Source: a virus | Taxonomy: Duplodnaviria > Heunggongvirae > Uroviricota > Caudoviricetes | Length of the DNA: 64,000 nucleotides | IMG/VR virus record: IMGVR_UViG_3300031133_000383 | Location: 186,635 to 250,634 of that record | Reading direction: 5' to 3' (one strand) | In this document: piece after piece, positions 1 to 64,000 of the stretch | Numbering within the stretch: the first letter of the stretch is position 1 | Layout of the letters: each line of letters starts with the position of its first letter | Notes under the pieces: model-generated | The model's database searches: none | Seen by the model: the letters and a program-made list of their open reading frames with translations, nothing else | What the model was told of the DNA's origin: nothing | Position numbers and translations under genes: made by a program

Positions 1-8118: not shown

Positions 8119-9309
8119 ATGTCTTATCCAATTATTATGCATGGCTCAGAAAACTCTTTGGATGTTGACGCTTATGTCATTATTCCTGAACCTTTGTCAT
8201 TACAAGATGCTAAACGCCTTTGTGACTCTTACAAAGATATTAACGCAAACCTTTTGTCGGTAAAAAATGGCGTCGTTGATTGGTGTTATAAAGGAACAGT
8301 TGATGAATGTAACAATTCAATTCTGGCTACCTATGGCCTTCATAAGCAGAAATTTGATATTCCCGTAGAACATGCATTGCCACGTTCTTACGCATTGAAA
8401 ATGATTAGAACTGTTCGAGGCTTGTTGTCTTATCATTCTCGAACAGAAAAAAGAGAGGATGTTAAAAAAGCACTGCAAACTAACGATATGCTTATGAAAC
8501 TGGATGTACTTTCATCGATTGATTTGAGAAGTGTTGATGACTATCAAAAAACTTCAATTACAGAAACCTATAAGTTTTTTGCATTTCAGTTGGGGCAAAC
8601 AATGGCTTTGCTCAAAGACGGTGTTGAACTTTTTACAAAAAACCAAGTGGGTGAATATTACCCGGAATTGCAAGTCTATCTGCAACGTCAAGAAGGTGTC
8701 GCACCTGATGCCTTACAAGATTTTTGGGCGGGCTTTGCGTCCTATTTGAAAGAAACTGTTCGTAAAGTTGAAAAACATGATTTGTTTGCAACTGACTATC
8801 AAGGTGTTAGAGAAGTATTTGATTGCAAGAAAGAATTTGTTTTGCCACCAGTGGTCGTATTTGATATTGATGGTACATTACTTGATGAAAAACACCGAGC
8901 AGAACATAGAGAGAAGAAAGATTGGGATACTTACTTTGATTTGTGTCATCTGGATACGCCTATTCAACACATTGTCGATTTGACTAAAGAATATCGTAAA
9001 AAGGGATATGAAATTTGGTTGATGAGTGGGCGAGTAGATCGTATTATGGATAAAACTATTCAGTCTATGGTAACATGTGGTGCATGTTACGATCATATCA
9101 AATTACGAAGTCCTGAAAATAGAGTTCCTGATTTTGTAATTAAGCCTTCATGGATCAGTAAGTATATCGGTCTTGAGCGTGTCGAAGCTGTATACGATGA
9201 TACAGATCGAGTAATTGAAGGTTTTCGTAAAAAAGGATTAAATGTCATTGATGTTAAAGAACTCACACCTATACCTGTTCCAGTCAAGAAATCAAAAATG
9301 AAGCCTTGA
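8119..9309 (+). CDS. Two-domain protein: uncharacterised N-terminal domain plus C-terminal HAD-superfamily phosphatase (polynucleotide-kinase-phosphatase-like)
   Basis: ATG 8119 follows AAAAGGAA. The track start at 8077 would include the TTTGCTATAAT promoter. HAD motif I is VVVFDIDGTLLDE, motif II is WLMSGR and motif IV is VYDDTDRV. Confidence 0.6.
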   Translation: MSYPIIMHGSENSLDVDAYVIIPEPLSLQDAKRLCDSYKDINANLLSVKNGVVDWCYKGTVDECNNSILATYGLHKQKFDIPVEHALPRSYALKMIRTVRGLLSYHSRTEKREDVKKALQTNDMLMKLDVLSSIDLRSVDDYQKTSITETYKFFAFQLGQTMALLKDGVELFTKNQVGEYYPELQVYLQRQEGVAPDALQDFWAGFASYLKETVRKVEKHDLFATDYQGVREVFDCKKEFVLPPVVVFDIDGTLLDEKHRAEHREKKDWDTYFDLCHLDTPIQHIVDLTKEYRKKGYEIWLMSGRVDRIMDKTIQSMVTCGACYDHIKLRSPENRVPDFVIKPSWISKYIGLERVEAVYDDTDRVIEGFRKKGLNVIDVKELTPIPVPVKKSKMKP

Positions 9310-9417
9310 TATTAACCTATTGCGAATTGTAATGATTAACTAACTAATTCAATGTAGTTGGTTTTTTATTACAATTATGCAAAAATACTGATGTTTATTA
9401 TTCTTGGAGAATTTAAA

Positions 9418-10446
9418 TTGATACACGCTTATGACTTAATCTTCTCCCACGTTAAATCATTCTATGACTTGGACAATCATACTCCAATTATCAAAACTGT
9501 GTCTAAACTTTACATTCTTGAAAGAACTGCAAGAGATTATACTTTTATCCAAGAACTTTTGGCACCTGCATGTAGTGAATCGAACATTTCGAAAATAAAA
9601 CAGATGTCTTCATTGTTTGATTTGCTTCACCATGTTGACTATGAATATTCAACAACGAAAAACTCAGAATTAAGAATTGAAGTTTATGAACATGGTATTG
9701 TACAAGTTTCATTTGGTAATATTCTTTATTTTTCAATTTCAAAAACCTCTAAAACCAATCCAGAGAATATGCTCTTTGCATCAAAAAAATCTTTCACAAT
9801 TGATAGCTTTATCAATGATGATATATTTGATAAAATTTACTCTGATAATTTAGATCATTTATCTAAATATGTTAATCCTGACATCACATTTAAATTATTT
9901 AATGAGATAGATAAAAAAACACTTGATGAAGTTAGAGTGGAGAACTTGGAAAATAAAGACATCATTTATTACAGTCTGGATAAAGAAAAATGCCTTTTTG
10001 ATGATTTTGAAGGCGATCATAATGAATTTTTTCATCCATTAAAAAAGATTTTTAGTAATAATCTTTTAAGCCAAGTTAAATCTATTGAAGCATTACTTCG
10101 TTTTGAATCTGACCTAAAATATGGAAAAATTGCTTACGAATTAGAATTCAATTATAGTCTATCTAAATATAAGTTTCGAACGCCCACTAATTTGTATGTA
10201 ATACTTTTTAATTATGATTACGAACTTGATTTAAGAACAACGCTTTATTTTAAATTTAAAAATAATGAAATAAGATATATTGAACTTGATCTTGGGTTTA
10301 ACGAAACAATCGATGTATCAGGATACGAAGCTATTTATGCTTATCTTCATAATCGCATAAAAGAGCTTATCGTTTCTAAATTAGGAATAACAGCGGAAGA
10401 TATTACAAATCAATCAATCTTACTTTATAAAATGTTATCAATTTAA
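9418..10446 (+). CDS. Hypothetical protein, C-terminal-tail paralog family
   Basis: TTG at 9418 lies 8 nt after GGAG (9406-9409). Putative promoter is TTGGTT, 17-nt spacer, TGcAAAAAT (9358-9386). ATG 9391 or TTG 9358 are alternative starts. C-terminus is ...ITAEDITNQSILLYKMLSI. Confidence 0.6.
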   Translation: MIHAYDLIFSHVKSFYDLDNHTPIIKTVSKLYILERTARDYTFIQELLAPACSESNISKIKQMSSLFDLLHHVDYEYSTTKNSELRIEVYEHGIVQVSFGNILYFSISKTSKTNPENMLFASKKSFTIDSFINDDIFDKIYSDNLDHLSKYVNPDITFKLFNEIDKKTLDEVRVENLENKDIIYYSLDKEKCLFDDFEGDHNEFFHPLKKIFSNNLLSQVKSIEALLRFESDLKYGKIAYELEFNYSLSKYKFRTPTNLYVILFNYDYELDLRTTLYFKFKNNEIRYIELDLGFNETIDVSGYEAIYAYLHNRIKELIVSKLGITAEDITNQSILLYKMLSI

Positions 10447-10652
10447 AATTATAGTTAACATAAAAAAATCCCTTTATAGGTATTTTTTCATAATTCATTT
10501 ATAAAAAAATTAAAATCTTTTCCTTGATAATCTATGTTATTCTTTCTATATAAATTCATTAAGAAAACTTAATTGGCTTTTTTTTCAATGTTATCTATTA
10601 TTAACAGACAGTATAGTGTATAATTGGTATATCATTCACAGGAAATCTCATT

Positions 10653-11090
10653 ATGTCTTCATCATTTATTGATAACGAAAAAAAACTAAGCAGCATGGCT
10701 GATGAATTGGGTTTAATCAAAGCCTTGTTCTTTACGCTTTCGGCTGTACTTTATTTTGTTTTGGACTATCATCTATTCAGATGCTTTTATTTGATTGCGA
10801 TGGTGTATCTTATAGGATCAAATATTTTTGTATATTTTTTAATGTTTAATTTCAAGTCTATTCCACAAAAGGCACAAGAAGCCATGTCTTCTGCTTGTGT
10901 CACATCTTCCAAATTAACGTTAAGTTTCTTTTCGTATTATATAATCATAGCGATTGGTATTTTTACACCTTTCTTCTTGGGAGGACAAGAGATTTCTAAA
11001 ACCGCTTCAATTGTATTATTTTTCTTGGAGCTTCTAGTTGTTGTAAAAATGTTTTCTATGTCTAAGAAAATAAAAAAAGAAGACTTTTAG
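10653..11090 (+). CDS. Small integral membrane protein (about 4 hydrophobic segments)
   Basis: AGGAA RBS; TGTATAAT promoter near 10617-10624. Hydrophobic stretches include LIKALFFTLSAVLYFVL, YLIAMVYLIGSNIFVYFLMF, FFSYYIIIAIGIFTPFF and IVLFFLELLVVV. Confidence 0.7.
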   Translation: MSSSFIDNEKKLSSMADELGLIKALFFTLSAVLYFVLDYHLFRCFYLIAMVYLIGSNIFVYFLMFNFKSIPQKAQEAMSSACVTSSKLTLSFFSYYIIIAIGIFTPFFLGGQEISKTASIVLFFLELLVVVKMFSMSKKIKKEDF

Positions 11091-12175
11091 TCTTCTTCTC
11101 TTTCAATTTCTAAACCATCATCCAAAAATTTTCCTCTGATTCTGCGATCTTTAATAAGATCTTCCTTTACCTCACCGATTCTGATTGGATAACGACTGTT
11201 TTTATCTACATTTGCTAGAATATGGTCCCATTCTTTTTTCTCATAATCGTAATGTTGAATAATAGAATCAAACGCACCCTCTGCTATTTTGATCTCTTTG
11301 ATATCTCCATTTTCTTCTTGTTCAACCTCATCTTCTTCGCCAACAACCGTCAATTTTGTTTTTTGATTGTTTTCTTGTTGGTCTATGTCATCATCACTGA
11401 TATCATCTAATTGTGCAATACTCTCCAATATTCTTTCTTTTGATATTGCAGCACACTGTGGTGAACTGTAAAAAAGTCCATGTACAAAAACAGATTCAAG
11501 TAATTCCAACACATCGAAACTGGTATCATTTTTTGTTTCGGCATAAATCATATAATCTTTTACATAAATACCGTCTACCGATTCATCTATAATGGGTTTG
11601 CATGTATCTATCTTAACTTTATGTACAATAAATGATGTTATTCTGTTAATAACAAGCGGTACATTTTTTATCTCATCAATAGAACAGTTTGACATTGAAT
11701 AGTTGCTGGCATCTCCATCTTTGTAACCACAAATATCCAACATGGAATCAATTTCGAAAGTGTTGAGCATTACGGGATCTTTGGGTGTATTCAACCAGTC
11801 AAAAAAATCAATATCATCAGGCTTTTCACCAAAATCTATGTCTCGTTGTACATACACAAGTTTTTTTATCTCAACTCTGTCAAAAACATTATCAACAACC
11901 TCAGCAGGCTTTCTGACAGCATCTACATAGGCTTTGACATTACGATCCACAATATCACCTGCAATTTCTGCCCATGGCTCAAGAGCCATAATAAATGAAC
12001 CCATTGTAGATCCCTTTTCTATCACGGCACTTTTACGAATGTTTTGAAGAAAACAACGTGAGGCTGATAACTCTTGTTGTTGTTGAATCAAAATTAAGGG
12101 AACACTGTTGTTCTCGTCTGAGCTAGATTTGAATCTTAGAATACCATCGTTACAAAAAATTAATTGACCATCCAT
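11087..12175 (-). CDS. Hypothetical acidic protein
   Basis: 362-aa ORF. Converges on and overlaps 10653-11090 by 4 nt. Acidic C-terminal third (DDISDDDIDQQEN.., GEEDEVEQEENG). No motif recognised. Confidence 0.65.
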   Translation of the reverse strand: MDGQLIFCNDGILRFKSSSDENNSVPLILIQQQQELSASRCFLQNIRKSAVIEKGSTMGSFIMALEPWAEIAGDIVDRNVKAYVDAVRKPAEVVDNVFDRVEIKKLVYVQRDIDFGEKPDDIDFFDWLNTPKDPVMLNTFEIDSMLDICGYKDGDASNYSMSNCSIDEIKNVPLVINRITSFIVHKVKIDTCKPIIDESVDGIYVKDYMIYAETKNDTSFDVLELLESVFVHGLFYSSPQCAAISKERILESIAQLDDISDDDIDQQENNQKTKLTVVGEEDEVEQEENGDIKEIKIAEGAFDSIIQHYDYEKKEWDHILANVDKNSRYPIRIGEVKEDLIKDRRIRGKFLDDGLEIEREED

Positions 12176-12306
12176 AATAGGTACACCTCATAAAGTTCGT
12201 CCATTGTATAGTATTTTTTTTATGTCGTCAACGTTAATTATTATTGCTGTTTTTTTTATATTATGCTATTATACACTTCAACCTGATGACACTAGAGGAC
12301 TCAATA

Positions 12307-12465
12307 ATGAAAAGTAGCCTGCAAGCAGATATGGAAGAATCGCAACTTTCTGATACCGATATTGACGATTTGGATTATGATGTCAAAGAAGCTCACTCTG
12401 CTTCAAAATGGGTAGAAGTTGAGGTTGTTTGTTCAGAATCGTTTAAATCAGCCAAGAATATTTAA
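12307..12465 (+). CDS. Small acidic hypothetical protein (52 aa)
   Basis: ATG 12307 after AGAGGA. The track start at 12244 would include the promoter TATGCTATTATAC. Stop lies 1 nt before the next ATG. Confidence 0.5.
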   Translation: MKSSLQADMEESQLSDTDIDDLDYDVKEAHSASKWVEVEVVCSESFKSAKNI

Positions 12466-12466
12466 C

Positions 12467-13174
12467 ATGATTGATTTAACACTTAATAAGATATTGAGAA
12501 TTGATAGTCTTAATATTCAAACCTACACGAATTCAAATAAATTTGAAGAGTTATTTGAATTTAATGAATTCTCGAATATTAAATGTTATGTTGATTATAC
12601 TCATTTTTTGGATTTATTGAAATCGAATAATTTTACAATATCAACACAAAAAAATGATTTTATTATTGCAGAAACAGCAGCATTCAAAATCAGATTTGTG
12701 TTGGGTGATTATTATTCATCTCATGATGAATCAAAAACTACGATTAAGCATGATGATAATGATACATTTTTTTTCATCAAAGATATCTGGTTCAAGGATA
12801 TCAATCATAAAATTTCACATATCCATTTCGATGAAAGAGTCCAAGTTGATGGTGTTTTTTTCAATAATGATAAAAGTCATAAAGCACTTCAGAGTATTCA
12901 GTATTACAAGGGGGCCAGTAATGCATTAAAACTAATTCAACATGAATACTACGATAATACTGCTCACGGATGCTATCTTTCTCATGTTCAGATGTGTGGT
13001 GTGATTGTCACAAATATTCATTATTCAATCGATGGTCGTCAACATAGCCTTTCACGTTTATTGGAAATTGTTGATAAAGAAGCAACAGTAGATCCCTTTA
13101 TGAAAAATTTTGAAGATCTTTTTGATATTTTTACTTTTGATGAAATTAAAATCCTAAAGATGTATAATTACTAA
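12467..13174 (+). CDS. Hypothetical protein, C-terminal-tail paralog family
   Basis: ATG 12467 immediately follows the upstream TAA (coupled). C-terminus is ...FTFDEIKILKMYNY. Confidence 0.7.
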   Translation: MIDLTLNKILRIDSLNIQTYTNSNKFEELFEFNEFSNIKCYVDYTHFLDLLKSNNFTISTQKNDFIIAETAAFKIRFVLGDYYSSHDESKTTIKHDDNDTFFFIKDIWFKDINHKISHIHFDERVQVDGVFFNNDKSHKALQSIQYYKGASNALKLIQHEYYDNTAHGCYLSHVQMCGVIVTNIHYSIDGRQHSLSRLLEIVDKEATVDPFMKNFEDLFDIFTFDEIKILKMYNY

Positions 13175-13941
13175 CGAAAGAAGTCACCCATCAGATGAAT
13201 CTGCCTGTTGACCAGTTCAGGTTCATTTTTATAGGTAACTTTGTATTCAATCAGTTTGCTAATAATAAAATCATGAGCAATCTCTTTGTTGTCAAAAATA
13301 TACACGTCTTCATTATTATATTGATATATACCATCTTTTATTTCAAAATTTATGAATTTTTGCTGTATATCTAAGTTATTGAAAATATGCGTATGAATAT
13401 CGATTCTGTTTTCATTTACATGAATATTTAATGACTCCACAAAAGATCGATAATATTTTATAACTGGTTTATTTCTTAAATCAAAAAACAATATTGTGTC
13501 GTATTCTTTTAGTTTGCTATCAAATATTTTCACTTCGTCTTCTATATACTGAATTGTGATATGGCCTTTCTGAATATCATGATTTTGTTGTTCTGATTTT
13601 TTTAATATATCTTCATGCCATTTTATTTTTTGATTTTTTCTTTTATTGAACAAGTTCAATTCTGCAACAAAATAGTCTATTTTGCTGTATTTACTTAATT
13701 CTTCTGTATGATAATGATACATCATATTAAAATCATCACGACTCTTTTTTTGACAGTATAAAATTGCTTGATCCAGTGATTTAAAAATATTTTCTGCTTG
13801 TAGTTTGACTTGCCCTAAATTCTCTGTAATAACTACTGCTTGAAAACCTTCATAATTGGCTTCATACTGAACATTATAATAAGTGCCGTATTGATCAATA
13901 GCTTTATCTCTGCTAATTACAATGTAATTTTCATTTGTCAT
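13171..13941 (-). CDS. Hypothetical protein
   Basis: 256-aa ORF convergent with 12467-13174 (4-nt overlap). No motif recognised. Confidence 0.65.
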   Translation of the reverse strand: MTNENYIVISRDKAIDQYGTYYNVQYEANYEGFQAVVITENLGQVKLQAENIFKSLDQAILYCQKKSRDDFNMMYHYHTEELSKYSKIDYFVAELNLFNKRKNQKIKWHEDILKKSEQQNHDIQKGHITIQYIEDEVKIFDSKLKEYDTILFFDLRNKPVIKYYRSFVESLNIHVNENRIDIHTHIFNNLDIQQKFINFEIKDGIYQYNNEDVYIFDNKEIAHDFIISKLIEYKVTYKNEPELVNRQIHLMGDFFR

Positions 13942-14004
13942 TATTATTTCCTCAAATCCGACTAATTATAACTTTTAAAATTATAAAATCAACCTCCAAA
14001 ACAA

Positions 14005-14433
14005 TTAATGAATCTCATTGTCCACTAAAGCAACTAGACAATATTTTTGGTATTTGACTGCCGCATCATACAGAGTGGCAATATCTAAATAATTGAAAAT
14101 ATCATTATCAAAATATATTGAATCGAACCTAGATTCAATGTCTTCATTATAAAATAATTCATATTGATTTAATTGATTTTCAATAACTGCAATAAAATAC
14201 TCAATCGATTCTATCTTAAAATGACAGAGCATTTTGTGTAAATGATTATAGAATTCATCAAACGCTTCATCTCCAAAAGCCATTTCATTAAAATCATCTT
14301 GACTCATTGTATCATAACTCCATGCACTCCATACCCGAGTGCAAGAATAACATCTTTTGAATGTTGATTGCATTTGAATATCAAATTCATTTTTGGCTAA
14401 TTCTTTTTTGACAATATATTCTCGATCTTTCAT
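14005..14433 (-). CDS. Hypothetical protein
   Basis: 142-aa ORF in the same orientation as 13171-13941. Divergent promoter region at 14434-14551. Confidence 0.6.
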   Translation of the reverse strand: MKDREYIVKKELAKNEFDIQMQSTFKRCYSCTRVWSAWSYDTMSQDDFNEMAFGDEAFDEFYNHLHKMLCHFKIESIEYFIAVIENQLNQYELFYNEDIESRFDSIYFDNDIFNYLDIATLYDAAVKYQKYCLVALVDNEIH

Positions 14434-14551
14434 AATTATAAACCTTAAAAAAAAGCATTATACCAGATTTTATACACAAATAAAAGATTGATTTTCAATG
14501 TCCTTTATGATATATTAATAGCCTTGCATTTAGATAAAAAGGAAATAATCG

Positions 14552-14986
14552 ATGAAAAATACAAACGCTGATTGGGTTTCATTGATAAAGTCGAGACAAC
14601 GCTTTGATTTGACTGGTGGTAATATTGAAACGTATCTTGTTGACACTTTAAACGCTATTAACGCTTCTACGCTCGTAGATGAAAGTGCCGAAATATTCAT
14701 GGAAAACATAGGGCATGTACTACCTTTTAGAATTTTACAAAGTTTCAGTACCACAGAAGTCAATCGCCTTTTCAATAAGCATGATTTTGAAAATGTAATA
14801 AAACTGTTTTTTAGTCAATACCATCAACTGGCATTGGATTATACAAAAACAAAGCGTATAAGTGCAATTCAATATGCTGTTTTTCAAAAGTTTCTGTTAT
14901 TTAAAAGTGTTGAAGAATCAGTAGATATTGATAAGAAACGATTTCTGTTGACGCTTAAAAGAAGTAAGAATCGTAAAGATGATTAA
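14552..14986 (+). CDS. Hypothetical protein
   Basis: ATG after AAAAGGAA; 144 aa. The overlapping minus ORF 14530-14775 has no RBS. Confidence 0.65.
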   Translation: MKNTNADWVSLIKSRQRFDLTGGNIETYLVDTLNAINASTLVDESAEIFMENIGHVLPFRILQSFSTTEVNRLFNKHDFENVIKLFFSQYHQLALDYTKTKRISAIQYAVFQKFLLFKSVEESVDIDKKRFLLTLKRSKNRKDD

Positions 14987-15030
14987 TGTACCTTAATTAA
15001 CTAATCATTTGAAATTGTGGAGAAACAGAT

Positions 15031-16266
15031 ATGATTGACGTTAGACAAAATGAATTTGGTAAAAAAGTGGCAAGAAATCTGGCTCCTATTCTGGTTTCAC
15101 TGGTGCAGAATTCTGAACTTTTTTACAGAATCCACCATGATACTGATTTGATTTTCGAATCCAAAATCAATTATAAAAATAGGTATTATATTGTCAAAAT
15201 TGATAATCGTATCACTGTTTCAAGGCAATCTAAATATGACAAAGATGTTTTGGATGACATTTTTGCAACACCCGCTTTGTTCAATAAGGCTTCACCAGTC
15301 ACTCAAAAAGATTATGAGATGGTTGTTGAATATGTATTTTTTATTAATGATACAGAGGCTTTTGCTGAATTCTTTTCTGATATGAACATTGATGATATTA
15401 AACCTTATTACTATTTAATGGACTCAGCAACCCAACTTTATAATGATTTAATGTTGATGGATCTTGAAAGCATCTTTAAATGTAGTCAGCGTTTTTCAAA
15501 AAGTATTAACTTATTTAGTGGAACTCAATATATTCATAAACATATTATAGATAATAAGGAGACGCTTACCTTTGTGGACACTTCAAGGGTAGTCGAAGAA
15601 TTTATTATCTATGAAAAAAATCCAGACAATGGTCATATCAATGTTTATCGTGAATTGGTAGCCAATATTGATCCGAACGTATTTAAAATGAACACTATTG
15701 TCGTAAGTAAGTATAAAAATCTCATTGAACATTGTATCAAGACCCTTGTGCCAAAGTTAATAGTAAAAGATAAAAAGATAATTAAAAACTCTGACTCCAC
15801 TATTATTAAAGTAACAGATGATTTGGCTATTGATTTAAACAATAAATATAAAATAGTAACACAGACAGTGTTTGACAAAAGTCATTTACCAACAATTATG
15901 GATTATCTGTCATATGACAATATTAACTTATTGTATGGTTACGCATTATGGTCTAGTGGGCGAGGAAAATGGGTCAAGGGAAAAAGGGGGTTTTACATCG
16001 TTTTTTCAGACTCTGACGTTCTTAGAGTCAAAAGAATGACTCCCATGCAAATAAACAGCAATAATCTTGGGTATATTGCAAGCACTTCGGAAAACTGTGT
16101 GATGTCCAATATTCCAGAAGGTGTTATTGATCCCGATTGGTGTGAACTGGTTCGAAAATCTTATTGGTTTATGTATCATAATTATGATAAAATCCCTGTT
16201 TGTGATGTTGATGAATTACTTTTGGATAAAGTAGGTCATCAACTTGAAAGGTTATCTATTATCTAA
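15031..16266 (+). CDS. Hypothetical protein
   Basis: ATG after GTGGAGA; 411 aa. No motif recognised. Confidence 0.7.
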   Translation: MIDVRQNEFGKKVARNLAPILVSLVQNSELFYRIHHDTDLIFESKINYKNRYYIVKIDNRITVSRQSKYDKDVLDDIFATPALFNKASPVTQKDYEMVVEYVFFINDTEAFAEFFSDMNIDDIKPYYYLMDSATQLYNDLMLMDLESIFKCSQRFSKSINLFSGTQYIHKHIIDNKETLTFVDTSRVVEEFIIYEKNPDNGHINVYRELVANIDPNVFKMNTIVVSKYKNLIEHCIKTLVPKLIVKDKKIIKNSDSTIIKVTDDLAIDLNNKYKIVTQTVFDKSHLPTIMDYLSYDNINLLYGYALWSSGRGKWVKGKRGFYIVFSDSDVLRVKRMTPMQINSNNLGYIASTSENCVMSNIPEGVIDPDWCELVRKSYWFMYHNYDKIPVCDVDELLLDKVGHQLERLSII

Positions 16267-16276
16267 GGAAACTATC

Positions 16277-16453
16277 ATGCAAGTTAAAAAAGAAAACAAT
16301 ATAGTAACTTTTATACCTGAAAATCAAGCTGAATTTGAGATCTTGCGAGAGATTAAAGAAAAAGGAATTCGTAGAACTTCTTTAAGTCAAAGTTGGGATA
16401 GTAAGCTACAAGAGCTAAATGTCTTTATTCCCGAAAATGATGGATGGGATTAG
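16277..16453 (+). CDS. Small hypothetical protein (58 aa)
   Basis: ATG 16277 lies 7 nt after AAGGA. The track start at 16244 overlaps the preceding gene. Confidence 0.5.
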   Translation: MQVKKENNIVTFIPENQAEFEILREIKEKGIRRTSLSQSWDSKLQELNVFIPENDGWD

Positions 16454-16512
16454 CTTGCTTTTAATGCTATAAATTGGTATAATATGATAAATCAAATGGA
16501 GCCAATAGATAC

Positions 16513-18384
16513 ATGAAACTTACCGAATTTCCATACCCAACTACTGAACCAGAATTTGTCGAATTGCTGACAGATCTCAATGACTGTTATCGAAAACAGC
16601 TTTCAATGTCACCAGTGTTTGGTCTTTTTCCCATTCTTGATGAAGAATATGATGCTTTGGTTGAAGACTTCCGTTCTAAGTTTCCAGAGTCAGCATGGTT
16701 GTCGGAAATTGAAATGGAAGAAGTTGGTGAAAACTATATCATCCATTCAGCACCAATGCTTTCAACTGAGAAAGCTTATTCTGTTGATGATTTGGCTCGT
16801 TGGGCTAAGAAAGTAGAAGACGCCGCAAAAAACCTTCATGTTGAATCAGTGTTCAAAGTAACATGCAAACTTGATGGTTTTGCGGGTGATCACGAATTTG
16901 GCAAATTATCTACTCGGGGTGATGGTGTTAAAGGTAATGATATTACTCATATTTTTGCATCCGGTGTCCTTCATATTGATGGAGTCGATGGACGTGGTGA
17001 AATTGTAGTATCCAAAAGTTATTTTGAAAGCAACTTGAAAGATATCTTTGCCCATCCTCGCAACATGATTGCCAGTGTTGTTTCATCTGATGATATTAAA
17101 GCAGAAACCAAGCAAGTACTTGCTGATGGGGCCGTTCATTTTGTACCTTATTCAACTCTGCCAACCTATGTGGGAACAGCCGATGATATTTTGAAAAATC
17201 TTGAAAAAATCACTACTGATTTGCGAAACAGTGTTGACTATTTGATTGATGGCTTTGTCATTGAATCAACCGTTGCTGAAATCAAAGATTATATGGGCTA
17301 CAATAACCATCACTACAAATGGCAAATCGCTTTCAAAGAACGTGGCGAAAAAGCTCAATCTCCCGTTATTGATATCAAACTTCAAGTCGGACGGACTGGC
17401 ACTGTGACGCCTGTACTGAGCATTCAACCTGTACTCCTTTCTGGTGCATCCATCAGCAGTGTTACGGCTCATCATATGAACAATATTCGCCAAAGTAAAA
17501 TTGGTATTGGTTCTGTTATTGAGATTATTCGCAGTGGTGAAGTGATTCCTAAAATTGAAAGGGTTATTACACAAGCTGAATATGAAATGCCTACTCAATG
17601 CCCTTGCTGTTCAACTGAGTTGCAGTGGGATAGTCATTTCTTGTATTGCCCAAACTCTGCAGGCTGTTCTGAACAAATCAAGCAAACTTTGCTTCATTTC
17701 TTTTCAACTCTCGATAATAATGATGGTTTTGGTGGTAAAACAATCAGTAAATTGGTTGATAGTCAATTCGATACATTGGAAAAAATCTATGCAATGAATG
17801 AGCAAGATTTCTTGATGGCCGGTTTTGGTCCGGGTGAAAGTGTCAATTTGGTAAAAGCCCTAGAAGCAAGTCGTACTACCAAGATTGAAGATTGGAGATT
17901 TCTTGCTGCTTTTGGCATTGCCGATTTGGGTAAAGGAGATTCCAAAAAATTGCTTCAAAACTTTACGTTGGATGCTCTGCATGAAGTAACCGCTGTTAAA
18001 TTGAGCAGTATCAAAGGGTATGGTAAAATCAAAAGTCTGACCATTACAGCAGGTATTGAGAAATACAAGTCTTTGATTGAAACCCTGCGGCCTTTCTTTA
18101 ATCTAGAATTATCTTCAAAAGTTATTATTGATAATGAAAGTCCTTTTTCAGGAAAAAATGTTGTTGTAACAGGAACAATGAAAAAGTTTTCTCGCAAAGA
18201 AATTGAAGCGTTCTTTACTTCAAAGGGAGCTAAAGTACAAAGCAAAGTTAGCAAAACAACCAATTACCTAGTGTATGGCGAAAGTGCTGGTTCGAAGTTT
18301 GATGACGCACAGGCATTAAGGGAAAAAGGAAATCCCATTGAAATTTTGACAGAAGATGAGTTTGTTAATCAGTTTGAAATTTAA
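16513..18384 (+). CDS. ligA: NAD-dependent DNA ligase
   Basis: Adenylation motif TCKLDGFA. Four-Cys zinc finger CPCCSTEL..YCPNSAGC. HhH region. C-terminal BRCT-like GKNVVVTGTMKKFSRKEIEAFFTSKGAKVQSKVSKTTNYLVYGESAGSKFDDA. GGAG RBS and TGGTATAAT promoter. Confidence 0.9.
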   Translation: MKLTEFPYPTTEPEFVELLTDLNDCYRKQLSMSPVFGLFPILDEEYDALVEDFRSKFPESAWLSEIEMEEVGENYIIHSAPMLSTEKAYSVDDLARWAKKVEDAAKNLHVESVFKVTCKLDGFAGDHEFGKLSTRGDGVKGNDITHIFASGVLHIDGVDGRGEIVVSKSYFESNLKDIFAHPRNMIASVVSSDDIKAETKQVLADGAVHFVPYSTLPTYVGTADDILKNLEKITTDLRNSVDYLIDGFVIESTVAEIKDYMGYNNHHYKWQIAFKERGEKAQSPVIDIKLQVGRTGTVTPVLSIQPVLLSGASISSVTAHHMNNIRQSKIGIGSVIEIIRSGEVIPKIERVITQAEYEMPTQCPCCSTELQWDSHFLYCPNSAGCSEQIKQTLLHFFSTLDNNDGFGGKTISKLVDSQFDTLEKIYAMNEQDFLMAGFGPGESVNLVKALEASRTTKIEDWRFLAAFGIADLGKGDSKKLLQNFTLDALHEVTAVKLSSIKGYGKIKSLTITAGIEKYKSLIETLRPFFNLELSSKVIIDNESPFSGKNVVVTGTMKKFSRKEIEAFFTSKGAKVQSKVSKTTNYLVYGESAGSKFDDAQALREKGNPIEILTEDEFVNQFEI

Positions 18385-18387
18385 ATA

Positions 18388-18410
18388 AAGCCACCTACGG
18401 GTGGTTTTCT
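18388..18410 (+). terminator. Intrinsic terminator after ligA
   Basis: AAGCCACC-TACG-GGTGGTTT followed by TCT. Confidence 0.7.
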
Positions 18411-18468
18411 CATTGCTTTAGAGAATAAATTTTGCTATAATTTCATAATATTTTGGAATTCCATAACT

Positions 18469-19332
18469 ATGGTAGATATAAAAGTAGAACATATTCAAGA
18501 GATCTTGCATAATTTAACTGAGTTATTATCAAGTGTTACCCCAATTACACATTTCAATATTGATACCAAAACACATTTCAATATCAATAACGAGAAAAAT
18601 TATAAAGGATCTTTATACAATGGCCAAGAACGTCTTTTCAATGTTACTATTGCAAATAAGATCGACATTTTTCCTTGCTTGAAAAAAGGCAATCGTTCAT
18701 TGTTTGCTAATAAAATTTCTCAACAGCTATGTACTTTATTTAATTTTGACGCTCCCGATGTTAACCATCTTATCTCTATTATCAAAAATAATATGGAGAT
18801 TTTTCAAAACAAGGGTTATTGGTGTTCAAAAAAAATGAGTCATTCTGATATAAACTATGTTGATGTATGGGAATCTATTAAATACTCTAATCCTCCCTAT
18901 GTCAAATTTAAAAGTCAGACAATATGTAGCAGCTTTTTATCTTCAACATTAAAAGTAAATAGACTACAATCTGTACAAGTTGATATAGCTTTATTAATTA
19001 TGCCAGATAAGCTTTTATCAATAAAACACTTTATAACGGCCAAGATACCTTTTGGTAATAATTGGTATAGCTGGTATTTATTCGAACCTCACCAGCCAGA
19101 TATTTTTTATTACCTCAGAGATATCAATGTGTCATTGAAGTATGAAGATATTTTAAAGGTTTCAACGAAAATATATAGACAAGACTTGGCAGAACACATG
19201 AAACAGGTTACGTACTCACGTATGGTGCCTATTATAAAAAAACTATCGGGAATGAAACAAGAAGATGCTAGAAATTTATCAAATGAAGATAAAGATAGAT
19301 TTTTAACGCTTCAGCATATGCAATCTATTTAA
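18469..19332 (+). CDS. Hypothetical protein, C-terminal-tail paralog family
   Basis: Promoter TTTTGCTATAAT at about 18431-18442. C-terminus is ...LSNEDKDRFLTLQHMQSI. Confidence 0.7.
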   Translation: MVDIKVEHIQEILHNLTELLSSVTPITHFNIDTKTHFNINNEKNYKGSLYNGQERLFNVTIANKIDIFPCLKKGNRSLFANKISQQLCTLFNFDAPDVNHLISIIKNNMEIFQNKGYWCSKKMSHSDINYVDVWESIKYSNPPYVKFKSQTICSSFLSSTLKVNRLQSVQVDIALLIMPDKLLSIKHFITAKIPFGNNWYSWYLFEPHQPDIFYYLRDINVSLKYEDILKVSTKIYRQDLAEHMKQVTYSRMVPIIKKLSGMKQEDARNLSNEDKDRFLTLQHMQSI

Positions 19333-19348
19333 AATTAGGAATATAATC

Positions 19349-19924
19349 ATGAAAGATAGAGAACCACAGTATTATCCTGTCACCACGCCTACACTAGAAT
19401 TGATAAAATCATGTTTTACAGATTGTGAATCTTTTAACAAATTGACTGATGAACAAATTCAACATCGTGATTGTTTACGAATTGACAAGATTGAATGTGA
19501 GCATACTGAAATTATATTTCAAAGTTTTTGGTTTTTTTGGTCAAGTAATCAGTATAACGAATATTTAAATAAGCTTTTGAATTTTCCTCATTTTCCAATT
19601 GAATCTTATGCCGAAAACATTGAACATATTTTAGGCATTGAAAAAGACAGTTTCAGTACATATGATGAATCATTCTATTTTGATAAAGATGGACAATTAA
19701 AGTTGTTAAAAAACTATCATTTTATTGATGCTTATGATGAATATTCCGACGAATCAAGTCTCTTATTTTATGAAGGAATGAATGACGATGATTGCAAAAA
19801 TATGATCAATGAATTCTATTTCGATAATTATATCTGTCATCTCAAACTACCTCCTGAGCTTTATAAACCTCTTAATCAATTAAGTTCCGATGAAATTGAA
19901 GTATTGAAAATGTATATTGCTTAG
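19349..19924 (+). CDS. Hypothetical protein, C-terminal-tail paralog family
   Basis: TAGGAA RBS. C-terminus LPPELYKPLNQLSSDEIEVLKMYIA aligns with the next gene. Confidence 0.75.
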   Translation: MKDREPQYYPVTTPTLELIKSCFTDCESFNKLTDEQIQHRDCLRIDKIECEHTEIIFQSFWFFWSSNQYNEYLNKLLNFPHFPIESYAENIEHILGIEKDSFSTYDESFYFDKDGQLKLLKNYHFIDAYDEYSDESSLLFYEGMNDDDCKNMINEFYFDNYICHLKLPPELYKPLNQLSSDEIEVLKMYIA

Positions 19925-19984
19925 TAGCTATTATATTTTTTTTATGCTATAATCTAGCTTTCTAATTAAAGGATTTTTTCTATT

Positions 19985-20551
19985 ATGCTTATTACTCAAG
20001 AAATGTCACATGATATTATTTATAATTCTTTCCAAGATTTTTTTGCTGCAAATGGTTTGACTCTGAAAAGTTTTCGCTTGCAGTCTAATAATTTGGTATA
20101 TGAACAGACTTATGTAGATGGTGTGACATTGGATGAAGTTAATGCATTTAAAGTTAATCCTGCTCACCCTATGTATAAAAAATTTTTAGACCATCTTAAT
20201 TCAAATTATAATTTTGAACAGGTTCTGAAAAAAGAAATTGATGATTATGATAGCTTTTTCAATCTTGAAAATAAAGAAAAAGACTATTACAGGGAATCTT
20301 CATCTTTTATTATTGATGAAAACAGTAAAATTCGTAAAATAATTACTTTTGAGTTTATAGAACTTACCTATGGCGATGACCATATGCTGCTGGTCGAATT
20401 TGAGGGGGCACCCATGACAAACAATTATTCTAGACTTTTCAACTATTACACAGAATATTTTGTTAATAGTGATATTCCAGTTGAAATTTTTAGACCTCTC
20501 AATGAACTTTCTGCAGATGAGCGACATATATTGCGTATGATTTGTATTTAA
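19985..20551 (+). CDS. Hypothetical protein, C-terminal-tail paralog family
   Basis: Promoter TATGCTATAAT at about 19943-19953. C-terminus is IPVEIFRPLNELSADERHILRMICI. Confidence 0.75.
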   Translation: MLITQEMSHDIIYNSFQDFFAANGLTLKSFRLQSNNLVYEQTYVDGVTLDEVNAFKVNPAHPMYKKFLDHLNSNYNFEQVLKKEIDDYDSFFNLENKEKDYYRESSSFIIDENSKIRKIITFEFIELTYGDDHMLLVEFEGAPMTNNYSRLFNYYTEYFVNSDIPVEIFRPLNELSADERHILRMICI

Positions 20552-20664
20552 CTAGATTCATACCATTATAAGTAACCTGAACGATTTTGACGGTTTTACT
20601 ATTAAATATTTTATTGAAAAATTTTTTACTGCTGATGAAATTTGGATATACTTAGGAATTATTT

Positions 20665-21279
20665 ATGAAGCAAGCATTATCTTTATTTTTACAAGAAACT
20701 TTAAACAATTATGATTATCAATATTTTATTGAAGATAATGAAATTTATAGAATGCCATCGAATCAACATGGCAAGCCTTTAGATAATAACTATCAAATTA
20801 TAGGTGAATGTTTTGTTGATGAAACACATATCTATGATGAAGATGACATTTTTTATAAAAATACATTCCATTTTTATTCAAGTGCCAATAAAGAACATAA
20901 CACTATTATGCGTAATTCTGATAGCTCGGCGACTCGAAATTTATTTTTAGCTTTTGTTGATAATATGAAATTAATTTGCCCCTATGTTTTAGAAGAGCAA
21001 AAATATTCATTAACTTCTCAATATTTCAAATACTATAATGCATTTATTTTAAATAAAGATGACTTATACACGATAGCACTGCCTGTATTTTCTATTCAGA
21101 CCAAAGAAAAAAAGCTTCATTACGAGTTTACTGCTGATAAATTGCAGGATATCGACCAACAAGTAGATTTCATTCATAATCTATTTAAAACTCATTTTTT
21201 CAAAGATATTGTTGATAAAACTGTACCAGAGATGTCACAAGAAGAAAAAAATATAATTAGAATGTATTATTCAAATTAA
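20665..21279 (+). CDS. Hypothetical protein, C-terminal-tail paralog family
   Basis: TAGGAA RBS. C-terminus is ...VPEMSQEEKNIIRMYYSN. Confidence 0.7.
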   Translation: MKQALSLFLQETLNNYDYQYFIEDNEIYRMPSNQHGKPLDNNYQIIGECFVDETHIYDEDDIFYKNTFHFYSSANKEHNTIMRNSDSSATRNLFLAFVDNMKLICPYVLEEQKYSLTSQYFKYYNAFILNKDDLYTIALPVFSIQTKEKKLHYEFTADKLQDIDQQVDFIHNLFKTHFFKDIVDKTVPEMSQEEKNIIRMYYSN

Positions 21280-21293
21280 TGTGAGGATCTTTA

Positions 21294-22163
21294 ATGTATT
21301 TTGTAAAAAAATTTAAACACATTTATTATCAAAAATTTAAAAAAATGGGATTTGATTTTAATAATCCCATCTGTCGGCAAGATAAAATAAATAATTATAT
21401 TGTTGATATATATGAATTTATCAATGAAGATGCAGAAGAGTATATTACAGTCAAAGATTTTTATACTTTTAATAATATAGATAATATGTTAATGCATAAT
21501 CATTATTTTGAAATCAATTTTGATAATGATAACACTATTGAATATAAACAAAAACGATTTTGCAGTATTCTCAAAAATTGCTTAGGTGTAGATACTGACG
21601 GTGTTGAACTCATTGTTAATTCATTTATTGATTCGCTTTGCACATTGGGCATTATCAAAAAGAATACAAACTACAAAGATTTCTCAATTACTCAAATTTT
21701 CGATGTGAATGATATAAATTTTAGTATTCATAATGAAAACACGATAGAAATTAAAAATATAGAATTCAATAAAGTTTTAGATGATATAGCCGTTTTATCA
21801 AAAGGAAATTTTAAAAATATAACACTTGAAAACTTTGCTATCAACTTCAATATTGTTTTTAAAATAAAATCAACAAACTCTCAGTGGAGTCTGGTTCCAT
21901 CTACGACATTTATTGTTCCATTATTGGATGACATCTGTTTTTTAACGCTTTTAGAAGATACTCATGGTAGCAAAAAACCTGTTATTAAAACAAATAACAA
22001 CTATTATTTAATTGAAGAAAATAAGGCCCCAATAGACCTTATTCAATCACTGGTTAACGTGAAATTTAACGAGTATTTCAAAAACCAAGAAATAGATTTA
22101 CATACACTTACCTATCGGCAACTATCTCAATTCATAGAAATAAATGAGATGTTGGACGACTGA
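21294..22163 (+). CDS. Hypothetical protein, C-terminal-tail paralog family
   Basis: GAGGA RBS. C-terminus is ...LTYRQLSQFIEINEMLDD. Confidence 0.7.
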   Translation: MYFVKKFKHIYYQKFKKMGFDFNNPICRQDKINNYIVDIYEFINEDAEEYITVKDFYTFNNIDNMLMHNHYFEINFDNDNTIEYKQKRFCSILKNCLGVDTDGVELIVNSFIDSLCTLGIIKKNTNYKDFSITQIFDVNDINFSIHNENTIEIKNIEFNKVLDDIAVLSKGNFKNITLENFAINFNIVFKIKSTNSQWSLVPSTTFIVPLLDDICFLTLLEDTHGSKKPVIKTNNNYYLIEENKAPIDLIQSLVNVKFNEYFKNQEIDLHTLTYRQLSQFIEINEMLDD

Positions 22164-22203
22164 TTTCTGATTTAAATACAGAAAATAGGCTATTCTTTTA
22201 TGG

Positions 22204-23364
22204 TTATATTTTCTTGATTATTTTTTGATTGTTTTTATTTAATACATATTCCATCATTCCAGATTCAGCATATTTTTTACTTTCATTTTCGCCTACAACA
22301 ATAATATCAGGAATTCCTTTATTTTTCCAATTTCTTATTTTTTTTCCTAAAGATTCAGAACTTTCATCTAGCTTACATGATTTTTTATCAAATTTTGAAT
22401 GAAGTAGCTTTGCGTAGTCGGATGATTTTTCAGAAACGGGTATGATTACTGATTTTATTGGATGCAAAAAATCTGGTATATCTTTCCCAAAAGATTCCAA
22501 CAAAATACCAATCATTCTTTCTAGAGATCCAAGAACAGCATGATGCAATATAATAGGACGTTGCATTTTATTATCAGAATCAACATATTCAAGTCCAAAT
22601 CTTTCTGGTAATACATAGTCCAACTGTATAACACCCAATTGCCAAGAACGACCTAGTTTATCTTCCACCTGAAGCTCTAGTTTTGGACCATAAAAAGCCC
22701 CCTCTCCCGGCAATTCTTGAAAATCAAGGTTGTTCATGGCACAAGCTTCACGCAAGGCGGCTTCAGCCTTATCCCAAAGACTATCTTCACCAAACCTTTT
22801 TTCTGGTCTGAGAGCAATCGCATATTTTATTTTTTTGAATCCTAGTTCTTCATAGGCTTTCTTGCTCATATTGATATATTGATTAACTGAATTAATGAGA
22901 TTTTCTGGATTAACAAACACATGACTGTCATCCTGACAAAATTGTCGCTGTCTGAACAATACCTGCAAAGCTCCTGATGCTTCATTACGATACACTTCAC
23001 CAAATTCAAAAATGGGTAAAGGTAATTCTTTATAACTACGTTTTTCGGATTGATAAATTAAAATGTGATTTGGACAACTCATAGGACGCAGTGCATAATT
23101 ACTAGCTTCTGATGAATTCAAGAAAAACATGTTTTCTTTATATTTTTCCATATGGCCTGATTGTTCAAATAAATTAGCTACCACAATTGAAGGACTTTTA
23201 ACTTCAAGATAACCATTATCTTCATGATGTTTTCTAATAAAAGATTTTAGATTTTCATAAAGCTTTAATCCTTCTGGTTTCCAATAAACAACACCTGCAC
23301 TTTCACTTAACATGAAAAGATTCATTTCATTTGCCACTTGCATATATCTTTTTTCTTCATTCAT
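22204..23364 (-). CDS. thrS: Threonyl-tRNA synthetase, catalytic plus anticodon-binding domains only (no TGS or editing N-terminus)
   Basis: Class II motifs RPMSCPNHILIYQSEKRSYKELPLPIFEFGEVYRNEASGALQVLFRQRQFCQDDSHVF resemble E. coli ThrRS LKPMNCPGHVQIF...RVRGFTQDDAHIF. ATG 23364 lies 8 nt after AGGAG. The track start at 23469 reads through the attenuator hairpin. Confidence 0.85.
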   Translation of the reverse strand: MNEEKRYMQVANEMNLFMLSESAGVVYWKPEGLKLYENLKSFIRKHHEDNGYLEVKSPSIVVANLFEQSGHMEKYKENMFFLNSSEASNYALRPMSCPNHILIYQSEKRSYKELPLPIFEFGEVYRNEASGALQVLFRQRQFCQDDSHVFVNPENLINSVNQYINMSKKAYEELGFKKIKYAIALRPEKRFGEDSLWDKAEAALREACAMNNLDFQELPGEGAFYGPKLELQVEDKLGRSWQLGVIQLDYVLPERFGLEYVDSDNKMQRPIILHHAVLGSLERMIGILLESFGKDIPDFLHPIKSVIIPVSEKSSDYAKLLHSKFDKKSCKLDESSESLGKKIRNWKNKGIPDIIVVGENESKKYAESGMMEYVLNKNNQKIIKKI

Positions 23365-23411
23365 TTTATTTCTCCTAGATAATTGATTATATTTTATTAA
23401 AATTAAGGCAT

Positions 23412-23437
23412 AAAAAAACCCAGCATTTAGCTGGGTT
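23412..23437 (-). terminator. Attenuator terminator of the thrS leader
   Basis: Minus-strand RNA AACCCAGC-UAAAU-GCUGGGUU followed by U-run (7 consecutive U in total), 47 nt upstream of the thrS ATG. Confidence 0.75.
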
Positions 23438-23459
23438 CTTGGTGTGCAGGTATCAATTA

Positions 23460-23534
23460 TTAACGACAATACCTCACCAGCCCAGCTTCGATCTGAGTTG
23501 TTGTGGTAGTTGTTGTATTCTTGACTATGTGCAT
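23460..23534 (-). CDS. thrS leader peptide MHIVKNTTTTTTTQIEAGLVRYCR (24 codons, 7 consecutive Thr codons)
   Basis: ATG 23534 lies 8 nt after AAGGA. Thr codons ACA ACA ACU ACC ACA ACA ACU map to 23516-23496. Tandem stops UAA UAA. The last codons form the left arm of the antiterminator. Confidence 0.75.
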   Translation of the reverse strand: MHIVKNTTTTTTTQIEAGLVRYCR

Positions 23535-23553
23535 TATATTTATCCTTTTTTAC

Positions 23554-23582
23554 ATTTTAATTTGAATTCTAAAATAAGTCAA
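23554..23582 (-). promoter_or_regulatory. Putative sigma70 promoter of the thrS leader
   Basis: Minus strand: TTGACT (rc 23577-23582), 17-nt spacer, TAAAAT (rc 23554-23559). This predicts a very short 5' UTR, so the TSS is uncertain. Confidence 0.5.
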
Positions 23583-23657
23583 GTGTTTTGAATGTATAGA
23601 GATCTCATTGATTTTAGTTTTTGATTTGTTAACCTATTAAAAGAACAGGAGATGTAT

Positions 23658-24179
23658 ATGCCAGACAAACCACTACTTTGTTTTACTGAGTTTAATCCAG
23701 ATTTTATTCAAAAAGCTGATACAATTGTTAAAAAATATTGGTCTGGTGATTTTGATCCTGATCCTTATCAAGAAGGATTTATTGCTGTTCCAAATTTATT
23801 TTCATTTTATTTCTGTGCTGATGAAGGTTATAATAATTTAAAACCCGAAGTTATCTATAAGACTAGGTTTCCTTACTTATCCGAAGACGAAAATGAAGAC
23901 AATTTAGATTTTGATAGTTCAAAAATACATTGTGCTATTTTTTTTCAATGCTCCAATAATGTAAATGTTTCATTGGCTAATTTATTTGAAACTTTACTTC
24001 CAAACTACATCTTTGAAGTGGATGATGGAGCTTTTGTAGTGTCTCCTGATGAGAACCAGCATATTACTTTATTGGAAATTATGTCTTTGCTGACGGCAAG
24101 AGGCTTTATTTATGACAAAGAAAATTGTGACTTTAAAAAGTTTTTTAAAGATTTAGTGGTAATCAAAAGACCTGTATAA
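23658..24179 (+). CDS. Hypothetical protein
   Basis: ATG 23658 lies 6 nt after AGGAG. ATG 23652 abuts the SD. Confidence 0.65.
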   Translation: MPDKPLLCFTEFNPDFIQKADTIVKKYWSGDFDPDPYQEGFIAVPNLFSFYFCADEGYNNLKPEVIYKTRFPYLSEDENEDNLDFDSSKIHCAIFFQCSNNVNVSLANLFETLLPNYIFEVDDGAFVVSPDENQHITLLEIMSLLTARGFIYDKENCDFKKFFKDLVVIKRPV

Positions 24180-24197
24180 TGATTCATCATGAGATGT

Positions 24198-24929
24198 CTA
24201 GTAAACTTCCATTTCTTTTGTAAGCGTATAACTATGTAGATGTTTGAACTCTGATTTCAAAATATCATCTAAAAAAGAGTCCATTGAAAAATCAACTTCT
24301 TCTGATGAGGCTGTTATGCTCAGTTGTATTAATGCACTTAATTGTTCTTTGTCCAAATTTTGTAATATTTCTTCATTATTATTATTGCTGCCTAATTTGG
24401 CGGCATATATCTGATTTTCGTTATTGTCCATGTCTAAGAGAATATAAGCATAGTTGGCTTCATGATTGTTGAATACAAAAGCAACTTCTACACCTCTTTC
24501 ACGAAAATCAATTGTTAGCATGATTGGACGGGTATACCATGTAATGCTGATATTTTTTAATTGTGGATTGCACATAACTGTGATTTCGCCAGTTTGATCC
24601 TGTTTTGGAATTAATTTACTTGGATCAATATCTTCATTTAATAAGTATCTATTAAAAAAATTACACAGAAAGGATTGATACACTTTATTATTTGGTTTTG
24701 AATTCTTTATTATTTTATATTCATCTCTATATTCAAAGAAATACCCATCAACTTCATTTGTATATTTTTCGTATACAGCAAAAATTACAGAATCTTTATT
24801 AGCATCTTGTTTGGAGAGTGTATTGACTGTTTCAAAAGAGATATTGAAAATTTCTCTAATTTTATTATTCAATCCACCAATATAATTAATTAAAAGTTCA
24901 TTTTTATTCTCTAAAATAACACGTTGCAT
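24198..24929 (-). CDS. Hypothetical protein
   Basis: ATG 24929 follows AGGAAG. The TTG at 24986 used in the ORF track is an alternative start. Confidence 0.55.
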   Translation of the reverse strand: MQRVILENKNELLINYIGGLNNKIREIFNISFETVNTLSKQDANKDSVIFAVYEKYTNEVDGYFFEYRDEYKIIKNSKPNNKVYQSFLCNFFNRYLLNEDIDPSKLIPKQDQTGEITVMCNPQLKNISITWYTRPIMLTIDFRERGVEVAFVFNNHEANYAYILLDMDNNENQIYAAKLGSNNNNEEILQNLDKEQLSALIQLSITASSEEVDFSMDSFLDDILKSEFKHLHSYTLTKEMEVY

Positions 24930-25010
24930 ATTGCTTCCTATTTGGGTGACATACGTATCGGCATGAATAACAAGAGAATTGATCAAAAGATCCTAAATAA
25001 AAGAAACCAA

Positions 25011-26108
25011 CTATTTGGCTTCTTTTAAATTGATCAACAATTCCATTGCTTGCTCTCGATGTTCAACAACAAAACTCTCATAGTCTTGAACAATGATTTT
25101 TAATTCATTGAGATAATCACGAATTGCTTCTTTTTCAAGCTCCGGCTTGAACTTTAACAATTGACTTCCACCAAAGAATTGTTTAACAACCTTACGCCTT
25201 TCAAGAACACTCCATGTTGCGGTTTCACTTTCTTTGAATAGAGGAAAGAGTTCATAGACCCTTTCTTTCCATTGAGCATTATTCAAAGGTGTCTTATTAT
25301 TGAAGTAGTGTTCAGCATTTTTGATTTCAATCCATTTCAGAAAACCATTATACGTAGGACGTTTACGATCTCGGGTTCTTTGTGTATGATTTCGATTTTC
25401 AAACGCATACAACTCTGGATTAAAGAATCTACTTGATGCCGCATACTCATAAACATCTTCCAGTGTATTAAAACCTTTGTGATAACGTTCAATATCATAA
25501 CCAAAGAAATCAAGAGCCAAATCCCAATCATTAGTGAGAACAATGCTTTCAAACAGATTGTCACCATCTCGAAACAAGAAACGCAGACCATCATGACCAT
25601 ATTTCAAGAAACCATTAGAGCTTGCAACAACACCCACTAGATTACCCAAATCATTCCAGTTCAAATAAGAAGAATGAAATTGATAATAATCACGCTCAGA
25701 TGCAATGAGATCAAGCTGAAAGTACACATCAGGCTCATCAGAAGGCAGTCCAATACTGATTACCATATCTTTCTTGTCTTTTGGTTTGTAAGGTAGATGG
25801 CCTTTATGCTCAAATTCAATACGAAGTAATTCCATCAGTTCTTGATAACTGACAAAATCGAAGAGTTCACCATCAACCAGCAAGTCAAGATCACCAAAGG
25901 TTTCCTTTTGACGATAAGCCTTTACTTCATGGGGAGCATCAATAATTTGAGCACCCATAGCATTGGCTTTTGAAATAGCAGCATTTAATACATTGACCAC
26001 TTTTGCAGTCAAACTATCAAAATCTTTTTTGTGAAGACGTTTAGATTGAACGCCAACTCGTTCAGGATTACTGTTCACAATTGCAAGAGCCAATGCATTA
26101 CCACCCAT
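25011..26108 (-). CDS. Hypothetical protein; possible Pol-beta-type nucleotidyltransferase fold
   Basis: AAGGAG RBS; 365 aa. The only hint is KETFGDLDLLVDG (GDxD-like) about 70 aa from the N-terminus. Weak. Confidence 0.3.
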   Translation of the reverse strand: MGGNALALAIVNSNPERVGVQSKRLHKKDFDSLTAKVVNVLNAAISKANAMGAQIIDAPHEVKAYRQKETFGDLDLLVDGELFDFVSYQELMELLRIEFEHKGHLPYKPKDKKDMVISIGLPSDEPDVYFQLDLIASERDYYQFHSSYLNWNDLGNLVGVVASSNGFLKYGHDGLRFLFRDGDNLFESIVLTNDWDLALDFFGYDIERYHKGFNTLEDVYEYAASSRFFNPELYAFENRNHTQRTRDRKRPTYNGFLKWIEIKNAEHYFNNKTPLNNAQWKERVYELFPLFKESETATWSVLERRKVVKQFFGGSQLLKFKPELEKEAIRDYLNELKIIVQDYESFVVEHREQAMELLINLKEAK

Positions 26109-26206
26109 GATGAAACTCCTTTAAAAAATAGTGACTTATTATACCATAATATAATTAAAAGAGCAAAGATTTATAAAGGCATTTAATAGTCATTTTTAAT
26201 ATTATC

Positions 26207-26983
26207 TCAATAATTTTTGATGAAATTTTCAATAAAATATTGATTCTTTGTCAACTCTTTATTGATGGTAATATTTTTATTTTTGGCAATGTAAAATTCA
26301 AAAGCCATTTTGTAAGCTGTTTCATTCATTTCAATAGCTTCATAGATATCTACAAAATGTTTTTTAGGTTCAATGTCATATTTCTTATGATAATGACGGC
26401 AAACATCCATCATGTATTCAAAAAATCCACTGTACAACATCCTAAACAATTCAGAAATCTCACCATCATCTTTATTTTCATACAAATCATTTGATTCAGC
26501 GACTTCATTTGCCCATAACCATTTATGTTCACCTGAAAAAGCTTCGTGGTTTCTGGTTTGTTCTTGAGTGAACTCAGTTAATGCTTCTTTATAATGAGTG
26601 TAACAAAAATAGGTAGACGAAATATTATGGGCCACACCGGCAGCTTCACAAACAGAACATTTGGTTAATCTGACAAACTCTTTCTCTTTCTTCATACCAC
26701 AGTGCTTACACTTGCCCATCGTTGAGTAGTCACCAAAACGTTTAAATGAGTGATTACAATTTTGATAATGTTGATAAATGCCCCATGCTTTATTTTCAGC
26801 AGATTTAATATCCGTGCCTTCACCTCGGATGTAAGAAATACCTTCGATAAAGACTTCAAAGAACGTCAGTTCACCCATACCATCAATGGAACCACCACCC
26901 GCTTGTGATCTAGCAGTATCAGGCCATTGATTAATAGTTTCATACACGAACTCATTGTTGATTAAACCTGTTCTAATTTTCAT
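26207..26983 (-). CDS. Hypothetical Cys/His-rich (zinc-ribbon-like) protein
   Basis: 258 aa with CNHSFKRFGDYSTMGKCKHCGMKK...KCSVCEAAGVAHN..FCYTHY. Promoter is TTGATA, 17-nt spacer, TAAAAT, formed by the 18-bp direct repeat at 27000-27036. Confidence 0.6.
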   Translation of the reverse strand: MKIRTGLINNEFVYETINQWPDTARSQAGGGSIDGMGELTFFEVFIEGISYIRGEGTDIKSAENKAWGIYQHYQNCNHSFKRFGDYSTMGKCKHCGMKKEKEFVRLTKCSVCEAAGVAHNISSTYFCYTHYKEALTEFTQEQTRNHEAFSGEHKWLWANEVAESNDLYENKDDGEISELFRMLYSGFFEYMMDVCRHYHKKYDIEPKKHFVDIYEAIEMNETAYKMAFEFYIAKNKNITINKELTKNQYFIENFIKNY

Positions 26984-27100
26984 TTAATATTCTCTTCAAA
27001 TTTTCAATATTTTATCATATTTTCAATATTTTATCAAACTTCTTTAAGATTGACAAATTCACGTTTTTTGCTATAGTTGGACAACTACATTGGAGGCAAG

Positions 27101-27436
27101 ATGGCTGACACATTGGCGGTTGAACAAGCAGAGAGTGATTTGGTAGATATCTTTGAAAAAGAAGTTGATATCATTTTAGACGCACTAGGTCATCCCGAAG
27201 CACTGGTTACAGATGAATCAGAAGTAGGTGATTTTCTTATCATGATCTTTATCGAGCCAAAAACTGCCGATGATTTTAAAGAGATGAATAAAATATCAGA
27301 ATACAATAAATTGTCACTTGATCATCTTCAATCTACTTTCAACTCGGTGTGTGAAGTGAAAGCAACATCGTTGATTGGAGAACTCGCTCAACAGCTTTAT
27401 TTTCATAACGCCTCAAAGATAAGAACACTTCATTAG
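27101..27436 (+). CDS. Small acidic hypothetical protein
   Basis: ATG 27101 follows GGAGG. The track start at 27077 lies inside the promoter (TTGACA, 17-nt spacer, TGcTATAGT). Confidence 0.6.
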   Translation: MADTLAVEQAESDLVDIFEKEVDIILDALGHPEALVTDESEVGDFLIMIFIEPKTADDFKEMNKISEYNKLSLDHLQSTFNSVCEVKATSLIGELAQQLYFHNASKIRTLH

Positions 27437-27488
27437 TGGTTGATTGCTTTTAAATATTATGATATGATAGCTCATATTTTTAGAGATC

Positions 27489-28100
27489 ATGTTGATGAAA
27501 AAATTTGATAGAACATTAGCGAGTCGATATCCTGTAGAGGAAACAATCAATCTGAAAAATACACGCTCATGCCGTGGATCTTCTATTCGTTTCAAGTGGA
27601 ATAATATCTATATTGTTAAAAATAGTGGCTATACCGGATGGAATTTAACATTGGATGACATTATTGGTCAATATACTAAAAAAACATTCAATGATTACAT
27701 TTTTGATTTTATTGAGCAGTATAATAAATTTTCAAATTTTTTGAATCTTCCATATCAGTCTATTATCAATAAAATTATTAAGATAGAAGTTGTTTACAGT
27801 GGCAAGAGATTTACTGATTTTAAACGTCCATCCATGATTAAAGTGGAATGGGGCTATAGTTTTTTTCATATTATTCATTTTGATAATGATTATTCTTTTT
27901 ATGAACAATATCGAGGCGAAGATAGAAATAGAAAGGGTGAAGTCTATATTCATCACCCCATTGAAAGCACTTCACAAGCTTTTGTATTAATGTTGAAAAA
28001 CAGCCACGAATTAATTCCTGCCCAATATTGTGTTGATGCTGACAAATCTGAAATAGACTATGCTTCATTAGCAACTTTAGTTGAGATGATGAGTTATTAA
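27489..28100 (+). CDS. Hypothetical protein, C-terminal-tail paralog family
   Basis: 203 aa. C-terminus is ...IDYASLATLVEMMSY. Followed by a long inverted repeat at 28107-28158. Confidence 0.65.
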   Translation: MLMKKFDRTLASRYPVEETINLKNTRSCRGSSIRFKWNNIYIVKNSGYTGWNLTLDDIIGQYTKKTFNDYIFDFIEQYNKFSNFLNLPYQSIINKIIKIEVVYSGKRFTDFKRPSMIKVEWGYSFFHIIHFDNDYSFYEQYRGEDRNRKGEVYIHHPIESTSQAFVLMLKNSHELIPAQYCVDADKSEIDYASLATLVEMMSY

Positions 28101-28188
28101 TAGAACAATAGACTTTCAACATTTTTTGATGCGAAAAATCAAAATCAAAAAGTCTATTAAAATAATTTATATAAAATTTAAAAAAAAC

Positions 28189-28217
28189 TTGATTGTTTGA
28201 AAAATATCTGATACTAT
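28189..28217 (+). promoter_or_regulatory. Putative promoter of the tRNA cluster
   Basis: TTGATT (28189-28194), 17-nt spacer, TACTAT (28212-28217), about 30 nt upstream of the first tRNA. Confidence 0.5.
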
Positions 28218-28247
28218 AGCTTTATGAAATAAATGATGTCAAAATAT

Positions 28248-28326
28248 CGGAGTGTAGGTTAGCCCGGCTTATACCGCCTGCTTTGGGAGCAGGATGTCGC
28301 AGGTTCGAATCCTGCCACTCCGACCA
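28248..28326 (+). tRNA. tRNA-Pro (anticodon UGG), CCA encoded
   Basis: Acceptor CGGAGTG/CACTCCG. Anticodon arm CCTGC-TTTGGGA-GCAGG. T-arm GCAGG-TTCGAAT-CCTGC. Ends in ACCA. The D-arm is atypical (3 bp, long loop). Confidence 0.8.
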
Positions 28327-28339
28327 ATTTAATAATAAT

Positions 28340-28417
28340 TGACAGGTAGCTCAGTGGGGAGAGCGGCTCCAAATTTTCGGGAGACGGTCGGGGGTTCAAA
28401 TCCTTCCTTGTCAACCA
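28340..28417 (+). tRNA. tRNA with atypical 9-nt anticodon loop (AAAUUUUCG); isotype undetermined (Lys-UUU or Glu-UUC reading possible)
   Basis: Acceptor TGACAGG/CTTGTCA. D-arm GCTC-AGTGGGGA-GAGC. T-arm GGGGG-TTCAAAT-CCTTC. ACCA encoded. The anticodon stem pairs only as CTCC/GGAG, which leaves 9 loop nucleotides. Confidence 0.6.
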
Positions 28418-28426
28418 TCTTTATAT

Positions 28427-28514
28427 GGAAAAGTGGCAGAGCGGTTGAATGCAACGGTCTTGAAAACCGTCGGGTGTAAAAGCCTCGTGAGTTCGAATCT
28501 CACCTTTTCCGCCA
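28427..28514 (+). tRNA. tRNA-Ser (anticodon UGA), long variable arm, CCA encoded
   Basis: Acceptor GGAAAAG/CTTTTCC. Anticodon arm ACGGT-CTTGAAA-ACCGT. Variable arm present. T-arm GTGAG-TTCGAAT-CTCAC. Ends in GCCA. Confidence 0.88.
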
Positions 28515-28516
28515 GC

Positions 28517-28630
28517 TTCGAAACAACATGGTGAATGGTAGTAGCCAATTAGGTGCAGCGGGGATCGTGCCCCCAAACTAGCTTGGTTCGAATCCAGCAG
28601 TGCATGGTGCAAAACCCAATATGTTTCGAA
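28517..28630 (+). other. tRNA-like element: canonical T-arm but no cloverleaf, enclosed by a 9-bp inverted repeat
   Basis: GCT(T)GG-TTCGAAT-CCAGC T-arm at 28581-28598. GGGG-ATCGTG-CCCC hairpin at 28560-28573. GTGCA/TGCAT pairing. Outer stem TTCGAAACA (28517-28525) / TGTTTCGAA (28622-28630). No acceptor stem or anticodon could be assigned. Confidence 0.35.
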
Positions 28631-28649
28631 CTTGGACAAGGTTCTTCAA

Positions 28650-29369
28650 ATGCTAAAAAATCTTATTATTCTCACTGCATCTTTCTTTATTATTCCTTTC
28701 TCCTTTTCCGCCGAAGCTATTTCTGATACTGCAAATGCCGATTTTCGGTTTTCTCAGATTATCAATCATGTTGGTAAACAATCAAAGCTTTCTTTTATTT
28801 TTTCAAAAAATGGTGAAAATGCCGCACGATTATCGAATACAAACTTCTATAAGCAAATAAAGCAAAAAGACTACAACAATTATGAAAATATAGTCATCAA
28901 AGATTTGATTGAGGATAAAGACAATTATTACATTTCATTGGATACCAATGTTGATTGGGCTAACTATTATCTGTATGTGCCGCAACCTTTAAAAAATGTT
29001 AAATTTAGTTATGGAATGGGGTATGTTTATAGTATTTCCATGATTTATAATGTACCCGGAAAATATGTCATTAGTCGTCATGAAAAAGAATTGGTGATTG
29101 ATCAGATTGTACAACAACTTCAAAAATTAAATTTTATTACATCGAATGATGATGATAATTTTGATGCACTGGGCATTTCCAAAAACTCAACTATTATGAA
29201 GAAAGATAATATATTAGTCGTATTAGATGGCTTGAATGATTTTAATAATGACATAATTATCAAAGTTATGGAAAATAATGTAAAACAAAAAATTGAAAAA
29301 CTAAAATATGAATTTTATAAAAAGAAGTCGATGGCAAACACTAAATATATTGAAAATTTCTTTAAATAA
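28650..29369 (+). CDS. Secreted hypothetical protein (Sec signal peptide)
   Basis: ATG 28650. N-terminus MLKNLIILTASFFIIPFSFSAEA|IS has an AxA-like cleavage site. Confidence 0.65.
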   Translation: MLKNLIILTASFFIIPFSFSAEAISDTANADFRFSQIINHVGKQSKLSFIFSKNGENAARLSNTNFYKQIKQKDYNNYENIVIKDLIEDKDNYYISLDTNVDWANYYLYVPQPLKNVKFSYGMGYVYSISMIYNVPGKYVISRHEKELVIDQIVQQLQKLNFITSNDDDNFDALGISKNSTIMKKDNILVVLDGLNDFNNDIIIKVMENNVKQKIEKLKYEFYKKKSMANTKYIENFFK

Positions 29370-29394
29370 AAAAACCGTCTCTAGACGGTTTTTC
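29368..29394. terminator. Bidirectional intrinsic terminator between convergent genes
   Basis: AAAAAACCGTC-TCTA-GACGGTTTTTC, with an A-run and a T-run on either side. Confidence 0.75.
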
Positions 29395-29395
29395 T

Positions 29396-29839
29396 TTATG
29401 GATAAGATTGATAGATTCTTTGAGTTTGATAAACCCTAACAGCAGGGACTTGATAAACTGGCTGATACACAGGCTGGGCGTATACAGGTTGTGTATAAAC
29501 AGGTTGAGTGTATACGGGTTGTGTGTATACTGGCACTTGTTGATAAACAACAGGTGGTGCTGAATAATAGTATGCATTTCTACGTGCCATTTCAGCATCA
29601 TAGGCGGCTTGTTCTCTACGAGCGTCCTCATATCTCATTCTATCGTTATAGCCTCTATTGTAATAGTTATTGGATTGTGAACAACAGAAATATCCTACGG
29701 CACCAACTGTTAATGCAGCGGCAGCAGTATAGCCTAATACGCGGCCTACATCATGACCATGATGCCTGCCTCCGGCATTTGCCATACTCACTGTTGTAAG
29801 TGTTGTGATAAGTAGCATACTTGTTATTAGTTTTTTCAT
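29396..29839 (-). CDS. Exported or membrane protein with a Q-P-V-Y-T pentapeptide repeat tail
   Basis: Signal peptide MKKLITSMLLITTLTTVSMANA. Hydrophobic segment LGYTAAAALTVGAVGYF. C-terminal VPVYTQPVYTQPVYTQPVYAQPVYQPVYQ is encoded by 15-bp tandem repeats (about 29450-29530). Locally higher GC. Confidence 0.7.
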   Translation of the reverse strand: MKKLITSMLLITTLTTVSMANAGGRHHGHDVGRVLGYTAAAALTVGAVGYFCCSQSNNYYNRGYNDRMRYEDARREQAAYDAEMARRNAYYYSAPPVVYQQVPVYTQPVYTQPVYTQPVYAQPVYQPVYQVPAVRVYQTQRIYQSYP

Positions 29840-30081
29840 ATATTATTCTCATAGGTGTTATCTTTAATCATATAATATCAAAATAATAATGATTTACAAT
29901 AAGGTTTACAAAAGAATTACACTTCTTTTTTTTAAACATAAAAAATATACTTTTATTGATTATACAATCTTTATAATGGCTTAATCAAAGAGACTTTCAG
30001 ATTCATTATTTTCTAGCTTTCAGGTCTTTCTAAAACTGCATTTTTATGATATTATTGCCCAAATACTTAGGAGTTATTTTG

Positions 30082-30372
30082 ATGAAATTGGTACTTGAAC
30101 ATTCAATTGGTGATGGGTATACTTGGAACGTAACTGCTCATGTTCCTTTTGAATACGAATCCAAAGAAAAATTTCTTTATGATTTAATGTCTAAGTGCAT
30201 TGAATGTGTGGATGCACAAGCCTATTCTTTCAAATTTTTGGGTATAGATTTCAAACCTACTGACTTCGGTTATTTTGAATATCCAGAAAAGAGAAAAGGC
30301 TATGATTTTTATCATGCCTTTATTTATACATTGGACGAATGGTTTGAAAAGAATAAAGCACAAGGTGATTAG
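30082..30372 (+). CDS. Small hypothetical protein
   Basis: ATG 30082 lies 9 nt after AGGAG. The track start at 30046 lacks an RBS. Confidence 0.6.
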   Translation: MKLVLEHSIGDGYTWNVTAHVPFEYESKEKFLYDLMSKCIECVDAQAYSFKFLGIDFKPTDFGYFEYPEKRKGYDFYHAFIYTLDEWFEKNKAQGD

Positions 30373-30380
30373 ATTCTTAT

Positions 30381-30845
30381 TTATATTTTAGGTTTATATA
30401 GATTAGATGCTGTTTTCTTGATGACATTTTCTTCTATTGCTAATTCTTTTTCTAGATTCTTCTTTATTTTTCTTGCTGCAAGGTCATGGTCAGCGGCTCT
30501 GATCCCTGTCCACGCAAAAGTACCAGCAGTCGATATCATTCCGAGTCCTGTTAAAGGCAGTGATTCAGCCGACATGCCGCCTACTAGGGCAACTATACCA
30601 CCCAACATGGAAGCAACTGCGAAGCCTGTTTTTAACGCTTCCCTTTGAGTATTATAGAATGTTTCTGGTATCAATCTTTCAAGATCGACTTCTATTTGTG
30701 GTGATGGTTTTTCTTTAAACAATTTTGGTTCATCAAATTCAAGTAAGTTTAATTCTTTCAACACCTCTCTCAGAGGTATTTTATTGACAGCTATTGAAGT
30801 CTTTTTGCCATCATTATCAAGTGTCGTATTGTTTAATAATTCCAT
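30381..30845 (-). CDS. Hypothetical membrane protein (glycine-zipper-like hydrophobic core)
   Basis: 154 aa. Contains GFAVASMLGGIVALVGGMSAESLPLTGLGMISTAGTFAWTGI. Confidence 0.6.
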   Translation of the reverse strand: MELLNNTTLDNDGKKTSIAVNKIPLREVLKELNLLEFDEPKLFKEKPSPQIEVDLERLIPETFYNTQREALKTGFAVASMLGGIVALVGGMSAESLPLTGLGMISTAGTFAWTGIRAADHDLAARKIKKNLEKELAIEENVIKKTASNLYKPKI

Positions 30846-30971
30846 AGGCTTACAGATGTTCTTTCATGTATAATATCATAGAATAAAAAAAAGGGAACAA
30901 TTTATCAAAAATATTTTTACTTTTCATCAATTTAATGATATTATTAGGCCATGAATGACAGAGGATTATTG

Positions 30972-31508
30972 ATGAATATTTCTACTCGAAAACTGTTTGC
31001 TGCTCAAAAAATTACAAATATCAAATTTGCAAATGCTCAATTACTCGATATTCCAAAACATAAAACTTTTTCTGACATCTTGCCTATCTTCCAGAATACT
31101 TACATCAAAGATAATCCATTAGAACATATTGATTCTATCGATGATTTTATTCTGGGTTATAATTTATTATTGAACTTAAAGTTGAAAGAATTGGAACGCC
31201 TTCAACTTAAAATACTAACACATGGCATGTGTAAGGAATTATTCAATAATTTTTCAACGATATGTAATACAAAGGAAGATGATACCGGGATCATTAGAAG
31301 TCTTGAAGATAAATGTTTAAAATATAGTAATCTTAAAGCATGTATAGCAGGATTTAAGGCAGCACAAAATCGTCTTATGGAAGTATGTCAATATATTTTA
31401 AAAGAACAATCAATTCGAGATCTTCAAAATGAATGTATATATACCAATTTTTGGGATTTTACGCATGCTGAAATAGTTCGATTTGCTAGCCTGAATCAAG
31501 TTCATTGA
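30972..31508 (+). CDS. Hypothetical protein
   Basis: ATG 30972 lies 6 nt after AGAGGA. ATG 30951 is an alternative start. Confidence 0.6.
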   Translation: MNISTRKLFAAQKITNIKFANAQLLDIPKHKTFSDILPIFQNTYIKDNPLEHIDSIDDFILGYNLLLNLKLKELERLQLKILTHGMCKELFNNFSTICNTKEDDTGIIRSLEDKCLKYSNLKACIAGFKAAQNRLMEVCQYILKEQSIRDLQNECIYTNFWDFTHAEIVRFASLNQVH

Positions 31509-31573
31509 TATGTTTTGACAATTATTCTTGAATAAGGTATAGTGCAAATTCAATAATTAAAAGGAGATGTACA

Positions 31574-32473
31574 GTGGGTAATTTTATTTTAACGGTTGCT
31601 TTTTTCGTCATAATTGGTTTGTTAGCTTGGTCCTGTATTGTCATCACTCGAAATAAACATGTTTCCATTATTGAAACATTTGGTAAGTATTCCAACACCA
31701 AAGAAGCAGGTCTTTCTTTTAAACTTCCATGGCCTATTCAGCATGTAGTGAAATTGGTTCCATTGAATATTCAACAAATAAGCACTACCCTAGAACTTAA
31801 AACCAATGACGATCTTTTTATTCGTTATCCAATCAATGTGCAGTTCAAAGTAGTCGATGCAGAAAAGGCCACCTATGAGCTTGATTCGCCTGAGCAACAG
31901 ATTCTAAGTTATATCAGTAACCTTGTTCGTTCAGAAGTAGGTAAAAAAACATTTCTGGAATTATATAATGTCCGTGATGAAATTCAAGATGTTATTGAAG
32001 AAGTACTGTCAGAAAAAATGTCCAGTTTTGGTTTCAAGATTGTTGCTGTTCTGGTAGATGAACCTATTCCAACAGAAGAAGTTCAAAATTCTTATAATGC
32101 TGTAACCGCATCGGTTCGTGAAAAGGAAGCGGCTAAAAACCGTGCAGAAGCTACTCGAATCACCATTGTAGCAGAAGCACAAGCACAAAAAGAGTCTAAA
32201 AAGCTTCAAGGTGAAGGTATTGCTGATCAACGTTTGGCTATCAGTCAAGGTTTCAAACAGTCCATTGAAGATGTTTCGACTTCTCTAGGCATTTCAAATG
32301 AACTTGCACTTGGCATGATTCTTCAATTGAATAAGTTTGATACACTGCGTGATGTTGCCAATGGTAAAGGCACACTTGTTGTCGCAGATGGTAGTGCTGG
32401 TTCTTCTTTATCTGAAATGACCAGTTTGATTTCAAGTATTAAAGCAGTTGAACTGCAAGCAAAACATATTTGA
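31574..32473 (+). CDS. SPFH/band-7 (stomatin/prohibitin-like) membrane protein
   Basis: GTG lies 7 nt after AAGGAG. N-terminal TM segment FILTVAFFVIIGLLAWSCIVI, then a SPFH-like core (VSIIETFGKY...GLSFKLPWPIQHV...) and an Ala/Glu-rich coiled coil (REKEAAKNRAEATRITIVAEAQAQKESKKLQGEG). Confidence 0.75.
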   Translation: MGNFILTVAFFVIIGLLAWSCIVITRNKHVSIIETFGKYSNTKEAGLSFKLPWPIQHVVKLVPLNIQQISTTLELKTNDDLFIRYPINVQFKVVDAEKATYELDSPEQQILSYISNLVRSEVGKKTFLELYNVRDEIQDVIEEVLSEKMSSFGFKIVAVLVDEPIPTEEVQNSYNAVTASVREKEAAKNRAEATRITIVAEAQAQKESKKLQGEGIADQRLAISQGFKQSIEDVSTSLGISNELALGMILQLNKFDTLRDVANGKGTLVVADGSAGSSLSEMTSLISSIKAVELQAKHI

Positions 32474-32486
32474 TTAATCTTGTATG

Positions 32487-32515
32487 ACAAAGAGCCTTCG
32501 GGTTCTTTGTTTTTA
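32487..32515 (+). terminator. Intrinsic terminator
   Basis: ACAAAGAGCC-TTCG-GGTTCTTTGT followed by TTTT. Confidence 0.8.
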
Positions 32516-32562
32516 TAAGTCTATATCAAATATAAGAGTAATTTATTAGAAAAGGATATTGT

Positions 32563-33303
32563 ATGCAGGACCTAATTTATAATATGTTAACCGCCATCAA
32601 TAAGAATCAACACTCTGAGAACCCTGTATCGATCCAACCTTTTTTCTTGAACATTCATAATTTAAGCCTTTTTAAAGTCGATCCTAGATGGTCTTTTAAT
32701 GATATATATAATAAAAATCATGACATCTATATAAACCATTTTAAAAGTCATTTTCATTATGCTTTTAATGGTTCTTCTAGTGAGATTCAGAAAGATCTTT
32801 TGAATTATTTATCATTTGATAATTCAATGATTAATCAAGTTGTAGATTATTTTGTCCAGACTTTTAAAAACAGTAATAAATGTCAAGATATAGAACTGGA
32901 TAATGATTTTCACTTTAAGGAATTTCAGATACTTCAAAATCATATTTCCGAAAAAATATATGGCTTTCATGATAATGCTGATTATTATGCTCGCAGAATA
33001 AAATTTGGAACTTACCTGAATAGTCATATTATTTTTCTTCAATATCTTTTTTTTGTCGAAAATGAAAATTTGAAAGTAAAAGCAAAAATTTGCTTTCCTA
33101 TTAGTGAAAACAATTGTTTTTCTGTGTTTATTTGTGAACCAAACGATATTAAATTAGCCTGTGAAATTATATTTGGTCATTTTTTAAATGATATGAGAAA
33201 ATTTTTATATGAAAAATATCCTCTGGAATGTGCTGACATTTTTGATGTTGACGATAATACTATAAAACTTTTTCTTGATCTCGTTAAAATGGATAATATT
33301 TAA
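32563..33303 (+). CDS. Hypothetical protein, C-terminal-tail paralog family
   Basis: AAAAGGA RBS. C-terminus is ...DDNTIKLFLDLVKMDNI. Confidence 0.7.
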   Translation: MQDLIYNMLTAINKNQHSENPVSIQPFFLNIHNLSLFKVDPRWSFNDIYNKNHDIYINHFKSHFHYAFNGSSSEIQKDLLNYLSFDNSMINQVVDYFVQTFKNSNKCQDIELDNDFHFKEFQILQNHISEKIYGFHDNADYYARRIKFGTYLNSHIIFLQYLFFVENENLKVKAKICFPISENNCFSVFICEPNDIKLACEIIFGHFLNDMRKFLYEKYPLECADIFDVDDNTIKLFLDLVKMDNI

Positions 33304-33312
33304 GGTGACCCT

Positions 33313-34008
33313 ATGTTGAATTTAGAAAGCTTTGAGCCTATAGTTAATAGGATAAGACAATCTAAAAACACTCATGGAATAGAATCACTGGTATTTGGTA
33401 ACATTTCTGTTAATTTATCGTATTTAAAATTGGAAGATAATCGTATCAACGTTAGAATTGAAAAATTCAAACTGGATTTTGTTCAGCAATTATATAAACA
33501 GTTTGGTATTGATTTAAAAGATATAAATAAAATTGTTGATCTTTATTATCAAAGATGTATGGAAGCCAATATCATTCATCAGTTAGCCTTTAAACCAATT
33601 TTTGATATTGCTTCATTTTTCACTGCCTACAATGGATTGAAAAGTCACTTTCCATTGAAAGATAGAAATGTTATCAGTTACGAAAGTCATCTTTTCAAAA
33701 AGGAATTGCTTACTAAAAAAATCCCAATGGTGTTGGTGGATTTTTATTTAGATTTTTTTTCAAATAGTCCTGTACCTTACATTTTGATTACTTTACCATT
33801 GGCAAGAGAAGAAAAATTTCAAGTTAGGCTAACTGCTTTTGGTAATATTGATGAAATTGATAGTGTTATCAAACATCATCTAAGGATTCGTATGAAATCC
33901 TTACTTAATGGAGCAACACGCAATTATATAAGTAAGCAAGAATTCAAAATAAGTGATTTTGATTCGATGTGTCGGCATATGCAATTACGTGATATGATTA
34001 ACTATTGA
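33313..34008 (+). CDS. Hypothetical protein, C-terminal-tail paralog family
   Basis: AAGGTGA RBS. C-terminus is ...DFDSMCRHMQLRDMINY. Confidence 0.7.
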   Translation: MLNLESFEPIVNRIRQSKNTHGIESLVFGNISVNLSYLKLEDNRINVRIEKFKLDFVQQLYKQFGIDLKDINKIVDLYYQRCMEANIIHQLAFKPIFDIASFFTAYNGLKSHFPLKDRNVISYESHLFKKELLTKKIPMVLVDFYLDFFSNSPVPYILITLPLAREEKFQVRLTAFGNIDEIDSVIKHHLRIRMKSLLNGATRNYISKQEFKISDFDSMCRHMQLRDMINY

Positions 34009-34032
34009 GATTATTAAGGAGACATAGATTAG

Positions 34033-34785
34033 ATGTATAATGTTATCAAACCAGATTTTTATGAATTTATGTCTTTTATGAATCAACATCTACCTTTGGC
34101 AAAACAAAAAGATACTCATATCTTTGGGTATACTAAATATTTTTTTGAAATTACAGATGGTTTTGAAGTAAAAGTAGATGCTTCCATTTTGAATCTCAAA
34201 TTGGATAATAATTTCGCTAAACTTGTCTACAATTATTTTAATTTTGATTTCAAAGAAGTTGTCTCCATCATAGAATCTTATCATAAACATTTTACTGATT
34301 ATGGTTTGATAGATAACAAAAATCTAAATGAAATCCTCAATAATTGTTTTTTGACAGAGGATGAACGTATATTTTTTAGTGATATTAATCTTTATTCATA
34401 CAATACACGATGTGTAACCTTTAATAATTTAATAGTTGAAGTTCAAGTAACACACGATGCTTGCAAAGAAATGAAAATAAGAACTGTTATTTATTTTCCT
34501 GTTATGGATATTTCCTATATCAGTGTGACTGTTGACAAGACTATTAGCCAACCACCTATTGTTAAAGTAAGCAAAGTATTAAAAAGTCAGTCAATCAAAA
34601 GAACTCGAAATGCTCATTCTATTATTTCTAATTATTCATCTATAGATACTTATATGGAAAATATAGCGTTTTCAAGAGCAAAAAATATTATCAATCTGCG
34701 ATTGGGAATAAATAAACGAATAATAAAAAAAGATCCATTGGTTGTTCAAGATTATTTCAAATTATGTGAAATGATCAATATTTAA
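34033..34785 (+). CDS. Hypothetical protein, C-terminal-tail paralog family
   Basis: AAGGAG RBS. C-terminus is ...DPLVVQDYFKLCEMINI. Confidence 0.7.
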   Translation: MYNVIKPDFYEFMSFMNQHLPLAKQKDTHIFGYTKYFFEITDGFEVKVDASILNLKLDNNFAKLVYNYFNFDFKEVVSIIESYHKHFTDYGLIDNKNLNEILNNCFLTEDERIFFSDINLYSYNTRCVTFNNLIVEVQVTHDACKEMKIRTVIYFPVMDISYISVTVDKTISQPPIVKVSKVLKSQSIKRTRNAHSIISNYSSIDTYMENIAFSRAKNIINLRLGINKRIIKKDPLVVQDYFKLCEMINI

Positions 34786-34843
34786 AATATTTGACTGTAT
34801 GTTTTAAACAAGGTATAATTTTTCAATTTTAGGAGTCTACATA

Positions 34844-35257
34844 ATGACATTTGATAATAGGTTATTCAACGTGAACGGAAAATCAAAAAAGCTTTTGAAG
34901 TCAGCTATCAAGCTTGCTTTCAAATTGGAAAGCCATAACGAAAACGGAGCTACGGCACAAGGCTATGTGGTTGACTCGAAAAAGGGAATTCTATTGCTTT
35001 GGCACGCTGATGGCATAAAGGGTGCCGTCAATTTTGAAAAACCAAAAGGGTATAGGGAATCTTGCGATTTTATTATAGATTGGCTAAAAACTCCAGAAGC
35101 ACACTCTATTGAGCTTAATGATTGGGAAGCGGATATTGATCACGATGGATCGAGTGATTTAGGCTGGCGAGTCTACCTTGAAGATTGGGGTCATGTAGGA
35201 AACAATCACTATGCTATTTGTGCTGTAAAACCTTGCTATATCTGGTATGGTAAATAA
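34844..35257 (+). CDS. Hypothetical protein
   Basis: TAGGAG RBS; promoter AGGTATAAT at about 34811-34819; 137 aa. Confidence 0.65.
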   Translation: MTFDNRLFNVNGKSKKLLKSAIKLAFKLESHNENGATAQGYVVDSKKGILLLWHADGIKGAVNFEKPKGYRESCDFIIDWLKTPEAHSIELNDWEADIDHDGSSDLGWRVYLEDWGHVGNNHYAICAVKPCYIWYGK

Positions 35258-35258
35258 C

Positions 35259-35918
35259 ATGCCTAAAATCTATCCTGTTATACATTACAAAGATGATATT
35301 ACTACACTGGACGAAGCTTTACTGGCCAGCGAGGTAGGTGCTGACGGTATTTTTTTGATTTCACATATTGGTCATAATGAATGTTTAATTCCTTTGGCTG
35401 TTAAAATTAAGCAACTTCATGGTTTCAGAGTAGGCTTAAATTTTTTAGGCGATGATGTACTATCAACAGCTAATATTGTTAAAGAGCATGGTTTGGATAT
35501 GGTATGGGGTGATTACTGTGGTGTTTCTTCGAGTGGTTTGAATGACAAGGGAAGAAAACTTAAAGTATGGGCAGACAATAACCCAAATATTGATGTTTTT
35601 GCATCAGTTGCTTTTAAATATCAAGATATAGAAACAGATCCACCATTAGCTGCAAGGCATGCATTGATGGCAGGTTTTATTCCTACTACAAGTGGTTCTG
35701 GTACTGGTTATGCCCCCTCTATTGAAAAAATAAGTACAATGTCTGCTTGTACAGATGGTATTTTGGCGGTGGCAAGTGGTATGAATTGTGAAAATGTTCA
35801 AAAATTTAGTCCGTATCTTTCATCTATTTTGGTAGCAACCGGCGTCTCAATTGATGAGTATCATTTTGATTATGAAAAACTGTATCGTTTTATTCGATTG
35901 TCTAGGTTAAAACAATAG
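35259..35918 (+). CDS. Hypothetical protein, possibly a TIM-barrel phosphate-binding enzyme
   Basis: ATG 35259 lies 1 nt after the upstream stop. IYPVIHY..., GADGIFLISH and a Gly-rich ...TTSGSGTGYAP... segment are suggestive only. Confidence 0.3.
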   Translation: MPKIYPVIHYKDDITTLDEALLASEVGADGIFLISHIGHNECLIPLAVKIKQLHGFRVGLNFLGDDVLSTANIVKEHGLDMVWGDYCGVSSSGLNDKGRKLKVWADNNPNIDVFASVAFKYQDIETDPPLAARHALMAGFIPTTSGSGTGYAPSIEKISTMSACTDGILAVASGMNCENVQKFSPYLSSILVATGVSIDEYHFDYEKLYRFIRLSRLKQ

Positions 35919-36047
35919 CTGTAACAACGTTTACTTTTCTTTATAATTTTATTATTTAAATAATTATTTCGAAATTAATGGTAAACGTTTTGACATTTTG
36001 TTTGTTGTTGGTATTATAATATTAATATAATAACAATAATGATATAT

Positions 36048-37322
36048 ATGAAAAAGTTTAAATTTTTACCATTGATATTGATTATACATACAGTAAGTTA
36101 TGCTGACTACACTGTTATCTATCCACTTACAAATGCCTCTATAACTATATCACAAAAACCGCCTAGTTATACTGATTGGGTTTCTGTCGGCAGCCCCTAT
36201 AATTGTGCATCCGCAAGTCCTATGGAAAATACAATTAATGAAGGTATTTCATATACCAAAAATTTTACTAATTGTGACCAAAACCAAGAAAGAAAAAAGA
36301 CGATAGGGTCAGTTGTCACTAATGAACAGCGTACCGTTTCTGGTATCAATTATCAAACTCAAAGTGTAGGTACAAAAAAATATATCCCAACCTATACTGA
36401 TTGGGTAAATGTGGATAATGCTTATAACTGTGCTTCTGCGACTCCTATGGAAAACACTGTCAATGAAGGCGTTGCTTATACAAAAACATTTAGTGATTGC
36501 AGTCAAAATCAAGAAAGAACAAAGACACTAAACTCCGTGGTTACCATAGAACAACGTACTGTTTCTGGCATCACTTATCAATCTCAAAGTGTAGGTACAA
36601 AAAAATCTGTTCCTACCTATACTGATTGGACCAACGTTGGTGGAGCTTATAATTGTAATCAAAATCCTAAAGAAGACACTATTGATGAAGGAGTGAGTTA
36701 CACAAAAACTTTTAGTGAATGTAGTCAAGATCAGGAAAGAACAAAAACATTAGATTCCACAGTTTCTGTAGAAAAACGCACTATTCCAGCACCTAGTTAT
36801 CAAACCCAAAGTGTTGGAACAAAAGTAGCTGTTGCAACTTATACAGAATGGGCAAAATCAGGAACTCCATACAATTGCAAAAATATTGGACCTATGGAAG
36901 ATACATTTAATGAAGGAACAGTGTTTACAAAAAATTACAATGATTGCAGTCAGGATTACACTCGAACTAAGACATATAAAGGTGTCAACACAACTGAGAG
37001 TCAAACGTTACAGGGATTTAATTATTCTGTTCAAAGCGTAGGTACACGATCAGTAACAGAATGTGCTCCTTATGCGACTAACAATAATTATCGTTGGATT
37101 GACGTTGCCAAACAACAGCTTGGTACACCTAATTATAAATATGAATTATGGTGGAATGGCAAAGCATTGGCTTTCTTAACAGATAAACCTGTTACCACTG
37201 CAGCGGATAAAACTTTTACCACAGGTGGTTATGTGTATAGTCGTGGAGAATATAAAGAAAGTACAGTAAGAAATAGCGATTATAAATACTTCTATTATCA
37301 AGTGTGTAGAAAACCTGTCTAA
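36048..37322 (+). CDS. Secreted Cys-repeat protein, 4 repeats plus conserved C-terminal domain (tandem paralog 1 of 4)
   Basis: Signal peptide MKKFKFLPLILIIHTVSYA|DY. Four ~74-aa repeats of YT[DE]W..G..YNC....P.E.T..EG..YTK.F..CSQ.QERTKT. Start chosen by promoter-to-ATG spacing homology with the paralogs; ATG 36039 is an alternative. Confidence 0.75.
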   Translation: MKKFKFLPLILIIHTVSYADYTVIYPLTNASITISQKPPSYTDWVSVGSPYNCASASPMENTINEGISYTKNFTNCDQNQERKKTIGSVVTNEQRTVSGINYQTQSVGTKKYIPTYTDWVNVDNAYNCASATPMENTVNEGVAYTKTFSDCSQNQERTKTLNSVVTIEQRTVSGITYQSQSVGTKKSVPTYTDWTNVGGAYNCNQNPKEDTIDEGVSYTKTFSECSQDQERTKTLDSTVSVEKRTIPAPSYQTQSVGTKVAVATYTEWAKSGTPYNCKNIGPMEDTFNEGTVFTKNYNDCSQDYTRTKTYKGVNTTESQTLQGFNYSVQSVGTRSVTECAPYATNNNYRWIDVAKQQLGTPNYKYELWWNGKALAFLTDKPVTTAADKTFTTGGYVYSRGEYKESTVRNSDYKYFYYQVCRKPV

Positions 37323-37325
37323 CTT

Positions 37326-37358
37326 AAAAAACACTCTTTTTCGAAAGGGTGTTTTTTT
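37326..37358 (+). terminator. Intrinsic terminator after paralog 1
   Basis: ACACTCTTT-TTCG-AAAGGGTGT followed by a T-run. Confidence 0.75.
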
Positions 37359-37439
37359 ATAAACGTCTATTATTCAATAAAAATTTTGACATTATAATTA
37401 TTTTTGATATTATAATGTTAATACAACAATAAATATATT

Positions 37440-38273
37440 ATGACACATTTCAAGCTTTTACCTCTTTTGCTTTTTGTACAAACCATTAGTTATGCTGACT
37501 ACACTGTTATTTATCCATTAGCCGATTCTTCAATTTCAATAAAGCATAAAATTGAACCATCATTGCCGACCTATACAGAATGGGCATCCGTAGGCGAACC
37601 CTATAATTGTACGTATTCAACACCAAAAGAGGATACAATTGAAGAAGATACCGTATATACGAAAACTTTTAGTAATTGTACTCAAAAACAATCAAGAACA
37701 AAAACACTAGATTCGAATGTTACTACAGAGGAACGTACTATTTCTGGCGTACAATACCAAGCTCAAAGTATAGGTACAAAATTGGCTGTCGCTACTTACA
37801 CAGAATGGGCTATATCTGGTAAACCTTATGATTGTAAATCAGCTAGCCCTATGGAAGATGCCTTTACGGAAGGAACTGTCTTCACAAAACACTATACTGA
37901 TTGTAGCCAGAATTTAACTAGGATTAAAACCTACAAAGGTGTACAAACAACTGAAAGTAAAGTGGCGACCGGTTATGGATATGATGCTGAAAGCGTTGGA
38001 ACACGATCTGTGACTGAATGTATGACTCGATCTACTGATTATTATTGGATCGATGCAGCTAAACAACCGCTTGGATCACCCAACTATAAATATAATATAA
38101 AATGGAACAAGTCAACTTTGGCCAGTTATACATCAAAAGTCAATAACAACCCAGCAGATACAAGTTTTACCTCAGACGGTTATATTTATAGTCGTGGAAC
38201 CTACAGATCAACAACTTTACGATTTGAGGATTATAAATACTTTTATTATGACATATGCAGAAAACCTATTTAA
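37440..38273 (+). CDS. Secreted Cys-repeat protein, 2 repeats plus C-terminal domain (tandem paralog 2)
   Basis: Own TTGACA / TATAAT promoter at about 37386-37420. Signal peptide MTHFKLLPLLLFVQTISYA|DY. C-terminus is ...YKYFYYDICRKPI. Confidence 0.75.
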   Translation: MTHFKLLPLLLFVQTISYADYTVIYPLADSSISIKHKIEPSLPTYTEWASVGEPYNCTYSTPKEDTIEEDTVYTKTFSNCTQKQSRTKTLDSNVTTEERTISGVQYQAQSIGTKLAVATYTEWAISGKPYDCKSASPMEDAFTEGTVFTKHYTDCSQNLTRIKTYKGVQTTESKVATGYGYDAESVGTRSVTECMTRSTDYYWIDAAKQPLGSPNYKYNIKWNKSTLASYTSKVNNNPADTSFTSDGYIYSRGTYRSTTLRFEDYKYFYYDICRKPI

Positions 38274-38398
38274 CTTATAATAAAAAGCACATTGTGGGAT
38301 ATGCTTTTTTATTAATTATTATTTCTATTATTCAATAATTTATTTTGACATCATATTAATTTTTGATATTATAATATTAATACAATAATAAATATATT

Positions 38399-39232
38399 AT
38401 GACACATTTCAAGCTTTTACCTCTTTTGCTTTTTGTACAAACCATTAGTTATGCTGACTACACTGTTATTTATCCATTAACCGATTCTTCAATTTTAATA
38501 AAGAATAAAATTGTACCATCAGTGCCTACCTACACAGAATGGGCATCCGTAGGCGAACCTTATAATTGTGCATCATCAAATCCACAAGAATATAATGTGG
38601 ATGAAGGTGTAACCTATACTAAGACTTTTAATGATTGCATACAAAAACAAGAAAGAACGAAAACATTAGACAAAGAGATTACCACTGAATCTCGTACTAT
38701 TTCTATTTCGCAATATAAAGTTCAAAGTATTGGAACAAAGGTAGCTATACCTAGTTATACCGAATGGACTAATTCTGGTAGTGCTTATAACTGTCAATCC
38801 GTTAGCCCTATGGAAGATACTATTTCAAAAGGAAAAGAATATACAAAAAATTATACCAACTGCAGTATTAATCAAACTAGAACAAAAACACTTAATAATG
38901 TTAAAAATACTGAGACACGAGTTGCTGATGGGTATTCATACTCTATTCAAAGTGTTGGAACAAGAAATGATGAAGAATGTTTAAAATTTTCAAATTCTAG
39001 TCGTTGGGTAGATTATGCAAAAACACCACTTACTGCACCTAATTACAAATATCAAGTAGTATGGAATGGTAATGTATATGCTTCTTTTTCAAATTTACCA
39101 GAAAAAACCAATGTAGACATGAGTTTTACTTCAGGAATCTATGTATACACTCGTGGAACCTATCAATATTCGCAAAAAGTTGATAAGGATTATCAATATT
39201 TTTATTATGAATTATGTAGAAAGCCTATTTAA
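38399..39232 (+). CDS. Secreted Cys-repeat protein (tandem paralog 3)
   Basis: The first 60 nt of the CDS and the promoter are nearly identical to paralog 2; the remainder is diverged. C-terminus is ...YQYFYYELCRKPI. Confidence 0.75.
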   Translation: MTHFKLLPLLLFVQTISYADYTVIYPLTDSSILIKNKIVPSVPTYTEWASVGEPYNCASSNPQEYNVDEGVTYTKTFNDCIQKQERTKTLDKEITTESRTISISQYKVQSIGTKVAIPSYTEWTNSGSAYNCQSVSPMEDTISKGKEYTKNYTNCSINQTRTKTLNNVKNTETRVADGYSYSIQSVGTRNDEECLKFSNSSRWVDYAKTPLTAPNYKYQVVWNGNVYASFSNLPEKTNVDMSFTSGIYVYTRGTYQYSQKVDKDYQYFYYELCRKPI

Positions 39233-39340
39233 TTTTTATCAATAAATAATAATAAATGTTAAGTATTATATTAAATATTTTGATATTGTAGAACTTGGTG
39301 GTATTATAATAATAGAACAATAATTATATATTTAACCTCT

Positions 39341-40198
39341 ATGAATTTTTTTAAATTACTACCTTTGATTTTTGCAATACAATCAATCAGCTATGCTGAT
39401 TATACAGTCATTTATCCTTTGGATAGTTATCTTCTTAGTATAAAAAATAAAGTTGTAACCAATCCTGATGACGGCTCTGAACAATCTGTCTATACAGAAT
39501 GGTCATCCAATACAGATCCATACGATTGTGCAAAAATTTCGCCACTTTCAGAAACTATTGACGAAGGGGTATCCTTTACTAAAACATTTTCCAACTGTCT
39601 GCAAGACCAAACACGAACAAAAACTTTAAATTCTAAAATATCTATTGAGCATCGGACTGTTCAGGGTGTAGGTTATACAACTCAAAGTATAGGAACAAAG
39701 AAAGCCGTGGCTACTTATACAGAGTGGGTCAGATCAGGTGTACCTTATAAATGTGAGTTTATTGGGCCGATGGAAGATACTGTTGTGGAAGGATCTGCAT
39801 ATACCAAGACTTATAAAAATTGTAGTGCGGATTTTATCAGAACTAAAACACTCAGTGGTGTTGAAACAACTGAAAGTAAGGTCGTCACTGGTTATGAATA
39901 TTCTGTTCAAAGTATTGGAACTCTATCAGGAACAGAATGCTTGGTTTATAACGATACCACTAGTCAGAGTCGTTGGATTGATGCTGCTAAAACAGAGATG
40001 TCGGCTCCCAATTATAAATATGAGCTAACATGGAAAGGAAAATATATAGCAAACTTTACATCATCTACTGTCAATGTGGTTGATAACAGTTTTACAAAGG
40101 ATGGTTATATTTATAGTCGTGGAAAGTTTTTTTCTCGCTATGACCGTAATTTTGGCTATTATTATTTTGCCTATCAAGTGTGTAGAAAACCTGTTTGA
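39341..40198 (+). CDS. Secreted Cys-repeat protein (tandem paralog 4)
   Basis: Signal peptide MNFFKLLPLIFAIQSISYA|DY. Two repeats. C-terminus is ...YYYFAYQVCRKPV. Confidence 0.75.
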   Translation: MNFFKLLPLIFAIQSISYADYTVIYPLDSYLLSIKNKVVTNPDDGSEQSVYTEWSSNTDPYDCAKISPLSETIDEGVSFTKTFSNCLQDQTRTKTLNSKISIEHRTVQGVGYTTQSIGTKKAVATYTEWVRSGVPYKCEFIGPMEDTVVEGSAYTKTYKNCSADFIRTKTLSGVETTESKVVTGYEYSVQSIGTLSGTECLVYNDTTSQSRWIDAAKTEMSAPNYKYELTWKGKYIANFTSSTVNVVDNSFTKDGYIYSRGKFFSRYDRNFGYYYFAYQVCRKPV

Positions 40199-40280
40199 GT
40201 CAACTATAAAATTGTTGACATTTAAAAAAAGCTTTGTTATATTCAATTCTTAAAATTAATAAACAAAAGAGGAATACACC

Positions 40281-40436
40281 ATGGCTAAGATAACAGTTTA
40301 TACCAAGAGCGAACGTAAAGAACGTGATGTTGAGTTAGCATGGAGACAGAGAGAAGCTGCTTTCAATCCAAAAATCTCGAAAGAAAAAGCTTGGGAACGA
40401 TTTGAACAATTACGTGAAAAAGCTCTTGGCTATTAA
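40281..40436 (+). CDS. Small basic hypothetical protein (51 aa), below the ORF-track size cut-off
   Basis: TTGACA, 17-nt spacer, TATATT promoter (about 40214-40242). AGAGGA RBS. ORF MAKITVYTKSERKERDVELAWRQREAAFNPKISKEKAWERFEQLREKALGY. Terminator AAGCAAC-TTTCAT-GTTGCTT at 40451-40470. Confidence 0.55.
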   Translation: MAKITVYTKSERKERDVELAWRQREAAFNPKISKEKAWERFEQLREKALGY

Positions 40437-40495
40437 CCTTACTATAATTAAAAAGCAACTTTCATGTTGCTTTTCTTCATTTGGGGCACTGATAT

Positions 40496-41062
40496 ATGCA
40501 TGATATTTCAACACTCAAAAATCCTTCATTACTCTTTGCTGGTTTACTCAATGTGTATCGAGACATTGGTTTGGCTGATTTGGATGTTGCTGATGAAGAA
40601 ATTATTCAGCAAAATATATTGGTTATACAAGAATTGGTAAAATCTCCACACAATAGTTCTATTCCTTTTATCTTGACAAACTCTACTGTTTCTTTGTTGT
40701 CAAAACAAAACAGTGTTCGTCTAACAGGAAATAATTCATCGTTATTATTTAAAATCAAAACCATCCTTTCCACTCAATCTTTCTATATGTCATTGGACAA
40801 AGATAATGAACAAAAAATAAAGTTAATAAAATTTCATAAAAATAATATTCATGATATTGCTTCATATGAATATGTGTATATTACCTTAGACGAATTTCTG
40901 GTTCTTCTGAAAGACCTATTGCTGAATGAGCTTTTCACTATTATCAACAACTCATTTAAGCAAACCAATACTATGGACTTTTTTAGTTTTGAAGATTTTA
41001 TAGCATTACCAGCCTCTACTCGACGCCAGTATATTAACTTGTATCATATGAATACTATTTGA
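40496..41062 (+). CDS. Hypothetical protein, C-terminal-tail paralog family
   Basis: 188 aa. C-terminus is ...LPASTRRQYINLYHMNTI. Confidence 0.7.
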   Translation: MHDISTLKNPSLLFAGLLNVYRDIGLADLDVADEEIIQQNILVIQELVKSPHNSSIPFILTNSTVSLLSKQNSVRLTGNNSSLLFKIKTILSTQSFYMSLDKDNEQKIKLIKFHKNNIHDIASYEYVYITLDEFLVLLKDLLLNELFTIINNSFKQTNTMDFFSFEDFIALPASTRRQYINLYHMNTI

Positions 41063-41110
41063 ATTTATCCTCAATTTATGAGATAATCGGTACAATTCAG
41101 AGGATTTATC

Positions 41111-41701
41111 ATGCAGGATTTAAAATTATTAGATTATACAATCGTAACAGATTTTCTAACAAAAGCATTTGATTTGGGTGTTGAGTTATGTGCTTTTGAA
41201 GACCATAAATTTTCAGTCAATGCAGTTATTGAACAAATTATCTTGAATGGGTTTACACAATACACAGCAAGCAATCAAAGTCGTTTTCAACGGTTAACTT
41301 ACCGTAAAGCGTATCGTAAAAAATCAAGTAGCGGTTTGCTGGCTAATACATCCGTGGTTAATCATAAATTCTTTACTCCTGAGTTTTTTGAAGGTCAGCC
41401 TCTTTTTCTACATTTATCTTGGCCAGTGCATTTACATTTTCGTAAAGATATTTATTTTGATTTAAAAAATCAGGAAATTTATGAAGATGTTAAGAACATA
41501 AGAAAAGAAGTTGTCAGTTATTTTAAAAGTGATATTGATACAATTTTAAATGAATGTTCAGAGCGTCATTATAGTGGTTTGCATATATCGTTTACTAATG
41601 CAATTGAAGATTTTTCGCTTAAACGTAAAGATATGATGAGTATGCCAATCGATGATATTAATCGCTACATGACACTGGCTGATATGATAACAACTGTTTG
41701 A
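41111..41701 (+). CDS. Hypothetical protein, C-terminal-tail paralog family
   Basis: AGAGGA RBS. C-terminus is ...MPIDDINRYMTLADMITTV. Confidence 0.7.
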   Translation: MQDLKLLDYTIVTDFLTKAFDLGVELCAFEDHKFSVNAVIEQIILNGFTQYTASNQSRFQRLTYRKAYRKKSSSGLLANTSVVNHKFFTPEFFEGQPLFLHLSWPVHLHFRKDIYFDLKNQEIYEDVKNIRKEVVSYFKSDIDTILNECSERHYSGLHISFTNAIEDFSLKRKDMMSMPIDDINRYMTLADMITTV

Positions 41702-41713
41702 GGTTGGGCATTT

Positions 41714-42538
41714 ATGAATAATAAATTTTTATCCGTATTCAAGTCTTATTACTCTGCCAAACTTGAGCAATATGGTTTTTACACAAACAACATTGTTGAA
41801 AAAAATTATACATCTAATCTTGGCGAAGTCCTACTTCTTCAAATTGAAAATGTTAACTCTGACCTATTGTGTGTTGAATTTATTTCAAATCAGTATTCTA
41901 AATATAAAAATTCGTATCGTATTTTTTTTATTTTTCAAGATAGCACGCTTAGTCCTGATGATAAGAATATAAGGGTCAACCATTATTCAACCGCCATTTT
42001 TGGTTTTGACTTTGATAACATACATCAATTGCTGCTGTCTTATTTTCGGGCAGGTCTGGAAAAGAAAATTTTCGTTTGCACAGATCCTTTAATATTAAAC
42101 AATATACCCAGTTCTTTTATTGTTGATCATAGCGATTCTACATCATATTTAGCATCAAAACATAATATAATTTTAAAAGGATTAGAGTATAATCCTTTAT
42201 TAAGAGGTATTATTAAAAATAACAAACCTACTGTTAGCTTAAAGATTGTTTTCAATTTCGATAATGGCTTTGGTCAAGCAACAGTAGCAACCTTCAAATA
42301 CATTAAAAAACATAATTATAATATTATTTCAGCCAATGATATCGACAAAAAAGAAACTGCAAAAATTATTCATTTTAATAATGAATTTACACGGTTGAGT
42401 TTTTTGCAAGCAGAATGTGAAATGGTGATACAACAACAACTTGATGATTTATTAAACAATAATGTAGTTGATTTAACCATGATTTCACAAATAGATTTTG
42501 ATAATATTGTCTTAACAAAAAGAATGGCGGATTATTGA
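41714..42538 (+). CDS. Hypothetical protein, C-terminal-tail paralog family
   Basis: GAGG RBS. C-terminus is ...IDFDNIVLTKRMADY. Confidence 0.7.
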   Translation: MNNKFLSVFKSYYSAKLEQYGFYTNNIVEKNYTSNLGEVLLLQIENVNSDLLCVEFISNQYSKYKNSYRIFFIFQDSTLSPDDKNIRVNHYSTAIFGFDFDNIHQLLLSYFRAGLEKKIFVCTDPLILNNIPSSFIVDHSDSTSYLASKHNIILKGLEYNPLLRGIIKNNKPTVSLKIVFNFDNGFGQATVATFKYIKKHNYNIISANDIDKKETAKIIHFNNEFTRLSFLQAECEMVIQQQLDDLLNNNVVDLTMISQIDFDNIVLTKRMADY

Positions 42539-42540
42539 TC

Positions 42541-43287
42541 ATGACTATTATAGAATCATATCCTTTTATTAATCAGCAAATTATTTCTTTTTTTAAAGAG
42601 CAGTTTAATTTGAAAGTACACACTGAGCTAAAGGTTTCTCTCAGTACGCAGATTTTTGTATTTGACTCGTTTAATAAAAAAACAATATTTAATATCTACT
42701 GTTCTCAAACGAAATTAGGAAAATTGCTTTATACGTTTTACATATTGGATAGAGAATCAAGTATTTATTTAACGACATTCACACAATTTTATATGCTAAG
42801 TACATCAAAAGAAATGAATGCTTATTTTGACATAATAAAGCAAGTAGGTAACTCATTAGGTTTTCCTCTTGATTTATCAGTGAGATCCTTTGAAGAATTG
42901 AATTCAACAATTAAACCTAAGATTTATAATAATTCTTTAATGGTATTATGCGATCAACAAGTTGGTTATGACAAAAAAATGAAATACAATTACAATATAT
43001 ATTCCAGTTTTTCTTTTGAATTCAACACTGATCATATTGATGTTATTAGAATTCTTTACTATGATGCACCACATGGTAAGAATTTTGCACTTTGTTTACA
43101 TTCTGATGGTACACTTTTCGACAATGACTTGATTGTATTCGAAGAAAATATTCGAGGTTTTTTCCGTGAAGAAATAATTCGACGTTTAGTGAATGTATTG
43201 TATTATGATATTAAAGATTTACGTGATTTCTCGGACGCTGAGTTGGCAATTCACCTGCCTTTGATTGAAATAATTGATTTTTCATGA
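42541..43287 (+). CDS. Hypothetical protein, C-terminal-tail paralog family (Ile variant of the tail)
   Basis: ATG 42541 lies just after the upstream stop. C-terminus is ...FSDAELAIHLPLIEIIDFS. Confidence 0.65.
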   Translation: MTIIESYPFINQQIISFFKEQFNLKVHTELKVSLSTQIFVFDSFNKKTIFNIYCSQTKLGKLLYTFYILDRESSIYLTTFTQFYMLSTSKEMNAYFDIIKQVGNSLGFPLDLSVRSFEELNSTIKPKIYNNSLMVLCDQQVGYDKKMKYNYNIYSSFSFEFNTDHIDVIRILYYDAPHGKNFALCLHSDGTLFDNDLIVFEENIRGFFREEIIRRLVNVLYYDIKDLRDFSDAELAIHLPLIEIIDFS

Positions 43288-43331
43288 TTTTTTCTATATA
43301 CTTATAAAGTTTTGTACAGGGAAAAAATAAA

Positions 43332-44057
43332 ATGAGTGAACTCACCGATATTCCAAAATTTATAGGGATTTTCTTTGACAAGTATAACAATGGCAAAATT
43401 GGTATACAATTAAAAAAAGAACACTATAATAACGTTGTTTGTGTTGAAACTAATAAAGGAAAACCTATCTTAAAACTATCCGAATATGTTACTCGTTCTC
43501 CATATCCTTGTTTTTATGTTTCTTGTCACTATGTAAAAGATCAGCATTTTATTACAAGATTAATAAGAGAATACAGTATTGAAGATAAAGAAATGTTTCT
43601 TTTTATGATTGATACCATCAAAACAGCATTAGTTAAGCTAGGTCTAGCCACTGATGTAAAGATAAATCCAAAGATATTTACAGCTAGATTAGATTTTAAC
43701 AGATACAGTAATGGATATGTCGTCAAGGATATTGAATGTTTTTCAATTATTGATAATAATTCAACAACTATTATTTATCAAAATTTTAATTTTTCTATTT
43801 TTGAAGACAAGGTTTATTTAATTCGAACATTTCATTTCAACTATTTAATGCAAGAGTATGTTTTTGATGTGTTTAGTCACTTTGTTGACCGTGAGCAATC
43901 ATTCAATACCATCAAGCAAAATATTTATAGCAACTTTCGACAAAAGATGATTGAACATATTTCTCAAATAATGAAAATACCAAAAGAAGAATTTGCAGAT
44001 TTTTCAGACGAACATTTAGCTGATTCGTATAAGCTTTGTAACATGTATAGTTATTGA
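43332..44057 (+). CDS. Hypothetical protein, C-terminal-tail paralog family
   Basis: 241 aa. C-terminus is ...FSDEHLADSYKLCNMYSY. Confidence 0.7.
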   Translation: MSELTDIPKFIGIFFDKYNNGKIGIQLKKEHYNNVVCVETNKGKPILKLSEYVTRSPYPCFYVSCHYVKDQHFITRLIREYSIEDKEMFLFMIDTIKTALVKLGLATDVKINPKIFTARLDFNRYSNGYVVKDIECFSIIDNNSTTIIYQNFNFSIFEDKVYLIRTFHFNYLMQEYVFDVFSHFVDREQSFNTIKQNIYSNFRQKMIEHISQIMKIPKEEFADFSDEHLADSYKLCNMYSY

Positions 44058-44096
44058 TTTATTGTCTTTAATGCTGTATGATTAGCAAATATTTGA

Positions 44097-46200
<2,104 letters not shown>

Positions 46201-46262
46201 TATTTACAATGTTATGTGTTATCATTATTTCTTTTTATTGAAATATAAAAGGTCAATGAATT

Positions 46263-47039
46263 ATGGCAAATACACAAGAGAAAGATTTCTTAATGCTTAT
46301 CAAAGCTTTGTCTGCCCATACTGGTGAACGGTATCAGCATCACAATCAAGGATCTTCTTTGTTGATCAAAAGTAATAAAGAAGATATTTCATTTGTTAAA
46401 TTTGGTTATGACAGAGTGTTGAGAGCGTTCAATTCAATTCAATTTACCGATGCAACGCCAAACAATATAAAAGAAATATTTATTGTTCCCACCGAACTTA
46501 AAATTATTCAATCCATCGTTGACGGTTTTTTCAATCACCCACTTGTAAAAAGTGTTTTTATTAATCCTCTTATCGCATCTATCAATACTCCTATGGTTTC
46601 TTTTAATAACATAGGGATACCTGCACATAGTCGGCTAGCTCTGAAAAAGCAATTTTCATACCGTAACGCATTGAATGAGTTTACATTAGAAAAACACATT
46701 ACAGCAACTGCTGCACTAGATATTGTTTTGGAAGTGAAATTGAAATTCAATATTTCAAAAATTGGCTGTTTCGAGTTTTTATATAACCCTATTGATAAAC
46801 AAATTAAATTGATTTCAAATATTGTCTACATTGACAGTAGACCTCAATATATATATTGTGATAGACTTCCAATGAGTGAAGAATGCTTAAAATCAAAAAT
46901 GATCGATTGGTTAAATAAAATTTCCGAACCTGTATTTATACATTTATTGTATGCACATCGTTTGAATATAACAGATGTTAGTTTTAACAAACAAAACATA
47001 CAAGAAAGTTTTTTAATGTTGGAGATAGTAATTGACTGA
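46263..47039 (+). CDS. Hypothetical protein, C-terminal-tail paralog family (Ile variant)
   Basis: AAAAGG RBS. C-terminus is ...NIQESFLMLEIVID. Confidence 0.6.
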   Translation: MANTQEKDFLMLIKALSAHTGERYQHHNQGSSLLIKSNKEDISFVKFGYDRVLRAFNSIQFTDATPNNIKEIFIVPTELKIIQSIVDGFFNHPLVKSVFINPLIASINTPMVSFNNIGIPAHSRLALKKQFSYRNALNEFTLEKHITATAALDIVLEVKLKFNISKIGCFEFLYNPIDKQIKLISNIVYIDSRPQYIYCDRLPMSEECLKSKMIDWLNKISEPVFIHLLYAHRLNITDVSFNKQNIQESFLMLEIVID

Positions 47040-47868
47040 TAATACTGTGTTGAACAACTTAAAGGAATTTTTTATAGCTTATTTAAAAACTAATCATCAC
47101 CTTGATGTTGTTAAAACAGCTATTAAACATAAGGTGAATAATGGTCGTTCTGATGTGATTAAATTTATCATTAAGGATTTGACTATCAGTCCGCACAATA
47201 GATATGTATTGGTTTATGTAGATCGCTATAATAAAGGTTTTATTGATATATCGACGAACATAGATAAAATTTTTTTGATCACAATGTATAATGATTTCTT
47301 GTCACCTTATCTCTATAAGGAGATAGATGTCTTCAAAAAAACATTACAATTTATTTCAGATAAATTTATATTGTTTGATTCTATGGACTATGATATTGGC
47401 GAAGAGTATGGACATATTAAACATGCGACTTCAAAAGAATTTAGTGAGCAATATTTTAATATGTCTAGTTTATTGATTACCAAACTTCCTATCAATACAG
47501 ATGTATATCCCAAATGGAAAAATTGTTATATCACCAGTCAACTACAATTTATTTATAACAATGATAAATTAGTGGCCTTTCCTGTTATTTCACTCCACTT
47601 AGGCAATATCTATCATGCTCAGAAATTAAAAAACAATTCAATTGTCGCTGTGTCTTCTAATGAAGAAATCATATCGATTGAATTAAGCTTACGCAAGAAT
47701 TTTTCTAGTCATGTCTCAAAATTCGTTAGTATTTTTGAAAATTTGTTATACAATGATTTCTATAAAGCTCTAGGCCAATTTTTCAACATCAGTCTTGAAG
47801 ATATTAAACAAAGCACTGCCCAAGATCTAGAAGCCTATGCAACTGTATTACGTATAAAATATACATGA
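47032..47868 (+). CDS. Hypothetical protein, C-terminal-tail paralog family (Ile variant)
   Basis: TTG start 7 nt after GGAG; overlaps the upstream gene by 8 nt. C-terminus is ...STAQDLEAYATVLRIKYT. Confidence 0.6.
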   Translation: MTDNTVLNNLKEFFIAYLKTNHHLDVVKTAIKHKVNNGRSDVIKFIIKDLTISPHNRYVLVYVDRYNKGFIDISTNIDKIFLITMYNDFLSPYLYKEIDVFKKTLQFISDKFILFDSMDYDIGEEYGHIKHATSKEFSEQYFNMSSLLITKLPINTDVYPKWKNCYITSQLQFIYNNDKLVAFPVISLHLGNIYHAQKLKNNSIVAVSSNEEIISIELSLRKNFSSHVSKFVSIFENLLYNDFYKALGQFFNISLEDIKQSTAQDLEAYATVLRIKYT

Positions 47869-47878
47869 GGATTTATTG

Positions 47879-48757
47879 ATGTCAGACTCTATCAAACGTT
47901 ATTTTCCATTAATAAAAATGGTTAACTCCAAAATAAATATGTATTATCCTAATAATCTTACAACTGTATTACGCAATAGTTCGTTAAATGATTTCGAAAT
48001 TATTATAAAAACTGATAGTTTTCATTCTTCAAAGACGGATTCTATCATTTTTGAGAAAAATGATAAATCTTCTCGTATCAATAGTATTTTATTAGAAAAA
48101 ATAAGATTTTACTTTAGAGAATACGATGGTTTTAATCTGCTGACAATGACAGCTTCGACCAATAGAAAATCACCTATTATAAAAGATATTTACGATGAAT
48201 TATTTTCTGGCGTTGAATTTCCATCTTCTCGTTTTATTGATATATTAGATAGGTATGAAGAAACAACTGCAAAATTTGATTATTTTTCAGGCTTTAAAAA
48301 GCGATTTATTCCACAATCAATTGATGATATGTTCGTAAAAAAGACGGATGGCAAACAAACAAAAGATTTAAAGGTTGGACAAGCTCATTATTCTCAAATG
48401 GGTAAATCAGAAAACATGCGTAAATCTAGCATGAATTCTAGTTCTTCCTACTCTCCAATTAAGGCAGATTTAAAAATTGGATTTACTGATAAAGATAATT
48501 TTATTCCAATTGTTTTATTTACATTGCCTATTCTGTCATCCAATAAATATAAGATGCCTGTTCCCATTCTTTCAAACAACTTTGAGAATTTTTTGGAGCA
48601 ATCTTTTGAAAAGTTCGAAGCAGCCTTCAAGAAGTGTATTATTAATATTATTGCCAATAAAGAAAATCTCAAACTTAAAGAAAAAAAATTACTGTTTAAT
48701 CTTTCTGATGAAGAGCTTTATATGAGATATAAAATTGTTGAAATGATCAATATATGA
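47879..48757 (+). CDS. Hypothetical protein, C-terminal-tail paralog family
   Basis: ATG lies 8 nt after GAGGA. C-terminus is ...LSDEELYMRYKIVEMINI. Confidence 0.7.
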   Translation: MSDSIKRYFPLIKMVNSKINMYYPNNLTTVLRNSSLNDFEIIIKTDSFHSSKTDSIIFEKNDKSSRINSILLEKIRFYFREYDGFNLLTMTASTNRKSPIIKDIYDELFSGVEFPSSRFIDILDRYEETTAKFDYFSGFKKRFIPQSIDDMFVKKTDGKQTKDLKVGQAHYSQMGKSENMRKSSMNSSSSYSPIKADLKIGFTDKDNFIPIVLFTLPILSSNKYKMPVPILSNNFENFLEQSFEKFEAAFKKCIINIIANKENLKLKEKKLLFNLSDEELYMRYKIVEMINI

Positions 48758-49533
48758 AGATTAAAGATTATTTTTTAAACACCTTTAATCACTATACTGT
48801 GCATTTTGATAGTTTGAATAATTTTTTATTTGTTCGTTTGTATGATGGTGTGAAATTTATAGCTAAATTTAAAATAAAAGGCAATTCTATCATAGGGATT
48901 TATTTACATCCAGAATATGAAAAAGACATTGATAGAGTTTTTCGTTTTACTTATGATTTAACTATCGAAAAAAAGCTTTGTATAGCTGTTAATCTTTTTC
49001 TCAACAATAAAGTTATGGCTGCTTTTTTTAAGTCTGTTGACAGACGTTTCCGGCAAATTCAAGATGCCAATATTTATGATAATTTAAGACAATATGATAT
49101 GGATACTTCAATGTACCTTGAAACGTATCCTCGATTTGAACTTCAATACAGAACATGTGGAAAAATTTATTACGCTCAATTCTTTATATTTGATTCAAAC
49201 AATTATCCACATTCTATTTTTGCTATTAGTTTTTTGTTGCCAAAATATACAGTGCATATTTTGTATTCAGTAGAATTAAATACGTTTATAAGTGTTCAAG
49301 GCTTATTTAAAGATTTACCAATTCAGTTTCATGAAAAAACCTTTGAACATATTTTCGAAAGTGCTAAACCAATTAAAGATCTCAGCACTTATATAAATGA
49401 TTATCATAGTTATGACATTATGTTTACTTTTGTCAATATGATAACAAATGATAGATCTTTAACTGAACACATGTTGCCTTCCATCGATTCATTGGATAAT
49501 GCCATTGATCTATTAAATATGATGTATATTTGA
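48754..49533 (+). CDS. Hypothetical protein, C-terminal-tail paralog family
   Basis: ATGA start/stop overlap with the upstream gene. C-terminus is ...IDSLDNAIDLLNMMYI. Confidence 0.7.
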   Translation: MKIKDYFLNTFNHYTVHFDSLNNFLFVRLYDGVKFIAKFKIKGNSIIGIYLHPEYEKDIDRVFRFTYDLTIEKKLCIAVNLFLNNKVMAAFFKSVDRRFRQIQDANIYDNLRQYDMDTSMYLETYPRFELQYRTCGKIYYAQFFIFDSNNYPHSIFAISFLLPKYTVHILYSVELNTFISVQGLFKDLPIQFHEKTFEHIFESAKPIKDLSTYINDYHSYDIMFTFVNMITNDRSLTEHMLPSIDSLDNAIDLLNMMYI

Positions 49534-49696
49534 GGCAGTTACTACTATTCATATTACATATTTGATTAAAACTATAATTTATTCAATGACAGTTAATACC
49601 AAATGAATAAAACATTGACAAAATTTAATATTATCGCTATATTTATTAATCGAAATCATGCTCTATACCTATGTAACACAAGAAAAGGAGAAACCT

Positions 49697-50215
49697 ATGT
49701 TATTTGTTGAAGGCTATTATGAAAAAGATAGATTTATCAAAGACTTTAAAAAATTTTCACCCCATTTCAAAAGTTATAGAAAAGCTCAGAATCGTAAAAG
49801 TCTGATCGACTTTTTTATCACTGTCATGATGTCTATACTGTTACTTTCACTGACCAATATTTATGAAGACTATTCGTTATTAATTTTCATAGTAGGTTTT
49901 ATTGTCATTTCAATCAGTATGTTTTTAATAATCAATATTAAAAATGAAGATTTGAAAAGCTTTGACTTGTTTCAAGTCTCTGCACTGGATGGAACATTTA
50001 AAGATCTAGATGAAGAAGATTGTTTTGGGCCTTTTTTGAAAGATTATCTCAGAGATAATAAACAAGAAATAAAAGAACGATTATCTGAATCTAAATTAAT
50101 TAGTGGACGGCTTGCCCTAGAAATCTACAATAAAATAAATTCAGATACTTATAAAAATGGAAAACGTATAATCGAAAATGAAAAAAGAATTCTTAGAGAA
50201 ATCGAAGATATTTAA
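49697..50215 (+). CDS. Hypothetical membrane protein (2 TM segments)
   Basis: ATG 49697 lies 6 nt after AAGGAG. Promoter is TTGACA, 17-nt spacer, TATATT (about 49615-49643). TM segments are LIDFFITVMMSILLLSLTNI and LLIFIVGFIVISISMFLII. Confidence 0.65.
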   Translation: MLFVEGYYEKDRFIKDFKKFSPHFKSYRKAQNRKSLIDFFITVMMSILLLSLTNIYEDYSLLIFIVGFIVISISMFLIINIKNEDLKSFDLFQVSALDGTFKDLDEEDCFGPFLKDYLRDNKQEIKERLSESKLISGRLALEIYNKINSDTYKNGKRIIENEKRILREIEDI

Positions 50216-50298
50216 TATGAGGATGTCATCTGGAAAAAAATCTTGCAGTTTTTTTGATAATTTAGTATACTTACTGCTAAATCAAAAAGAGATATTTT

Positions 50299-50523
50299 AT
50301 GAAGATTAAACATACCTTGGTAGCTAATAAAGAATACTCTATAAATAAACATAGTTATACAGTTTCCATGATTACATCCTATGACAGAGGATTGCTGATG
50401 GGAACTCGTATTTATGTCCTAGAACCTGTCGATCCTTTGCTCAGGACTCTTACAGCAGTTCATTGGCCGGATGGTGTAATTGATCGTATCAAGCCCTACA
50501 CAAAACCAAAATCTCTACTTTGA
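50299..50523 (+). CDS. Small hypothetical protein
   Basis: 74-aa ORF with a weak AAGAG RBS. Confidence 0.5.
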   Translation: MKIKHTLVANKEYSINKHSYTVSMITSYDRGLLMGTRIYVLEPVDPLLRTLTAVHWPDGVIDRIKPYTKPKSLL

Positions 50524-50607
50524 CATATTTGGTAGTAGTTTTTTCTTTACAGATTGTTTGTTTTTTGTTACAATCGCATTATTAAATCAATATCACTAGG
50601 AGTTGTT

Positions 50608-51498
50608 ATGTCAAAAGAAATTCGCTTTAAAACTGAAATTGCCTCACTCGATAAATCTCTTATGAAGCAAGTTTCTGAGAAGCGTTCTCGCAAAGAATTT
50701 AAAGATCTGAAGTCTAAGTCAAATGAAATTGTTTATGTTATCCGGTTCAAATCAAGTGAAAAAGATCTTGCGTTTGAAAAATTGGAGCGTGACGTTGATA
50801 TGACTATTCTTAATAGTTCTCGTGGTGAGACAGTTTATATGGTTATTCATAGTCCCGGTGGTAGTGTAACTGCTTACGCAAACGCAGCACAACAAATTCA
50901 GCGTTTGAAGGCTCACGGACTCAAAGTGATTGCCTATGTTGATGAAGTTGCTGCTTCGGGTGGCTATATGATGGCGTCTGTTTGCGATGAAATTGTAGCA
51001 CAACCTTTTGCTTTTGTAGGGTCCATTGGTGTTGTTTCTCAAGTGCCAATTGTTGAAGAAGCCCTTAATAAAATTGGTGTTGATTACAAAGTATATACAG
51101 CAGGAAAGCTAAAGCGTACAGTTGTGCCAACTAAAACGCCTACTGTAGAAGAAGAAATCAATTATAAAGAAAAATTGAATGATATTCATACTGCCTTTAA
51201 AAACCATGTTCTGAAATATCGTCCTTATGTCAATGCAGATAAATTGATGGAAGGTGACTTCTATATGGCTCAAGATGTAGTGGATGCCCGATTGGTAGAC
51301 TCCATTGGCGATAGTCGTAGTGCCATTCTTGCAGCTTTCAAAAAAGGGACCCATTTGTATGAAGTCAAAACAGAAGCAAAAAAAACAGGTGGCGGTCTTG
51401 TCAGTTTTTTTGGTGTAGACTCAGTTCTGGAAATGGCGATTGGTAAGTTTTTCGACCGTATTGTTTCAATGACACATCCTAACGAAAACATCCGTTAA
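50608..51498 (+). CDS. S49-family serine peptidase (SppA/SohB-like)
   Basis: ATG lies 6 nt after AGGAG. ClpP/crotonase-like core with IHSPGGSV and VAASGGYMMASVCDEIVAQP, typical of peptidase S49. Confidence 0.65.
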   Translation: MSKEIRFKTEIASLDKSLMKQVSEKRSRKEFKDLKSKSNEIVYVIRFKSSEKDLAFEKLERDVDMTILNSSRGETVYMVIHSPGGSVTAYANAAQQIQRLKAHGLKVIAYVDEVAASGGYMMASVCDEIVAQPFAFVGSIGVVSQVPIVEEALNKIGVDYKVYTAGKLKRTVVPTKTPTVEEEINYKEKLNDIHTAFKNHVLKYRPYVNADKLMEGDFYMAQDVVDARLVDSIGDSRSAILAAFKKGTHLYEVKTEAKKTGGGLVSFFGVDSVLEMAIGKFFDRIVSMTHPNENIR

Positions 51499-51518
51499 TA
51501 TTTCTAGTCATTTTGTAT

Positions 51519-51546
51519 AAAAAGATCTCGGTAGAGATCTTTTTTC
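51519..51546 (+). terminator. Intrinsic terminator
   Basis: AAAGATCTC-GGTA-GAGATCTTT followed by a T-run. Confidence 0.8.
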
Positions 51547-51614
51547 ATTTTTAATATTTTTGTATTTTTTTAGATAAGTTTATATGTTATAATAATAAAA
51601 AATAGAAAATTTCA

Positions 51615-53480
51615 ATGTTAACAATAAAAGATATAAATATTTTAAAAAATTGCTATGCCACTGAATTAAACAGTTACGAAGATTTTTCACTCAGTCATTA
51701 TTTTGAAAATAAATCCAGTAAAATACGCAAATATGATGCAAGGTTTGACAAATATTTCTCAGGTTTGGACAATCAGTATAATAATAATACAGCATCCTCT
51801 TATATCGTAGATCAATATATGATGAACTTGGAAAAGATCAATAATTACGATTTTAATGATATGAATTCTATTAATGATTTTGTTTCTCAAACTTATTGGC
51901 TGCAGCAATTGATGCAAAATTTTAATAATTTGTGTGCTGGTTCTATTTGTGACGATTTATCAGCTAACTTTGAAGGTTGGCAAAAAATTGCAAAATTAAA
52001 TGAAAAAGATATTTCTATTCAGCTTACTCAATTTCAGCAACTGATTGCAAATATTATTTCAGATGATGTTTTTACGCCTATCATAAGCAAGATTGAAAAA
52101 CTTCTTGATAACATGAGAGACATTAAAAATGATATAAAATATTTTGATGGAAAAGATAATTCATCTTATATGGAAAGTTGTTTTAATTTAAAGAGAAACT
52201 TATCTTTTTTTAAAAAATACTCCAAACAAGATAATATTCTTGATAACTTAATTGCTGAAAGCAAAATCTTTGACCATATAGAATCTTATAAAAAGATAAG
52301 ATTGAGTATAGTAGAAACTTTGCAACAAGACAATTATCAATTTAGCTATTCAGATTCTGATTCTTTTGTTAGATCAATAAATAATTCTAATAATGTAAAA
52401 ACCATACTTCTAGAGCAAACAGAAAGTAGAGTGATTGACGAAATAAAATTTAATCAGGAATATTACGGTATTAATAATCTATATTTATTTAAGGATAGCA
52501 GTATTGCTTTTAAAAATAAACGCAATGAATGGAAGTCTGTTGAATCCATGGAAGAAAGACATTTCCTCATAGAAAGTTTGTTGTGCAGAGAGATGGCTTA
52601 TAAATTGAAAAAAAATCCTACCATTGCTAAGTTATTTATGAAAAAGTTAAAGGAAAATCCACTTGATTGTCAAAAAGCTTTTACCACTGCAGATACTTAT
52701 ATTGCTAATGAAGCTATATTAAAATCTAAAGATTATAATTTATTAGAAGAAATCAGGGATCATATGTTTGAAGATTTAGATGATTCAATGAATTCATTTA
52801 TTCGCAAACATAATATTGAGCACTATGGATTCAGTATAGCCAGCAAGAAATATAAAGAACTTTACAATGAAAAATCATTTCAAATAATAGGGATGCTTTA
52901 TGATTTAAAAGTGCCATCCACTGAGCTACAAGAGAGCTTGGGTAGAAAACTTGCTTCATTCAAAAATACTAATGATTTTAATAAAGCATTAAGATCGCTT
53001 TACATGATTCACAGCAGCTTCAATAATGAATCAGTTGCGGCTAAGGCTCGTATCAATAATGCCGAAATTATAAAAAATAAAGATAATATTTTAATTATTA
53101 AAATAGACAATTTTTTACAAAGTGCAGCAATTGGAAGTAGTGCTTGGTGTATATCAAGGAATGAAGTCTATTTTAAAAGTTATACAAAAGAAGCTCAGCA
53201 GTATTTTGTATACGATTTTAACAAAGATCCTACTGATAATGATTCTATCGTTGGTGTGACATTGAGATCTGATGGTAGTCACAGTGCTGCTCATTTCAAA
53301 AATGACGATGTATTGAACAATAATGACGTGTTTAAAAGTTATCAATTAGATATTTTGAGACATGATTTAAAAAGTTATAAAAATCTAGATAAAGAGTTAA
53401 AGATACAAATTGATAATTCCACAAAAATTATAAAAAAAAGTTTATTTCAAGAGTTGAAATCAAAATTCTTGAATCTTTGA
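51615..53480 (+). CDS. Large hypothetical protein
   Basis: 621 aa, Asn/Lys-rich. No motif recognised with confidence. Confidence 0.65.
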   Translation: MLTIKDINILKNCYATELNSYEDFSLSHYFENKSSKIRKYDARFDKYFSGLDNQYNNNTASSYIVDQYMMNLEKINNYDFNDMNSINDFVSQTYWLQQLMQNFNNLCAGSICDDLSANFEGWQKIAKLNEKDISIQLTQFQQLIANIISDDVFTPIISKIEKLLDNMRDIKNDIKYFDGKDNSSYMESCFNLKRNLSFFKKYSKQDNILDNLIAESKIFDHIESYKKIRLSIVETLQQDNYQFSYSDSDSFVRSINNSNNVKTILLEQTESRVIDEIKFNQEYYGINNLYLFKDSSIAFKNKRNEWKSVESMEERHFLIESLLCREMAYKLKKNPTIAKLFMKKLKENPLDCQKAFTTADTYIANEAILKSKDYNLLEEIRDHMFEDLDDSMNSFIRKHNIEHYGFSIASKKYKELYNEKSFQIIGMLYDLKVPSTELQESLGRKLASFKNTNDFNKALRSLYMIHSSFNNESVAAKARINNAEIIKNKDNILIIKIDNFLQSAAIGSSAWCISRNEVYFKSYTKEAQQYFVYDFNKDPTDNDSIVGVTLRSDGSHSAAHFKNDDVLNNNDVFKSYQLDILRHDLKSYKNLDKELKIQIDNSTKIIKKSLFQELKSKFLNL

Positions 53481-53532
53481 TATTCTTTTAAAAAATCTAA
53501 TTGATATTAATTCAATCTTAAAAAAACACTCT

Positions 53533-54597
53533 TTACGGAGTATTTTTATTTCTTTTTTTAATGCTTGCTTTATTTTTAATTGTATTACTTTTTAATATAT
53601 AATAATTTTGACCATCAATAACAACTTCTTGTATTTGTGAGGGATGATCTTTTTTAATTTTCTGCCACAATCCTTTTGCACTAGGTGATTGCAACGATGA
53701 ACTTCTAAATACCATATTTTTGTTCGCATAATGTTCGGCCATTCTTAAATACATTTGAGAGCCTATTCCTCTACCTTTAAATTCATCACTTATGTTTGAA
53801 TAATCAATTGTTGCTATTTCGTTAAATAATTTCAAATCTGTCTTTATTTCTTTGTATTTTTGTTTTAGTTCATTTATTTTAAGATTGAATATAATATCGC
53901 AGTTATGCTGGTCAAATTTAATATCATTGTCTTCTAGATAAGAAGCTTTTTCATCTTGTTTAATATTATTTTTTATTTGTATTTGGTAATCTCTTCCTAA
54001 CAATTCTTGTATAATTTTATCACTGGTGTATTTAGTTTTTAAGTAACCAATTTGCATACCATTTTTATACAGTCTCAATTCGTCTAATAACAGTAATGAA
54101 CCCAGCGTCATATCACTATTTTCAATAATCTTGTAAGTGAATTCTTCACCTTCCTTTGAATAGATAAAACCTTGTTCTTTGAGATTGCAAAAACCTGCCA
54201 TTAGCGTACTGGCTTCTTCTAGCTTTTCTTTATTTAATTTTCCAAAAACACTTTCGAACTCAACTTCATTTAGTGTTTGAATTTTTATATTTGTTATTTG
54301 ATCATTCTTATAATTAAAATTTGGGTTGAGCACATATGAACTTGTCAATGATGTTTTATTACCGCTAATATCAATAAAACTGTCATGAATTCTGTGGTCA
54401 TTTATATTTGAAACTTTTCGTTGTTTAATAATTGCTTTTTTATGTTCCTGCCCATCACGATTAAAGGTTACAACACACATCTCAGCATTTTCAACTTCCT
54501 TCACTTTTTGGTAATAGGCCCATGTGAATTCAGCATGATATTCTTCAATAAATTCATTTTTTACCTTATCGCTTATATACTCTTTTTTTAAATACAT
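53533..54597 (-). CDS. Hypothetical protein with a C-terminal GNAT-like acetyltransferase motif
   Basis: 354 aa. EFKGRGIGSQMYLRMAEHYA matches the acetyl-CoA-binding motif A (R/Q-x-x-G-x-G/A). Confidence 0.45.
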   Translation of the reverse strand: MYLKKEYISDKVKNEFIEEYHAEFTWAYYQKVKEVENAEMCVVTFNRDGQEHKKAIIKQRKVSNINDHRIHDSFIDISGNKTSLTSSYVLNPNFNYKNDQITNIKIQTLNEVEFESVFGKLNKEKLEEASTLMAGFCNLKEQGFIYSKEGEEFTYKIIENSDMTLGSLLLLDELRLYKNGMQIGYLKTKYTSDKIIQELLGRDYQIQIKNNIKQDEKASYLEDNDIKFDQHNCDIIFNLKINELKQKYKEIKTDLKLFNEIATIDYSNISDEFKGRGIGSQMYLRMAEHYANKNMVFRSSSLQSPSAKGLWQKIKKDHPSQIQEVVIDGQNYYILKSNTIKNKASIKKRNKNTP

Positions 54598-54743
54598 GTA
54601 TGTTTCAATAGTTGTTTCTTTTATTATATCATATTACTCTTTATTTTAAATGATTATCAATTATTTTATCTTGCTAATCTTTTAATTTGGTATTTTTGAT
54701 ATAAAATAAAGGATAGGTTAAATCATTGATAAGGATAAATCAT

Positions 54744-55133
54744 ATGAAGCAGCATTATGTATTAGGTATTTCTATAAATAAAGAAAGAACACAAGTCTTA
54801 TTGATTAAAAAAACTAAGCCTGCGTGGCAACTGGGGTTAGTGAATGCAATTGGTGGTAAAATAGAAGCTGGTGAGACACCTCTCCAAGCCATGGTTAGAG
54901 AGTATAAAGAAGAAACTGATTTGGATACTGTTGAGCAACAATGGACTGAGTTGGTGGTACAGGAAAATGAATATTTTAAAATGTTTGTTTTCTATATGAT
55001 AGACGATTGTATCCACAATGCAGTGACTACAACAGAAGAAGAAGTTTTTGTACACGATATAGATATTGATTATCTAAAGTATAACGGCGTAGACAACCTT
55101 TACTTATTGGTAAGCGAAGTATTGTATACTTAA
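54744..55133 (+). CDS. Nudix hydrolase
   Basis: ATG lies 7 nt after AAGGA. Nudix box GGKIEAGETPLQAMVREYKEETDL (G-x5-E-x7-REUxEE). Confidence 0.85.
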   Translation: MKQHYVLGISINKERTQVLLIKKTKPAWQLGLVNAIGGKIEAGETPLQAMVREYKEETDLDTVEQQWTELVVQENEYFKMFVFYMIDDCIHNAVTTTEEEVFVHDIDIDYLKYNGVDNLYLLVSEVLYT

Positions 55134-55191
55134 ATCTTTGTTTTAATTATTTCATTTTATGTTACAATACTAAAAAACATTGGATTTCATC

Positions 55192-55770
55192 ATGCTAAAA
55201 AAAATAGAAGATTCCCAGCTTGATCAACTCAATCAAAAAGGATTGTCTGATTTGAATGTTTTGCATCAGGTATTCAAGATAAACCAAACTATGCAACAAT
55301 CTGATAGCGAAAGAATCAGAAATTATGCTCAAAACTATTACAATGACTTGAAGGTGTTTGTGTTGAGAAGAGATTTTATTGATTTATATCCTAAGTTTTC
55401 AATGATAGAAAAAGGTTGGCTGGATGATTTTAAATCTGCATCTTCAACGGCACTGCATCTAAAGGATAGTCAAATAGAATCTTCACTATCAACCAAACAT
55501 AATAAAACAGTTGAAGATTTTCAAAAAGCTATGCAACAGTTGGGTATTATTTCAGGTATTGCCGATTTGTCATCTATTGAAAAAAATAAAGTGAGTCAGA
55601 ATGAATTTGTCAATCAGAAGACAGTTTATAATTTGATGTTTGCTACTGCATTAAAGGAAAATGCTCATTTAGTTAGTTTTTCGATAATTGAAGACCAACC
55701 TATTGCTTCCAATGACATATTAAATACTAAAAATTTAAAAGCTGAAAAAATTTGGAGACCAACTATTTAA
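55192..55770 (+). CDS. Hypothetical protein
   Basis: ATG 55192 lies downstream of TGTTACAAT (about 55160-55168). TTG 55180 is an alternative start. Confidence 0.55.
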   Translation: MLKKIEDSQLDQLNQKGLSDLNVLHQVFKINQTMQQSDSERIRNYAQNYYNDLKVFVLRRDFIDLYPKFSMIEKGWLDDFKSASSTALHLKDSQIESSLSTKHNKTVEDFQKAMQQLGIISGIADLSSIEKNKVSQNEFVNQKTVYNLMFATALKENAHLVSFSIIEDQPIASNDILNTKNLKAEKIWRPTI

Positions 55771-55829
55771 ATTAAATCTTGACTATTTTTGTCGATTTGA
55801 TATTATCTGCTTAAATTGGAGATAATCAT

Positions 55830-56219
55830 ATGTCTGTACTTATCAATAAAACGCATGCGTCTTTTTTAAAAGCAGTATTAAAAAACCATATTAAGCGTAT
55901 ACTTGTTCCTTCTATCAATGAACTTGAACATCTAGACAATAATTTATTATCATCTAGTTTGCTGGTTCATACTAAAAATTCTATCAAATCTATAGAACAA
56001 TTGTGTCATAAGTTGGCTGGTTATAAGTTAACTCCTGAACCACTGTTACTACATCCTAATCAAAAAAAATTGTTGGCCGCTGCTTATCAAGGGTATGTCG
56101 ATAGATGTAGTACTCGTTCTAAATACCTTGCATCTGTTATTTCTGAAATCAATATTGACTCAAACGTTGTATATGCAAAACCTCATTATCAGGAGATGAT
56201 GGAAGAGATTTTAAAATAA
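55830..56219 (+). CDS. Hypothetical protein
   Basis: ATG lies 7 nt after GGAGA; 129 aa. Confidence 0.6.
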   Translation: MSVLINKTHASFLKAVLKNHIKRILVPSINELEHLDNNLLSSSLLVHTKNSIKSIEQLCHKLAGYKLTPEPLLLHPNQKKLLAAAYQGYVDRCSTRSKYLASVISEINIDSNVVYAKPHYQEMMEEILK

Positions 56220-56222
56220 TTG

Positions 56223-56251
56223 TTGACCGAAAGTGCATGATTTGCTATACT
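56223..56251 (+). promoter_or_regulatory. Putative tyrS leader promoter
   Basis: TTGACC (56223-56228), 17-nt spacer containing TGc, TATACT (56246-56251). Confidence 0.6.
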
Positions 56252-56284
56252 TTCATAAAATCAGACGCATTAAGGAATACCTAC

Positions 56285-56332
56285 ATGAAAGCTACATTTC
56301 ACTTCCAGAAGTCATTTACTGTTCGATATTGA
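56285..56332 (+). CDS. tyrS upstream ORF MKATFHFQKSFTVRY (15 codons; last sense codon is Tyr UAU)
   Basis: ATG lies 8 nt after AAGGA. The stop UGA (56330-56332) is 2 nt upstream of the anti-SD segment. Confidence 0.45.
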   Translation: MKATFHFQKSFTVRY

Positions 56333-56334
56333 AC

Positions 56335-56410
56335 TTTCTCCATACTATTGCTTTTTATAGGCAATACATCTTTTTCTGAAAAATCCAACTTCAAAACTTC
56401 TATGGAGAAA
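56335..56410 (+). promoter_or_regulatory. SD-sequestering long-range helix in the tyrS leader
   Basis: TTTCTCCATA (56335-56344) is the perfect reverse complement of TATGGAGAAA (56401-56410), which contains the tyrS GGAG. The helix encloses hairpin TATTGC-N9-GCAATA (56346-56366), followed by CATCTTTTTCT. Confidence 0.55.
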
Positions 56411-56415
56411 TCGTA

Positions 56416-57675
56416 ATGCATATTTTTATTAAAGAACTAAAAGACCGTAATCTTATTTCACAAATGACTGATGAAAATAAAATTTCAATTTTGTTAGACA
56501 AGGGTGTTTCGTTATACTGTGGTTTTGATCCAACGGCTGATTCATTACATGTGGGTAGTTTATTACCACTAATCACCATGCTTCGTTTTAAGCGGGCTGG
56601 TCATCGTGTATTCCCCTTGATTGGTGGAGCAACAGGTATGATTGGTGATCCTAGCTTCAAAGCTCAGGAACGTAGTCTTAATGATGTTGATACTGTAAAT
56701 CGGTTTAAATCAGGTATTGCTGCCCAAATTAAAGCAATTCTTGGGGATGTAGAACTGGTTGACAATCATGATTGGACAGCAAACCTTTCAGTTATTGATT
56801 TTTTGCGAGAAGTAGGGAAACATTTCTCAGTGAACAGTATGTTGAATAAAGAATCTGTACGCAGTCGCTTGGATCGTGATGATCAGGGTATTTCTTTTAC
56901 TGAATTCTCATACCAGTTACTGCAGTCCATGGATTTTCATCATTTGTTTAAATCAAAAGGGTGCCAACTGCAGTTGGGCGGTAGCGATCAGTGGGGAAAC
57001 ATTACGGCAGGCATTGATTTGATCCATCGTAAGGAAGGCAATGATGCTGTGGCAACTGGTTTGACTATGCCATTGTTGGTAAAATCGGACGGTACTAAAT
57101 TTGGTAAAAGTGAAAGTGGTGCAGTATGGCTAGCTCCTGATAAAACTTCGGCTTTTGACTTCTTCCAGTTTTGGTTAAAAGTGGCCGATGCTGATATTCC
57201 AAAGTTTTTCAAGATGCTTTCCTTTAGAAGTATTGAAGATATTGATTGTATCCTCGAAGCTGATAAGAATCGTGTAAAACCAGTAGCTCAACAATTGCTT
57301 GCCGAAGAATTAACTGCTTTGATTCATGGTCAAGACGCATTGGATGCAGTTCTTCGAAATAATCAGGCTTTGTTTGACAACAACTTTGACAGCTTACATG
57401 AAAACGATTTTCACATGTTGGTAAAAAACGGTATGAAGTTGATGAAAACACAGGAAAATAACTTATTAGAACTCCTAGTCGCTTCTGGTTTGTCTAAATC
57501 AAAACGTCAAGGTAGAGAGTTTATTCAAAATGGAGCAGTACAGATTAATGGACGAAAAGTCAAAATTGATGAAAATGACATGAACTCTGCCATTATTGAA
57601 GACTTTAAATTTGGTCAGTTTGCTGTACTGCAACGAGGAAAACGAGAATTTATTCTCATTGAAAAGCCCGCTTGA
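56416..57675 (+). CDS. tyrS: Tyrosyl-tRNA synthetase (bacterial type, with C-terminal S4-like domain)
   Basis: HIGH motif (DSLHVGSLLPL). KMSKS motif (KFGKS). GGSDQWGNI. C-terminal RQGREFIQNGAVQINGRKV. Confidence 0.92.
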   Translation: MHIFIKELKDRNLISQMTDENKISILLDKGVSLYCGFDPTADSLHVGSLLPLITMLRFKRAGHRVFPLIGGATGMIGDPSFKAQERSLNDVDTVNRFKSGIAAQIKAILGDVELVDNHDWTANLSVIDFLREVGKHFSVNSMLNKESVRSRLDRDDQGISFTEFSYQLLQSMDFHHLFKSKGCQLQLGGSDQWGNITAGIDLIHRKEGNDAVATGLTMPLLVKSDGTKFGKSESGAVWLAPDKTSAFDFFQFWLKVADADIPKFFKMLSFRSIEDIDCILEADKNRVKPVAQQLLAEELTALIHGQDALDAVLRNNQALFDNNFDSLHENDFHMLVKNGMKLMKTQENNLLELLVASGLSKSKRQGREFIQNGAVQINGRKVKIDENDMNSAIIEDFKFGQFAVLQRGKREFILIEKPA

Positions 57676-57689
57676 TGCGGGTTTTTTTA
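57662..57689. terminator. Bidirectional terminator between tyrS and the convergent gene
   Basis: AAAAGCCCGC-TTGAT-GCGGGTTTTTTT, overlapping the tyrS stop. Confidence 0.8.
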
Positions 57690-58106
57690 TTGTTTTTGAG
57701 TGCCTGTTTCAAAACGACTATCAAATTGATTGGTAGACAATCTCTTTTCAATAACAACATCTCCTACGTCTCGATAAATACCTTGAGTATTGACCTCTTG
57801 ATTCTGTACCATTCGATATTGTTCAACACTGCAATCATAAGCAAATTGACGAAATATCTTTCCTTCCGGTATAGTACTTGCTTCTGGTTTCCAGACGTTG
57901 CATTTAAAATCAGATGAATCATACCATTCTGAAACTAAGGGTGTTTCCTGTTTCCAATCACTACTTTCTATTATAGTGGGTAACGAGGAATTTAAAGAAG
58001 CCTTTTGTGTATTGAATTTTGATATGTCGTCCAAGGAATAAAAGACTATAATCGAAAAACTACAAGCTACAATAAAGATAATAAATAACATTGTTTTATT
58101 TCCCAT
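57687..58106 (-). CDS. Exported or membrane-anchored protein with one copy of the Cys-repeat module found in 36048-40198
   Basis: ATG 58106 lies 7 nt after AAGGA. N-terminal hydrophobic MLFIIFIVACSFSIIVF. Module EWYDSSDFKCNVWKPEASTIPEGKIFRQFAYDCSVEQYR. Confidence 0.65.
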   Translation of the reverse strand: MGNKTMLFIIFIVACSFSIIVFYSLDDISKFNTQKASLNSSLPTIIESSDWKQETPLVSEWYDSSDFKCNVWKPEASTIPEGKIFRQFAYDCSVEQYRMVQNQEVNTQGIYRDVGDVVIEKRLSTNQFDSRFETGTQKQ

Positions 58107-58254
58107 CACTTTATCCTTCAAGATTGATTTATTTGCTATATTAATACAAATTTAGAAAAAATCAATTTTATAAGTTAACTTTTTGCTTTTGACAAAATGA
58201 ATTAACTTTGGTAGACTTATGATGTATTTTAGGAAAATTAATGAGGATCAAGAA

Positions 58255-58425
58255 ATGGTTAAAGTTAGTGAAGTAAAAAAAGGTGATACCTTGATTTATG
58301 ACAAATCGTTTAAGGTCACTTTTCTGCGAGTTGAAGGCGATAAGGTTATTATTAAAGATCCTGTGTTGGGTGAACTAAAAGTACTTGTGGACATTTTTGA
58401 GAAGCATTATTCTTTTATTGATTAA
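58255..58425 (+). CDS. Small hypothetical protein (56 aa)
   Basis: ATG 58255 lies 7 nt after GAGGA. The promoter (TTGACA, 17-nt spacer, TAGACT; about 58189-58217) would exclude the track start at 58219. Confidence 0.5.
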   Translation: MVKVSEVKKGDTLIYDKSFKVTFLRVEGDKVIIKDPVLGELKVLVDIFEKHYSFID

Positions 58426-58437
58426 TTGAGGTTTCAG

Positions 58438-58812
58438 ATGATTCTTTTGAACAAATTCAATAAACTTTTCAGATGGGAAGCGGGTAGACAAATAAGTGGC
58501 TACAGTAAATTGAAGCTATTAACAGGTGGTTTTCCTGTTCCTTTTGATCTCTATTTATTAAAGTTTCCAGAAGGTTCCAAGATTGCTGAGCATGTGGATA
58601 TCGTTGATAAAGAATTTAATCATTATCGAATTAATATTATTCTAAAGAAATCAAAAATGGGCGGTGAATTTTTAGCTGAACATTCTATTATTGATTGGGA
58701 TCGCTTAAAATTTTTTAGACCGGATATTGTTAAGCATTCTGTGACTAAAGTGGTTGGTGGTTCAAGATATGTGCTTAGTATTGGATTTTTGTTAAAAAAG
58801 AGAGGACTCTAA
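58438..58812 (+). CDS. 2OG-Fe(II) oxygenase-like protein
   Basis: ATG lies 6 nt after GAGG. H-x-D (AEHVDI), distal His (VKHSV) and RYVLSIGF follow the facial-triad plus 2OG-binding pattern. Confidence 0.5.
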   Translation: MILLNKFNKLFRWEAGRQISGYSKLKLLTGGFPVPFDLYLLKFPEGSKIAEHVDIVDKEFNHYRINIILKKSKMGGEFLAEHSIIDWDRLKFFRPDIVKHSVTKVVGGSRYVLSIGFLLKKRGL

Positions 58813-58813
58813 T

Positions 58814-59077
58814 ATGGCTGTTGCTTGCTGCCGATTTTGTTATCAGAAATATATAGAAGAAGACAACTCATTAGATCGTGAGTTTATCAAAAATAATATT
58901 TTTTCTAATTATTCCATATTAAGACAGCCAACATCCATTAATATAAAGATTAAATTAGATGAAGATATTAAAGTACCTTTGCCTATTGGCGAAAATATCA
59001 CATTATCTGTGGATGGACAATTGCATGAAATATGTACATGTCTCTGTCACATTAAAGGCTGTAATGTAAGACACTGA
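58814..59077 (+). CDS. Small Cys/His-rich protein (twin 1)
   Basis: AGAGGA RBS. N-terminal ACCRFCY and C-terminal CTCLCHIKGCNVRH. Paralog of the next gene. Confidence 0.65.
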   Translation: MAVACCRFCYQKYIEEDNSLDREFIKNNIFSNYSILRQPTSINIKIKLDEDIKVPLPIGENITLSVDGQLHEICTCLCHIKGCNVRH

Positions 59078-59091
59078 TTAGGAGAAATAGT

Positions 59092-59349
59092 ATGGTGATG
59101 GCTTGTTGTGAACGTTGTTATGAACATTATATTGAGCAAGATAACTCTGTTAATACTGAGTTTCTAGAAAAGAATTTTGGAGTGGAATATACAATTATCA
59201 CTCAGGAAATTGAAGATAAGTCGTTTGTACAAATGGCTAAAAAATTAAAACAGCCTATTCCTATGGATACATTTGTTGTAGTCAATGGCACAAAATATAG
59301 TTTGTGTATGTGTAGTTGTCACGTTAAAGGTAGTCACGTTTTTCACTGA
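59092..59349 (+). CDS. Small Cys/His-rich protein (twin 2)
   Basis: AGGAG RBS. N-terminal ACCERCY and C-terminal CMCSCHVKGSHVFH. Confidence 0.65.
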   Translation: MVMACCERCYEHYIEQDNSVNTEFLEKNFGVEYTIITQEIEDKSFVQMAKKLKQPIPMDTFVVVNGTKYSLCMCSCHVKGSHVFH

Positions 59350-59471
59350 CGTAATATACTTACGTTAATAAATTACCGGGTCTTACCACAAGATCTCTTA
59401 AACGCGATAATTTAAATAGATTTTATTTTTCAGCAGTTGTACTTTCATAATTATAAGTAAGAGGACACTCC

Positions 59472-60263
59472 ATGATTGATTTACAGAAAGAACTTGTTAA
59501 ACATGCTATGATATTTGATAAAAAAACTCTGGCAGAACGGATTACGAAATTGTCAGAAGAACAAGGTGAATTGGCAGAAGCTATTGTCAATAATAATTTT
59601 CCAGAAATTCTAGAAGAATCGGTAGATAACTTGCTGGTTTCACTTTCTGTTTACCTTGATTTGGATGGAGAGATTGATGTTGCCCAAAAAGCAGTGAGTG
59701 ATGGTTTTAAGAAAGGGTTTAAGCCTGTTAATAATTTTCTTTATAATTTTGCGTTACTTTCAATAGCTATAGGACAAATGGCTGAGAGTTGCCAAAAGTA
59801 TTCAATAATATCTACAAGTACTTATAAAGGTAAATCCACAAAAGAAGAGGTTCTTTCAAGTGTCATGAAGGTTGTTGTTCAATCAGCTTTTATTATTGGC
59901 ATGTGTACCACTGATTATGATACTGTCAATGAAACTATATGTATAAAAAATAGTAAATGGAAAAAACACGCAATTGCAGGTTATCTTTCTGCTGCTGGCA
60001 ATAAAATAATTCCTTTTGCCAATGACAAACAATTTGTGCAGTCATTTAGGCGTTATGTTAGAGACAATAAAAACTTATCTGCTCATTTTATTGATTTTAC
60101 GGTTATTGAAGATCGATTATATGATCCAGCTATTATTGAAGAAATTCTTTTATTGGAAGACTCTGATAAAAACACTATTGTCATCTTGGAAAATGTTCCG
60201 TCCTTTATGGCCGATAGTTTAGTGAAAGTTCAAACTTCCTTTAAATTAATTTGTATTACTTAA
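59472..60263 (+). CDS. Protein with an N-terminal MazG-like nucleotide pyrophosphohydrolase domain
   Basis: AGAGGA RBS. ERITKLSEEQGELAEAI...ILEESVDNLLVSLSV matches the MazG E-x2-E ... E-x2-D helix pattern. The C-terminal half is uncharacterised. Confidence 0.5.
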   Translation: MIDLQKELVKHAMIFDKKTLAERITKLSEEQGELAEAIVNNNFPEILEESVDNLLVSLSVYLDLDGEIDVAQKAVSDGFKKGFKPVNNFLYNFALLSIAIGQMAESCQKYSIISTSTYKGKSTKEEVLSSVMKVVVQSAFIIGMCTTDYDTVNETICIKNSKWKKHAIAGYLSAAGNKIIPFANDKQFVQSFRRYVRDNKNLSAHFIDFTVIEDRLYDPAIIEEILLLEDSDKNTIVILENVPSFMADSLVKVQTSFKLICIT

Positions 60264-60276
60264 AAGAGACTATTAA

Positions 60277-60558
60277 ATGAATAGTTTCTTTGTGGCTATA
60301 TTCATGAGTATTATGGTATGTAATCTAATTGTTTTTTTCAAGGTTTTTGAAGAGTATATATCACGAACATCTTGCTATATTTTGGTAATATATTATTTTT
60401 TAAATGTGGTGCTAGCTATCTTGCCAGCCGTTCTAGCGATGAAAGGCAGCTTATCATTTTGGTCATTTTCTTTATGTTCTTTGAACAGTGCTTTATGTAT
60501 TATTCTTACTGCTTACATTATAGGGAAATACTGTGCTGATAATCCTCAAAAAACTTGA
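60277..60558 (+). CDS. Small membrane protein (3 hydrophobic segments)
   Basis: 93 aa. Segments include FFVAIFMSIMVCNLIVFF, YILVIYYFLNVVLAILPAVLA and LCIILTAYIIG. Confidence 0.6.
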   Translation: MNSFFVAIFMSIMVCNLIVFFKVFEEYISRTSCYILVIYYFLNVVLAILPAVLAMKGSLSFWSFSLCSLNSALCIILTAYIIGKYCADNPQKT

Positions 60559-60618
60559 TTGAACAGTATAAATATGATACAATGTTGTTGATATTTATAC
60601 TTGAATATGGAATCCAAC

Positions 60619-60771
60619 ATGTCAAAAAAACCACTGAAAATTGATGTTTCGCTCATTCGAGATGTTAATCGCAAACTGCAAAATGGTGAATTACCTTTAC
60701 ATTCTTATTCTGCATCATTGTCCAAAGATGATATAAATAGTCTATTGAAAAAAGCTTTTTATCGCAATTAA
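60619..60771 (+). CDS. Small hypothetical protein (50 aa), below the ORF-track cut-off
   Basis: TGATACAAT extended -10 (about 60575-60583). ORF MSKKPLKIDVSLIRDVNRKLQNGELPLHSYSASLSKDDINSLLKKAFYRN. Weak RBS. Confidence 0.4.
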   Translation: MSKKPLKIDVSLIRDVNRKLQNGELPLHSYSASLSKDDINSLLKKAFYRN

Positions 60772-60846
60772 ATAGGTGATTTTTTGTTATTTTAATGCTA
60801 TAATCTCCATCTAAACTAAATAGTACCCAACCCAAGAGGAAATGTT

Positions 60847-61356
60847 ATGTTTGAATCATTCAAAAAATTTTTTGGAAAGAAAAAAGAAAATAAGGCACAA
60901 TCTACCCGACAATCATCAGTCATCAGCCATAGTCGAAGAAATTCTCAAACTCGTCAGGATGAACTGAGTATTATTAATCCTCTGCATCCACTGAACCCGC
61001 TAAATCCAATTTATGATGATGTGACTCCATCTGAAAAGATTGTGCCGTCGCGTCATGTATCAGATGATGTGATTAATCGAGAATCGATTTCAGCCAAGCC
61101 TTCTGATTCGGCCTATAAATCACGTTTTGATAGTAATGTTGATGATGATGTTCGTCGCAATATAGGTCGAGTACATTCTCAGCCGCCTGTGTATGTAGAT
61201 ACGTATAAAGATACATCCAGTCATCATCGTTCTGAATCCAGTCATTCTAGTTCACGACATGACAGCCATCACTATGGCGGTTCTGATAGTGGTTCTAGCA
61301 GCAGTTATGATAGCGGATCTAGTAGTAGCGGAGACAGTGGTGGTGGTGGTGACTGA
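60847..61356 (+). CDS. Low-complexity Ser/His/Asp/Gly-rich protein (probably disordered)
   Basis: AGAGGAA RBS and TGCTATAAT promoter. C-terminus is SSHHRSESSHSSSRHDSHHYGGSDSGSSSSYDSGSSSSGDSGGGGD. Confidence 0.6.
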   Translation: MFESFKKFFGKKKENKAQSTRQSSVISHSRRNSQTRQDELSIINPLHPLNPLNPIYDDVTPSEKIVPSRHVSDDVINRESISAKPSDSAYKSRFDSNVDDDVRRNIGRVHSQPPVYVDTYKDTSSHHRSESSHSSSRHDSHHYGGSDSGSSSSYDSGSSSSGDSGGGGD

Positions 61357-61408
61357 TAGTCTCTTGTTTTAAGTGTGCTATTGTTAATTGCATATGGGAG
61401 CCTATTTA

Positions 61409-61861
61409 ATGGAAAATTCATATTACAGACAACGTTGTTTCAATTTTTCTACCATCGGAAAGATTGTTTATGATCCTGATAGAAAAAAAATGAAGTCCAA
61501 TACTGATAATTGGGCTGTTATAGAAATCGACAATGAAATTGCTACTTACTATCGTTTCTTATTTTTCAAGCGATATGGTATTCAATTAGACAAGCCTGCA
61601 TGGGATGCCCATATTTCGGTTTTGAAAAACTATACCAGTATGGACAAGGATATTGCATGGAAGTATCAAGATGGTTTGGAAGTTGAGGTTAATTATACCC
61701 ATGATCTTTACTGGAATGATAAGCATGTTTGGGTAAATGCTCATTGTGATGCTTTTTATGAAATACGAGATCACTATAAGATTCTGGTGTCAAAAGATCG
61801 CGGCCATATCACAATAGGAAAATTCAACGAAAGAGATAAATACAAGATCCCTTATCAGTAA
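61409..61861 (+). CDS. 2H-phosphoesterase superfamily protein (LigT/CPDase-like)
   Basis: ATG 61409 lies 8 nt after GGGAG. Two H-x-[ST]-x motifs, AHISVL and GHITIG, about 75 aa apart. Confidence 0.5.
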   Translation: MENSYYRQRCFNFSTIGKIVYDPDRKKMKSNTDNWAVIEIDNEIATYYRFLFFKRYGIQLDKPAWDAHISVLKNYTSMDKDIAWKYQDGLEVEVNYTHDLYWNDKHVWVNAHCDAFYEIRDHYKILVSKDRGHITIGKFNERDKYKIPYQ

Positions 61862-61996
61862 AACATTTCGCCATGAAGGGCGATGCTTTACTGTTTATAA
61901 TTGATTTAAAATGGTGAGGAAGCAATATTAAAGTGTTGCCATCTCGGGTTTTTTTTGCTATAATAGCGTCATTCAAAACACATTAGGAATTAAATC

Positions 61997-62902
61997 ATGT
62001 TTAAAGTCGTTACCCACTCACAACAATTTCATGTTGACGAATTGATGGCAATTGCACTGTTGGATATTTATGTCTTTGGTGAGCAAAAATTCGAATTGAC
62101 TCGGACTCGTGACATGAAAATCATCAAAGAGCATCAAGATGATGAAAAAGCTTTCGTGGTTGACGTGGGTTTGAAATATGATCCAGCCATGCAAAACTTT
62201 GATCATCACCAGAATGATACCAATTTGTGTTGGGATGATGGTTTGCCAATGTCTTCTTGTGGTATGGTATGGCGTTGGTTGCGTACTACTAAAGTGCTGA
62301 ATCAAAAAATGAATGCTGAAACTATGGATATTATCGAGAATGATCTGATTCGTCGAATTGATATGCATGACAACGGTTTGGCTAAATTCAGTGAAGGTAT
62401 TTTTCTGATGATGTATAACCGTAAACCTGATGATCCAAAAGCTCAGGATGCTCAATTTAAACGTGCTTTGAGGGCTGCAAAAGATTACTTCATCAACTTT
62501 TTTACCTATGTTCGTGGCAACATGAAAGCAGAGAAAGAAATTGTTAAAGCCATTAAAAGCAGTGAAGGCATTCCTGATATTGTTGTGTGTGAAAGTAATG
62601 TCAAGGATGCAGCCAAGCGGGTGGCTCAATTGACTGACAAGAAATTGGTTGTTTATCCACACAGCAGCGGTTGCTGGGCTATTAAAACAGTGCCTTCAAA
62701 CGTGAATGACGATTTTTCAAAAAAATGTCCAGCACCTAAAGAGTGGTTGGGCTTGCAAGATGAAGCTTTGGAAAACGCTTCTGGCATCAAAGGAATGTTC
62801 TTTTGCCACAAATCAGCATTCTTGACGATGTTTAGAGGCTCCAAGGAAGATGCTATCAAAGTGGCCCGAGTTATCATTTTGAAGCATGAAGGTCATTTGT
62901 AA
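61997..62902 (+). CDS. MYG1/UPF0160-family metal-dependent hydrolase
   Basis: N-terminal THSQQFHVDELMAIALL (compare MYG1 THxGxFHxDE). FDHHQ motif. 301 aa. TGCTATAAT promoter. Confidence 0.8.
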   Translation: MFKVVTHSQQFHVDELMAIALLDIYVFGEQKFELTRTRDMKIIKEHQDDEKAFVVDVGLKYDPAMQNFDHHQNDTNLCWDDGLPMSSCGMVWRWLRTTKVLNQKMNAETMDIIENDLIRRIDMHDNGLAKFSEGIFLMMYNRKPDDPKAQDAQFKRALRAAKDYFINFFTYVRGNMKAEKEIVKAIKSSEGIPDIVVCESNVKDAAKRVAQLTDKKLVVYPHSSGCWAIKTVPSNVNDDFSKKCPAPKEWLGLQDEALENASGIKGMFFCHKSAFLTMFRGSKEDAIKVARVIILKHEGHL

Positions 62903-62924
62903 TACAAATATGTTGTAGTGTATT

Positions 62925-62951
62925 AAAGGCAGATTTTAATCTGCCTTTTTT
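62925..62951 (+). terminator. Intrinsic terminator
   Basis: AAAGGCAGAT-TTTA-ATCTGCCTTT followed by TTT. Confidence 0.8.
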
Positions 62952-63047
62952 ATTATCTAATGTTAGTTGGTCTGATTTTATTGGGCATTCATTGAAAATT
63001 ATCAAATTTGTGTTATTGTTTAAAATTAATTAATATTGGAGACAATA

Positions 63048-63263
63048 ATGGTTAAATTGATTTTTTCAAAATTGGTCAGTGATATGGTACAGGAACAATA
63101 TGTAGGTCGTGTTATTATGGAACCAGTAGAGCATAGAGGCTGTGTCATCAAACAATGTGACATTAAAGTTGGATTGAATTCAGACGTAAAACTCACATTT
63201 CATTTTTCAAATAATTCAAATTCTTTATGTATTTCTGATGTAGGTCATGTTGTTGTAGCTTGA
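63048..63263 (+). CDS. Small hypothetical protein
   Basis: ATG lies 5 nt after GGAGA; 71 aa. Confidence 0.5.
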   Translation: MVKLIFSKLVSDMVQEQYVGRVIMEPVEHRGCVIKQCDIKVGLNSDVKLTFHFSNNSNSLCISDVGHVVVA

Positions 63264-63316
63264 TATCATACTCAATTTCATGTATAATCAGTACATTGTT
63301 TATAGAGGATTGACAA

Positions 63317-63532
63317 ATGGCTTACAAAAAACATATTACAAAAAACAATGCTGCCGAATCATGGGCCTTTGGCGTTATTGGTGGAATCTGTAAAAGTTAC
63401 AATATCAATCCTGTGATTCCTCGAATTATTTTTCTCATTTCTATTTTTGCATGGGGGCTACCACTCTGTGCTTATGTTATACTGGCTTTTTTTATGAAAA
63501 GCGAATCAGAAGTAGATGATCAAAACCATTAA
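63317..63532 (+). CDS. PspC-domain small membrane protein
   Basis: AGAGGA RBS and TGTATAAT promoter. AFGVIGGICKSYNINPVIPRIIFLISIFAWGLPLCAYVILAFF resembles the PspC domain. Confidence 0.55.
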   Translation: MAYKKHITKNNAAESWAFGVIGGICKSYNINPVIPRIIFLISIFAWGLPLCAYVILAFFMKSESEVDDQNH

Positions 63533-63555
63533 TCTTATTGCATGTCGGAGTTATT

Positions 63556-64000
63556 ATGCCACTTAAAATTTATATCGCTGGTCCTGATGTTTTTTACCCT
63601 GATGCAGTCGAAGTGGGTATCGCTAAACGTAAAATTTGTGAAAAACATGGATTTAAAGGTATCTTTCCACTGGACCTCTTACCAAATGATCTATTTACTT
63701 CAAAGTATGACCACAATCAACAAGCTAAAATTATTCAGAAAGCATGTATTGATGGAATTCGTGATTGTGATATTCTTGTTGCTAACATGACTCCTTTCCG
63801 GGGAACTGGTATGGATAATGGAACGGCTGTTGAAATGGGGGCCGCTCACATGATTAACAAACCTGTTTTTGGTTATTCTGCTGATGGGCGGTCTTATCTT
63901 GACAAGGTAGTAAGTGCTCAGGGTGATTGTACTGTTTCTGAAGGTAACTCATATGACTCCAAGGGTCAATTGATTGAGGATTTCAATAAAATCGATAACT
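63556..64000 (+). CDS. Nucleoside 2-deoxyribosyltransferase family protein (3' end beyond the window)
   Basis: ATG 63556 lies 5 nt after GGAG. MPLKIYIAGPDVF... and ...GTGMDNGTAVEMGAAH match the NDT motifs. Open to the window edge, so missing from the ORF track. Confidence 0.7.
   Translation, partial: MPLKIYIAGPDVFYPDAVEVGIAKRKICEKHGFKGIFPLDLLPNDLFTSKYDHNQQAKIIQKACIDGIRDCDILVANMTPFRGTGMDNGTAVEMGAAHMINKPVFGYSADGRSYLDKVVSAQGDCTVSEGNSYDSKGQLIEDFNKIDN

Follow-up and report, generated by a model that had tools for sequence, protein, structure and literature searches.

A predicted translation module with leader-controlled synthetase genes in a giant orphan-gene element of bacteria, most likely a phage

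Introduction

A stretch of 41 kb that combines genes for three aminoacyl-tRNA synthetases, for three tRNAs and for a DNA ligase amid genes of mostly unknown function raises the question what kind of element carries these genes and how their expression is controlled. To address this question, we analysed the surrounding 64,000 nucleotides, here called the window, together with flanking sequence of the same contig and related loci. In a preliminary description, the locus had been ascribed to a very large phage that buffers translation against host shut-down.

Results

Profile searches and ARAGORN located all of the previously named genes at or near the positions assigned to them before:

16513..18384, plus strand: ligA, divergent NAD-dependent DNA ligase, 623 aa (Pfam adenylation, OB, BRCT and HhH domains)
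22204..23364, minus strand: thrS, threonyl-tRNA synthetase (ThrRS) core with catalytic and anticodon-binding domains, 386 aa (TIGR00418, 403.7 bits)
28248..28326, plus strand: tRNA-Pro(UGG), CCA encoded (ARAGORN; Rfam, 61.8 bits)
28340..28417, plus strand: aberrant tRNA-Lys(UUU)-like gene (ARAGORN, Lys-TTT; Rfam, 43.1 bits versus about 60 for its neighbours)
28427..28514, plus strand: tRNA-Ser(UGA) with long variable arm, CCA encoded (ARAGORN; Rfam, 59.9 bits)
44106..45389, plus strand: serS, full-length bacterial-type seryl-tRNA synthetase (SerRS), 427 aa (TIGR00414, 505 bits)
56416..57675, plus strand: tyrS, bacterial-type tyrosyl-tRNA synthetase (TyrRS) with S4-like C-terminal domain, 419 aa (TIGR00234, 381 bits)

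Their position among orphan genes was likewise borne out, as about 9 of the 68 window ORFs of at least 100 aa matched Pfam and the context is not a housekeeping one. About 85% of the surrounding ORFs have no match in Pfam or PHROGs; among 20 further ORFs, one matched Pfam and two matched PHROGs. The contig containing the window measures 323 kb, and another contig, of 604 kb, encodes identical proteins. By our estimate, the density of three synthetase genes in 41 kb far exceeds the cellular expectation of about 0.2–0.4, calculated from roughly 20 such genes per 2–5 Mb.

In the tRNA-Lys-like gene, mismatches flank an anticodon stem of 4 bp, and the loop of 9 nt (AAAUUUUCG) lacks a purine at position 37; the discriminator is A, CCA is encoded, and the folding z-score is 0.3. 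The orthologue of this gene in relative L007 adopts a regular cloverleaf with a loop of 7 nt (AUUUUGG), and the gene of the window may be a decaying pseudogene. The reported absence of tRNA-Thr and tRNA-Tyr holds for the window (ARAGORN), but that of tRNA-Tyr does not hold for the contig: about 9 kb further on lies a group of five tRNA genes (three tRNA-Ser, two tRNA-Tyr), which is preceded by a Ser/Tyr-rich leader and a terminator. Among lysine codons of the element AAA has a share of 80%, and tyrosine accounts for 5.3% of all codons.

The mechanically called ORF for thrS (22204–23469) is too long. As positions 23365–23534 contain a leader and a terminator, the start was assigned to ATG 23364, in agreement with the public gene call (386 aa). 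ThrRS covers positions 160–536 of the 565 of model TIGR00418 and aligns to residues 244–601 of E. coli ThrRS, with the zinc-site motifs CPxH, DDxH and LHxA kept. It lacks the TGS and editing domains; the latter is missing across the lineage, and the best 120 homologues all comprise 359–422 aa. Identity falls sharply to at most 45% beyond the clade, with 42% for the best of 50,697 phage records and 42–45% at best for cellular proteins, among which no close relative was found.

TyrRS (Pfam tRNA-synt_1b, SYY_C-terminal and S4) shares 55–79% identity with its relatives in the lineage and about 50% with TyrRS of Enterobacterales jumbo phages, 50% also being the best value among the same phage records; the cellular search gave no close relative (42–56%). 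SerRS has a closest phage-record match of 51%. LigA aligns to E. coli LigA (2owo) with the KLDG adenylation motif kept, but scores below the NCBIfam LigA cut-off (335 versus 444 bits); it is 69–75% identical among relatives and 30% identical to its closest phage-record match. Synthetases and ligA rank among the genes best conserved between relatives.

Translation-sensing leaders had been proposed for two of the three synthetase genes. We found them upstream of thrS and tyrS, in the form of leader-peptide ORFs; a reading as T-boxes was rejected because of these ORFs and because Rfam searches gave no T-box match at E≤5 (whole window) or E≤10 (leader regions). No leader was seen upstream of serS, where the preceding ORF is just 48 nt away. 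The thrS leader comprises the following elements:

23554..23582, minus strand: promoter TTGACT-17-TAAAAT (10/12 consensus positions)
23460..23534, minus strand: leader ORF MHIVKNTTTTTTTQIEAGLVRYCR with stop, 24 codons, Shine-Dalgarno AAAGGA upstream
23477..23487, minus strand: antiterminator half AGCTGGGCTGG within the leader ORF, pairing with CCCAGCT of the terminator 5' arm
23412..23438, minus strand: intrinsic terminator GAACCCAGC-taaat-GCTGGGTTT with T run, about 47 nt upstream of the thrS ATG

Seven consecutive threonine codons (23516–23496) lie in the leader ORF, and the design recurs with 5–7 threonine codons in L007, L009, L011, L100, L101 and L102; equivalent promoters precede the relatives' leaders. 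In the comparison of seven loci (ThrRS 68–100% identical), all nine terminator pairs were paired in every sequence, three of them with compensatory changes, while slid control alignments reached at most 67%. The hairpin has −15.4 kcal/mol in the window, followed by U7, and −12.5 to −16.1 kcal/mol with U7–9 across the loci. The antiterminator duplex (−10 to −19 kcal/mol) is present in all seven, with 89.8% of cells paired; the antiterminator folds range from −15.8 to −24.1 kcal/mol, and the single antiterminator-specific pair covaries (AU:3, UA:2, GC:1). The minimum free energy fold of the leader consists of the 1:2 pairing and the terminator (z = −3.2). Rfam Thr_leader gave 16.3 bits against a gathering score of 55, and a simple terminator scan missed this hairpin as well as that of tyrS. 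From anatomy and conservation, we infer that the thrS leader functions as a textbook ribosome-mediated attenuator.

The region upstream of tyrS is organised differently:

56223..56251, plus strand: promoter TTGACC-17-TATACT with TG before the −10 hexamer (10/12 consensus positions)
56285..56332, plus strand: leader ORF MKATFHFQKSFTVRY with stop, 15 codons, the last codons being CGA-UAU-UGA (56324–56332)
56335..56344, plus strand: anti-Shine-Dalgarno tract TTTCTCCATA directly 3' of the leader stop, complementary to the tyrS ribosome-binding site (56401–56410)
56346..56376, plus strand: weak AT-rich predicted hairpin TATTGC...GCAATA followed by CTTTTTC, perhaps a terminator, perhaps a structural spacer

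The −35 motif TTGA is invariant in five relatives, and a short ORF with RY (or RYYS) as the last residues before the stop is kept upstream of tyrS in L012, L014, L015 and L016. Among the five loci compared (TyrRS 55–100% identical), TCGATATT is the sole invariant block of the intergenic region. The anti-Shine-Dalgarno duplex has −12.9 kcal/mol in the window, a value equalled by 0.6% of shuffles, and −13.3 kcal/mol in L012, with one compensatory pair. The pairing was not found in L014, L015 and L016, two of which have no evident structure; hairpins at the same position occur among the relatives only in L012 and L015.

These differences between loci leave room for another reading, which we regard as possible but rather doubtful: the upstream ORF could serve for nascent-peptide arrest or small-molecule sensing as in tnaC and speFL, act as a TyrRS-binding RNA operator, or be constitutive, instead of sensing Tyr-tRNA. 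It would account for the single tyrosine codon in the leader of the window, for the lack of a common downstream structure in the five loci, and for a tract after the stop that is richer in C than in G in all five and resembles a Rho-loading site. Moreover, three relatives share an identical peptide TFHFQKSFTVRY even with four synonymous changes in its codons (four synonymous and no non-synonymous between the window and L012), and conservation of TFHF...RY could reflect a role of the nascent peptide or of an RNA motif instead of the tyrosine codon. On the other hand, all five loci share CGA-UAU at the ORF end as their sole invariant element, three tyrosine codons occur in the relative that has diverged most (RYYS before the stop), the controlled gene is tyrS itself, and leaders with cognate codons precede thrS and the Ser/Tyr tRNA operon in the same lineage.

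Discussion

We consider it probable that the span is part of the translation module of a giant orphan-gene element of bacteria, most likely a phage, in which translation of leaders switches thrS and tyrS. RNA polymerase would start at TTGACT/TAAAAT, and a ribosome would read the 24-codon leader with its seven threonine codons. With ample Thr-tRNA(Thr) the ribosome would pass, GCUGGG would be masked or paired with the threonine-codon segment, and the CCCAGC/GCUGGG hairpin with its U run would end transcription 47 nt before thrS. With little Thr-tRNA(Thr) the ribosome would stall in the threonine run, the GCUGGG:CCCAGC antiterminator would form and polymerase would enter thrS. For tyrS, the ribosome would pause at UAU until Tyr-tRNA(Tyr) arrives, or be held at the stop, and would cover the tract just downstream. 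In the window this tract is the anti-Shine-Dalgarno sequence, by which the ribosome-binding site of tyrS would otherwise be sequestered; in other relatives, Rho or a weak terminator may be blocked instead.

Such switches should turn on the enzyme genes only when the matching charged tRNA is short, and the element would make ThrRS and TyrRS on demand as charged tRNA falls. The proposed buffering of translation is compatible with sensing of charged tRNA by leaders, but triggers other than host shut-off are conceivable: tRNA-cleaving defence systems are just as good a candidate, and a heavy demand of the element itself for codons ending in A or U may be another. The U34 tRNAs Pro-UGG and Ser-UGA, with the Lys-UUU-like gene, would supply readers of the preferred codons.

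The host is presumably a bacterium, as indicated by sigma-70 promoters, Shine-Dalgarno sites, intrinsic terminators and coupled transcription-translation. A very large phage is the most likely identity of the element, and this part of the preliminary description agrees with the contig size and with huge phages encoding up to 15 synthetases and 67 tRNAs (PMC7162821). Nevertheless, capsid, portal, terminase and tail genes were found neither in the window and its flank nor in the loci of eight relatives (about 84 kb of this contig and about 150 kb from relatives), which keeps the assignment as a phage tentative. A candidate capsid ORF beside an S49 peptidase proved to be all-alpha without a known fold, and not an HK97 capsid; the peptidase itself need not be a head protease, because NfeD1b_N matches as well.

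This lack of virion genes, including the failed capsid candidate, would also be expected of a giant plasmid-like or novel extrachromosomal element or a chromid, in which module and attenuators would work in the same way, for long-term residence instead of a lytic take-over. The relatives' contigs of 1.04, 1.54, 1.85, 1.86 and 1.92 Mb, larger than any published phage (735 kb; 841 kb in a preprint), point in the same direction, as do their cell-like genes (DnaK, ClpB, GatB, RuvA, OmpA, OprD, SufE, Na/H exchanger). We nonetheless judge this identity to be unlikely, though deserving serious consideration. At most a quarter of any such genome was covered and virion genes may sit elsewhere, and these stretches showed no plasmid genes for replication, partition or conjugation. 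In addition, there are phage-family genes, namely a 778-aa protein with 45% identity to jumbo Xanthomonas phages XacN1 and Xoo-sp13, a T4-type polynucleotide kinase and a match to phrog_24943, and in relatives T4 Rnl1-type RNA ligases.

Contigs of 1.0–1.9 Mb, bacterial-type expression signals and the relatives' chaperone, membrane and repair genes could also belong to the chromosome of an unrecognised small-genome bacterium with the synthetases as its housekeeping copies. This is improbable, however, as the share of unmatched ORFs is unlike that of any cellular genome, ThrRS has no editing domain, 185,579 GTDB species genomes contained no close relative, and no ribosomal or other core genes turned up in the roughly 230 kb that were sampled from the lineage. 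Finally, that the synthetase genes and leaders were recently taken from a host chromosome and have no role for the element is very improbable: the three enzymes are of bacterial type with bacterial enzymes as best solved-structure matches, and bacteria have attenuators on such genes, but both ThrRS and TyrRS, in each case together with the leader, are found 55–85% identical in syntenic, orphan-rich contexts on many contigs of the lineage, ThrRS identity drops outside the clade, GTDB genomes gave no match to the tyrS leader pattern, and the synthetases are among the lineage's most conserved genes. Judged by sequence comparison and by the absence of the lineage from IMG/VR and from GTDB species genomes, ThrRS and TyrRS are old, lineage-inherited genes and not recent host captures.

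With regard to known systems, the tyrS gene of the window differs from that of a known jumbo phage, which is devoid of such a leader. Classical attenuators precede the bacterial synthetase genes pheST, trpS and leuS (PMC1262725).

Translation genes and nature of the element

The preliminary description of this DNA had placed synthetase genes, tRNA genes and an NAD-dependent DNA ligase gene together among orphans, and this observation was confirmed by ARAGORN, Rfam and profile searches.

Synthetase and ligase genes of the window (profile searches)
16513-18384: ligA, NAD-dependent DNA ligase
minus strand: thrS, class II threonyl-tRNA synthetase (ThrRS)
44106-45389: serS, seryl-tRNA synthetase (SerRS)
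56416-57675: tyrS, class I tyrosyl-tRNA synthetase (TyrRS)

All three synthetases are of bacterial type. LigA is divergent, with a whole-protein score under the NCBIfam equivalog cut-offs; it has the full domain set in Pfam (adenylation, OB fold, HhH and BRCT), and its KLDG adenylation motif and four-cysteine segment align with those of E. coli LigA. Nearly all other ORFs are orphans. Among 20 further ORFs one Pfam match was obtained (Band_7), another 20 gave two PHROG matches, and the neighbours in the precomputed annotation of the public contig ENA ERZ27247402 k141_253576, on which the window occupies approximately 186,631-250,630, are mostly marked "-".

Because of this orphan fraction, the element is very unlikely to be a cell. 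The contig carrying the window measures 322,998 bp and thus exceeds the 200-kb size used to define huge (jumbo or mega) phages; a contig of 604,313 bp holds proteins identical to those of the window. The expression signals are bacterial, comprising sigma-70 promoters with 17-nt spacing, Shine-Dalgarno (SD) sites and intrinsic terminators, and the attenuators present need coupled transcription and translation. Phage-like matches are few (a 778-aa protein, a polynucleotide kinase/phosphatase, phrog_24943 and an S49 peptidase), and no virion gene (major capsid, portal, large terminase or tail) was found in approximately 84 kb of the contig or in the loci of relatives. The view that the element buffers translation against host shut-down is partly supported; judged by the stretches read, it may be a phage or another giant element.

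Two apparent virion candidates were not accepted. A 621-aa ORF (51615-53480, plus strand) was rejected as major capsid protein, as its model (pLDDT 82) is almost entirely helical and not HK97-like, matched no PDB fold at E<0.38, and in relatives its gene does not adjoin the S49 peptidase gene. The protein is lineage-specific, with only 21 homologues, every one on large contigs. The S49 peptidase (50554-51498, plus strand) was not taken as proof of a phage head protease, since NfeD1b_N was matched as well. A Band_7/SPFH protein is encoded 18 kb away (31574-32473, plus strand). Since proteins of the NfeD and SPFH types commonly act together, the peptidase may be a protease of membrane quality control instead of a prohead protease.

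The 778-aa protein (4883-7219, minus strand) matches phrog_33734 (E = 2e-153) and also a bacterial RING-domain family, MXAN_6230/SCO0854. Hypothetical proteins of two jumbo Xanthomonas phages, XacN1 (385 kb) and Xoo-sp13 (309 kb), share 45% identity with it, and this provides the one clear connection to cultured phages. Four tandem paralogous ORFs of 427, 277, 277 and 285 aa at 36039-40198 (plus strand) share 48-62% mutual identity and contain internal repeats; they matched no family, and the AT skew is locally positive there.

A probable threonine-codon attenuator upstream of thrS

The region upstream of thrS contains a complete set of attenuator parts.

Features of the thrS leader
23582-23554, minus: promoter TTGACT-17-TAAAAT
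23534-23460, minus: leader ORF MHIVKNTTTTTTTQIEAGLVRYCR, 24 codons with seven consecutive Thr codons, SD AAAGGA
23487-23481, minus: antiterminator segment AGCTGGG within the leader ORF, complementary to the 5' arm of the terminator
23438-23412, minus: terminator hairpin GAACCCAGC-taaat-GCTGGGTTT with a T-run behind it; 47 nt separate it from the thrS ATG

In the minimum free energy fold of the leader (z = -3.2), the Thr-codon segment pairs with the AGCTGGG segment and the terminator forms, a 9-bp GC-rich hairpin of -15.4 kcal/mol followed by U7. The same design is shared by six relatives with ThrRS proteins 68-84% identical and leader ORFs containing 5-7 Thr codons. In the alignment of the seven sequences, 100% of the terminator cells are paired, with compensatory changes in three pairs, as against 67% at most in slid controls. 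The competing GCUGGG:CCCAGC pairing, formed with the leader ORF, is present in 7/7 loci, and 89.8% of the antiterminator cells are paired; the one pair exclusive to the antiterminator, between a base of the leader ORF and the first base of the terminator loop, covaries as AU, UA and GC. A simple consensus terminator scan did not flag the hairpin, and the terminator is called from folds and covariation. Judged by sequence, the thrS leader has every feature that defines a classical attenuator.

The preliminary description had spoken of translation-sensing leaders for two of the three synthetase genes. Leader ORFs with cognate codons were identified for thrS and tyrS, and an assignment to the T-box class was rejected: Rfam reported no T-box (RF00230) at E<=5 across the window, nor at E<=10 in the thrS and tyrS leader regions. 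Rfam Thr_leader (RF00506) reached 16.3 bits (E = 0.96) in a 261-nt search of the thrS leader, below its gathering score of 55. A sub-threshold match to the Rfam motif 'freshwater-2' (28.4 bits, gathering score 49.9) lies at 23362-23435 on the minus strand, extending over the terminator, the spacer and the ribosome-binding site of thrS. This motif was defined from metagenomes, and it might partly stem from terminator-plus-ribosome-binding-site regions of elements like the present one.

The start of thrS is ATG 23364, which is preceded by an AGGAGA ribosome-binding site and gives a protein of 386 aa, the same as in the public gene call; the mechanical ORF start at TTG 23469 was rejected, as this ORF would cross both terminator and leader. 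The protein scores 403.7 bits with TIGR00418 (cut-off 383.65) and spans residues 244-601 of E. coli ThrRS. This range takes in the anticodon-binding domain and the catalytic core, including a zinc site whose motifs are kept in an alignment to 6vu9. The TGS and editing (N2) domains are absent from the protein, whose first residue corresponds to residue 244 of the E. coli enzyme. All of the best 120 homologues are likewise short (359-422 aa), and no separate editing protein was seen. A catalytic core with only an anticodon-binding domain is also found in the E. coli deltaN-ThrRS construct (1evk), yeast mitochondrial MST1 (3ugq) and crenarchaeal ThrRS-cat (3a31); here, in contrast to these cases, the truncation is the natural and conserved state of a whole element-borne clade. 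This lineage-wide loss raises the question whether the element tolerates, or even exploits, mischarging of serine for threonine.

A tyrosine-linked leader ORF upstream of tyrS

A short leader ORF with its own promoter also precedes tyrS.

Features of the tyrS leader
56223-56251, plus: promoter TTGACC-17-TATACT with extended -10
56285-56332, plus: leader ORF MKATFHFQKSFTVRY, 15 codons before the stop
56335-56344, plus: TTTCTCCATA, directly 3' of the leader stop and complementary to the tyrS ribosome-binding site at 56401-56410

Corresponding ORFs were identified in four relatives, namely MNASSTFHFQKSFTVRY (TyrRS 77% identical), MLKNKDTFHFQKSFTVRY (67%), MNIKSNHILNALNTSRY (64%) and MLRQTFHFDTGYKLRYYS (56%), each closed by a stop codon; at the five loci the ORFs comprise 15-18 codons and end in RY-stop or RYYS-stop. 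The only invariant blocks in a five-way alignment of the whole intergenic region are the -35 TTGA and TCGATATT, which encodes Arg-CGA and Tyr-UAU. Over TFHFQKSFTVRY, the window and the relative's locus L012 differ by four synonymous and zero non-synonymous changes. Because the ORF and its CGA-UAU block are conserved in five loci, the leader ORF is considered real and linked to tyrosine.

The predicted output is less uniform. In the window the anti-SD:SD duplex has a stability of -12.9 kcal/mol, equalled by 0.6% of shuffles, and L012 has an equivalent pairing of approximately -13 kcal/mol with one compensatory pair. This pairing is absent at three other loci of relatives, L014, L015 and L016; L015 has a hairpin after the leader, and L014 and L016 nothing convincing. 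A C-rich, G-poor tract follows the leader stop in 5/5 loci, and Rfam gave no match in the tyrS leader region. Regulation could be exerted by SD unmasking, by Rho-dependent termination or by weak intrinsic termination. A metagenome scan with a TyrRS alignment relied on universal motifs, was saturated by ordinary bacterial TyrRS and yielded only two useful relatives. The tyrS gene of the cultured jumbo phage Yersinia phage fHe-Yen9-03, encoding a 50% identical protein, has no leader and lies 9 nt after groES.

No leader precedes serS, which has only 48 nt upstream, and none was found for argS (L101) or gltX/glnS (L011) on the contigs of relatives. When the window and its relatives were scanned more widely for leader ORFs with cognate codons, only the thrS leader and the Ser/Tyr leader described below turned up.

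tRNA genes of the window

Three tRNA genes lie in a cluster.

tRNA genes, all with encoded CCA (ARAGORN and Rfam)
28248-28326: tRNA-Pro(UGG)
28340-28417: aberrant tRNA
28427-28514: tRNA-Ser(UGA)

The tRNA-Pro and tRNA-Ser are ordinary. The gene between them keeps good acceptor, D and T arms and the discriminator A; its anticodon arm consists of a 4-bp stem with flanking mismatches and a 9-nt loop AAAUUUUCG with no purine at position 37, and so departs from the canonical 5-bp stem and 7-nt loop with U33 and a purine at 37. It folds no better than shuffled sequence. Its orthologue in a relative (L007), which lies beside tRNA-Pro, is a normal cloverleaf with a 6-bp anticodon stem, the loop AUUUUGG and the anticodon UUU, and the aberrant gene thus derives from tRNA-Lys(UUU). 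It may be in the course of decay; alternatively, selection may have favoured it as a variant that evades anticodon nucleases, for which there is precedent in phage tRNAs that escape such nucleases through altered anticodon loops (van den Berg et al. 2023, PMC10264068; Azam et al. 2024, PMC11555353). Like those tRNAs, it is of the tRNA-Lys(UUU) type with a non-canonical anticodon arm and is accompanied by a polynucleotide kinase/phosphatase on the element; unlike them, it has a 9-nt loop lacking purine 37, which goes well beyond point changes, it may not decode, and its orthologue in a relative is nearly canonical. Codon usage favours A/U-ending codons, AAA making up 80% of Lys codons, which fits tRNAs with U34; Tyr accounts for 5.3% of all codons.

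The kinase/phosphatase-like protein is encoded at 8077-9309 (plus strand; HAD_PNKP, phrog_415/505). T4 Rnl1-type RNA ligases are encoded on contigs of relatives (L012 6591-7709, L014 8118-9344 and L102 1-1149), one of them fused to kinase and phosphoesterase domains; the window itself holds no T4 Rnl1 homologue. Across the window and relatives, the kinase/phosphatase and the ligases together form a tRNA-repair toolkit.

Directly after tRNA-Ser, at 28520-28625 (plus strand), a tRNA-like remnant shows the T-loop motif GGTTCGAATCC together with a GGGG...CCCC hairpin. It was rejected as a fourth tRNA, with no ARAGORN or Rfam call and a fold worse than shuffles; a comparable tail ending in GCCA follows tRNA-Ser at L011. 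A near-consensus promoter, TTGACA-18-TATAGT (11/12), at 28213-28242 (minus strand) faces away from the tRNA cluster towards no obvious gene, and the candidate promoter of the tRNA genes themselves, on the plus strand, agrees less well with the consensus (8/12).

A Ser/Tyr leader before a tRNA operon beyond the window

The contig continues past the window with a third leader. At L105 19231-20205, equivalent to window positions ~72,550-73,520 and approximately 9 kb past its end, the leader ORF MKTTLMTTSYYYSYYSH with its stop codon, which contains five Tyr and three Ser codons, lies after a promoter and before alternative hairpins, a strong intrinsic terminator and a second promoter, TTGACA-17-TAGAAT. 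Five tRNA genes follow in the order Ser(CGA), Ser(GCU), Tyr(GUA), Tyr(GUA), Ser(UGA). A relative on a 1.04-Mb contig has the same leader (ending SSYYYSYYSH-stop), terminator and promoter before a Ser/Tyr tRNA cluster, and also carries tRNA-Thr(UGU) and tRNA-Gly; the arrangement was noted at L014 16940-17675. The leader region resembles Rfam His_leader over the full model length at a sub-threshold 29.8 bits (gathering score 49). The lack of tRNA-Tyr noted previously applies to the window and not to the element, since this operon holds two tRNA-Tyr(GUA) genes.

This third cognate-codon leader may modulate a tRNA operon; because the second promoter intervenes, we infer the link between leader and operon from their arrangement. 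A literature search found no precedent for leader-peptide control of a tRNA operon, and if the leader does gate these genes, they would be the first tRNA genes known to be under leader-peptide attenuation.

A lineage absent from the collections searched

Environmental contigs yielded over 100 homologues of 55-85% identity for ThrRS and likewise for TyrRS. The contexts examined show the same orphan-rich setting, and ligA and the genes for the 365-aa phrog_24943 protein and the S49 peptidase often lie close by. Clustering of a library at 50% identity leaves a few representatives of the ThrRS clade at 55-57%, all other entries being at 45% or less. Among 50,697 phage records, the best ThrRS match was 42% identical (a 636-kb uncultured phage), and the best matches for TyrRS, SerRS and LigA were 50%, 51% and 30% identical, respectively; no close relative of the lineage was found in IMG/VR, INPHARED, GTDB species genomes or these phage records. 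Identities between relatives are 56-84% for the synthetases, ligA and a few further genes and 24-50% for neighbouring orphans. The homologues in a shared context, the sharp drop outside the clade and the conservation of the synthetases indicate that the ThrRS and TyrRS genes are probably old, vertically inherited and under selection, and not recent captures from a host.

Relatives reside on contigs of 1.04, 1.33, 1.36, 1.54, 1.85, 1.86 and 1.92 Mb. In those examined, JGI Ga0310127_000002 (1.04 Mb), Ga0247725_1000001 (1.54 Mb) and Ga0308423_1259934 (1.85 Mb), the neighbourhoods consist nearly entirely of orphan ORFs, among which genes for DnaK, ClpB, GatB, ArgRS, GluRS/GlnRS, RuvA, OmpA and OprD occur in relatives. 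The largest published phage genomes measure 735 kb, with 841 kb in a preprint, and the contigs of relatives are 2-3 times as long as the largest phage reported. One overall reading, which we regard as possible though doubtful, is that the window comes from bacterial viruses, or virus-like elements, of an uncatalogued lineage whose genomes measure 1-1.9 Mb. This lineage would possess a translation module that regulates itself, with its thrS and tyrS genes each under a cognate-codon leader peptide and, just beyond the window, a Ser/Tyr-rich leader and terminator before an operon of only tRNA-Ser and tRNA-Tyr.

Comparison with known systems

It is debated whether large phages carry synthetases and tRNAs for codon compensation, to become independent of a collapsing host, or to escape defences directed at tRNAs. 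The regulatory leader of a gene tells when its product is needed. With a Thr-codon attenuator before thrS and a Tyr-codon leader before tyrS, induction would be expected specifically when the matching charged tRNA is limiting. These leaders make translation buffering directly testable and provide an experimental handle on why such elements carry synthetases. The Ser/Tyr leader before the tRNA operon and the megabase contigs of relatives could prove to be of greater consequence than the initial observation.

Huge phages have large AT-rich genomes with several synthetases and tRNAs distinct from the host versions, for which a role in redirecting or sustaining translation was proposed (Al-Shayeb et al. 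2020, PMC7162821). The present element resembles them in its large AT-rich genome and its several synthetases and tRNAs; its lineage differs in being absent from the phage collections searched. A literature search found no regulatory leader described for phage synthetase genes.

The full part set of the thrS leader is that of classical attenuators such as E. coli thrL, pheM of pheST and Streptomyces trpS and leuS, comprising promoter, SD, cognate-codon ORF, mutually exclusive antiterminator and terminator hairpins, and U-run. In contrast to these, it is located on a giant mobile or viral element and not on a chromosome, and it has no sequence relationship to the Rfam Thr_leader model. The E. 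coli thrS gene is controlled by translational autorepression and Firmicutes thrS genes by T-boxes, whereas here an attenuator would govern thrS. The gene controlled by the pheST, trpS and leuS attenuators is likewise the cognate synthetase (PMC1262725).

The tyrS leader is comparable to tnaC, speFL and ermCL in having a short ORF with a conserved peptide and a critical codon beside the stop; its downstream tract is either anti-Shine-Dalgarno, following an ermC-like logic, or C-rich, following a tna-like logic. It differs from them in that no sequence similarity exists and that the predicted signal is likely the cognate charged tRNA and not a drug or free metabolite. The T-box leaders of Gram-positive synthetase genes share the aim of inducing a synthetase on uncharged tRNA, but their mechanism is wholly different, neither T-box nor specifier structure being present here. 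Neither a high density of translation genes on a huge element nor the mechanism of leader-peptide attenuation is new in itself; what appears to be new is their combination as cognate-codon leaders gating element-borne thrS and tyrS genes in a lineage with an editing-domain-less ThrRS.

Follow-up and report, generated by a model that had tools for sequence, protein, structure and literature searches.

The short thrS gene described here probably encodes a phage-borne threonyl-tRNA synthetase (ThrRS) without an editing domain. Transcription probably starts at the gene's own promoter, passes a ribosome-mediated attenuator, and is induced when charged tRNA-Thr runs low. The gene and its control region lie on the minus strand of the window, by which we mean the whole 64-kb stretch of DNA that was analysed (Table 1). 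A literature search turned up neither a published domain-level description of an editing-free phage ThrRS nor a leader-peptide attenuator of thrS, and the combination of an editing-free ThrRS with a Thr-codon leader has not been described before.

Table 1. The short thrS locus in window coordinates, listed in the direction of transcription.
Feature	Position	Strand	Details and basis
Sigma-70-type promoter, TTGACT-17 nt-TAAAAT	23554..23582	minus	promoter scan, 10/12 matches; consensus match only
Leader ORF, MHIVKNTTTTTTTQIEAGLVRYCR then stop	23460..23534	minus	24 codons, own AAGGA site; sequence
Predicted antiterminator, AGCUGGGCUGGUGAGGUAU paired with AUACCUG...CCAAGAACCCAGCU	23429..23487	minus	RNAfold
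Predicted intrinsic terminator, stem AAGAACCCAGC / GCUGGGUUUUU	23412..23440	minus	RNAfold
Shine-Dalgarno AGGAGA	23371..23376	minus	6-nt spacer to the short thrS ATG; read from sequence
Short thrS CDS	22204..23364	minus	386 aa; ATG 23364-23362, stop 22204-22206; ORF list and sequence

A short synthetase and its missing half

The first-pass annotation had called a 386 amino acid ORF with a proper ribosome binding site, and both points hold: the AGGAGA element is seen at the expected distance before the ATG, loci related to short thrS carry a GGAG-type site at the equivalent place, and the homologues all start near MNEEKRYM. A longer ORF of 421 amino acids, opening at TTG 23469, was rejected because it overlaps both the terminator and the last part of the leader ORF and finds no support among the homologues.

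Pfam recognises only two domains in the 386 amino acid protein, tRNA-synt_2b (residues 84-291, E 1.8e-43) and HGTP_anticodon (PF03129; residues 305-363, E 3.1e-11, profile positions 2-65 of 94), and neither the N1 (TGS) nor the N2 (tRNA_SAD editing) domain of canonical bacterial ThrRSs is present. The NCBIfam model TIGR00418 (thrS) scores 400.4 bits, above its cut-off of 383.65, with profile positions 175-536 of 565 aligned. Against E. coli ThrRS (1qf6) the alignment spans residues 244-601 of 642; the protein as a whole covers about E. coli residues 238-625, corresponding to the class II catalytic core and a shortened anticodon-binding domain, and it aligns over its full length with 1evk and 4hwo, two truncated constructs made for crystallisation. 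Residue 1 thus falls near E. coli residue 238, confirming the earlier proposal that the protein starts essentially at the class II catalytic core.

The zinc ligands C97, H148, and H274, which match E. coli C334, H385, and H511, are invariant in an alignment of 28 family members, as are the motif-2 R126 and the motif-3 R283; D146 and Y225-G-P-K228 likewise align with their E. coli counterparts and do not vary among the 28 relatives. The AlphaFold model of the protein is confident (pLDDT 91; TM 0.92 to 1evk/4hwo), and we infer that the gene specifies a functional bacterial-type ThrRS. In the model the anticodon-binding α/β domain stops after a β hairpin (372-385) and has no terminal helix; together with the partial profile match to this domain, the missing helix suggests that tRNA recognition could be altered.

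The missing N-terminal half was not found nearby. Neither TGS, tRNA_SAD, nor any other editing family was detected among the 63 window ORFs of at least 130 amino acids, and when the N-terminal 235 residues of 25 full-length ThrRSs were used as tblastn queries against the window and 12 related loci, no separate domain appeared, the only matches being to the start of short thrS itself. A frameshifted N-terminal part would not fit, because the 287 nt upstream of the gene are filled by promoter, leader ORF, and terminator, and the next gene upstream (23652..24179) lies on the opposite strand. Pfam, alignment with full-length ThrRS, and tblastn therefore all agree with the original call that the TGS and editing domains are absent, and an upstream exon or frameshifted N-terminus, judged unlikely at the outset, was not found in those 287 nt. 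To judge from its sequence, short thrS appears to be permanently without the TGS domain, the Ser-tRNA-Thr editing domain, and the last helix of the anticodon-binding domain.

The phage could instead encode a free-standing N2/AlaX-like or DTD-like deacylase elsewhere and proofread fully in trans, an arrangement we consider unlikely. In its favor, the 64 kb covered by the domain searches belong to a genome of 600 kb or more; Aeropyrum ThrRS-1, whose structure is solved (3a31), sets an archaeal precedent for a catalytic-only enzyme; and free-standing ThrRS-type editing domains do occur in jumbo phages. The annotated 235 amino acid "threonyl-tRNA synthetase" of Agrobacterium phage Atu_ph07 is the N-terminal domain alone, and no catalytic ThrRS was found in the Atu_ph07 genome. 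Against such a split enzyme stand not only the domain and tblastn searches just described, but also the absence of any editing domain among the Pfam matches of genes called in the 10 kb flanking the short gene on each side in 7 family contigs, and the absence of any N2-type match at E ≤ 0.01 in the complete 636-kb phage LR756504.1. That phage carries an independent 386 amino acid short ThrRS, directly between its tRNA-Thr(GGU) and tRNA-Thr(UGU) genes, a position that speaks for a tRNA-linked function; short ThrRSs have arisen several times independently. The crenarchaeal split ThrRS (ThrRS-cat plus ThrRS-ed, as in Aeropyrum) also has a catalytic-only gene, with editing supplied by another polypeptide, but ThrRS-cat is archaeal-type (TMq 0.82 to the phage ThrRS model) and its partner editing gene is known, whereas none was found in the window or the 12 related loci.

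The Thr-codon leader and proposed use of the enzyme

Seven Thr codons stand in a row in the leader ORF (23516-23496); no other intergenic mini-ORF in the window has a homopolymeric run. Beyond the leader ORF, the terminator core CCCAGC-uaaau-GCUGGG (23435-23419) is followed by 7 T (23418-23412); according to RNAfold, the 45-nt segment with this hairpin folds at -18.7 kcal/mol, and when the complete leader is folded, the minimum-energy structure includes the hairpin. Without the 3′ arm of the terminator, the leader is predicted to fold at -23.7 kcal/mol. The 5′ arm of the antiterminator starts at 23487, within the 3′ part of the leader ORF, and the antiterminator pairing is predicted to sequester the 5′ arm of the terminator.

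The same arrangement recurs in the family loci examined. Specifically, i) leader peptides with 4-8 consecutive Thr codons are present in 8/8 family loci; ii) a terminator hairpin with T-run and a competing antiterminator are predicted by RNAfold in all 8; iii) GC-rich family loci have the same attenuator architecture built from unrelated stem sequences; and iv) TTGAC-type -35 boxes occupy the equivalent relative position in loci L004, L006, L094, and L095. Among 80 ordinary thrS loci serving as controls, a Thr-run leader or similar was seen at one. This contrast upholds the suggestion, made from the window alone, that expression is tied to Thr-tRNA charging through the attenuator. Folding predictions and comparative conservation thus support a ribosome-mediated leader-peptide attenuator as the likely control of short thrS.

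A simple consensus terminator scan did not flag the attenuator hairpin, and the leader is not a member of the Rfam family Thr_leader (RF00506), scoring 16.3 bits (E 2.2) where the gathering score is 55. A T-box or other known riboswitch upstream of the gene was sought at Rfam gathering thresholds and rejected, the only matches being weak and sub-threshold. Elsewhere in the window, there is no room for a leader like that of thrS before the SerRS gene; a leader region does precede the TyrRS gene, and it includes a mini-ORF and a hairpin, but a run of Tyr codons is absent from it.

We propose that short thrS would be transcribed from its own promoter through the attenuator as follows. When charged tRNA-Thr is plentiful, a ribosome would read the seven Thr codons to the leader stop and cover the 5′ arm of the antiterminator, so that the terminator would form and little thrS mRNA would be made; if charged tRNA-Thr ran short, the ribosome would stall within the Thr run, the antiterminator would form, and thrS would be transcribed. 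From such a response to charged tRNA-Thr it would follow that the phage runs a demand-driven supplement to the supply of Thr-tRNA-Thr during infection, presumably to its benefit; that the enzyme serves as a back-up is speculation.

Because the phage ThrRS has no editing site, fidelity would have to be secured in other ways. Valine would be rejected by means of the zinc, serine would be discriminated against intrinsically, and the active site may also edit before transfer; Ser-tRNA-Thr that is made nevertheless could be cleared in trans, either by the full-length ThrRS of the host or by an unseen free-standing factor. By analogy with other editing-deficient ThrRSs, the phage enzyme would be expected to mischarge serine to some extent, and rescue by the host or by a trans-acting editing factor may follow; alternatively, a modest Ser-for-Thr error rate might simply be tolerated over one infection cycle.

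A different view of the same gene, that it is a specialised paralogue conferring resistance to inhibitors or host shut-off, deliberately mistranslating Thr codons with serine, or interfering with autoregulation of host thrS, strikes us as very unlikely. Duplicated aminoacyl-tRNA synthetases are known to act in resistance or stress (PMC9437257), and obaO is an obafluorin immunity gene (bioRxiv 10.1101/704981); we considered ObaO itself as an N-terminally truncated ThrRS, but a truncation is not stated in the preprint (bioRxiv 10.1101/704981). The short ThrRS family would also seem old and specialised, because it is only about 40% identical to any cellular ThrRS, and family-specific substitutions adjoin conserved sites, as with H275 in place of E. 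coli R512. The residues contacting threonine, zinc, and ATP are nonetheless conserved; the known inhibitor positions Y225, G226, K228, and L252 (E. coli Y462, G463, K465, and L489) are all kept; the sequence gives no pointer to resistance; and control by a Thr-codon attenuator follows the logic of a supply enzyme.

Carrier element and gene family

On the best reading, short thrS belongs to a huge-phage-like element. Members of its family reside on phage-like contigs of 0.3-1.85 Mb and were seen only once in 185,579 cellular species-representative genomes, on a 10-kb contig. Pfam matches are confined to about 12 of the 63 window ORFs; a 778 amino acid window protein shares 45% identity with proteins from two Xanthomonas jumbo phages, XacN1 and Xoo-sp13; and phage-family matches were found, including one of head-maturation-protease type. 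The window also encodes full-length SerRS, full-length TyrRS, and three tRNAs, much as huge phages are known to carry up to 15 aminoacyl-tRNA synthetase genes plus tRNAs (PMC7162821). No near-identical phage was found in GenBank by megablast.

We hold it most improbable that the contigs represent an unrecognised reduced bacterium, with short thrS as its only, editing-free ThrRS, as in some parasites. Contigs of 1.04-1.85 Mb are larger than any described phage, the largest described phage genome being 735 kb (PMC7162821), and the bacterial-style expression signals and the several synthetase and tRNA genes would fit a cell as well. Such a bacterium is hard to reconcile, however, with the roughly 80% of window ORFs that fall in no Pfam family, the absence of rRNA and ribosomal-protein genes from the 64-kb window, the jumbo-phage homologues and phage-family matches, and the single match among the species-representative genomes.

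More than 110 related protein clusters keep the same architecture at 56-85% identity, and the best 120 relatives are all 359-422 amino acids long. The family alignment has 96 invariant columns, all catalytic residues included, and dN/dS does not exceed about 0.3, although dS is saturated; by these measures the short ThrRS family appears to be under purifying selection. The nearest relatives outside it are bacterial-type ThrRSs at about 40-45% identity. A scan of IMG/VR with peptides of the 386 amino acid protein gave no match, and in a scan of metagenome contigs with the family alignment, whose patterns are common to all ThrRSs, the matches listed were ordinary full-length thrS genes (38-43% identity); these were reused as a control set. 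That short thrS is a functionless pseudogene or fragment of a captured host thrS is effectively refuted: phage genomes do often hold truncated genes, and fragments probably account for some of the "short" metagenomic ThrRS calls, but this gene has its own promoter, leader, and ribosome binding site, its length and invariant columns are kept throughout the family, its dN/dS is low, and its predicted fold is confident.

Among full-length phage enzymes, Sinorhizobium phage Phosso has a ThrRS of 640 amino acids, unlike the short family. The GenBank "phage" ThrRSs that we inspected (Vibrio and Acinetobacter records) are not precedents, because they are host-like thrS-infC regions with a full-length gene.

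Known counterparts and biological meaning

The closest counterpart is a laboratory construct. E. coli ΔN-ThrRS (residues 242-642; 1evk/1evl) has the same domain content and N-terminal boundary as the phage ThrRS, and the phage model superimposes on it with TMq 0.92 / TMt 0.88 and an rmsd of about 2 Å at 38% identity. In work attributed to Dock-Bregeon et al. in 2000, ΔN-ThrRS reportedly charges tRNA-Thr normally and also makes Ser-tRNA-Thr. The phage protein differs from it in being a natural, conserved gene product rather than an engineered fragment, in lacking the last helix of the anticodon-binding domain, and in having its own regulation.

The phage ThrRS is also a minimalist ThrRS in the sense of having only a catalytic core and a tRNA-binding domain (PMC4267643). 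Yeast mitochondrial ThrRS (MST1), which works without an editing domain, still mis-activates serine and deals with it by pre-transfer editing (PMC4267643). The phage model resembles MST1 structurally (3ugq, 3uh0; TMq 0.90), yet the sequence does not point to common descent with this mitochondrial enzyme: the editing loss appears independent, because MST1 is only about 33% identical and scores 220 bits against the phage ThrRS, compared with 298-321 for bacterial ThrRSs (and 172 for the archaeal-type Aeropyrum ThrRS-1). MST1, moreover, serves an organelle that makes few proteins and has no attenuator, whereas the phage ThrRS belongs to a virus of bacteria.

Anabaena offers a further case in T2, a second ThrRS with impaired proofreading that is switched on by a specific stress; T2 makes Ser-tRNA-Thr, which the accurate enzyme, T1, clears in trans (PMC4787780). 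By analogy, T1 and T2 may serve as a working model for rescue of the phage enzyme by host ThrRS. The two cases differ in that T2 is under zinc regulation and still has an editing domain, if a degenerate one, whereas the phage enzyme has lost the domain and its trigger would be the supply of Thr-tRNA-Thr.

Regulation of thrS is translational in E. coli and by T-box in Bacillus, and pheST is a case of a synthetase gene under leader-peptide attenuator control. The phage leader shares with the leaders of the thr operon (RF00506) and pheST an ORF with a run of regulatory codons, a terminator, and a mutually exclusive antiterminator that overlaps the leader ORF. Unlike the thr operon leader, it controls thrS, is phage-borne, and lies outside RF00506 in sequence and structure.

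Outside organelles, ThrRS editing is usually regarded as essential, since the rate at which serine is mis-activated harms cells. Here a large, conserved viral family matches a laboratory editing-deletion mutant almost residue for residue, and thus offers a natural system for asking how much proofreading a short-lived translation program needs, whether host synthetases can proofread for a viral one, and whether viruses tune fidelity. A bolder and rather doubtful extension is that very large phages, possibly of more than 1 Mb, carry a Thr-charging homeostat together with a ThrRS that shed its proofreading adaptively, relying on trans-editing by the host (perhaps in heterodimers) or on mistranslation that is tolerated or even beneficial; if true, loss of editing would be an adaptive viral trait, repeated in independent phage lineages, rather than a tolerated defect. 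Paired with its Thr-codon attenuator in a compact module of about 1.4 kb, the short ThrRS suggests that a phage can monitor the supply of charged tRNA directly and respond with a synthetase of its own, and would give the proposal that huge phages take over translation concrete support that can be tested.

A ThrRS gene that begins at the catalytic core

The first-pass annotation had described a 386 aa ThrRS ORF with a proper ribosome-binding site, starting at the class II catalytic core and lacking the TGS and editing (N1 and N2) domains of bacterial ThrRS, and each of these points is borne out. Specifically, i) a Pfam scan of the protein finds tRNA-synt_2b, the class II core, at residues 84-291 (E 1.8e-43), and at residues 305-363 part of an HGTP anticodon-binding domain (profile positions 2-65 of 94), and no other family; ii) the NCBIfam thrS equivalog scores 400.4 bits, above its cut-off of 383.65, over profile positions 175-536 of 565 only; and iii) alignment to the solved E. 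coli ThrRS (642 residues) covers residues 244-601, and N-terminally truncated crystallisation constructs of ThrRS align with the window protein end to end, so that window residue 1 corresponds approximately to E. coli residue 238, in the linker between editing domain and catalytic core. A 421 aa version starting at TTG 23469, taken from a mechanical ORF list, was rejected: it overlaps the terminator as well as the final part of the leader ORF, and is unsupported by homologues because all of these start near MNEEKRYM.

An upstream exon or frameshifted N-terminal region had been considered unlikely, and that judgement stands: the 287 nt between short thrS and its divergent neighbour consist of regulatory elements, and when the N-terminal regions (235 aa) of 25 full-length ThrRSs were run by tblastn on the window and on 12 related loci, no separate N-terminal half came to light, the only matches falling at the very start of short thrS. 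Nor could TGS, tRNA_SAD, AlaX-type, or other editing families be found among the 63 window ORFs that are 130 aa or longer, and none of these families occurs in the genes called up to 10 kb away on either side in seven related contigs. LR756504.1, a complete uncultured phage genome of 636 kb, encodes a different 386 aa ThrRS, 42% identical to that of the window and with the same N-terminal boundary (MEDHRIIGRKMNLF), and no N2-type domain was found in that complete genome at E <= 0.01. The "threonyl-tRNA synthetase" of Agrobacterium jumbo phage Atu_ph07 (AUZ95444.1) consists of an editing-type N-terminal domain alone (235 aa), and the 490-kb genome has no catalytic ThrRS domain; it is the reciprocal half of the window case, and may be a phage trans-editing factor. 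Both halves thus circulate separately among large phages. The foremost rival reading, which we judge unlikely, is a split system whose editing gene is hidden elsewhere.

Features of the short thrS region, of the rest of the window, and of compared loci
Feature	Coordinates	Strand	Remarks
Divergent neighbour gene	23652-24179	+	
Promoter (consensus match)	23582-23554	-	TTGACT-17 nt-TAAAAT, 10/12 matches
Leader ORF	23534-23460	-	AAGGA site; MHIVKNTTTTTTTQIEAGLVRYCR, then stop; seven consecutive Thr codons 23516-23496
Terminator (predicted)	core 23435-23419	-	CCCAGC-uaaau-GCUGGG, lengthened by A-U pairs
T-run	23418-23412	-	seven T
Short thrS ORF	22204-23364	-	386 aa; ATG 23364-23362; AGGAGA upstream, 6-nt spacer
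778-aa protein	4883-7219	-	function unassigned
Pro-Lys-Ser tRNA cluster	28248-28514		
tRNA called Lys(UUU)	28340-28417	+	9-nt anticodon loop (AAAUUUUCG)
SerRS	44106-45389	+	full-length; Seryl_tRNA_N and class II core
TyrRS leader	56230-56415	+	TTGACC-17 nt-TATACT, then mini-ORF MKATFHFQKSFTVRY and stop
TyrRS	56416-57675	+	full-length; class I core and S4-like C-terminal domain
LR756504.1 short thrS locus	L013 2411-3830		directly after tRNA-Thr(GGU), before tRNA-Asn and tRNA-Thr(UGU)
AUZ95444.1 gene	L097 2327-3034 = MF403008.1 483864-484571		Agrobacterium phage Atu_ph07

A threonine-codon leader ahead of short thrS

In the RNAfold minimum-energy structure of the whole leader the terminator is present; without the terminator 3' arm, the 5' arm pairs with AGCUGGGCUGGUGAGGUAU (from 23487; -23.7 kcal/mol), an antiterminator arm 8 nt past the Thr run, within the final third of the leader ORF. 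The predicted geometry is that of a ribosome-mediated attenuator with the working design of classical leader-peptide attenuators: a ribosome stalled at the Thr codons would free the antiterminator to form, one reaching the leader stop codon would cover the antiterminator arm and allow the terminator to form, and a fall in charged tRNA-Thr would raise short thrS expression. The attenuator lies outside RF00506, the leader not being a member of Rfam Thr_leader (16.3 bits versus 55); an Rfam search found no T-box upstream of short thrS, and a simple terminator scan did not report the hairpin.

The comparative evidence makes the attenuator reading convincing, and upholds the proposed tie to Thr-tRNA charging. 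All eight readable family loci (56-83% protein identity), two of them on GC-rich contigs with wholly different stem sequences, have a leader ORF with an unbroken run of 4 to 8 Thr codons and, behind it, a terminator with a competing antiterminator; leader peptides include MNKFVFNTTTTTTLLKAGLVGYCLE, MFNFIAITTTTTTTCQNTGQVVTCLR, and MYFSFATTTTTTTTALRPVAERTRT, each ending at a stop codon. By comparison, an upstream Thr-run mini-ORF was seen at just 1 of 80 ordinary thrS loci (77 genes full-length, none short), drawn from a metagenome contig scan whose matches were dominated by ordinary thrS. Among the intergenic mini-ORFs of the window only the short thrS leader has a homopolymeric codon run, and no comparable leader precedes the window SerRS or TyrRS genes. 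The TyrRS leader has a hairpin (TATTGCC...GGCAATA) after its mini-ORF, then T-rich sequence; as it has no Tyr-codon run, it may be a regulator of another kind. Short thrS of LR756504.1, located inside a block of nine tRNA genes, has no leader-peptide attenuator, and its regulatory design is therefore unlike that of the family.

The family and its carrying element

The best 120 relatives in a collection of 5.8 billion proteins are 56-100% identical to the window ThrRS and all 359-422 aa long. When 1.84 billion cluster representatives were searched exhaustively and the 150 nearest clusters classed by N-terminal length, 31 were short like the window ThrRS (part of which may be gene-call fragments), 64 had a full N-terminal region, and about 42 had a shorter extension of 50-200 residues. 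Outside the GC-rich branch of the family, the nearest neighbour of most short representatives is either full-length or N1-lacking, indicating that N-terminal loss occurred several times. The family itself, including the proteins P0121 and P0122, holds together as one clade, to which no full-length sequence is more than about 45% identical, and belongs neither to the MST1 lineage (MST1 220 bits, bacterial enzymes 298-321 bits) nor to the archaeal ThrRS-cat lineage (172 bits); that it represents a specialised or resistant paralogue seems to us improbable. Among GenBank phage records, Sinorhizobium jumbo phage Phosso has a full-length ThrRS (640 aa), and the Vibrio and Acinetobacter matches inspected proved to be host-like thrS-infC regions with a full-length gene. 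ObaO, the obafluorin immunity protein, was considered as another truncated ThrRS and set aside, its preprint mentioning no truncation.

The element bearing short thrS is huge-phage-like and has further aminoacyl-tRNA synthetase and tRNA genes. The window (GC about 30%) encodes SerRS and TyrRS, both full-length, along with three tRNAs, a polynucleotide kinase/phosphatase, and a ligase, and no assignment could be made for about 80% of its ORFs; of the three synthetases only ThrRS shows domain reduction. Family contigs of 0.3, 0.6, 1.04, 1.54, and 1.85 Mb have nearly all genes without a Pfam family, and share synteny with the window around the NAD-dependent ligase. The clearest tie to cultured phages is the 778-aa protein: it matches phrog_33734 (E 2e-153), and the Xanthomonas jumbo phages XacN1 and Xoo-sp13 encode hypothetical proteins with which it shares 45% identity; other PHROG matches are of head-maturation-protease type and, weakly, portal. 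No near-identical phage was found in GenBank, and an IMG/VR scan with peptides of the window protein gave no match. A search of one genome per species for 185,579 bacterial and archaeal species turned up a single family member, on a 10-kb contig in a Variovorax assembly. We conclude that the carrier is a huge-phage-like element, and that a cellular gene is very improbable.

The Variovorax sp. GT1P44 contig (NODE_39, 10,097 bp, GC-rich, isolate assembly) has a Thr-run leader (ending AIATTTTRSPPGVWSRAR, then stop) and terminator, and points tentatively to a betaproteobacterium as host of the GC-rich branch. The megabase JGI contigs Ga0247725_1000001 (L004; 1,539,155 bp), Ga0308423_1259934 (L006; 1,851,360 bp), and Ga0310127_000002 (L007; 1,042,066 bp), close relatives of the window element that are syntenic with it around thrS as well as the NAD ligase, are larger than any described phage (maximum 735 kb; PMC7162821). 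They could be genuine genomes of giant phages, concatemers, chimeras, or of some other nature. In L006 the counterpart (2001-2076) of the window tRNA-Lys(UUU) has the usual 7 nt in its anticodon loop, AUUUUGG. Two more distant family contigs (L094 and L095; L095 6051-6818 and 13415-15094) carry ankyrin-repeat, DUF4116, and ADP-ribosylglycohydrolase (ADP_ribosyl_GH) genes, content commoner in giant viruses or intracellular bacteria, and ArgRS near short thrS.

A maintained protein and its proposed function

Short ThrRS is a conserved, selected, and structurally complete catalytic and anticodon-binding protein without an editing domain. In a 28-member alignment the zinc ligands C97, H148, and H274 (E. 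coli C334, H385, and H511), motif-2 R126, motif-3 R283, D146, and the Y225-G-P-K228 loop are invariant; the AlphaFold model from that alignment (mean pLDDT 91, pTM 0.89) superimposes on truncated E. coli ThrRS 1evk and 4hwo (TMq 0.92/TMt 0.88, rmsd about 2 Å), and ends after a beta hairpin at 372-385, the anticodon-binding domain being without its terminal helix family-wide; and for six family genes compared in pairs, dN/dS does not exceed about 0.3, dS being saturated. It is a maintained protein, not debris, and a dead remnant is scarcely credible.

We consider it likely that this is a functional, editing-free, attenuator-controlled phage ThrRS. It would charge tRNA-Thr: the active site is intact and the tRNA-binding domain has been kept, the logic of the attenuator points the same way, and in LR756504.1 the short gene has tRNA-Thr genes as neighbours. 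Functionally it would resemble yeast mitochondrial MST1 and the laboratory construct ΔN-ThrRS of E. coli, the latter reportedly mis-activating serine (Dock-Bregeon et al. 2000). By analogy with minimalist ThrRSs, which mis-activate serine (PMC4267643), short ThrRS would do so too; Ser-tRNA-Thr might be prevented by pre-transfer editing, cleared in trans by host full-length ThrRS, much as T1 removes it for T2 in Anabaena (PMC4787780), or by an unseen factor, or tolerated over one infection cycle.

Phage aminoacyl-tRNA synthetases and editing-free ThrRSs are each already known; we found no description in the literature of a natural bacterial-type ΔN-ThrRS that has a Thr-leader attenuator and is conserved throughout a large viral family. 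An editing-free, attenuator-controlled phage ThrRS, the key functional claims for which we infer, would surprise specialists in synthetase fidelity and is directly testable.

Follow-up and report, generated by a model that had tools for sequence, protein, structure and literature searches.

A predicted threonine-codon leader-peptide attenuator upstream of a short thrS gene on a probable phage replicon

Leader peptides and the control of synthetase genes

E. coli pheST is preceded by a cognate-codon attenuator with the leader peptide PheM, and synthesis of this aminoacyl-tRNA synthetase (aaRS) rises when the charged tRNA is short. In its logic, this attenuator is the closest precedent for the locus described here, but it serves a different amino acid and enzyme, lies on a cellular chromosome, and is unrelated in sequence. 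For thrS itself, Bacillus uses a T-box and E. coli a tRNA-mimicking operator. Both the Bacillus thrS/thrZ T-box and the E. coli operator act on the same gene as the present leader and match ThrRS to the charging of tRNA-Thr. The means are different, since uncharged tRNA binds the leader RNA in Bacillus, while in E. coli ThrRS binds the tRNA-like operator at the ribosome-binding site. Repression of the E. coli type requires the N-terminal domains of ThrRS. Huge phages also carry aaRS and tRNA genes, and the timing and purpose of their expression are largely guesswork.

The E. coli thr leader (thrL; RF00506, Thr_leader) resembles the present leader in several ways. It has a short ORF with a run of Thr codons, its Thr segment serves as region 1, one strand of its antiterminator also belongs to an intrinsic terminator, and it responds to ribosomes that stall at hungry Thr codons. 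However, thrL controls the thrABC biosynthetic operon rather than an aaRS gene, and its Ile codons sense Ile too, whereas Thr is the only repeated residue here. The RF00506 model scored 16.3 bits (E = 2.2) at 23414-23530 on the minus strand, under its gathering threshold of 55, so there is no sequence homology with E. coli thrL. No Rfam family matches the leader, and none reaches its gathering score in 15 related loci. The T-box model matched neither 23200-23800, at E values up to 10, nor the relatives. No hairpin of the E. coli operator type is conserved at the thrS ribosome-binding site in the relatives, and the 47 nt there have no predicted pairing.

Cognate-codon leader peptides have been proposed for alaS, thrS, trpS, and leuS of Streptomyces lividans TK24 (PMC8079986), for aaRS genes of Deinococcus deserti (PMC4007540), and for a hisS paralogue of Bacillus (PMC2965389). 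Like the present leader, these are short cognate-codon ORFs before aaRS genes, and some belong to leaderless transcripts. The thrL that precedes thrS in S. lividans has just two Thr codons and no clear intrinsic terminator (PMC8079986). In contrast, members of the family described here combine 4-10 Thr codons in a row with a canonical terminator and an antiterminator supported by covariation. A preliminary description of the locus knew of no thrS gene, and no phage aaRS gene, under a cognate-codon leader peptide. That statement made too much of the novelty in view of these reports, which include the weak S. lividans example. In the literature searched, in which subscription papers were thinly covered, neither this Thr leader nor any phage aaRS leader peptide is described. 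The mechanism of attenuation is textbook; its use for this gene family and in this kind of genome has not been described before.

A second Thr leader was found in seven species of Vogesella, where a conserved MFKRTTTTRISR ORF with 4-5 Thr codons and a strong terminator lie directly upstream of thrS. We found no published description of it. The Vogesella leader differs from ours in that it precedes a full-length ThrRS on a betaproteobacterial chromosome and has an unrelated sequence (14.8 bits with our model R1). It appears to be an independent invention, and leader-peptide attenuation may thus have been recruited to thrS at least twice.

The thrS leader and its predicted folds

The window (the whole 64,000-nt stretch of DNA that was analyzed) has a GC content of about 31%. 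The promoter, ribosome-binding site, leader ORF, Thr run, antiterminator, and terminator named in the preliminary description were all located in it, as listed below.

23554..23582, minus strand: putative sigma70-type promoter, with TTGACT at 23582-23577, a 17-nt spacer, and TAAAAT at 23559-23554; matches the consensus at 10/12 positions
23543..23547, minus strand: Shine-Dalgarno sequence AAGGA of the leader ORF, 8 nt upstream of the ATG at 23534
23460..23534, minus strand: leader ORF, 24 codons plus UAA, MHIVKNTTTTTTTQIEAGLVRYCR
23459-23457, minus strand: second in-frame UAA of the leader ORF (tandem UAA UAA)
23496..23516, minus strand: putative regulatory Thr run, seven codons (ACA ACA ACT ACC ACA ACA ACT); also the 5' strand of the 1:2 protector pairing
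23467..23487, minus strand: region 2, antiterminator 5' strand AGCUGGGCUGGUGAGGUAUUG, within the leader ORF and starting 8 nt past the last Thr codon
23429..23455, minus strand: region 3, antiterminator 3' strand UGAUACCU..CACC..CCCAGCU, with the last 6-7 nt doubling as the terminator 5' arm
23412..23437, minus strand: intrinsic terminator AACCCAGC-UAAAU-GCUGGGUU plus U-run, with seven consecutive U at 23418-23412
23371..23376, minus strand: thrS Shine-Dalgarno sequence AGGAGA
22204..23364, minus strand: thrS, ATG at 23364, encoding a 386-aa short ThrRS with a class II catalytic core and an anticodon-binding domain (PF00587, PF03129)

The regulated gene had been named thrS from its sequence, and its product does exceed the curated cutoff of TIGR00418 (400.4 bits against 383.65), matching profile positions 175-536 of 565. 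The invariant residues C97, H148, H274, and H275 are present. The roughly 175 N-terminal profile positions are absent, and this short ThrRS lacks the TGS and editing domains. Since the gene encodes ThrRS, the sensor codon and the enzyme are cognate. INPHARED phages gave no megablast match, and the closest phage ThrRS is 42% identical. The best IMG/VR match is 45% identical, and the loci found there lack the Thr leader. A scan of GTDB genomes with a generic ThrRS pattern returned at least 600 matches, with a highest identity of 44% among the matches listed.

Transcription would begin near 23547, leaving a 5' UTR of about 13 nt. Shine-Dalgarno motifs precede most genes in the window, and promoter-like hexamers are about as common as expected from shuffles (19 found, 17.4 expected). 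The upstream gene (23652-24179) is divergent and neither strand has a gene end near the terminator, so this hairpin does not simply mark the 3' end of a gene. No structure is predicted in the 47 nt that separate the U-run from the thrS ATG. Downstream of the terminator and ahead of thrS there is a weak TATAAT box (about 23389-23384), which is not conserved in the relatives; it could permit some constitutive thrS expression.

Only 1.6e-4 seven-codon ACN runs are expected in the whole window, with both strands counted, and the run in the leader is the longest ACN run there. The leader is also the sole short ORF in the window that joins a pure single-amino-acid run, a Shine-Dalgarno sequence, and a downstream T-run. 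No other leader with a run of a single amino acid was found in the window, where the SerRS gene has merely a 48-nt upstream gap. ACA and ACT are common Thr codons in this genome rather than rare ones, which counts against an attenuator. The TyrRS gene has a leader of a different type, with a conserved leader peptide (...TFHFQKSFTVRY-stop) and predicted sequestration of the Shine-Dalgarno sequence.

The first 7 nt of region 2 repeat the terminator 3' arm. Three blocks of region 2, GCUGGG/GGUG/AGGUAU (23486-23469), are complementary to AUACCU/CACC/CCCAGC (23453-23430) in region 3, and the leader stop codons sit in the loop between the two regions. When the nascent RNA was folded with Thr codons 1-6 masked by a ribosome, the antiterminator drawn in the preliminary description was the minimum free energy (MFE) structure, at -23.7 kcal/mol. 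The free full-length RNA (-37.8 kcal/mol) instead forms the protector pairing and the terminator.

The terminator hairpin is part of the unconstrained fold (ViennaRNA; z-score of -3.1 against dinucleotide shuffles), and its core has an energy of -10.6 kcal/mol. It was found by ViennaRNA and by a separate scan for a hairpin and T-run. A simple terminator scan reported no terminator at the leader, probably because its stem extension (AAGAACCCAGC/GCUGGGUUUUU) swallowed the U-run, leaving too few tail T. We judged this miss to be a tool artefact and not evidence against the hairpin.

With a stalled ribosome, the terminator and antiterminator states hardly differ in equilibrium energy (-31.9 vs -31.8 kcal/mol), which counts against an attenuator. 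The choice between them must thus be kinetic, beyond what folding programs show. Competition with the terminator is confined to the outer 6-7 bp of the antiterminator. By our estimate, the footprint of a ribosome waiting at the stop codon would take in the inner part of region 2 but end just short of GCUGGG.

Conservation and covariation among relatives

A leader and terminator precede thrS at 41/44 metagenome loci and at seven further distinct loci fetched by exact protein. The three metagenome loci left out are one without upstream DNA, one cut at its 5' end, and one outlier of 32% identity. In these relatives, the short ThrRS has a protein identity of 57-85%, and local GC at the leaders ranges from about 21 to 65%. 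Every evaluable relative has the same four parts: an ORF with a Thr run, a region 2 that repeats the terminator 3' arm about 8-13 nt further on, a stop codon, and a hairpin with a U-run. No thrS gene that had lost either the Thr run or the alternative pairing, which the preliminary description held would speak against its attenuator, was encountered among the evaluable homologous loci. The attenuator interpretation is strongly supported by this comparison, including the covariation described below.

Among the 41 distinct leaders analyzed, the number of consecutive Thr codons ranges from four to ten. The residues of the leader peptide beyond the Thr run are not conserved, and the genes upstream of the leader differ among relatives. 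The third positions of the Thr codons track genomic GC, with ACA/ACT in AT-rich and ACC/ACG in GC-rich genomes. Since they vary freely and the Thr frame alone is preserved, it is the coding that is constrained. Region 2 begins 0-19 nt past the Thr run (median of about 8-9 nt in 40 sequences), and a stop codon lies downstream of region 2 in 38/40.

The relatives also differ in how the leader would be expressed. AT-rich members have TTGAC-type promoters with at least 9/12 matches, the -10 box ending 19-34 nt before the leader ATG (for example L163, L164, L166, L167, L168, L170, L174, L176, L195, L196, L211, and L212), and a Shine-Dalgarno sequence upstream of that ATG. In several mostly GC-rich relatives, a -10 box lies 5-7 nt upstream of the ATG, and these appear to be translated from leaderless transcripts. 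In the window and in every AT-rich relative, 7-9 U follow the hairpin without a break. The U-run is interrupted in some GC-rich relatives, for example as TTTGCTTTT, TTTCACTTT, or TTTGCATTT.

Region 2, the terminator 5' arm, and the terminator 3' arm show three-way covariation. Pairs of region 2 and 5' arm include GCUGGG / CCCAGC, GCUGGAU / AUCCAGC, ACUAGGU / GCCUAGU, CUGGCUUAC / GUAAGCCAG, and GGCGGG / CCCGCC. In the terminator, 100% of cells are paired in 17 relatives and 6/8 pairs have compensatory changes; none of 500 shuffles was as good. The antiterminator had 76.5% of its cells paired on MAFFT alignment A3. Its covariation score of 0.226, obtained on an imperfectly registered MAFFT alignment, exceeded that of shuffles (0.118; 0/500 as high). 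With the MAFFT alignment and a covariance model of the antiterminator helix, several region-2 strands were one or two columns out of register, and column-based pair counts therefore understate the antiterminator. In place of column counts, we used per-sequence duplex energies with shuffles and a permutation test of cognate against non-cognate pairs. The antiterminator duplex had a median z-score of -2.7 and was below -2 in 29/40 sequences, with several GC-rich relatives having a weak predicted antiterminator (z-scores above -1.5). Cognate leader-terminator pairs were better than non-cognate pairs in 20000/20000 permutations.

Folding across the family gave the terminator and the 1:2 pairing of the Thr run with region 2 in the free-RNA MFE of 39/40 sequences, and the 1:2 duplex had a median z-score of -2.3. 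The antiterminator holds at least 80% of the terminator 5' arm in 32/40. The predicted design is the classic 1:2 / 2:3 / 3:4 arrangement. Judging from the folds, geometry, and covariation, the antiterminator and terminator are predicted to be mutually exclusive, with the antiterminator 5' strand exposed by a stall and covered by a ribosome that translates on.

Proposed control of thrS and the replicon that carries it

The element is very probably a ribosome-mediated (leader-peptide) transcription attenuator that ties the short thrS to the supply of charged tRNA-Thr. This reading is based on the sequence elements, their conservation and covariation, and the computed alternative folds, from which we infer the transcription start, ribosome stalling, kinetic competition between folds, and regulatory outcome of the following model. 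A host-type sigma70 promoter would start transcription and a ribosome would begin the 24-codon leader. With ample Thr-tRNA(Thr), the ribosome would pass the seven Thr codons and region 2 and reach the tandem UAA in the antiterminator loop. Region 2 would then be covered by the ribosome or, after its release, caught in the 1:2 protector pairing with the Thr codons. With region 2 unavailable, CCCAGC would pair with the downstream GCUGGG, the terminator would form, and polymerase would stop at the U-run (23418-23412), giving a leader RNA about 135 nt long. During a shortage of Thr-tRNA(Thr), the ribosome would stall on the Thr run and leave region 2, 8 nt further on, free. Region 2 could then pair with region 3 as soon as the latter is transcribed, which would sequester the terminator 5' arm and let RNA polymerase read through into thrS.

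Other readings of the same elements were weighed. The leader could sense Thr by stalling and yet have an output other than intrinsic termination, by way of Rho, mRNA stability, or translational coupling, so that the hairpin and U-run would be secondary. Leader peptides of Actinobacteria without a clear intrinsic terminator (PMC8079986) would fit such an output, as would the interrupted U-runs in some GC-rich relatives. We think this quite unlikely, since the U-runs are unbroken in the window and in all AT-rich relatives, and an output through Rho or stability needs no region 2 that is complementary to the terminator 5' arm and covaries with it. It is very unlikely that the leader senses a trans-acting factor, such as uncharged tRNA-Thr in a T-box-like manner or ThrRS itself, with the Thr run being incidental or structural. 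The T-box of Bacillus thrS and the operator of E. coli thrS set a precedent for this, and the complementarity of the ACN repeats to the G/U-rich region 2 would suit a structural role in the 1:2 pairing. However, an ATG and a stop codon always share the reading frame of the run while its third codon positions are free, and the Rfam searches found neither a T-box nor another family. There is also no conserved anticodon-like stem-loop at the thrS Shine-Dalgarno sequence, in a region predicted to be unstructured, and the short ThrRS is without the N-terminal domains needed for repression of the E. coli type.

A small independent gene that merely adjoins thrS and specifies a Thr-rich micropeptide or an sRNA could have the putative promoter, ribosome-binding site, ORF, and terminator seen here as its own. 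Against this, all evaluable relatives have the element directly before thrS and on its strand, while the genes on the other side differ. In addition, the peptide is not conserved outside the Thr run, no separate conserved thrS promoter lies downstream of the terminator, and a covarying region 2 would be purposeless in a stand-alone gene, which makes this explanation highly improbable. The low GC content of the window, and the finding that its promoter-like hexamers are no commoner than in shuffles, might instead suggest a chance arrangement of low-complexity AT-rich sequence. This has next to no probability given the rarity of seven-codon ACN runs and is refuted by the comparative data, in which the arrangement is kept with compensatory changes in more than 45 distinct sequences across about 21-65% local GC.

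A conserved attenuator that senses charged tRNA-Thr would be direct evidence, at the level of sequence, that this ThrRS serves as a conditional back-up, whose synthesis would be induced by a drop in Thr-tRNA charging in the infected cell and not be constitutive. Since the sigma70 promoter, Shine-Dalgarno sequence, and intrinsic terminator are all signals of the E. coli type, the 170-nt element can be tested in standard reporters without culture of the host. With covariation and more than 45 distinct members in the metagenomes sampled, the leader also represents a well-supported RNA family that Rfam lacks.

A wider proposal, which we regard as possible and put forward tentatively, is that a lineage of very large virus-like bacterial replicons (contigs of 0.6 Mb to 1.9 Mb, above any published phage), to which the window would belong, run their own aaRS genes by amino-acid-specific ribosome-stalling sensors, with the Thr-run attenuator for thrS and another device for tyrS. 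If this is true, such replicons would monitor the tRNA charging of the host and keep their own charging enzymes off until the host supply fails, for example through starvation, host shut-off, or a tRNA-targeting defence.

The preliminary description took thrS to be phage-borne, and this is probable. In favor are the tRNA genes and three aaRS genes in the window, a 45%-identical homologue in the Xanthomonas jumbo phage XacN1, solid Pfam matches in only about 8/30 ORFs, and 20 further ORFs without a PHROG match. Against it, no capsid, portal, or terminase match was found among the 30 window ORFs scanned with PHROGs. The only PHROG matches among these ORFs were a head-maturation-protease/S49 family, which also speaks for a phage, a DNA polymerase family, and phrog_33734. 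The ORF adjoining the S49 protease encodes 621 aa with no recognizable domain and has only 21 homologues, all from this lineage.

The thrS leader and its gene

The minus strand was read over 23300-23760 and its ORFs were listed. Each element that the preliminary description had placed upstream of thrS (ATG 23364) was found at its position.

Elements of the thrS leader
23582-23577 and 23559-23554, minus: sigma70-like promoter, TTGACT and TAAAAT with a 17-nt spacer (promoter scan, 10/12)
23547-23543, minus: AAGGA, the leader Shine-Dalgarno (SD) sequence (strand read)
23534-23460, minus: leader ORF of 24 codons, MHIVKNTTTTTTTQIEAGLVRYCR, ending in UAA UAA (strand read and ORF list)
23516-23496, minus: seven Thr codons (strand read)
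minus: three complementary blocks, GCUGGG/GGUG/AGGUAU against AUACCU/CACC/CCCAGC (strand read)
23437-23412, minus: hairpin AACCCAGC-UAAAU-GCUGGGUU running into seven U (strand read)

The terminator hairpin is present in the RNAfold minimum free energy (MFE) structure, with z = -3.1 compared to shuffles. A simple terminator scan called no terminator at this hairpin, which we attribute to the stem extension consuming the U-run. The gene 5' of the leader (23652-24179) is on the opposite strand and no gene end is close to the hairpin; therefore, this is not an ordinary 3'-end terminator. From base composition, 1.6e-4 seven-codon ACN runs are expected in the window, and the leader's run is the longest there. 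When all short ORFs on both strands of the window were scanned, none besides the leader combined an SD, an uninterrupted run of one amino acid, and a T-run further downstream.

The thrS ORF, whose ATG is at 23364, specifies a 386-aa protein that contains a class II core together with an HGTP anticodon-binding domain. It passes the thrS equivalog cutoff (400.4 vs 383.65 bits). Since the alignment is confined to profile positions 175-536, the N-terminal TGS and editing domains are absent. Cys97, His148, and His274/275 of this short ThrRS are invariant among relatives. Because they correspond to the zinc-site motifs of E. coli ThrRS, we infer that the enzyme is active.

No close relatives were found in INPHARED or IMG/VR. 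A search of 5.8 billion proteins returned many ThrRS at 57-85% identity. Seven distinct loci were fetched by exact protein. A further 44 came from a metagenome scan that used a sub-alignment specific to the clade (RPMSCPNH / FEFGEV motifs); loci of relatives carry L-numbers. In 39 of these 44 metagenome loci, and in all protein-fetched loci examined, a scripted search detected a short ORF 5' of thrS with four or more Thr codons in a row. L187 and L200 likewise have Thr-run ORFs (MYFSFATTTTTTTTALRPVAERTRT and MLPPVRFATTTTTIRTTTAFGG...), L184 has the terminator, and L214 and L215 have the leader. L201 (5' end cut) and L209 (no upstream DNA) were not evaluable, and L213 is a 32%-identity outlier. 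The leader was thus present in every evaluable member, kept together with thrS.

Each of the 41 leaders analysed encodes a different peptide, and their Thr runs are 4 to 10 codons long. Thr-codon third positions track genomic GC. Among AT-rich members, sigma70-like promoters recur whose -10 box ends 19-34 nt 5' of the leader ATG. In several members, mostly GC-rich (such as L178, L183, L204, L207, and L208; AT-rich ones such as L181, L185, and L199), a TATACT/TATAAT box ends 5-7 nt before the ATG and there is no SD. This arrangement implies that the leader peptide would be translated from a leaderless mRNA in these members, as reported for leader peptides of Actinobacteria and Deinococcus.

Alternative structures and the attenuator reading

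For each sequence, the hairpin and T-run were located, and the best partner of the terminator 5' arm was then sought between the Thr run and the terminator. In nearly all sequences this partner, region 2 (23487-23467 in the window), is a copy of the terminator 3' arm. Region 2 follows the last Thr codon by 0-19 nt (median ~8-9 nt), lies within the leader ORF upstream of the stop codon, and changes together with both terminator arms across the family.

Region 2 and terminator 5' arm in the window and in loci of relatives
window: region 2 GCUGGG; 5' arm CCCAGC
L179: region 2 GCUGGAU; 5' arm AUCCAGC
L189: region 2 ACUAGGU; 5' arm GCCUAGU
L196: region 2 CUGGCUUAC; 5' arm GUAAGCCAG
L168: region 2 CUGGGC; 5' arm GCCCAG
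L204: region 2 GGCGGG; 5' arm CCCGCC

Duplex energies are lower than those of shuffled controls (median z -2.7; z < -2 in 29/40). Cognate leader-terminator pairs reach 0.79 of perfect-duplex energy, compared to 0.59 for non-cognate pairs. In a permutation test with 23 distinct arm types, 0 of 20000 permutations equalled the cognate pairing. Among 17 AT-rich members aligned with MAFFT, 100% of the terminator is paired, and 6/8 pairs show compensatory changes. In this alignment, the antiterminator outer helix exceeded all 500 shuffles in percentage paired and covariation score, even though several rows are one column out of register for the antiterminator.

The window leader was also folded in three states. 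When the ribosome footprint was masked on Thr codons 1-6 and the RNA was cut off before the 3' arm, the MFE structure was a hairpin of -23.7 kcal/mol, in which 23487-23467 pairs with 23455-23429 (region 3) and the loop holds UAA UAA. This is the antiterminator helix that the preliminary description had proposed. The free full-length RNA (-37.8 kcal/mol) pairs 23516-23493 with 23485-23463, a protector of region 2 by the Thr-run segment, and also forms the terminator. A ribosome masked at the stop covers the inner antiterminator helix, and the terminator is then favoured (-22.6 vs -17.9 kcal/mol). For the complete RNA with a stalled ribosome, the energies of the two states are almost equal (-31.9 vs -31.8 kcal/mol) and, therefore, the choice would have to be kinetic, as it is in known attenuators. 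Protector and terminator fold in 39/40 free RNAs of the family, and at least 80% of the terminator 5' arm is held in the antiterminator in 32/40 stalled nascent RNAs.

The best-supported reading is a four-segment ribosome-mediated attenuator upstream of thrS, as first suggested. Its sequence elements, conservation, covariation, and computed folds are documented here; the transcription start, stalling, kinetic competition, and physiological response are inferred. If Thr-tRNA is plentiful, the ribosome would pass region 2 to the stop codon and the terminator would form. If Thr-tRNA is scarce, the ribosome would stall on the Thr run, region 2 would pair with region 3, and polymerase would continue into thrS. 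The product of the regulated gene is the enzyme charging tRNA-Thr, so this would be a demand-driven feedback loop. Such a loop likewise operates in E. coli pheST, where a leader-peptide attenuator precedes an aaRS gene.

We weighed this attenuator against five alternatives: a different output in place of intrinsic termination, a trans-acting T-box-type sensor, a trans-acting ThrRS-operator-type sensor, an independent small gene, and a chance arrangement. Among the arguments against them are the Thr frame, which is always in frame with its start and stop, and the invariant linkage to thrS. Rfam gave neither a T-box nor any other significant match at the window leader. The sequence beside the thrS SD is predicted to be unstructured, which argues against both trans-acting sensors. 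A functional micropeptide or independent gene does not fit the peptides, which are unconserved outside the Thr run, or the genes 5' of the leader, which vary between loci; this pattern is as expected of a regulatory leader peptide.

The best Rfam match at the leader was the 'freshwater-2' motif (window 23362-23435, minus; 28.4 vs 49.9 bits required, E = 0.026), which spans the terminator hairpin, the AGGAGA SD, and the thrS AUG. It is probably a generic resemblance of hairpin plus SD, although this orphan motif may include attenuator terminators like that of the thrS leader.

Known leaders and other leader-like elements

Functionally, the thrS leader is of the thr / his / pheST attenuator type. 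It is not a homologue of Rfam Thr_leader (16.3 vs 55 bits required), and nothing in 15 relatives reached an Rfam gathering score. In S. lividans, leaders alaL, thrL, trpL2, and leuL2 have been predicted before aaRS genes; this thrL has just two Thr codons and lacks a clear terminator (PMC8079986). Deinococcus deserti has several aaRS leader peptides (PMC4007540) and a Bacillus hisS paralogue has a His leader (PMC2965389). The novelty is thus smaller than the preliminary description claimed: cognate leaders before aaRS genes have precedents. No paper on the thrS leader family or any phage aaRS leader peptide was found in a search that partly covered subscription journals. What is new is a large, well-supported leader family specific to short ThrRS without an editing domain, its place in virus-like giant replicons, and its absence from Rfam. 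The attenuation mechanism itself will not surprise a specialist. The leader offers a concrete and readily testable way to ask when giant phage-like elements express the aaRS genes they carry, and for what reason.

In seven Vogesella species (L015:1623-1743, L034:1632-1740, L019, L021, L022, L025, and L042), a leader precedes a full-length chromosomal thrS, in the order tRNA gene, short ORF MFKRTTTTRISR (4-5 Thr codons), strong terminator, thrS. It is unrelated to the window family and looks like an independent Thr-leader attenuator in Betaproteobacteria, which supports recurrent invention of this solution. We found no description of it in the literature.

Other leader-like and tRNA elements
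56223-56415, plus: tyrS leader, upstream of tyrS (56416-57675); related loci L216:776-1003, L217:783-1003, L218:778-1003
28248-28514: tRNA genes Pro, Lys, Ser (ARAGORN)

The tyrS leader differs in design from the thrS leader. Downstream of a promoter (TTGACC-17-TATACT) come an SD and a short ORF, MKATFHFQKSFTVRY (ATG ~56284). The last 12 residues of the peptide, TFHFQKSFTVRY, recur unchanged in three other genomes, in which TyrRS is only 67-79% identical. Since changes fall at synonymous third positions, selection appears to act on the peptide itself. In all cases the ORF ends in Tyr(UAU)-UGA within a small hairpin, GUUCGAUAUUGAAC. An anti-SD just downstream (CUUUCUCCAU in the window) pairs with the tyrS SD in the MFE of 3/4 genomes; in L217 the pairing segment is inside the ORF. 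This looks like a regulatory peptide, possibly arrest-type, controlling tyrS translation.

A second leader-like element lies downstream of thrS in one relative (L185:2906-3094, LNFM01002013.1), directly upstream of a tRNA gene cluster. It has a TTGACA promoter, ORF MFTKFSDDRMFDDTKFLVGKFVSF, strands UGGUAGG / CCUACCA / UGGUAGG, and a U-run, and scores 27.7 bits with our model R1. It may be an attenuator before a tRNA array. No such element was evident upstream of the window tRNA cluster. Just after that cluster (28515-28620, plus), GGTTCGAATCC-like T-arm motifs suggest a fourth tRNA-like gene uncalled by ARAGORN.

Nature of the replicon

SD motifs precede most window genes and, therefore, expression is of bacterial type. 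The window also encodes SerRS, TyrRS, LigA, a PNKP-type phosphatase, an S49 peptidase, an SPFH protein, and a MazG-like protein, besides its three tRNA genes. Only ~8/30 window ORFs have a solid Pfam match, and 20 further ORFs had no PHROG match. PHROG matches include a head-maturation-protease family, a DNA polymerase family, and phrog_33734 (513 bits), whose matching protein is 45% identical to one of Xanthomonas jumbo phage XacN1. Related loci carry AcrVA2-like, SprT-like, T4-type RNA ligase, and ArgRS genes among ORFans. The exact window ThrRS is present on contigs up to 604 kb, and the window's own proteins are on a 604,313-bp contig. These features fit a huge phage, so the earlier label 'phage-borne' is probable, but unproven, as no capsid, portal, or terminase gene was seen among the window ORFs.

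Relatives of this ORFan-rich phage-like replicon occur on contigs of 1.0-1.9 Mb.

Contigs above 1 Mb carrying related loci
Ga0308158_10000001: 1,859,102 bp, L173
Ga0247725_1000001: 1,539,155 bp, L172
Ga0308158_10000004: 1,463,929 bp, L194
Ga0310127_000002: 1,042,066 bp, L167/L217

The largest phage genome we found in the literature is 841 kb (bioRxiv 10.1101/2025.01.14.633092). These contigs may be giant phages, other extrachromosomal elements, unusual cells, or misassemblies. Together with the tyrS leader peptide, they suggest that there is more to find in this lineage.

Four tandem paralogous ORFs (36039-40198, plus; 277-427 aa) share 48-62% identity and have internal repeats. They have no Pfam match, and their sole PHROG match is weak (36039-37322, E = 5.4e-5). 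The PNKP-type phosphatase-domain protein and NAD-dependent ligase are at 8077-9309 and 16513-18384 (both plus), and a T4-type RNA ligase 1 adjoins tyrS in a relative (L217:1-344). Ligases, phosphatase, aaRS, and tRNA genes together suggest a toolkit for tRNA repair and translation maintenance.

Follow-up and report, generated by a model that had tools for sequence, protein, structure and literature searches.

A putative Lys-UUU-type tRNA of a huge phage with a lengthened and fast-evolving anticodon arm

To our knowledge, natural tRNAs almost never depart from an anticodon arm with a 5-bp stem and a 7-nt loop, and such departures are so rare because the ribosome measures this geometry. A 6-bp anticodon stem is found in mitochondrial tRNA-Ser UCN species and in eukaryotic tRNA-Sec. 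An extended anticodon stem of 6 bp was also reported for the mammalian mitochondrial tRNA-Ser (AGY) (PMC11144196). The tRNAs with a 6-bp stem, in which a sixth pair carries a 7-nt loop, work in translation, and they compensate for the additional pair by altered D-arms or connectors or by a dedicated elongation factor.

A second group of observations concerns the size of the loop. Spontaneous mutants and engineered quadruplet or quintuplet decoders with loops of 8 to 10 nt can cause +1 shifts, and a UGGA shift site is matched by the mitochondrial tRNA-Gly of the sponge Iphiteon panacea, whose loop probably has 9 nt (PMC5009743). The same review states that pairing with more than three bases does not follow from an enlarged loop, and it lists rare natural enlarged loops from yeast mitochondria and from a phage with no known frameshifting (PMC5009743). 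The latter, given there as “tRNAs in a phage that has many relatives”, resemble the tRNA described below in being phage-encoded and in having a loop of other than 7 nt. A primary report of natural 9-nt loops in phage tRNAs was not found in our literature search.

A third group of closely related observations concerns the cleavage of tRNA-Lys by bacterial defence systems. The nuclease AriB of the PARIS system cuts the anticodon stem of Escherichia coli tRNA-Lys between positions 40 and 41, and the tRNA-Lys of phage T5 escapes AriB through two substitutions in this stem (PMC12409363). The cut made by PrrC in tRNA-Lys lies at the wobble base, and it was proposed that phage tRNAs dodge anticodon nucleases via mutations in the anticodon loop (PMC10264068).

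The tRNA gene analyzed here is the middle one of a cluster of three. Judged from its own sequence and that of its orthologs, it is best filed as a phage-encoded tRNA of the Lys-UUU type whose anticodon arm is lengthened and evolves fast.

The phage and its tRNA cluster

The gene is located in a window of 64 kb, i.e. the whole stretch of 64,000 nt that was analyzed, with a GC content of 28-35% across the window. The source is a huge AT-rich tailed phage in which translation genes are heavily represented. Encoded in the window are a head maturation protease (50554-51498), a SerRS (44106-45389), a bacterial-type TyrRS (56416-57675), an N-terminally truncated ThrRS on the minus strand (22204-23469; TIGR00418 score of 403.7 compared to a cutoff of 383.65) and also an NAD-dependent DNA ligase; the portal match in the window is weak. 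The exact TyrRS was found on contigs of up to 604 kb. A window protein of 778 aa has counterparts with 45% identity in the Xanthomonas jumbo phages XacN1 and Xoo-sp13, and 41 out of 42 further ORFs of the window are without a Pfam family. An origin from a giant eukaryotic virus was considered and rejected in view of the head maturation protease, the weak portal match, the bacterial-type promoters and TyrRS, and the similarity to the Xanthomonas jumbo phages.

AAA is the most frequent codon (68/1000, corresponding to 80% of the Lys codons) and GAA ranks third (55/1000), which bears out the dominance of both codons stated in the first-pass annotation of this DNA, and we agree with its view that the gene would matter in such a genome. 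CAA is also frequent, and A-rich runs are plentiful in the genome. Neither a LysRS gene nor an RNA ligase was detected in the 64-kb window. A repair module for tRNAs as in phage T4 was regarded as a candidate and rejected: the match to “polynucleotide kinase” covers a PNKP-type HAD phosphatase domain only, the nucleotidyltransferase-like N-terminus to which this domain is fused lacks a P-loop, and the window has no RNA ligase to accompany it.

The three tRNA genes of the cluster are all encoded on the plus strand. The first is tRNA-Pro(UGG) at 28248..28326 with a canonical 7-nt loop, and the third is tRNA-Ser(UGA) at 28427..28514; both were recognized by ARAGORN and Rfam and are fully canonical. 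Between them lies the middle tRNA at 28340..28417. All three have U34 anticodons, matching codons that end in A.

A promoter-like site precedes the cluster at 28189..28217 on the plus strand. It was identified from the sequence together with a cross-locus comparison and is composed of an A-tract, TTGATT, 17 nt and TG-n-TACTAT. In the consensus scan the window promoter remained below the threshold with 8/12 matches. The relatives have an A-tract and TTGACA-N17-TATTAT or TAATAT in the equivalent place, with varying spacers, and the cluster promoter is conserved across all lineages compared. From its motifs it looks like a strong, host-type promoter of the sigma-70 kind. The middle tRNA would be co-transcribed from it with tRNA-Pro(UGG) and tRNA-Ser(UGA).

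An unusual arm on an ordinary tRNA body

The middle tRNA comprises 78 nt including an encoded CCA, and its annotation as a non-canonical tRNA draws on ARAGORN, on Rfam RF00005 and on nine ortholog loci. Its layout is TGACAGG / TA / GCTC-AGTGGGGA-GAGC / G / GCTCC-AAATTTTCG-GGAGA / CGGTC / GGGGG-TTCAAAT-CCTTC / CTTGTCA / A / CCA. The 7-bp acceptor stem, the 4-bp D-stem and the 5-bp T-stem consist of standard pairs throughout; the acceptor stem begins with U1-A72, the discriminator is A73, the D-arm and the T-arm are standard, and the variable region has 5 nt. All nucleotides required for the tertiary contacts are present (U8, A14, G18G19, G53-C61, T54-Psi55-C56, A58) and are invariant between the window allele and the allele of the relatives described below. 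The middle tRNA scores 43.1 bits against RF00005, whose gathering score is 29, with an E-value of 7.8e-6 for the 64-kb window. The earlier description of the acceptor stem, the D-arm, the T-arm and the encoded CCA as tRNA-like thereby agrees with the sequence, ARAGORN and Rfam.

The anticodon arm was analyzed on the basis of sequence, fold and allele comparison, and occupies positions 28366..28384 (plus strand; GCTCC-AAATTTTCG-GGAGA in the layout). Its stem possesses four Watson-Crick pairs (C28-G42, U29-A41, C30-G40 and C31-G39) and a G27·A43 apposition, just as the first-pass annotation had drawn it with a CTCC/GGAG stem and an additional G-A mismatch. The loop AAAUUUUCG spans 9 nt (28371-28379). 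In the Rfam alignment nine loop nucleotides are found where seven are expected by the model, and layout, Rfam and fold together confirm the size of the loop and a gene length of 2 nt over the standard. The window allele hence does not show the combination of a 5-bp stem and a 7-nt loop with U33 and a purine at position 37. An overlooked 7-nt loop had been named as the observation that would speak against the 9-nt loop. RNAfold offers no alternative stem with a 7-nt loop for the window allele, and drawing the arm in this way has to be rejected because the pair U29-A41 fixes the register.

ARAGORN assigns the gene to tRNA-Lys(ttt) and places the anticodon centrally in the 9-nt loop, at gene positions 35-37. 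This central UUU (28374..28376, plus strand) is also the putative anticodon according to the alignment of both alleles. If A28371 and G28379 appose, the inner loop reads A-A-UUU-U-C; if they do not, the loop has 9 nt, and its run of four U also permits a register with U33 followed by UUU. In the register that conserves UUU the window allele has an A instead of U at position 33.

The lengthened arm is not an assembly error. An independent ENA assembly (L005) carries the cluster without any difference, a closely similar strain from JGI (L017) differs only by three SNPs and a 7-nt spacer duplication, none of them inside the tRNAs, and the additional length of 2 nt recurs in nine diverged loci, which together led us to this conclusion.

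Orthologs and turnover of the anticodon arm

A diverged clade was reached via a neighbouring protein of 365 aa, which is 74-76% identical. In nine loci of this clade, originating from several samples, tRNA-Pro is followed by an ortholog of the middle tRNA with the sequence TGAAGGG-TA-GCTC-AGTGGGTA-GAGC-A-GCCTG-CATTTTGGG-CGGGT-ATGTC-GGAGG-TTCAAAT-CCTTC-CTCTTCA-A. In all nine the arm is likewise 2 nt over the standard length. The minimum-energy fold of the ortholog (RNAfold) is a perfect cloverleaf with -25.6 kcal/mol, representing 55% of the ensemble, and its arm folds into a 6-bp stem and a 7-nt loop A-U-UUU-G-G with U33 and a purine (G) at position 37. The sixth layer of the stem is a C-G pair in the relatives and corresponds to the apposition of A28371 and G28379 in the window allele. 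The Rfam scores of the orthologs range from 46.8 to 49.9 bits compared to 43.1 bits for the window allele.

Four pairs have changed on both sides between the alleles with the pairing kept; two of them belong to the acceptor stem (4-69, 5-68) and two to the anticodon stem (29-41, 31-39). In the comparison of the two alleles 97% of the cells are paired, and both unpaired cells fall in the anticodon arm of the window allele; controls with a slid register gave only 0-1 pairs changed on both sides. U1-A72, G6·U67, A73, the D-arm, the T-loop and the central UUU are the same in both alleles, as are A at loop position 2 and G at loop position 9. The allele of the relatives is identical in the nine loci save for one G/A change in the T-stem, and the 3' trailers and promoter spacers differ among the lineages of the diverged clade that carry this near-invariant tRNA. 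A73 precedes the CCA or the trailer in 12 out of 12 copies, and an encoded CCA is kept in two lineages. We take this as the mark of a functional, expressed gene under purifying selection on its structure, because the changes on both sides of the pairs kept the pairing, the tRNA is nearly invariant despite its diverged flanks, and the promoter of the cluster is conserved.

In more distant relatives the situation is different. At the loci examined in relatives with 65%, 53% and 48% identity of the neighbouring protein the middle tRNA is missing, and therefore it is dispensable there. Taking all relatives at 67%, 65%, 59%, 53% and 48% identity, either the tRNA is missing at the locus or the contig ends before the locus. 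The 65% clade has a remnant of the 3' end of tRNA-Pro at this place, which suggests that the middle tRNA was lost by deletion.

Database searches for similar tRNAs beyond this group returned little. The phage genomes of INPHARED, searched with megablast and blastn, gave only a 53-bp match to tRNA-Pro and a weak, generic similarity to Synechococcus phage tRNA. In IMG/VR the DNA patterns for the exact arm, for the arm with a free loop and for a generic arm with 2 additional nt and a central TTT found one unrelated interrupted tRNA only, and relatives of the neighbouring protein were not found there. In JGI metagenomes, with arm lengths of 18-26 nt allowed, only the 22-nt form was found and no intermediate of canonical length. 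No tRNA with the exact body of the middle tRNA occurs in the GTDB genomes; a relaxed pattern of the body (D-arm, variable region and T-arm) retrieved only Thr(UGU), Arg(UCU) and Ala(CGC) tRNAs, all with standard arms.

Within an ordinary tRNA the anticodon arm varies least. In the middle tRNA it is the most diverged part, and the arm differs between the alleles at 10 out of 19 positions (4 out of 9 in the loop) compared to 9 out of 56 positions elsewhere, giving a Fisher p of 0.004 for the arm versus the rest, on the thin statistics of two alleles only. We used tRNA-Pro as an internal control. Its arm differs between the clades at 2 out of 17 positions, the loop being unchanged and one stem pair compensated (Fisher p = 0.014 for the arm of the middle tRNA versus the tRNA-Pro arm, again for two alleles only). 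The arm of tRNA-Ser is 100% identical, even in the relatives at 65% and 53% identity of the neighbouring protein. According to these alignments the arm of the middle tRNA is turning over quickly, yet it keeps its pairing, its length and UUU.

As a rival explanation, the window allele may be regarded as a young pseudogene derived from a tRNA with a 6-bp stem and a 7-nt loop, with the ortholog still working in the relatives. Both non-standard pairs (G27·A43 and the loop-closing A·G) belong to the window allele, which retains four Watson-Crick pairs in the arm, has neither U33 nor a purine at position 37 in the conserved register, and obtains the lower Rfam score (43.1 versus 49.9 bits). The other strains with this allele are nearly identical and too similar to reveal a constraint on it. 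We consider the pseudogene decidedly unlikely nevertheless: all 16 other stem pairs, the tertiary nucleotides, the CCA and the promoter are intact, a U33-UUU register is also available in the 9-nt loop because of its four consecutive U, and the few differences between the strains all lie in spacers with none in the tRNAs. Furthermore, two pairs of the arm differ from the relatives on both sides, which argues that the arm evolved under a constraint on pairing rather than by mere drift. Of the previously suggested decaying tRNA-Lys(UUU) the Lys(UUU) type stands as the best reading, whereas decay is at variance with the pairs changed on both sides and with the conserved length, UUU and A73.

The orthologs also bear on the idea that the large loop marks a frameshift suppressor or a quadruplet-decoding tRNA, as put forward in the first-pass annotation. 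The middle tRNA would then act as a +1 suppressor or as a decoder of quadruplets or quintuplets, e.g. with UUUU reading AAAA at programmed sites. In the window allele the loop truly has 9 nt and hence at least the 8 nt to be expected for such tRNAs, a property it shares with the suppressors with 8- to 10-nt loops and with the tRNA-Gly of I. panacea, and A-rich runs abound in the genome. The four-base windows of the alleles differ, however (AAAUUUUCG versus CAUUUUGGG): loop positions 4-7 are UUUU in the window and UUUG in the relatives, and positions 3-6 are AUUU and UUUU, respectively. A conserved four-base anticodon is thus missing, and the allele of the relatives folds to a normal 7-nt loop on its 6-bp stem. 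Known suppressors are mutants or engineered tRNAs or match a specific shift site (PMC5009743), whereas no shift sites were found here: none of the 39 adjacent ORF pairs on the same strand in the 64-kb window looks like a gene split by a +1 shift, and open overlaps comprise only 8-29 nt. An efficient quadruplet reader of AAAA would moreover probably be harmful because AAAA is so common in this genome. We regard a role in frameshifting as very unlikely.

Isotype, decoding and host nucleases

The central UUU is the only triplet that both alleles have in common in one register. LysRS identity elements are A73 plus U35, and the assignment to lysine is based solely on UUU plus A73. The isotype is not assignable from the tRNA body, because the matching bodies in GTDB belong to tRNAs for Thr, Arg and Ala. 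Apart from that, the middle tRNA shares with canonical tRNA-Lys(UUU) the class I cloverleaf, the central UUU, A73 and a 5-nt variable region containing GUC, and like a canonical tRNA-Lys(UUU) in an AT-rich phage it would fit the supply of AAA codons. It differs from the canonical form by the additional 2 nt of the arm (giving either a 9-nt loop or a 7-nt loop on a 6-bp stem), by A32 in place of C32, by U1-A72 in place of G1-C72, by the absence of A37 with its t6A modification and, in the window allele, by the absence of U33 in the conserved register.

In bacteria the pair U1-A72 typifies tRNA-Gln and tRNA-Asn and is an identity element for GatCAB and GlnRS, and its conservation raises the question whether another isotype is read in a shifted register. 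Counted from the 3' side, the anticodon would be UUU (Lys) in the window and UUG (Gln) in the relatives, and one step further UUC (Glu) in the window. Loop position 4 is U in both alleles and could act as U33, and the codons CAA and GAA are frequent as well. Such a register demands a switch of the amino-acid identity between orthologs. The sole anticodon triplet shared in one register is UUU. The discriminator is A73 and not the G73 typical of tRNA-Gln, tRNA-Glu and tRNA-Asn, and the D-arm and the 5-nt variable region are unlike those of tRNA-Glu or tRNA-Gln. We regard the shifted register as very unlikely. The tRNA-Glu(UUC) mentioned earlier as an option is disfavoured in particular, given that UUC is missing from the ortholog loop CAUUUUGGG and that neither A73 nor the 5-nt variable region resembles tRNA-Glu.

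We favor a lysine-charged tRNA that decodes AAA as a triplet and whose arm diversifies to escape anticodon nucleases, with a probability of about 45%. The molecule would combine a generic class I body with an anticodon helix one layer longer than normal and present the conserved central UUU to the ribosome. Charging with lysine via UUU and the discriminator A73 would be followed by ordinary triplet reading of AAA. Both the charging and the triplet decoding are inferred here from the sequence features of the two alleles.

Some features of the arm point in the other direction. At position 37 the relatives have G, whereas the window allele has U or C according to the register chosen, so that neither allele has an A at this place. 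The modification t6A37, which is held important for the reading of AAA by tRNA-Lys(UUU) (PMC6103715), is impossible because of the lack of A37. Together with the missing U33 in the conserved register of the window allele, this would speak against efficient decoding. A sixth stem pair that is not offset by a shortening elsewhere should move the anticodon with respect to the tRNA body, and a compensation for the extra helical layer is not visible: where the known tRNAs with a 6-bp stem compensate, the middle tRNA has standard connectors, a standard D-arm, variable region and T-arm. It is because t6A37, U33 and compensation are all missing that we do not rate AAA decoding combined with nuclease evasion higher, and that the decoy discussed below retains some weight.

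The second part of our favored explanation concerns the rapid turnover of the arm. Arm geometry and turnover together may represent an escape from host nucleases that cut the anticodon loop or stem of tRNA-Lys(UUU), with PrrC/RloC or the AriB nuclease of PARIS as candidate types. The changes are concentrated in the anticodon stem-loop, UUU is kept, and the arms of the neighbouring tRNAs are nearly invariant. By analogy, an arms race with defences that cut tRNAs would be expected to leave such a pattern. Evasion by diversifying the arm is what we infer from it. [quoted passage not shown] It carries the substitutions U39A and A41C in an arm of standard length, whereas in the middle tRNA the length of the arm itself is altered, and the resistance of T5 tRNA-Lys is experimental (PMC12409363), whereas that of the middle tRNA would be a prediction.

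The same observations may be explained by a non-decoding tRNA-like molecule that does not work efficiently on the ribosome, a decoy or inhibitor of a nuclease or modification enzyme directed at tRNA-Lys, or by some other tRNA-like role. The body and UUU are conserved and the loop positions 33 and 37, which efficient decoding requires, are not, there is no A37 and hence no t6A, and the promoter appears to be strong and conserved. The study on AriB raises viral tRNAs as possible inhibitors of the nuclease when overexpressed (PMC12409363). Against a decoy, a tRNA that can be charged is still recognizable in the acceptor stem, the discriminator, the T-arm and the CCA encoded in two lineages, the operon is shared with two ordinary decoder tRNAs, and in the relatives the loop has a fully canonical shape, including U33 and a purine at position 37. 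We consider a decoy unlikely. It is likewise unlikely that the flexible long arm is the adaptation itself, which may allow alternative UUU registers or four-base reading at A-rich sites and so make a naturally maintained frameshifter or dual-register decoder, or act as a decoy that traps a host nuclease specific for tRNA-Lys.

As it stands, a very large phage lineage maintains a departure from the standard arm geometry with compensatory evolution, and the departure falls in the UUU tRNA type, the target of several bacterial defence nucleases. If the middle tRNA does not decode normally, it would be a candidate for a natural frameshifter or a nuclease decoy. If the arm is the adaptation itself, the conflict between virus and host would involve tRNA arm geometry in a way not described before. 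With its 78 nt the molecule is compact and of interest to tRNA engineering as well as to the biology of phage defence. If AAA is decoded, as favored here, the bacterial ribosome would tolerate a sixth layer of the anticodon stem without a compensation of the kind seen in mitochondrial tRNAs or tRNA-Sec, and the change in arm length would suggest a new route of phages past anticodon nucleases.

Neighbouring tRNAs and a probable deletion in a related clade

The tRNA-Pro of the window (28248-28326, +) is 79 nt long and carries an unusually long D-loop, AGCCCGGCTTATA, which is two nucleotides larger than that of the 77-nt copy found in the relatives (contig L007, 3543-3619, −). In the clade whose protein neighbouring the tRNA cluster is 65% identical, the sequence ...ACTCCGAC-TAAATTTAATAT is retained 5' of tRNA-Ser (locus L015, 6010-6050, −; compare window 28315-28340) and looks like a remnant of the 3' end of tRNA-Pro together with its spacer. 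The comparison suggests that a deletion removed tRNA-Pro and the Lys(UUU)-type tRNA with the lengthened anticodon arm together in this lineage.

Of the sites near the tRNA cluster, TTGACA-18-TATAGT on the minus strand (28242-28213) comes closest to the promoter consensus, matching 11 of 12 positions. It is directed away from the cluster, whose own −10 region it overlaps; it could represent a divergent promoter or a chance occurrence in AT-rich DNA.

Possible tRNA-like elements

Just downstream of tRNA-Ser lies a conserved element of approximately 80 nt (window 28533-28612, +), flanked by an inverted repeat (TTCGAAACA, 28517-28525, and TGTTTCGAA, 28623-28631). Its counterpart in the 65%-identity clade (L015, about 5810-5905, −) is about 90% conserved, and the flanking DNA cannot be aligned. 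A coding role was excluded, since the two versions differ by a 2-nt indel. Inside the element we observe a hairpin, GGGG-AUCGUG(C/G)-CCCC, the 7-nt loop of which resembles an anticodon loop (A-U-CGU-G-N), and also the sequence UGG-UUCGAAU-CCA, which resembles a T-arm. ARAGORN and Rfam both gave no call for the element; it is possibly a tRNA-like RNA, either degenerate or of a novel kind.

We further report a tRNA 5' half (GGGTGGCGTAGCTCAGTTGGTAGAGCGG...) interrupted after the D-arm in a phage contig unrelated to the window (L033, IMG/VR UViG_3300031853_000017, 1181-1290, +). It is located upstream of a normal cluster of seven tRNAs and received no ARAGORN call; the tRNA may contain an intron or have been disrupted.

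Synthetases, an end-repair candidate and contig size

Three aminoacyl-tRNA synthetases are encoded in the 64-kb window, namely a ThrRS lacking the N-terminal TGS and editing domains (22204-23469, −), a SerRS (44106-45389, +) and a TyrRS (56416-57675, +). The truncated ThrRS adjoins the tRNA cluster in every relative examined. A fusion protein of 410 aa (8077-9309, +) combines an N-terminal domain carrying the Pol-beta nucleotidyltransferase-like motif HGSENSLDVDAYV with a PNKP-type HAD 3'-phosphatase domain. A P-loop kinase is absent from this protein, and no RNA ligase was detected near its gene; it could act in RNA or tRNA end-healing or end-repair. No Pfam family was found for 41 of 42 additionally screened window ORFs, and at about 30-50 kb the window holds a long same-strand run of ORFs of about 190-290 aa each with no recognisable function.

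The contigs carrying syntenic relatives of the region measure 1.85-1.92 Mb (L007, JGI Ga0370506_000001, 1,917,244 bp; L019, Ga0308158_10000001, 1,859,102 bp; P0123, 1,851,360 bp), approximately three times the 604-kb contig of the window's own genome. Either concatenation during assembly or replicons far exceeding any described phage in size could account for these lengths.
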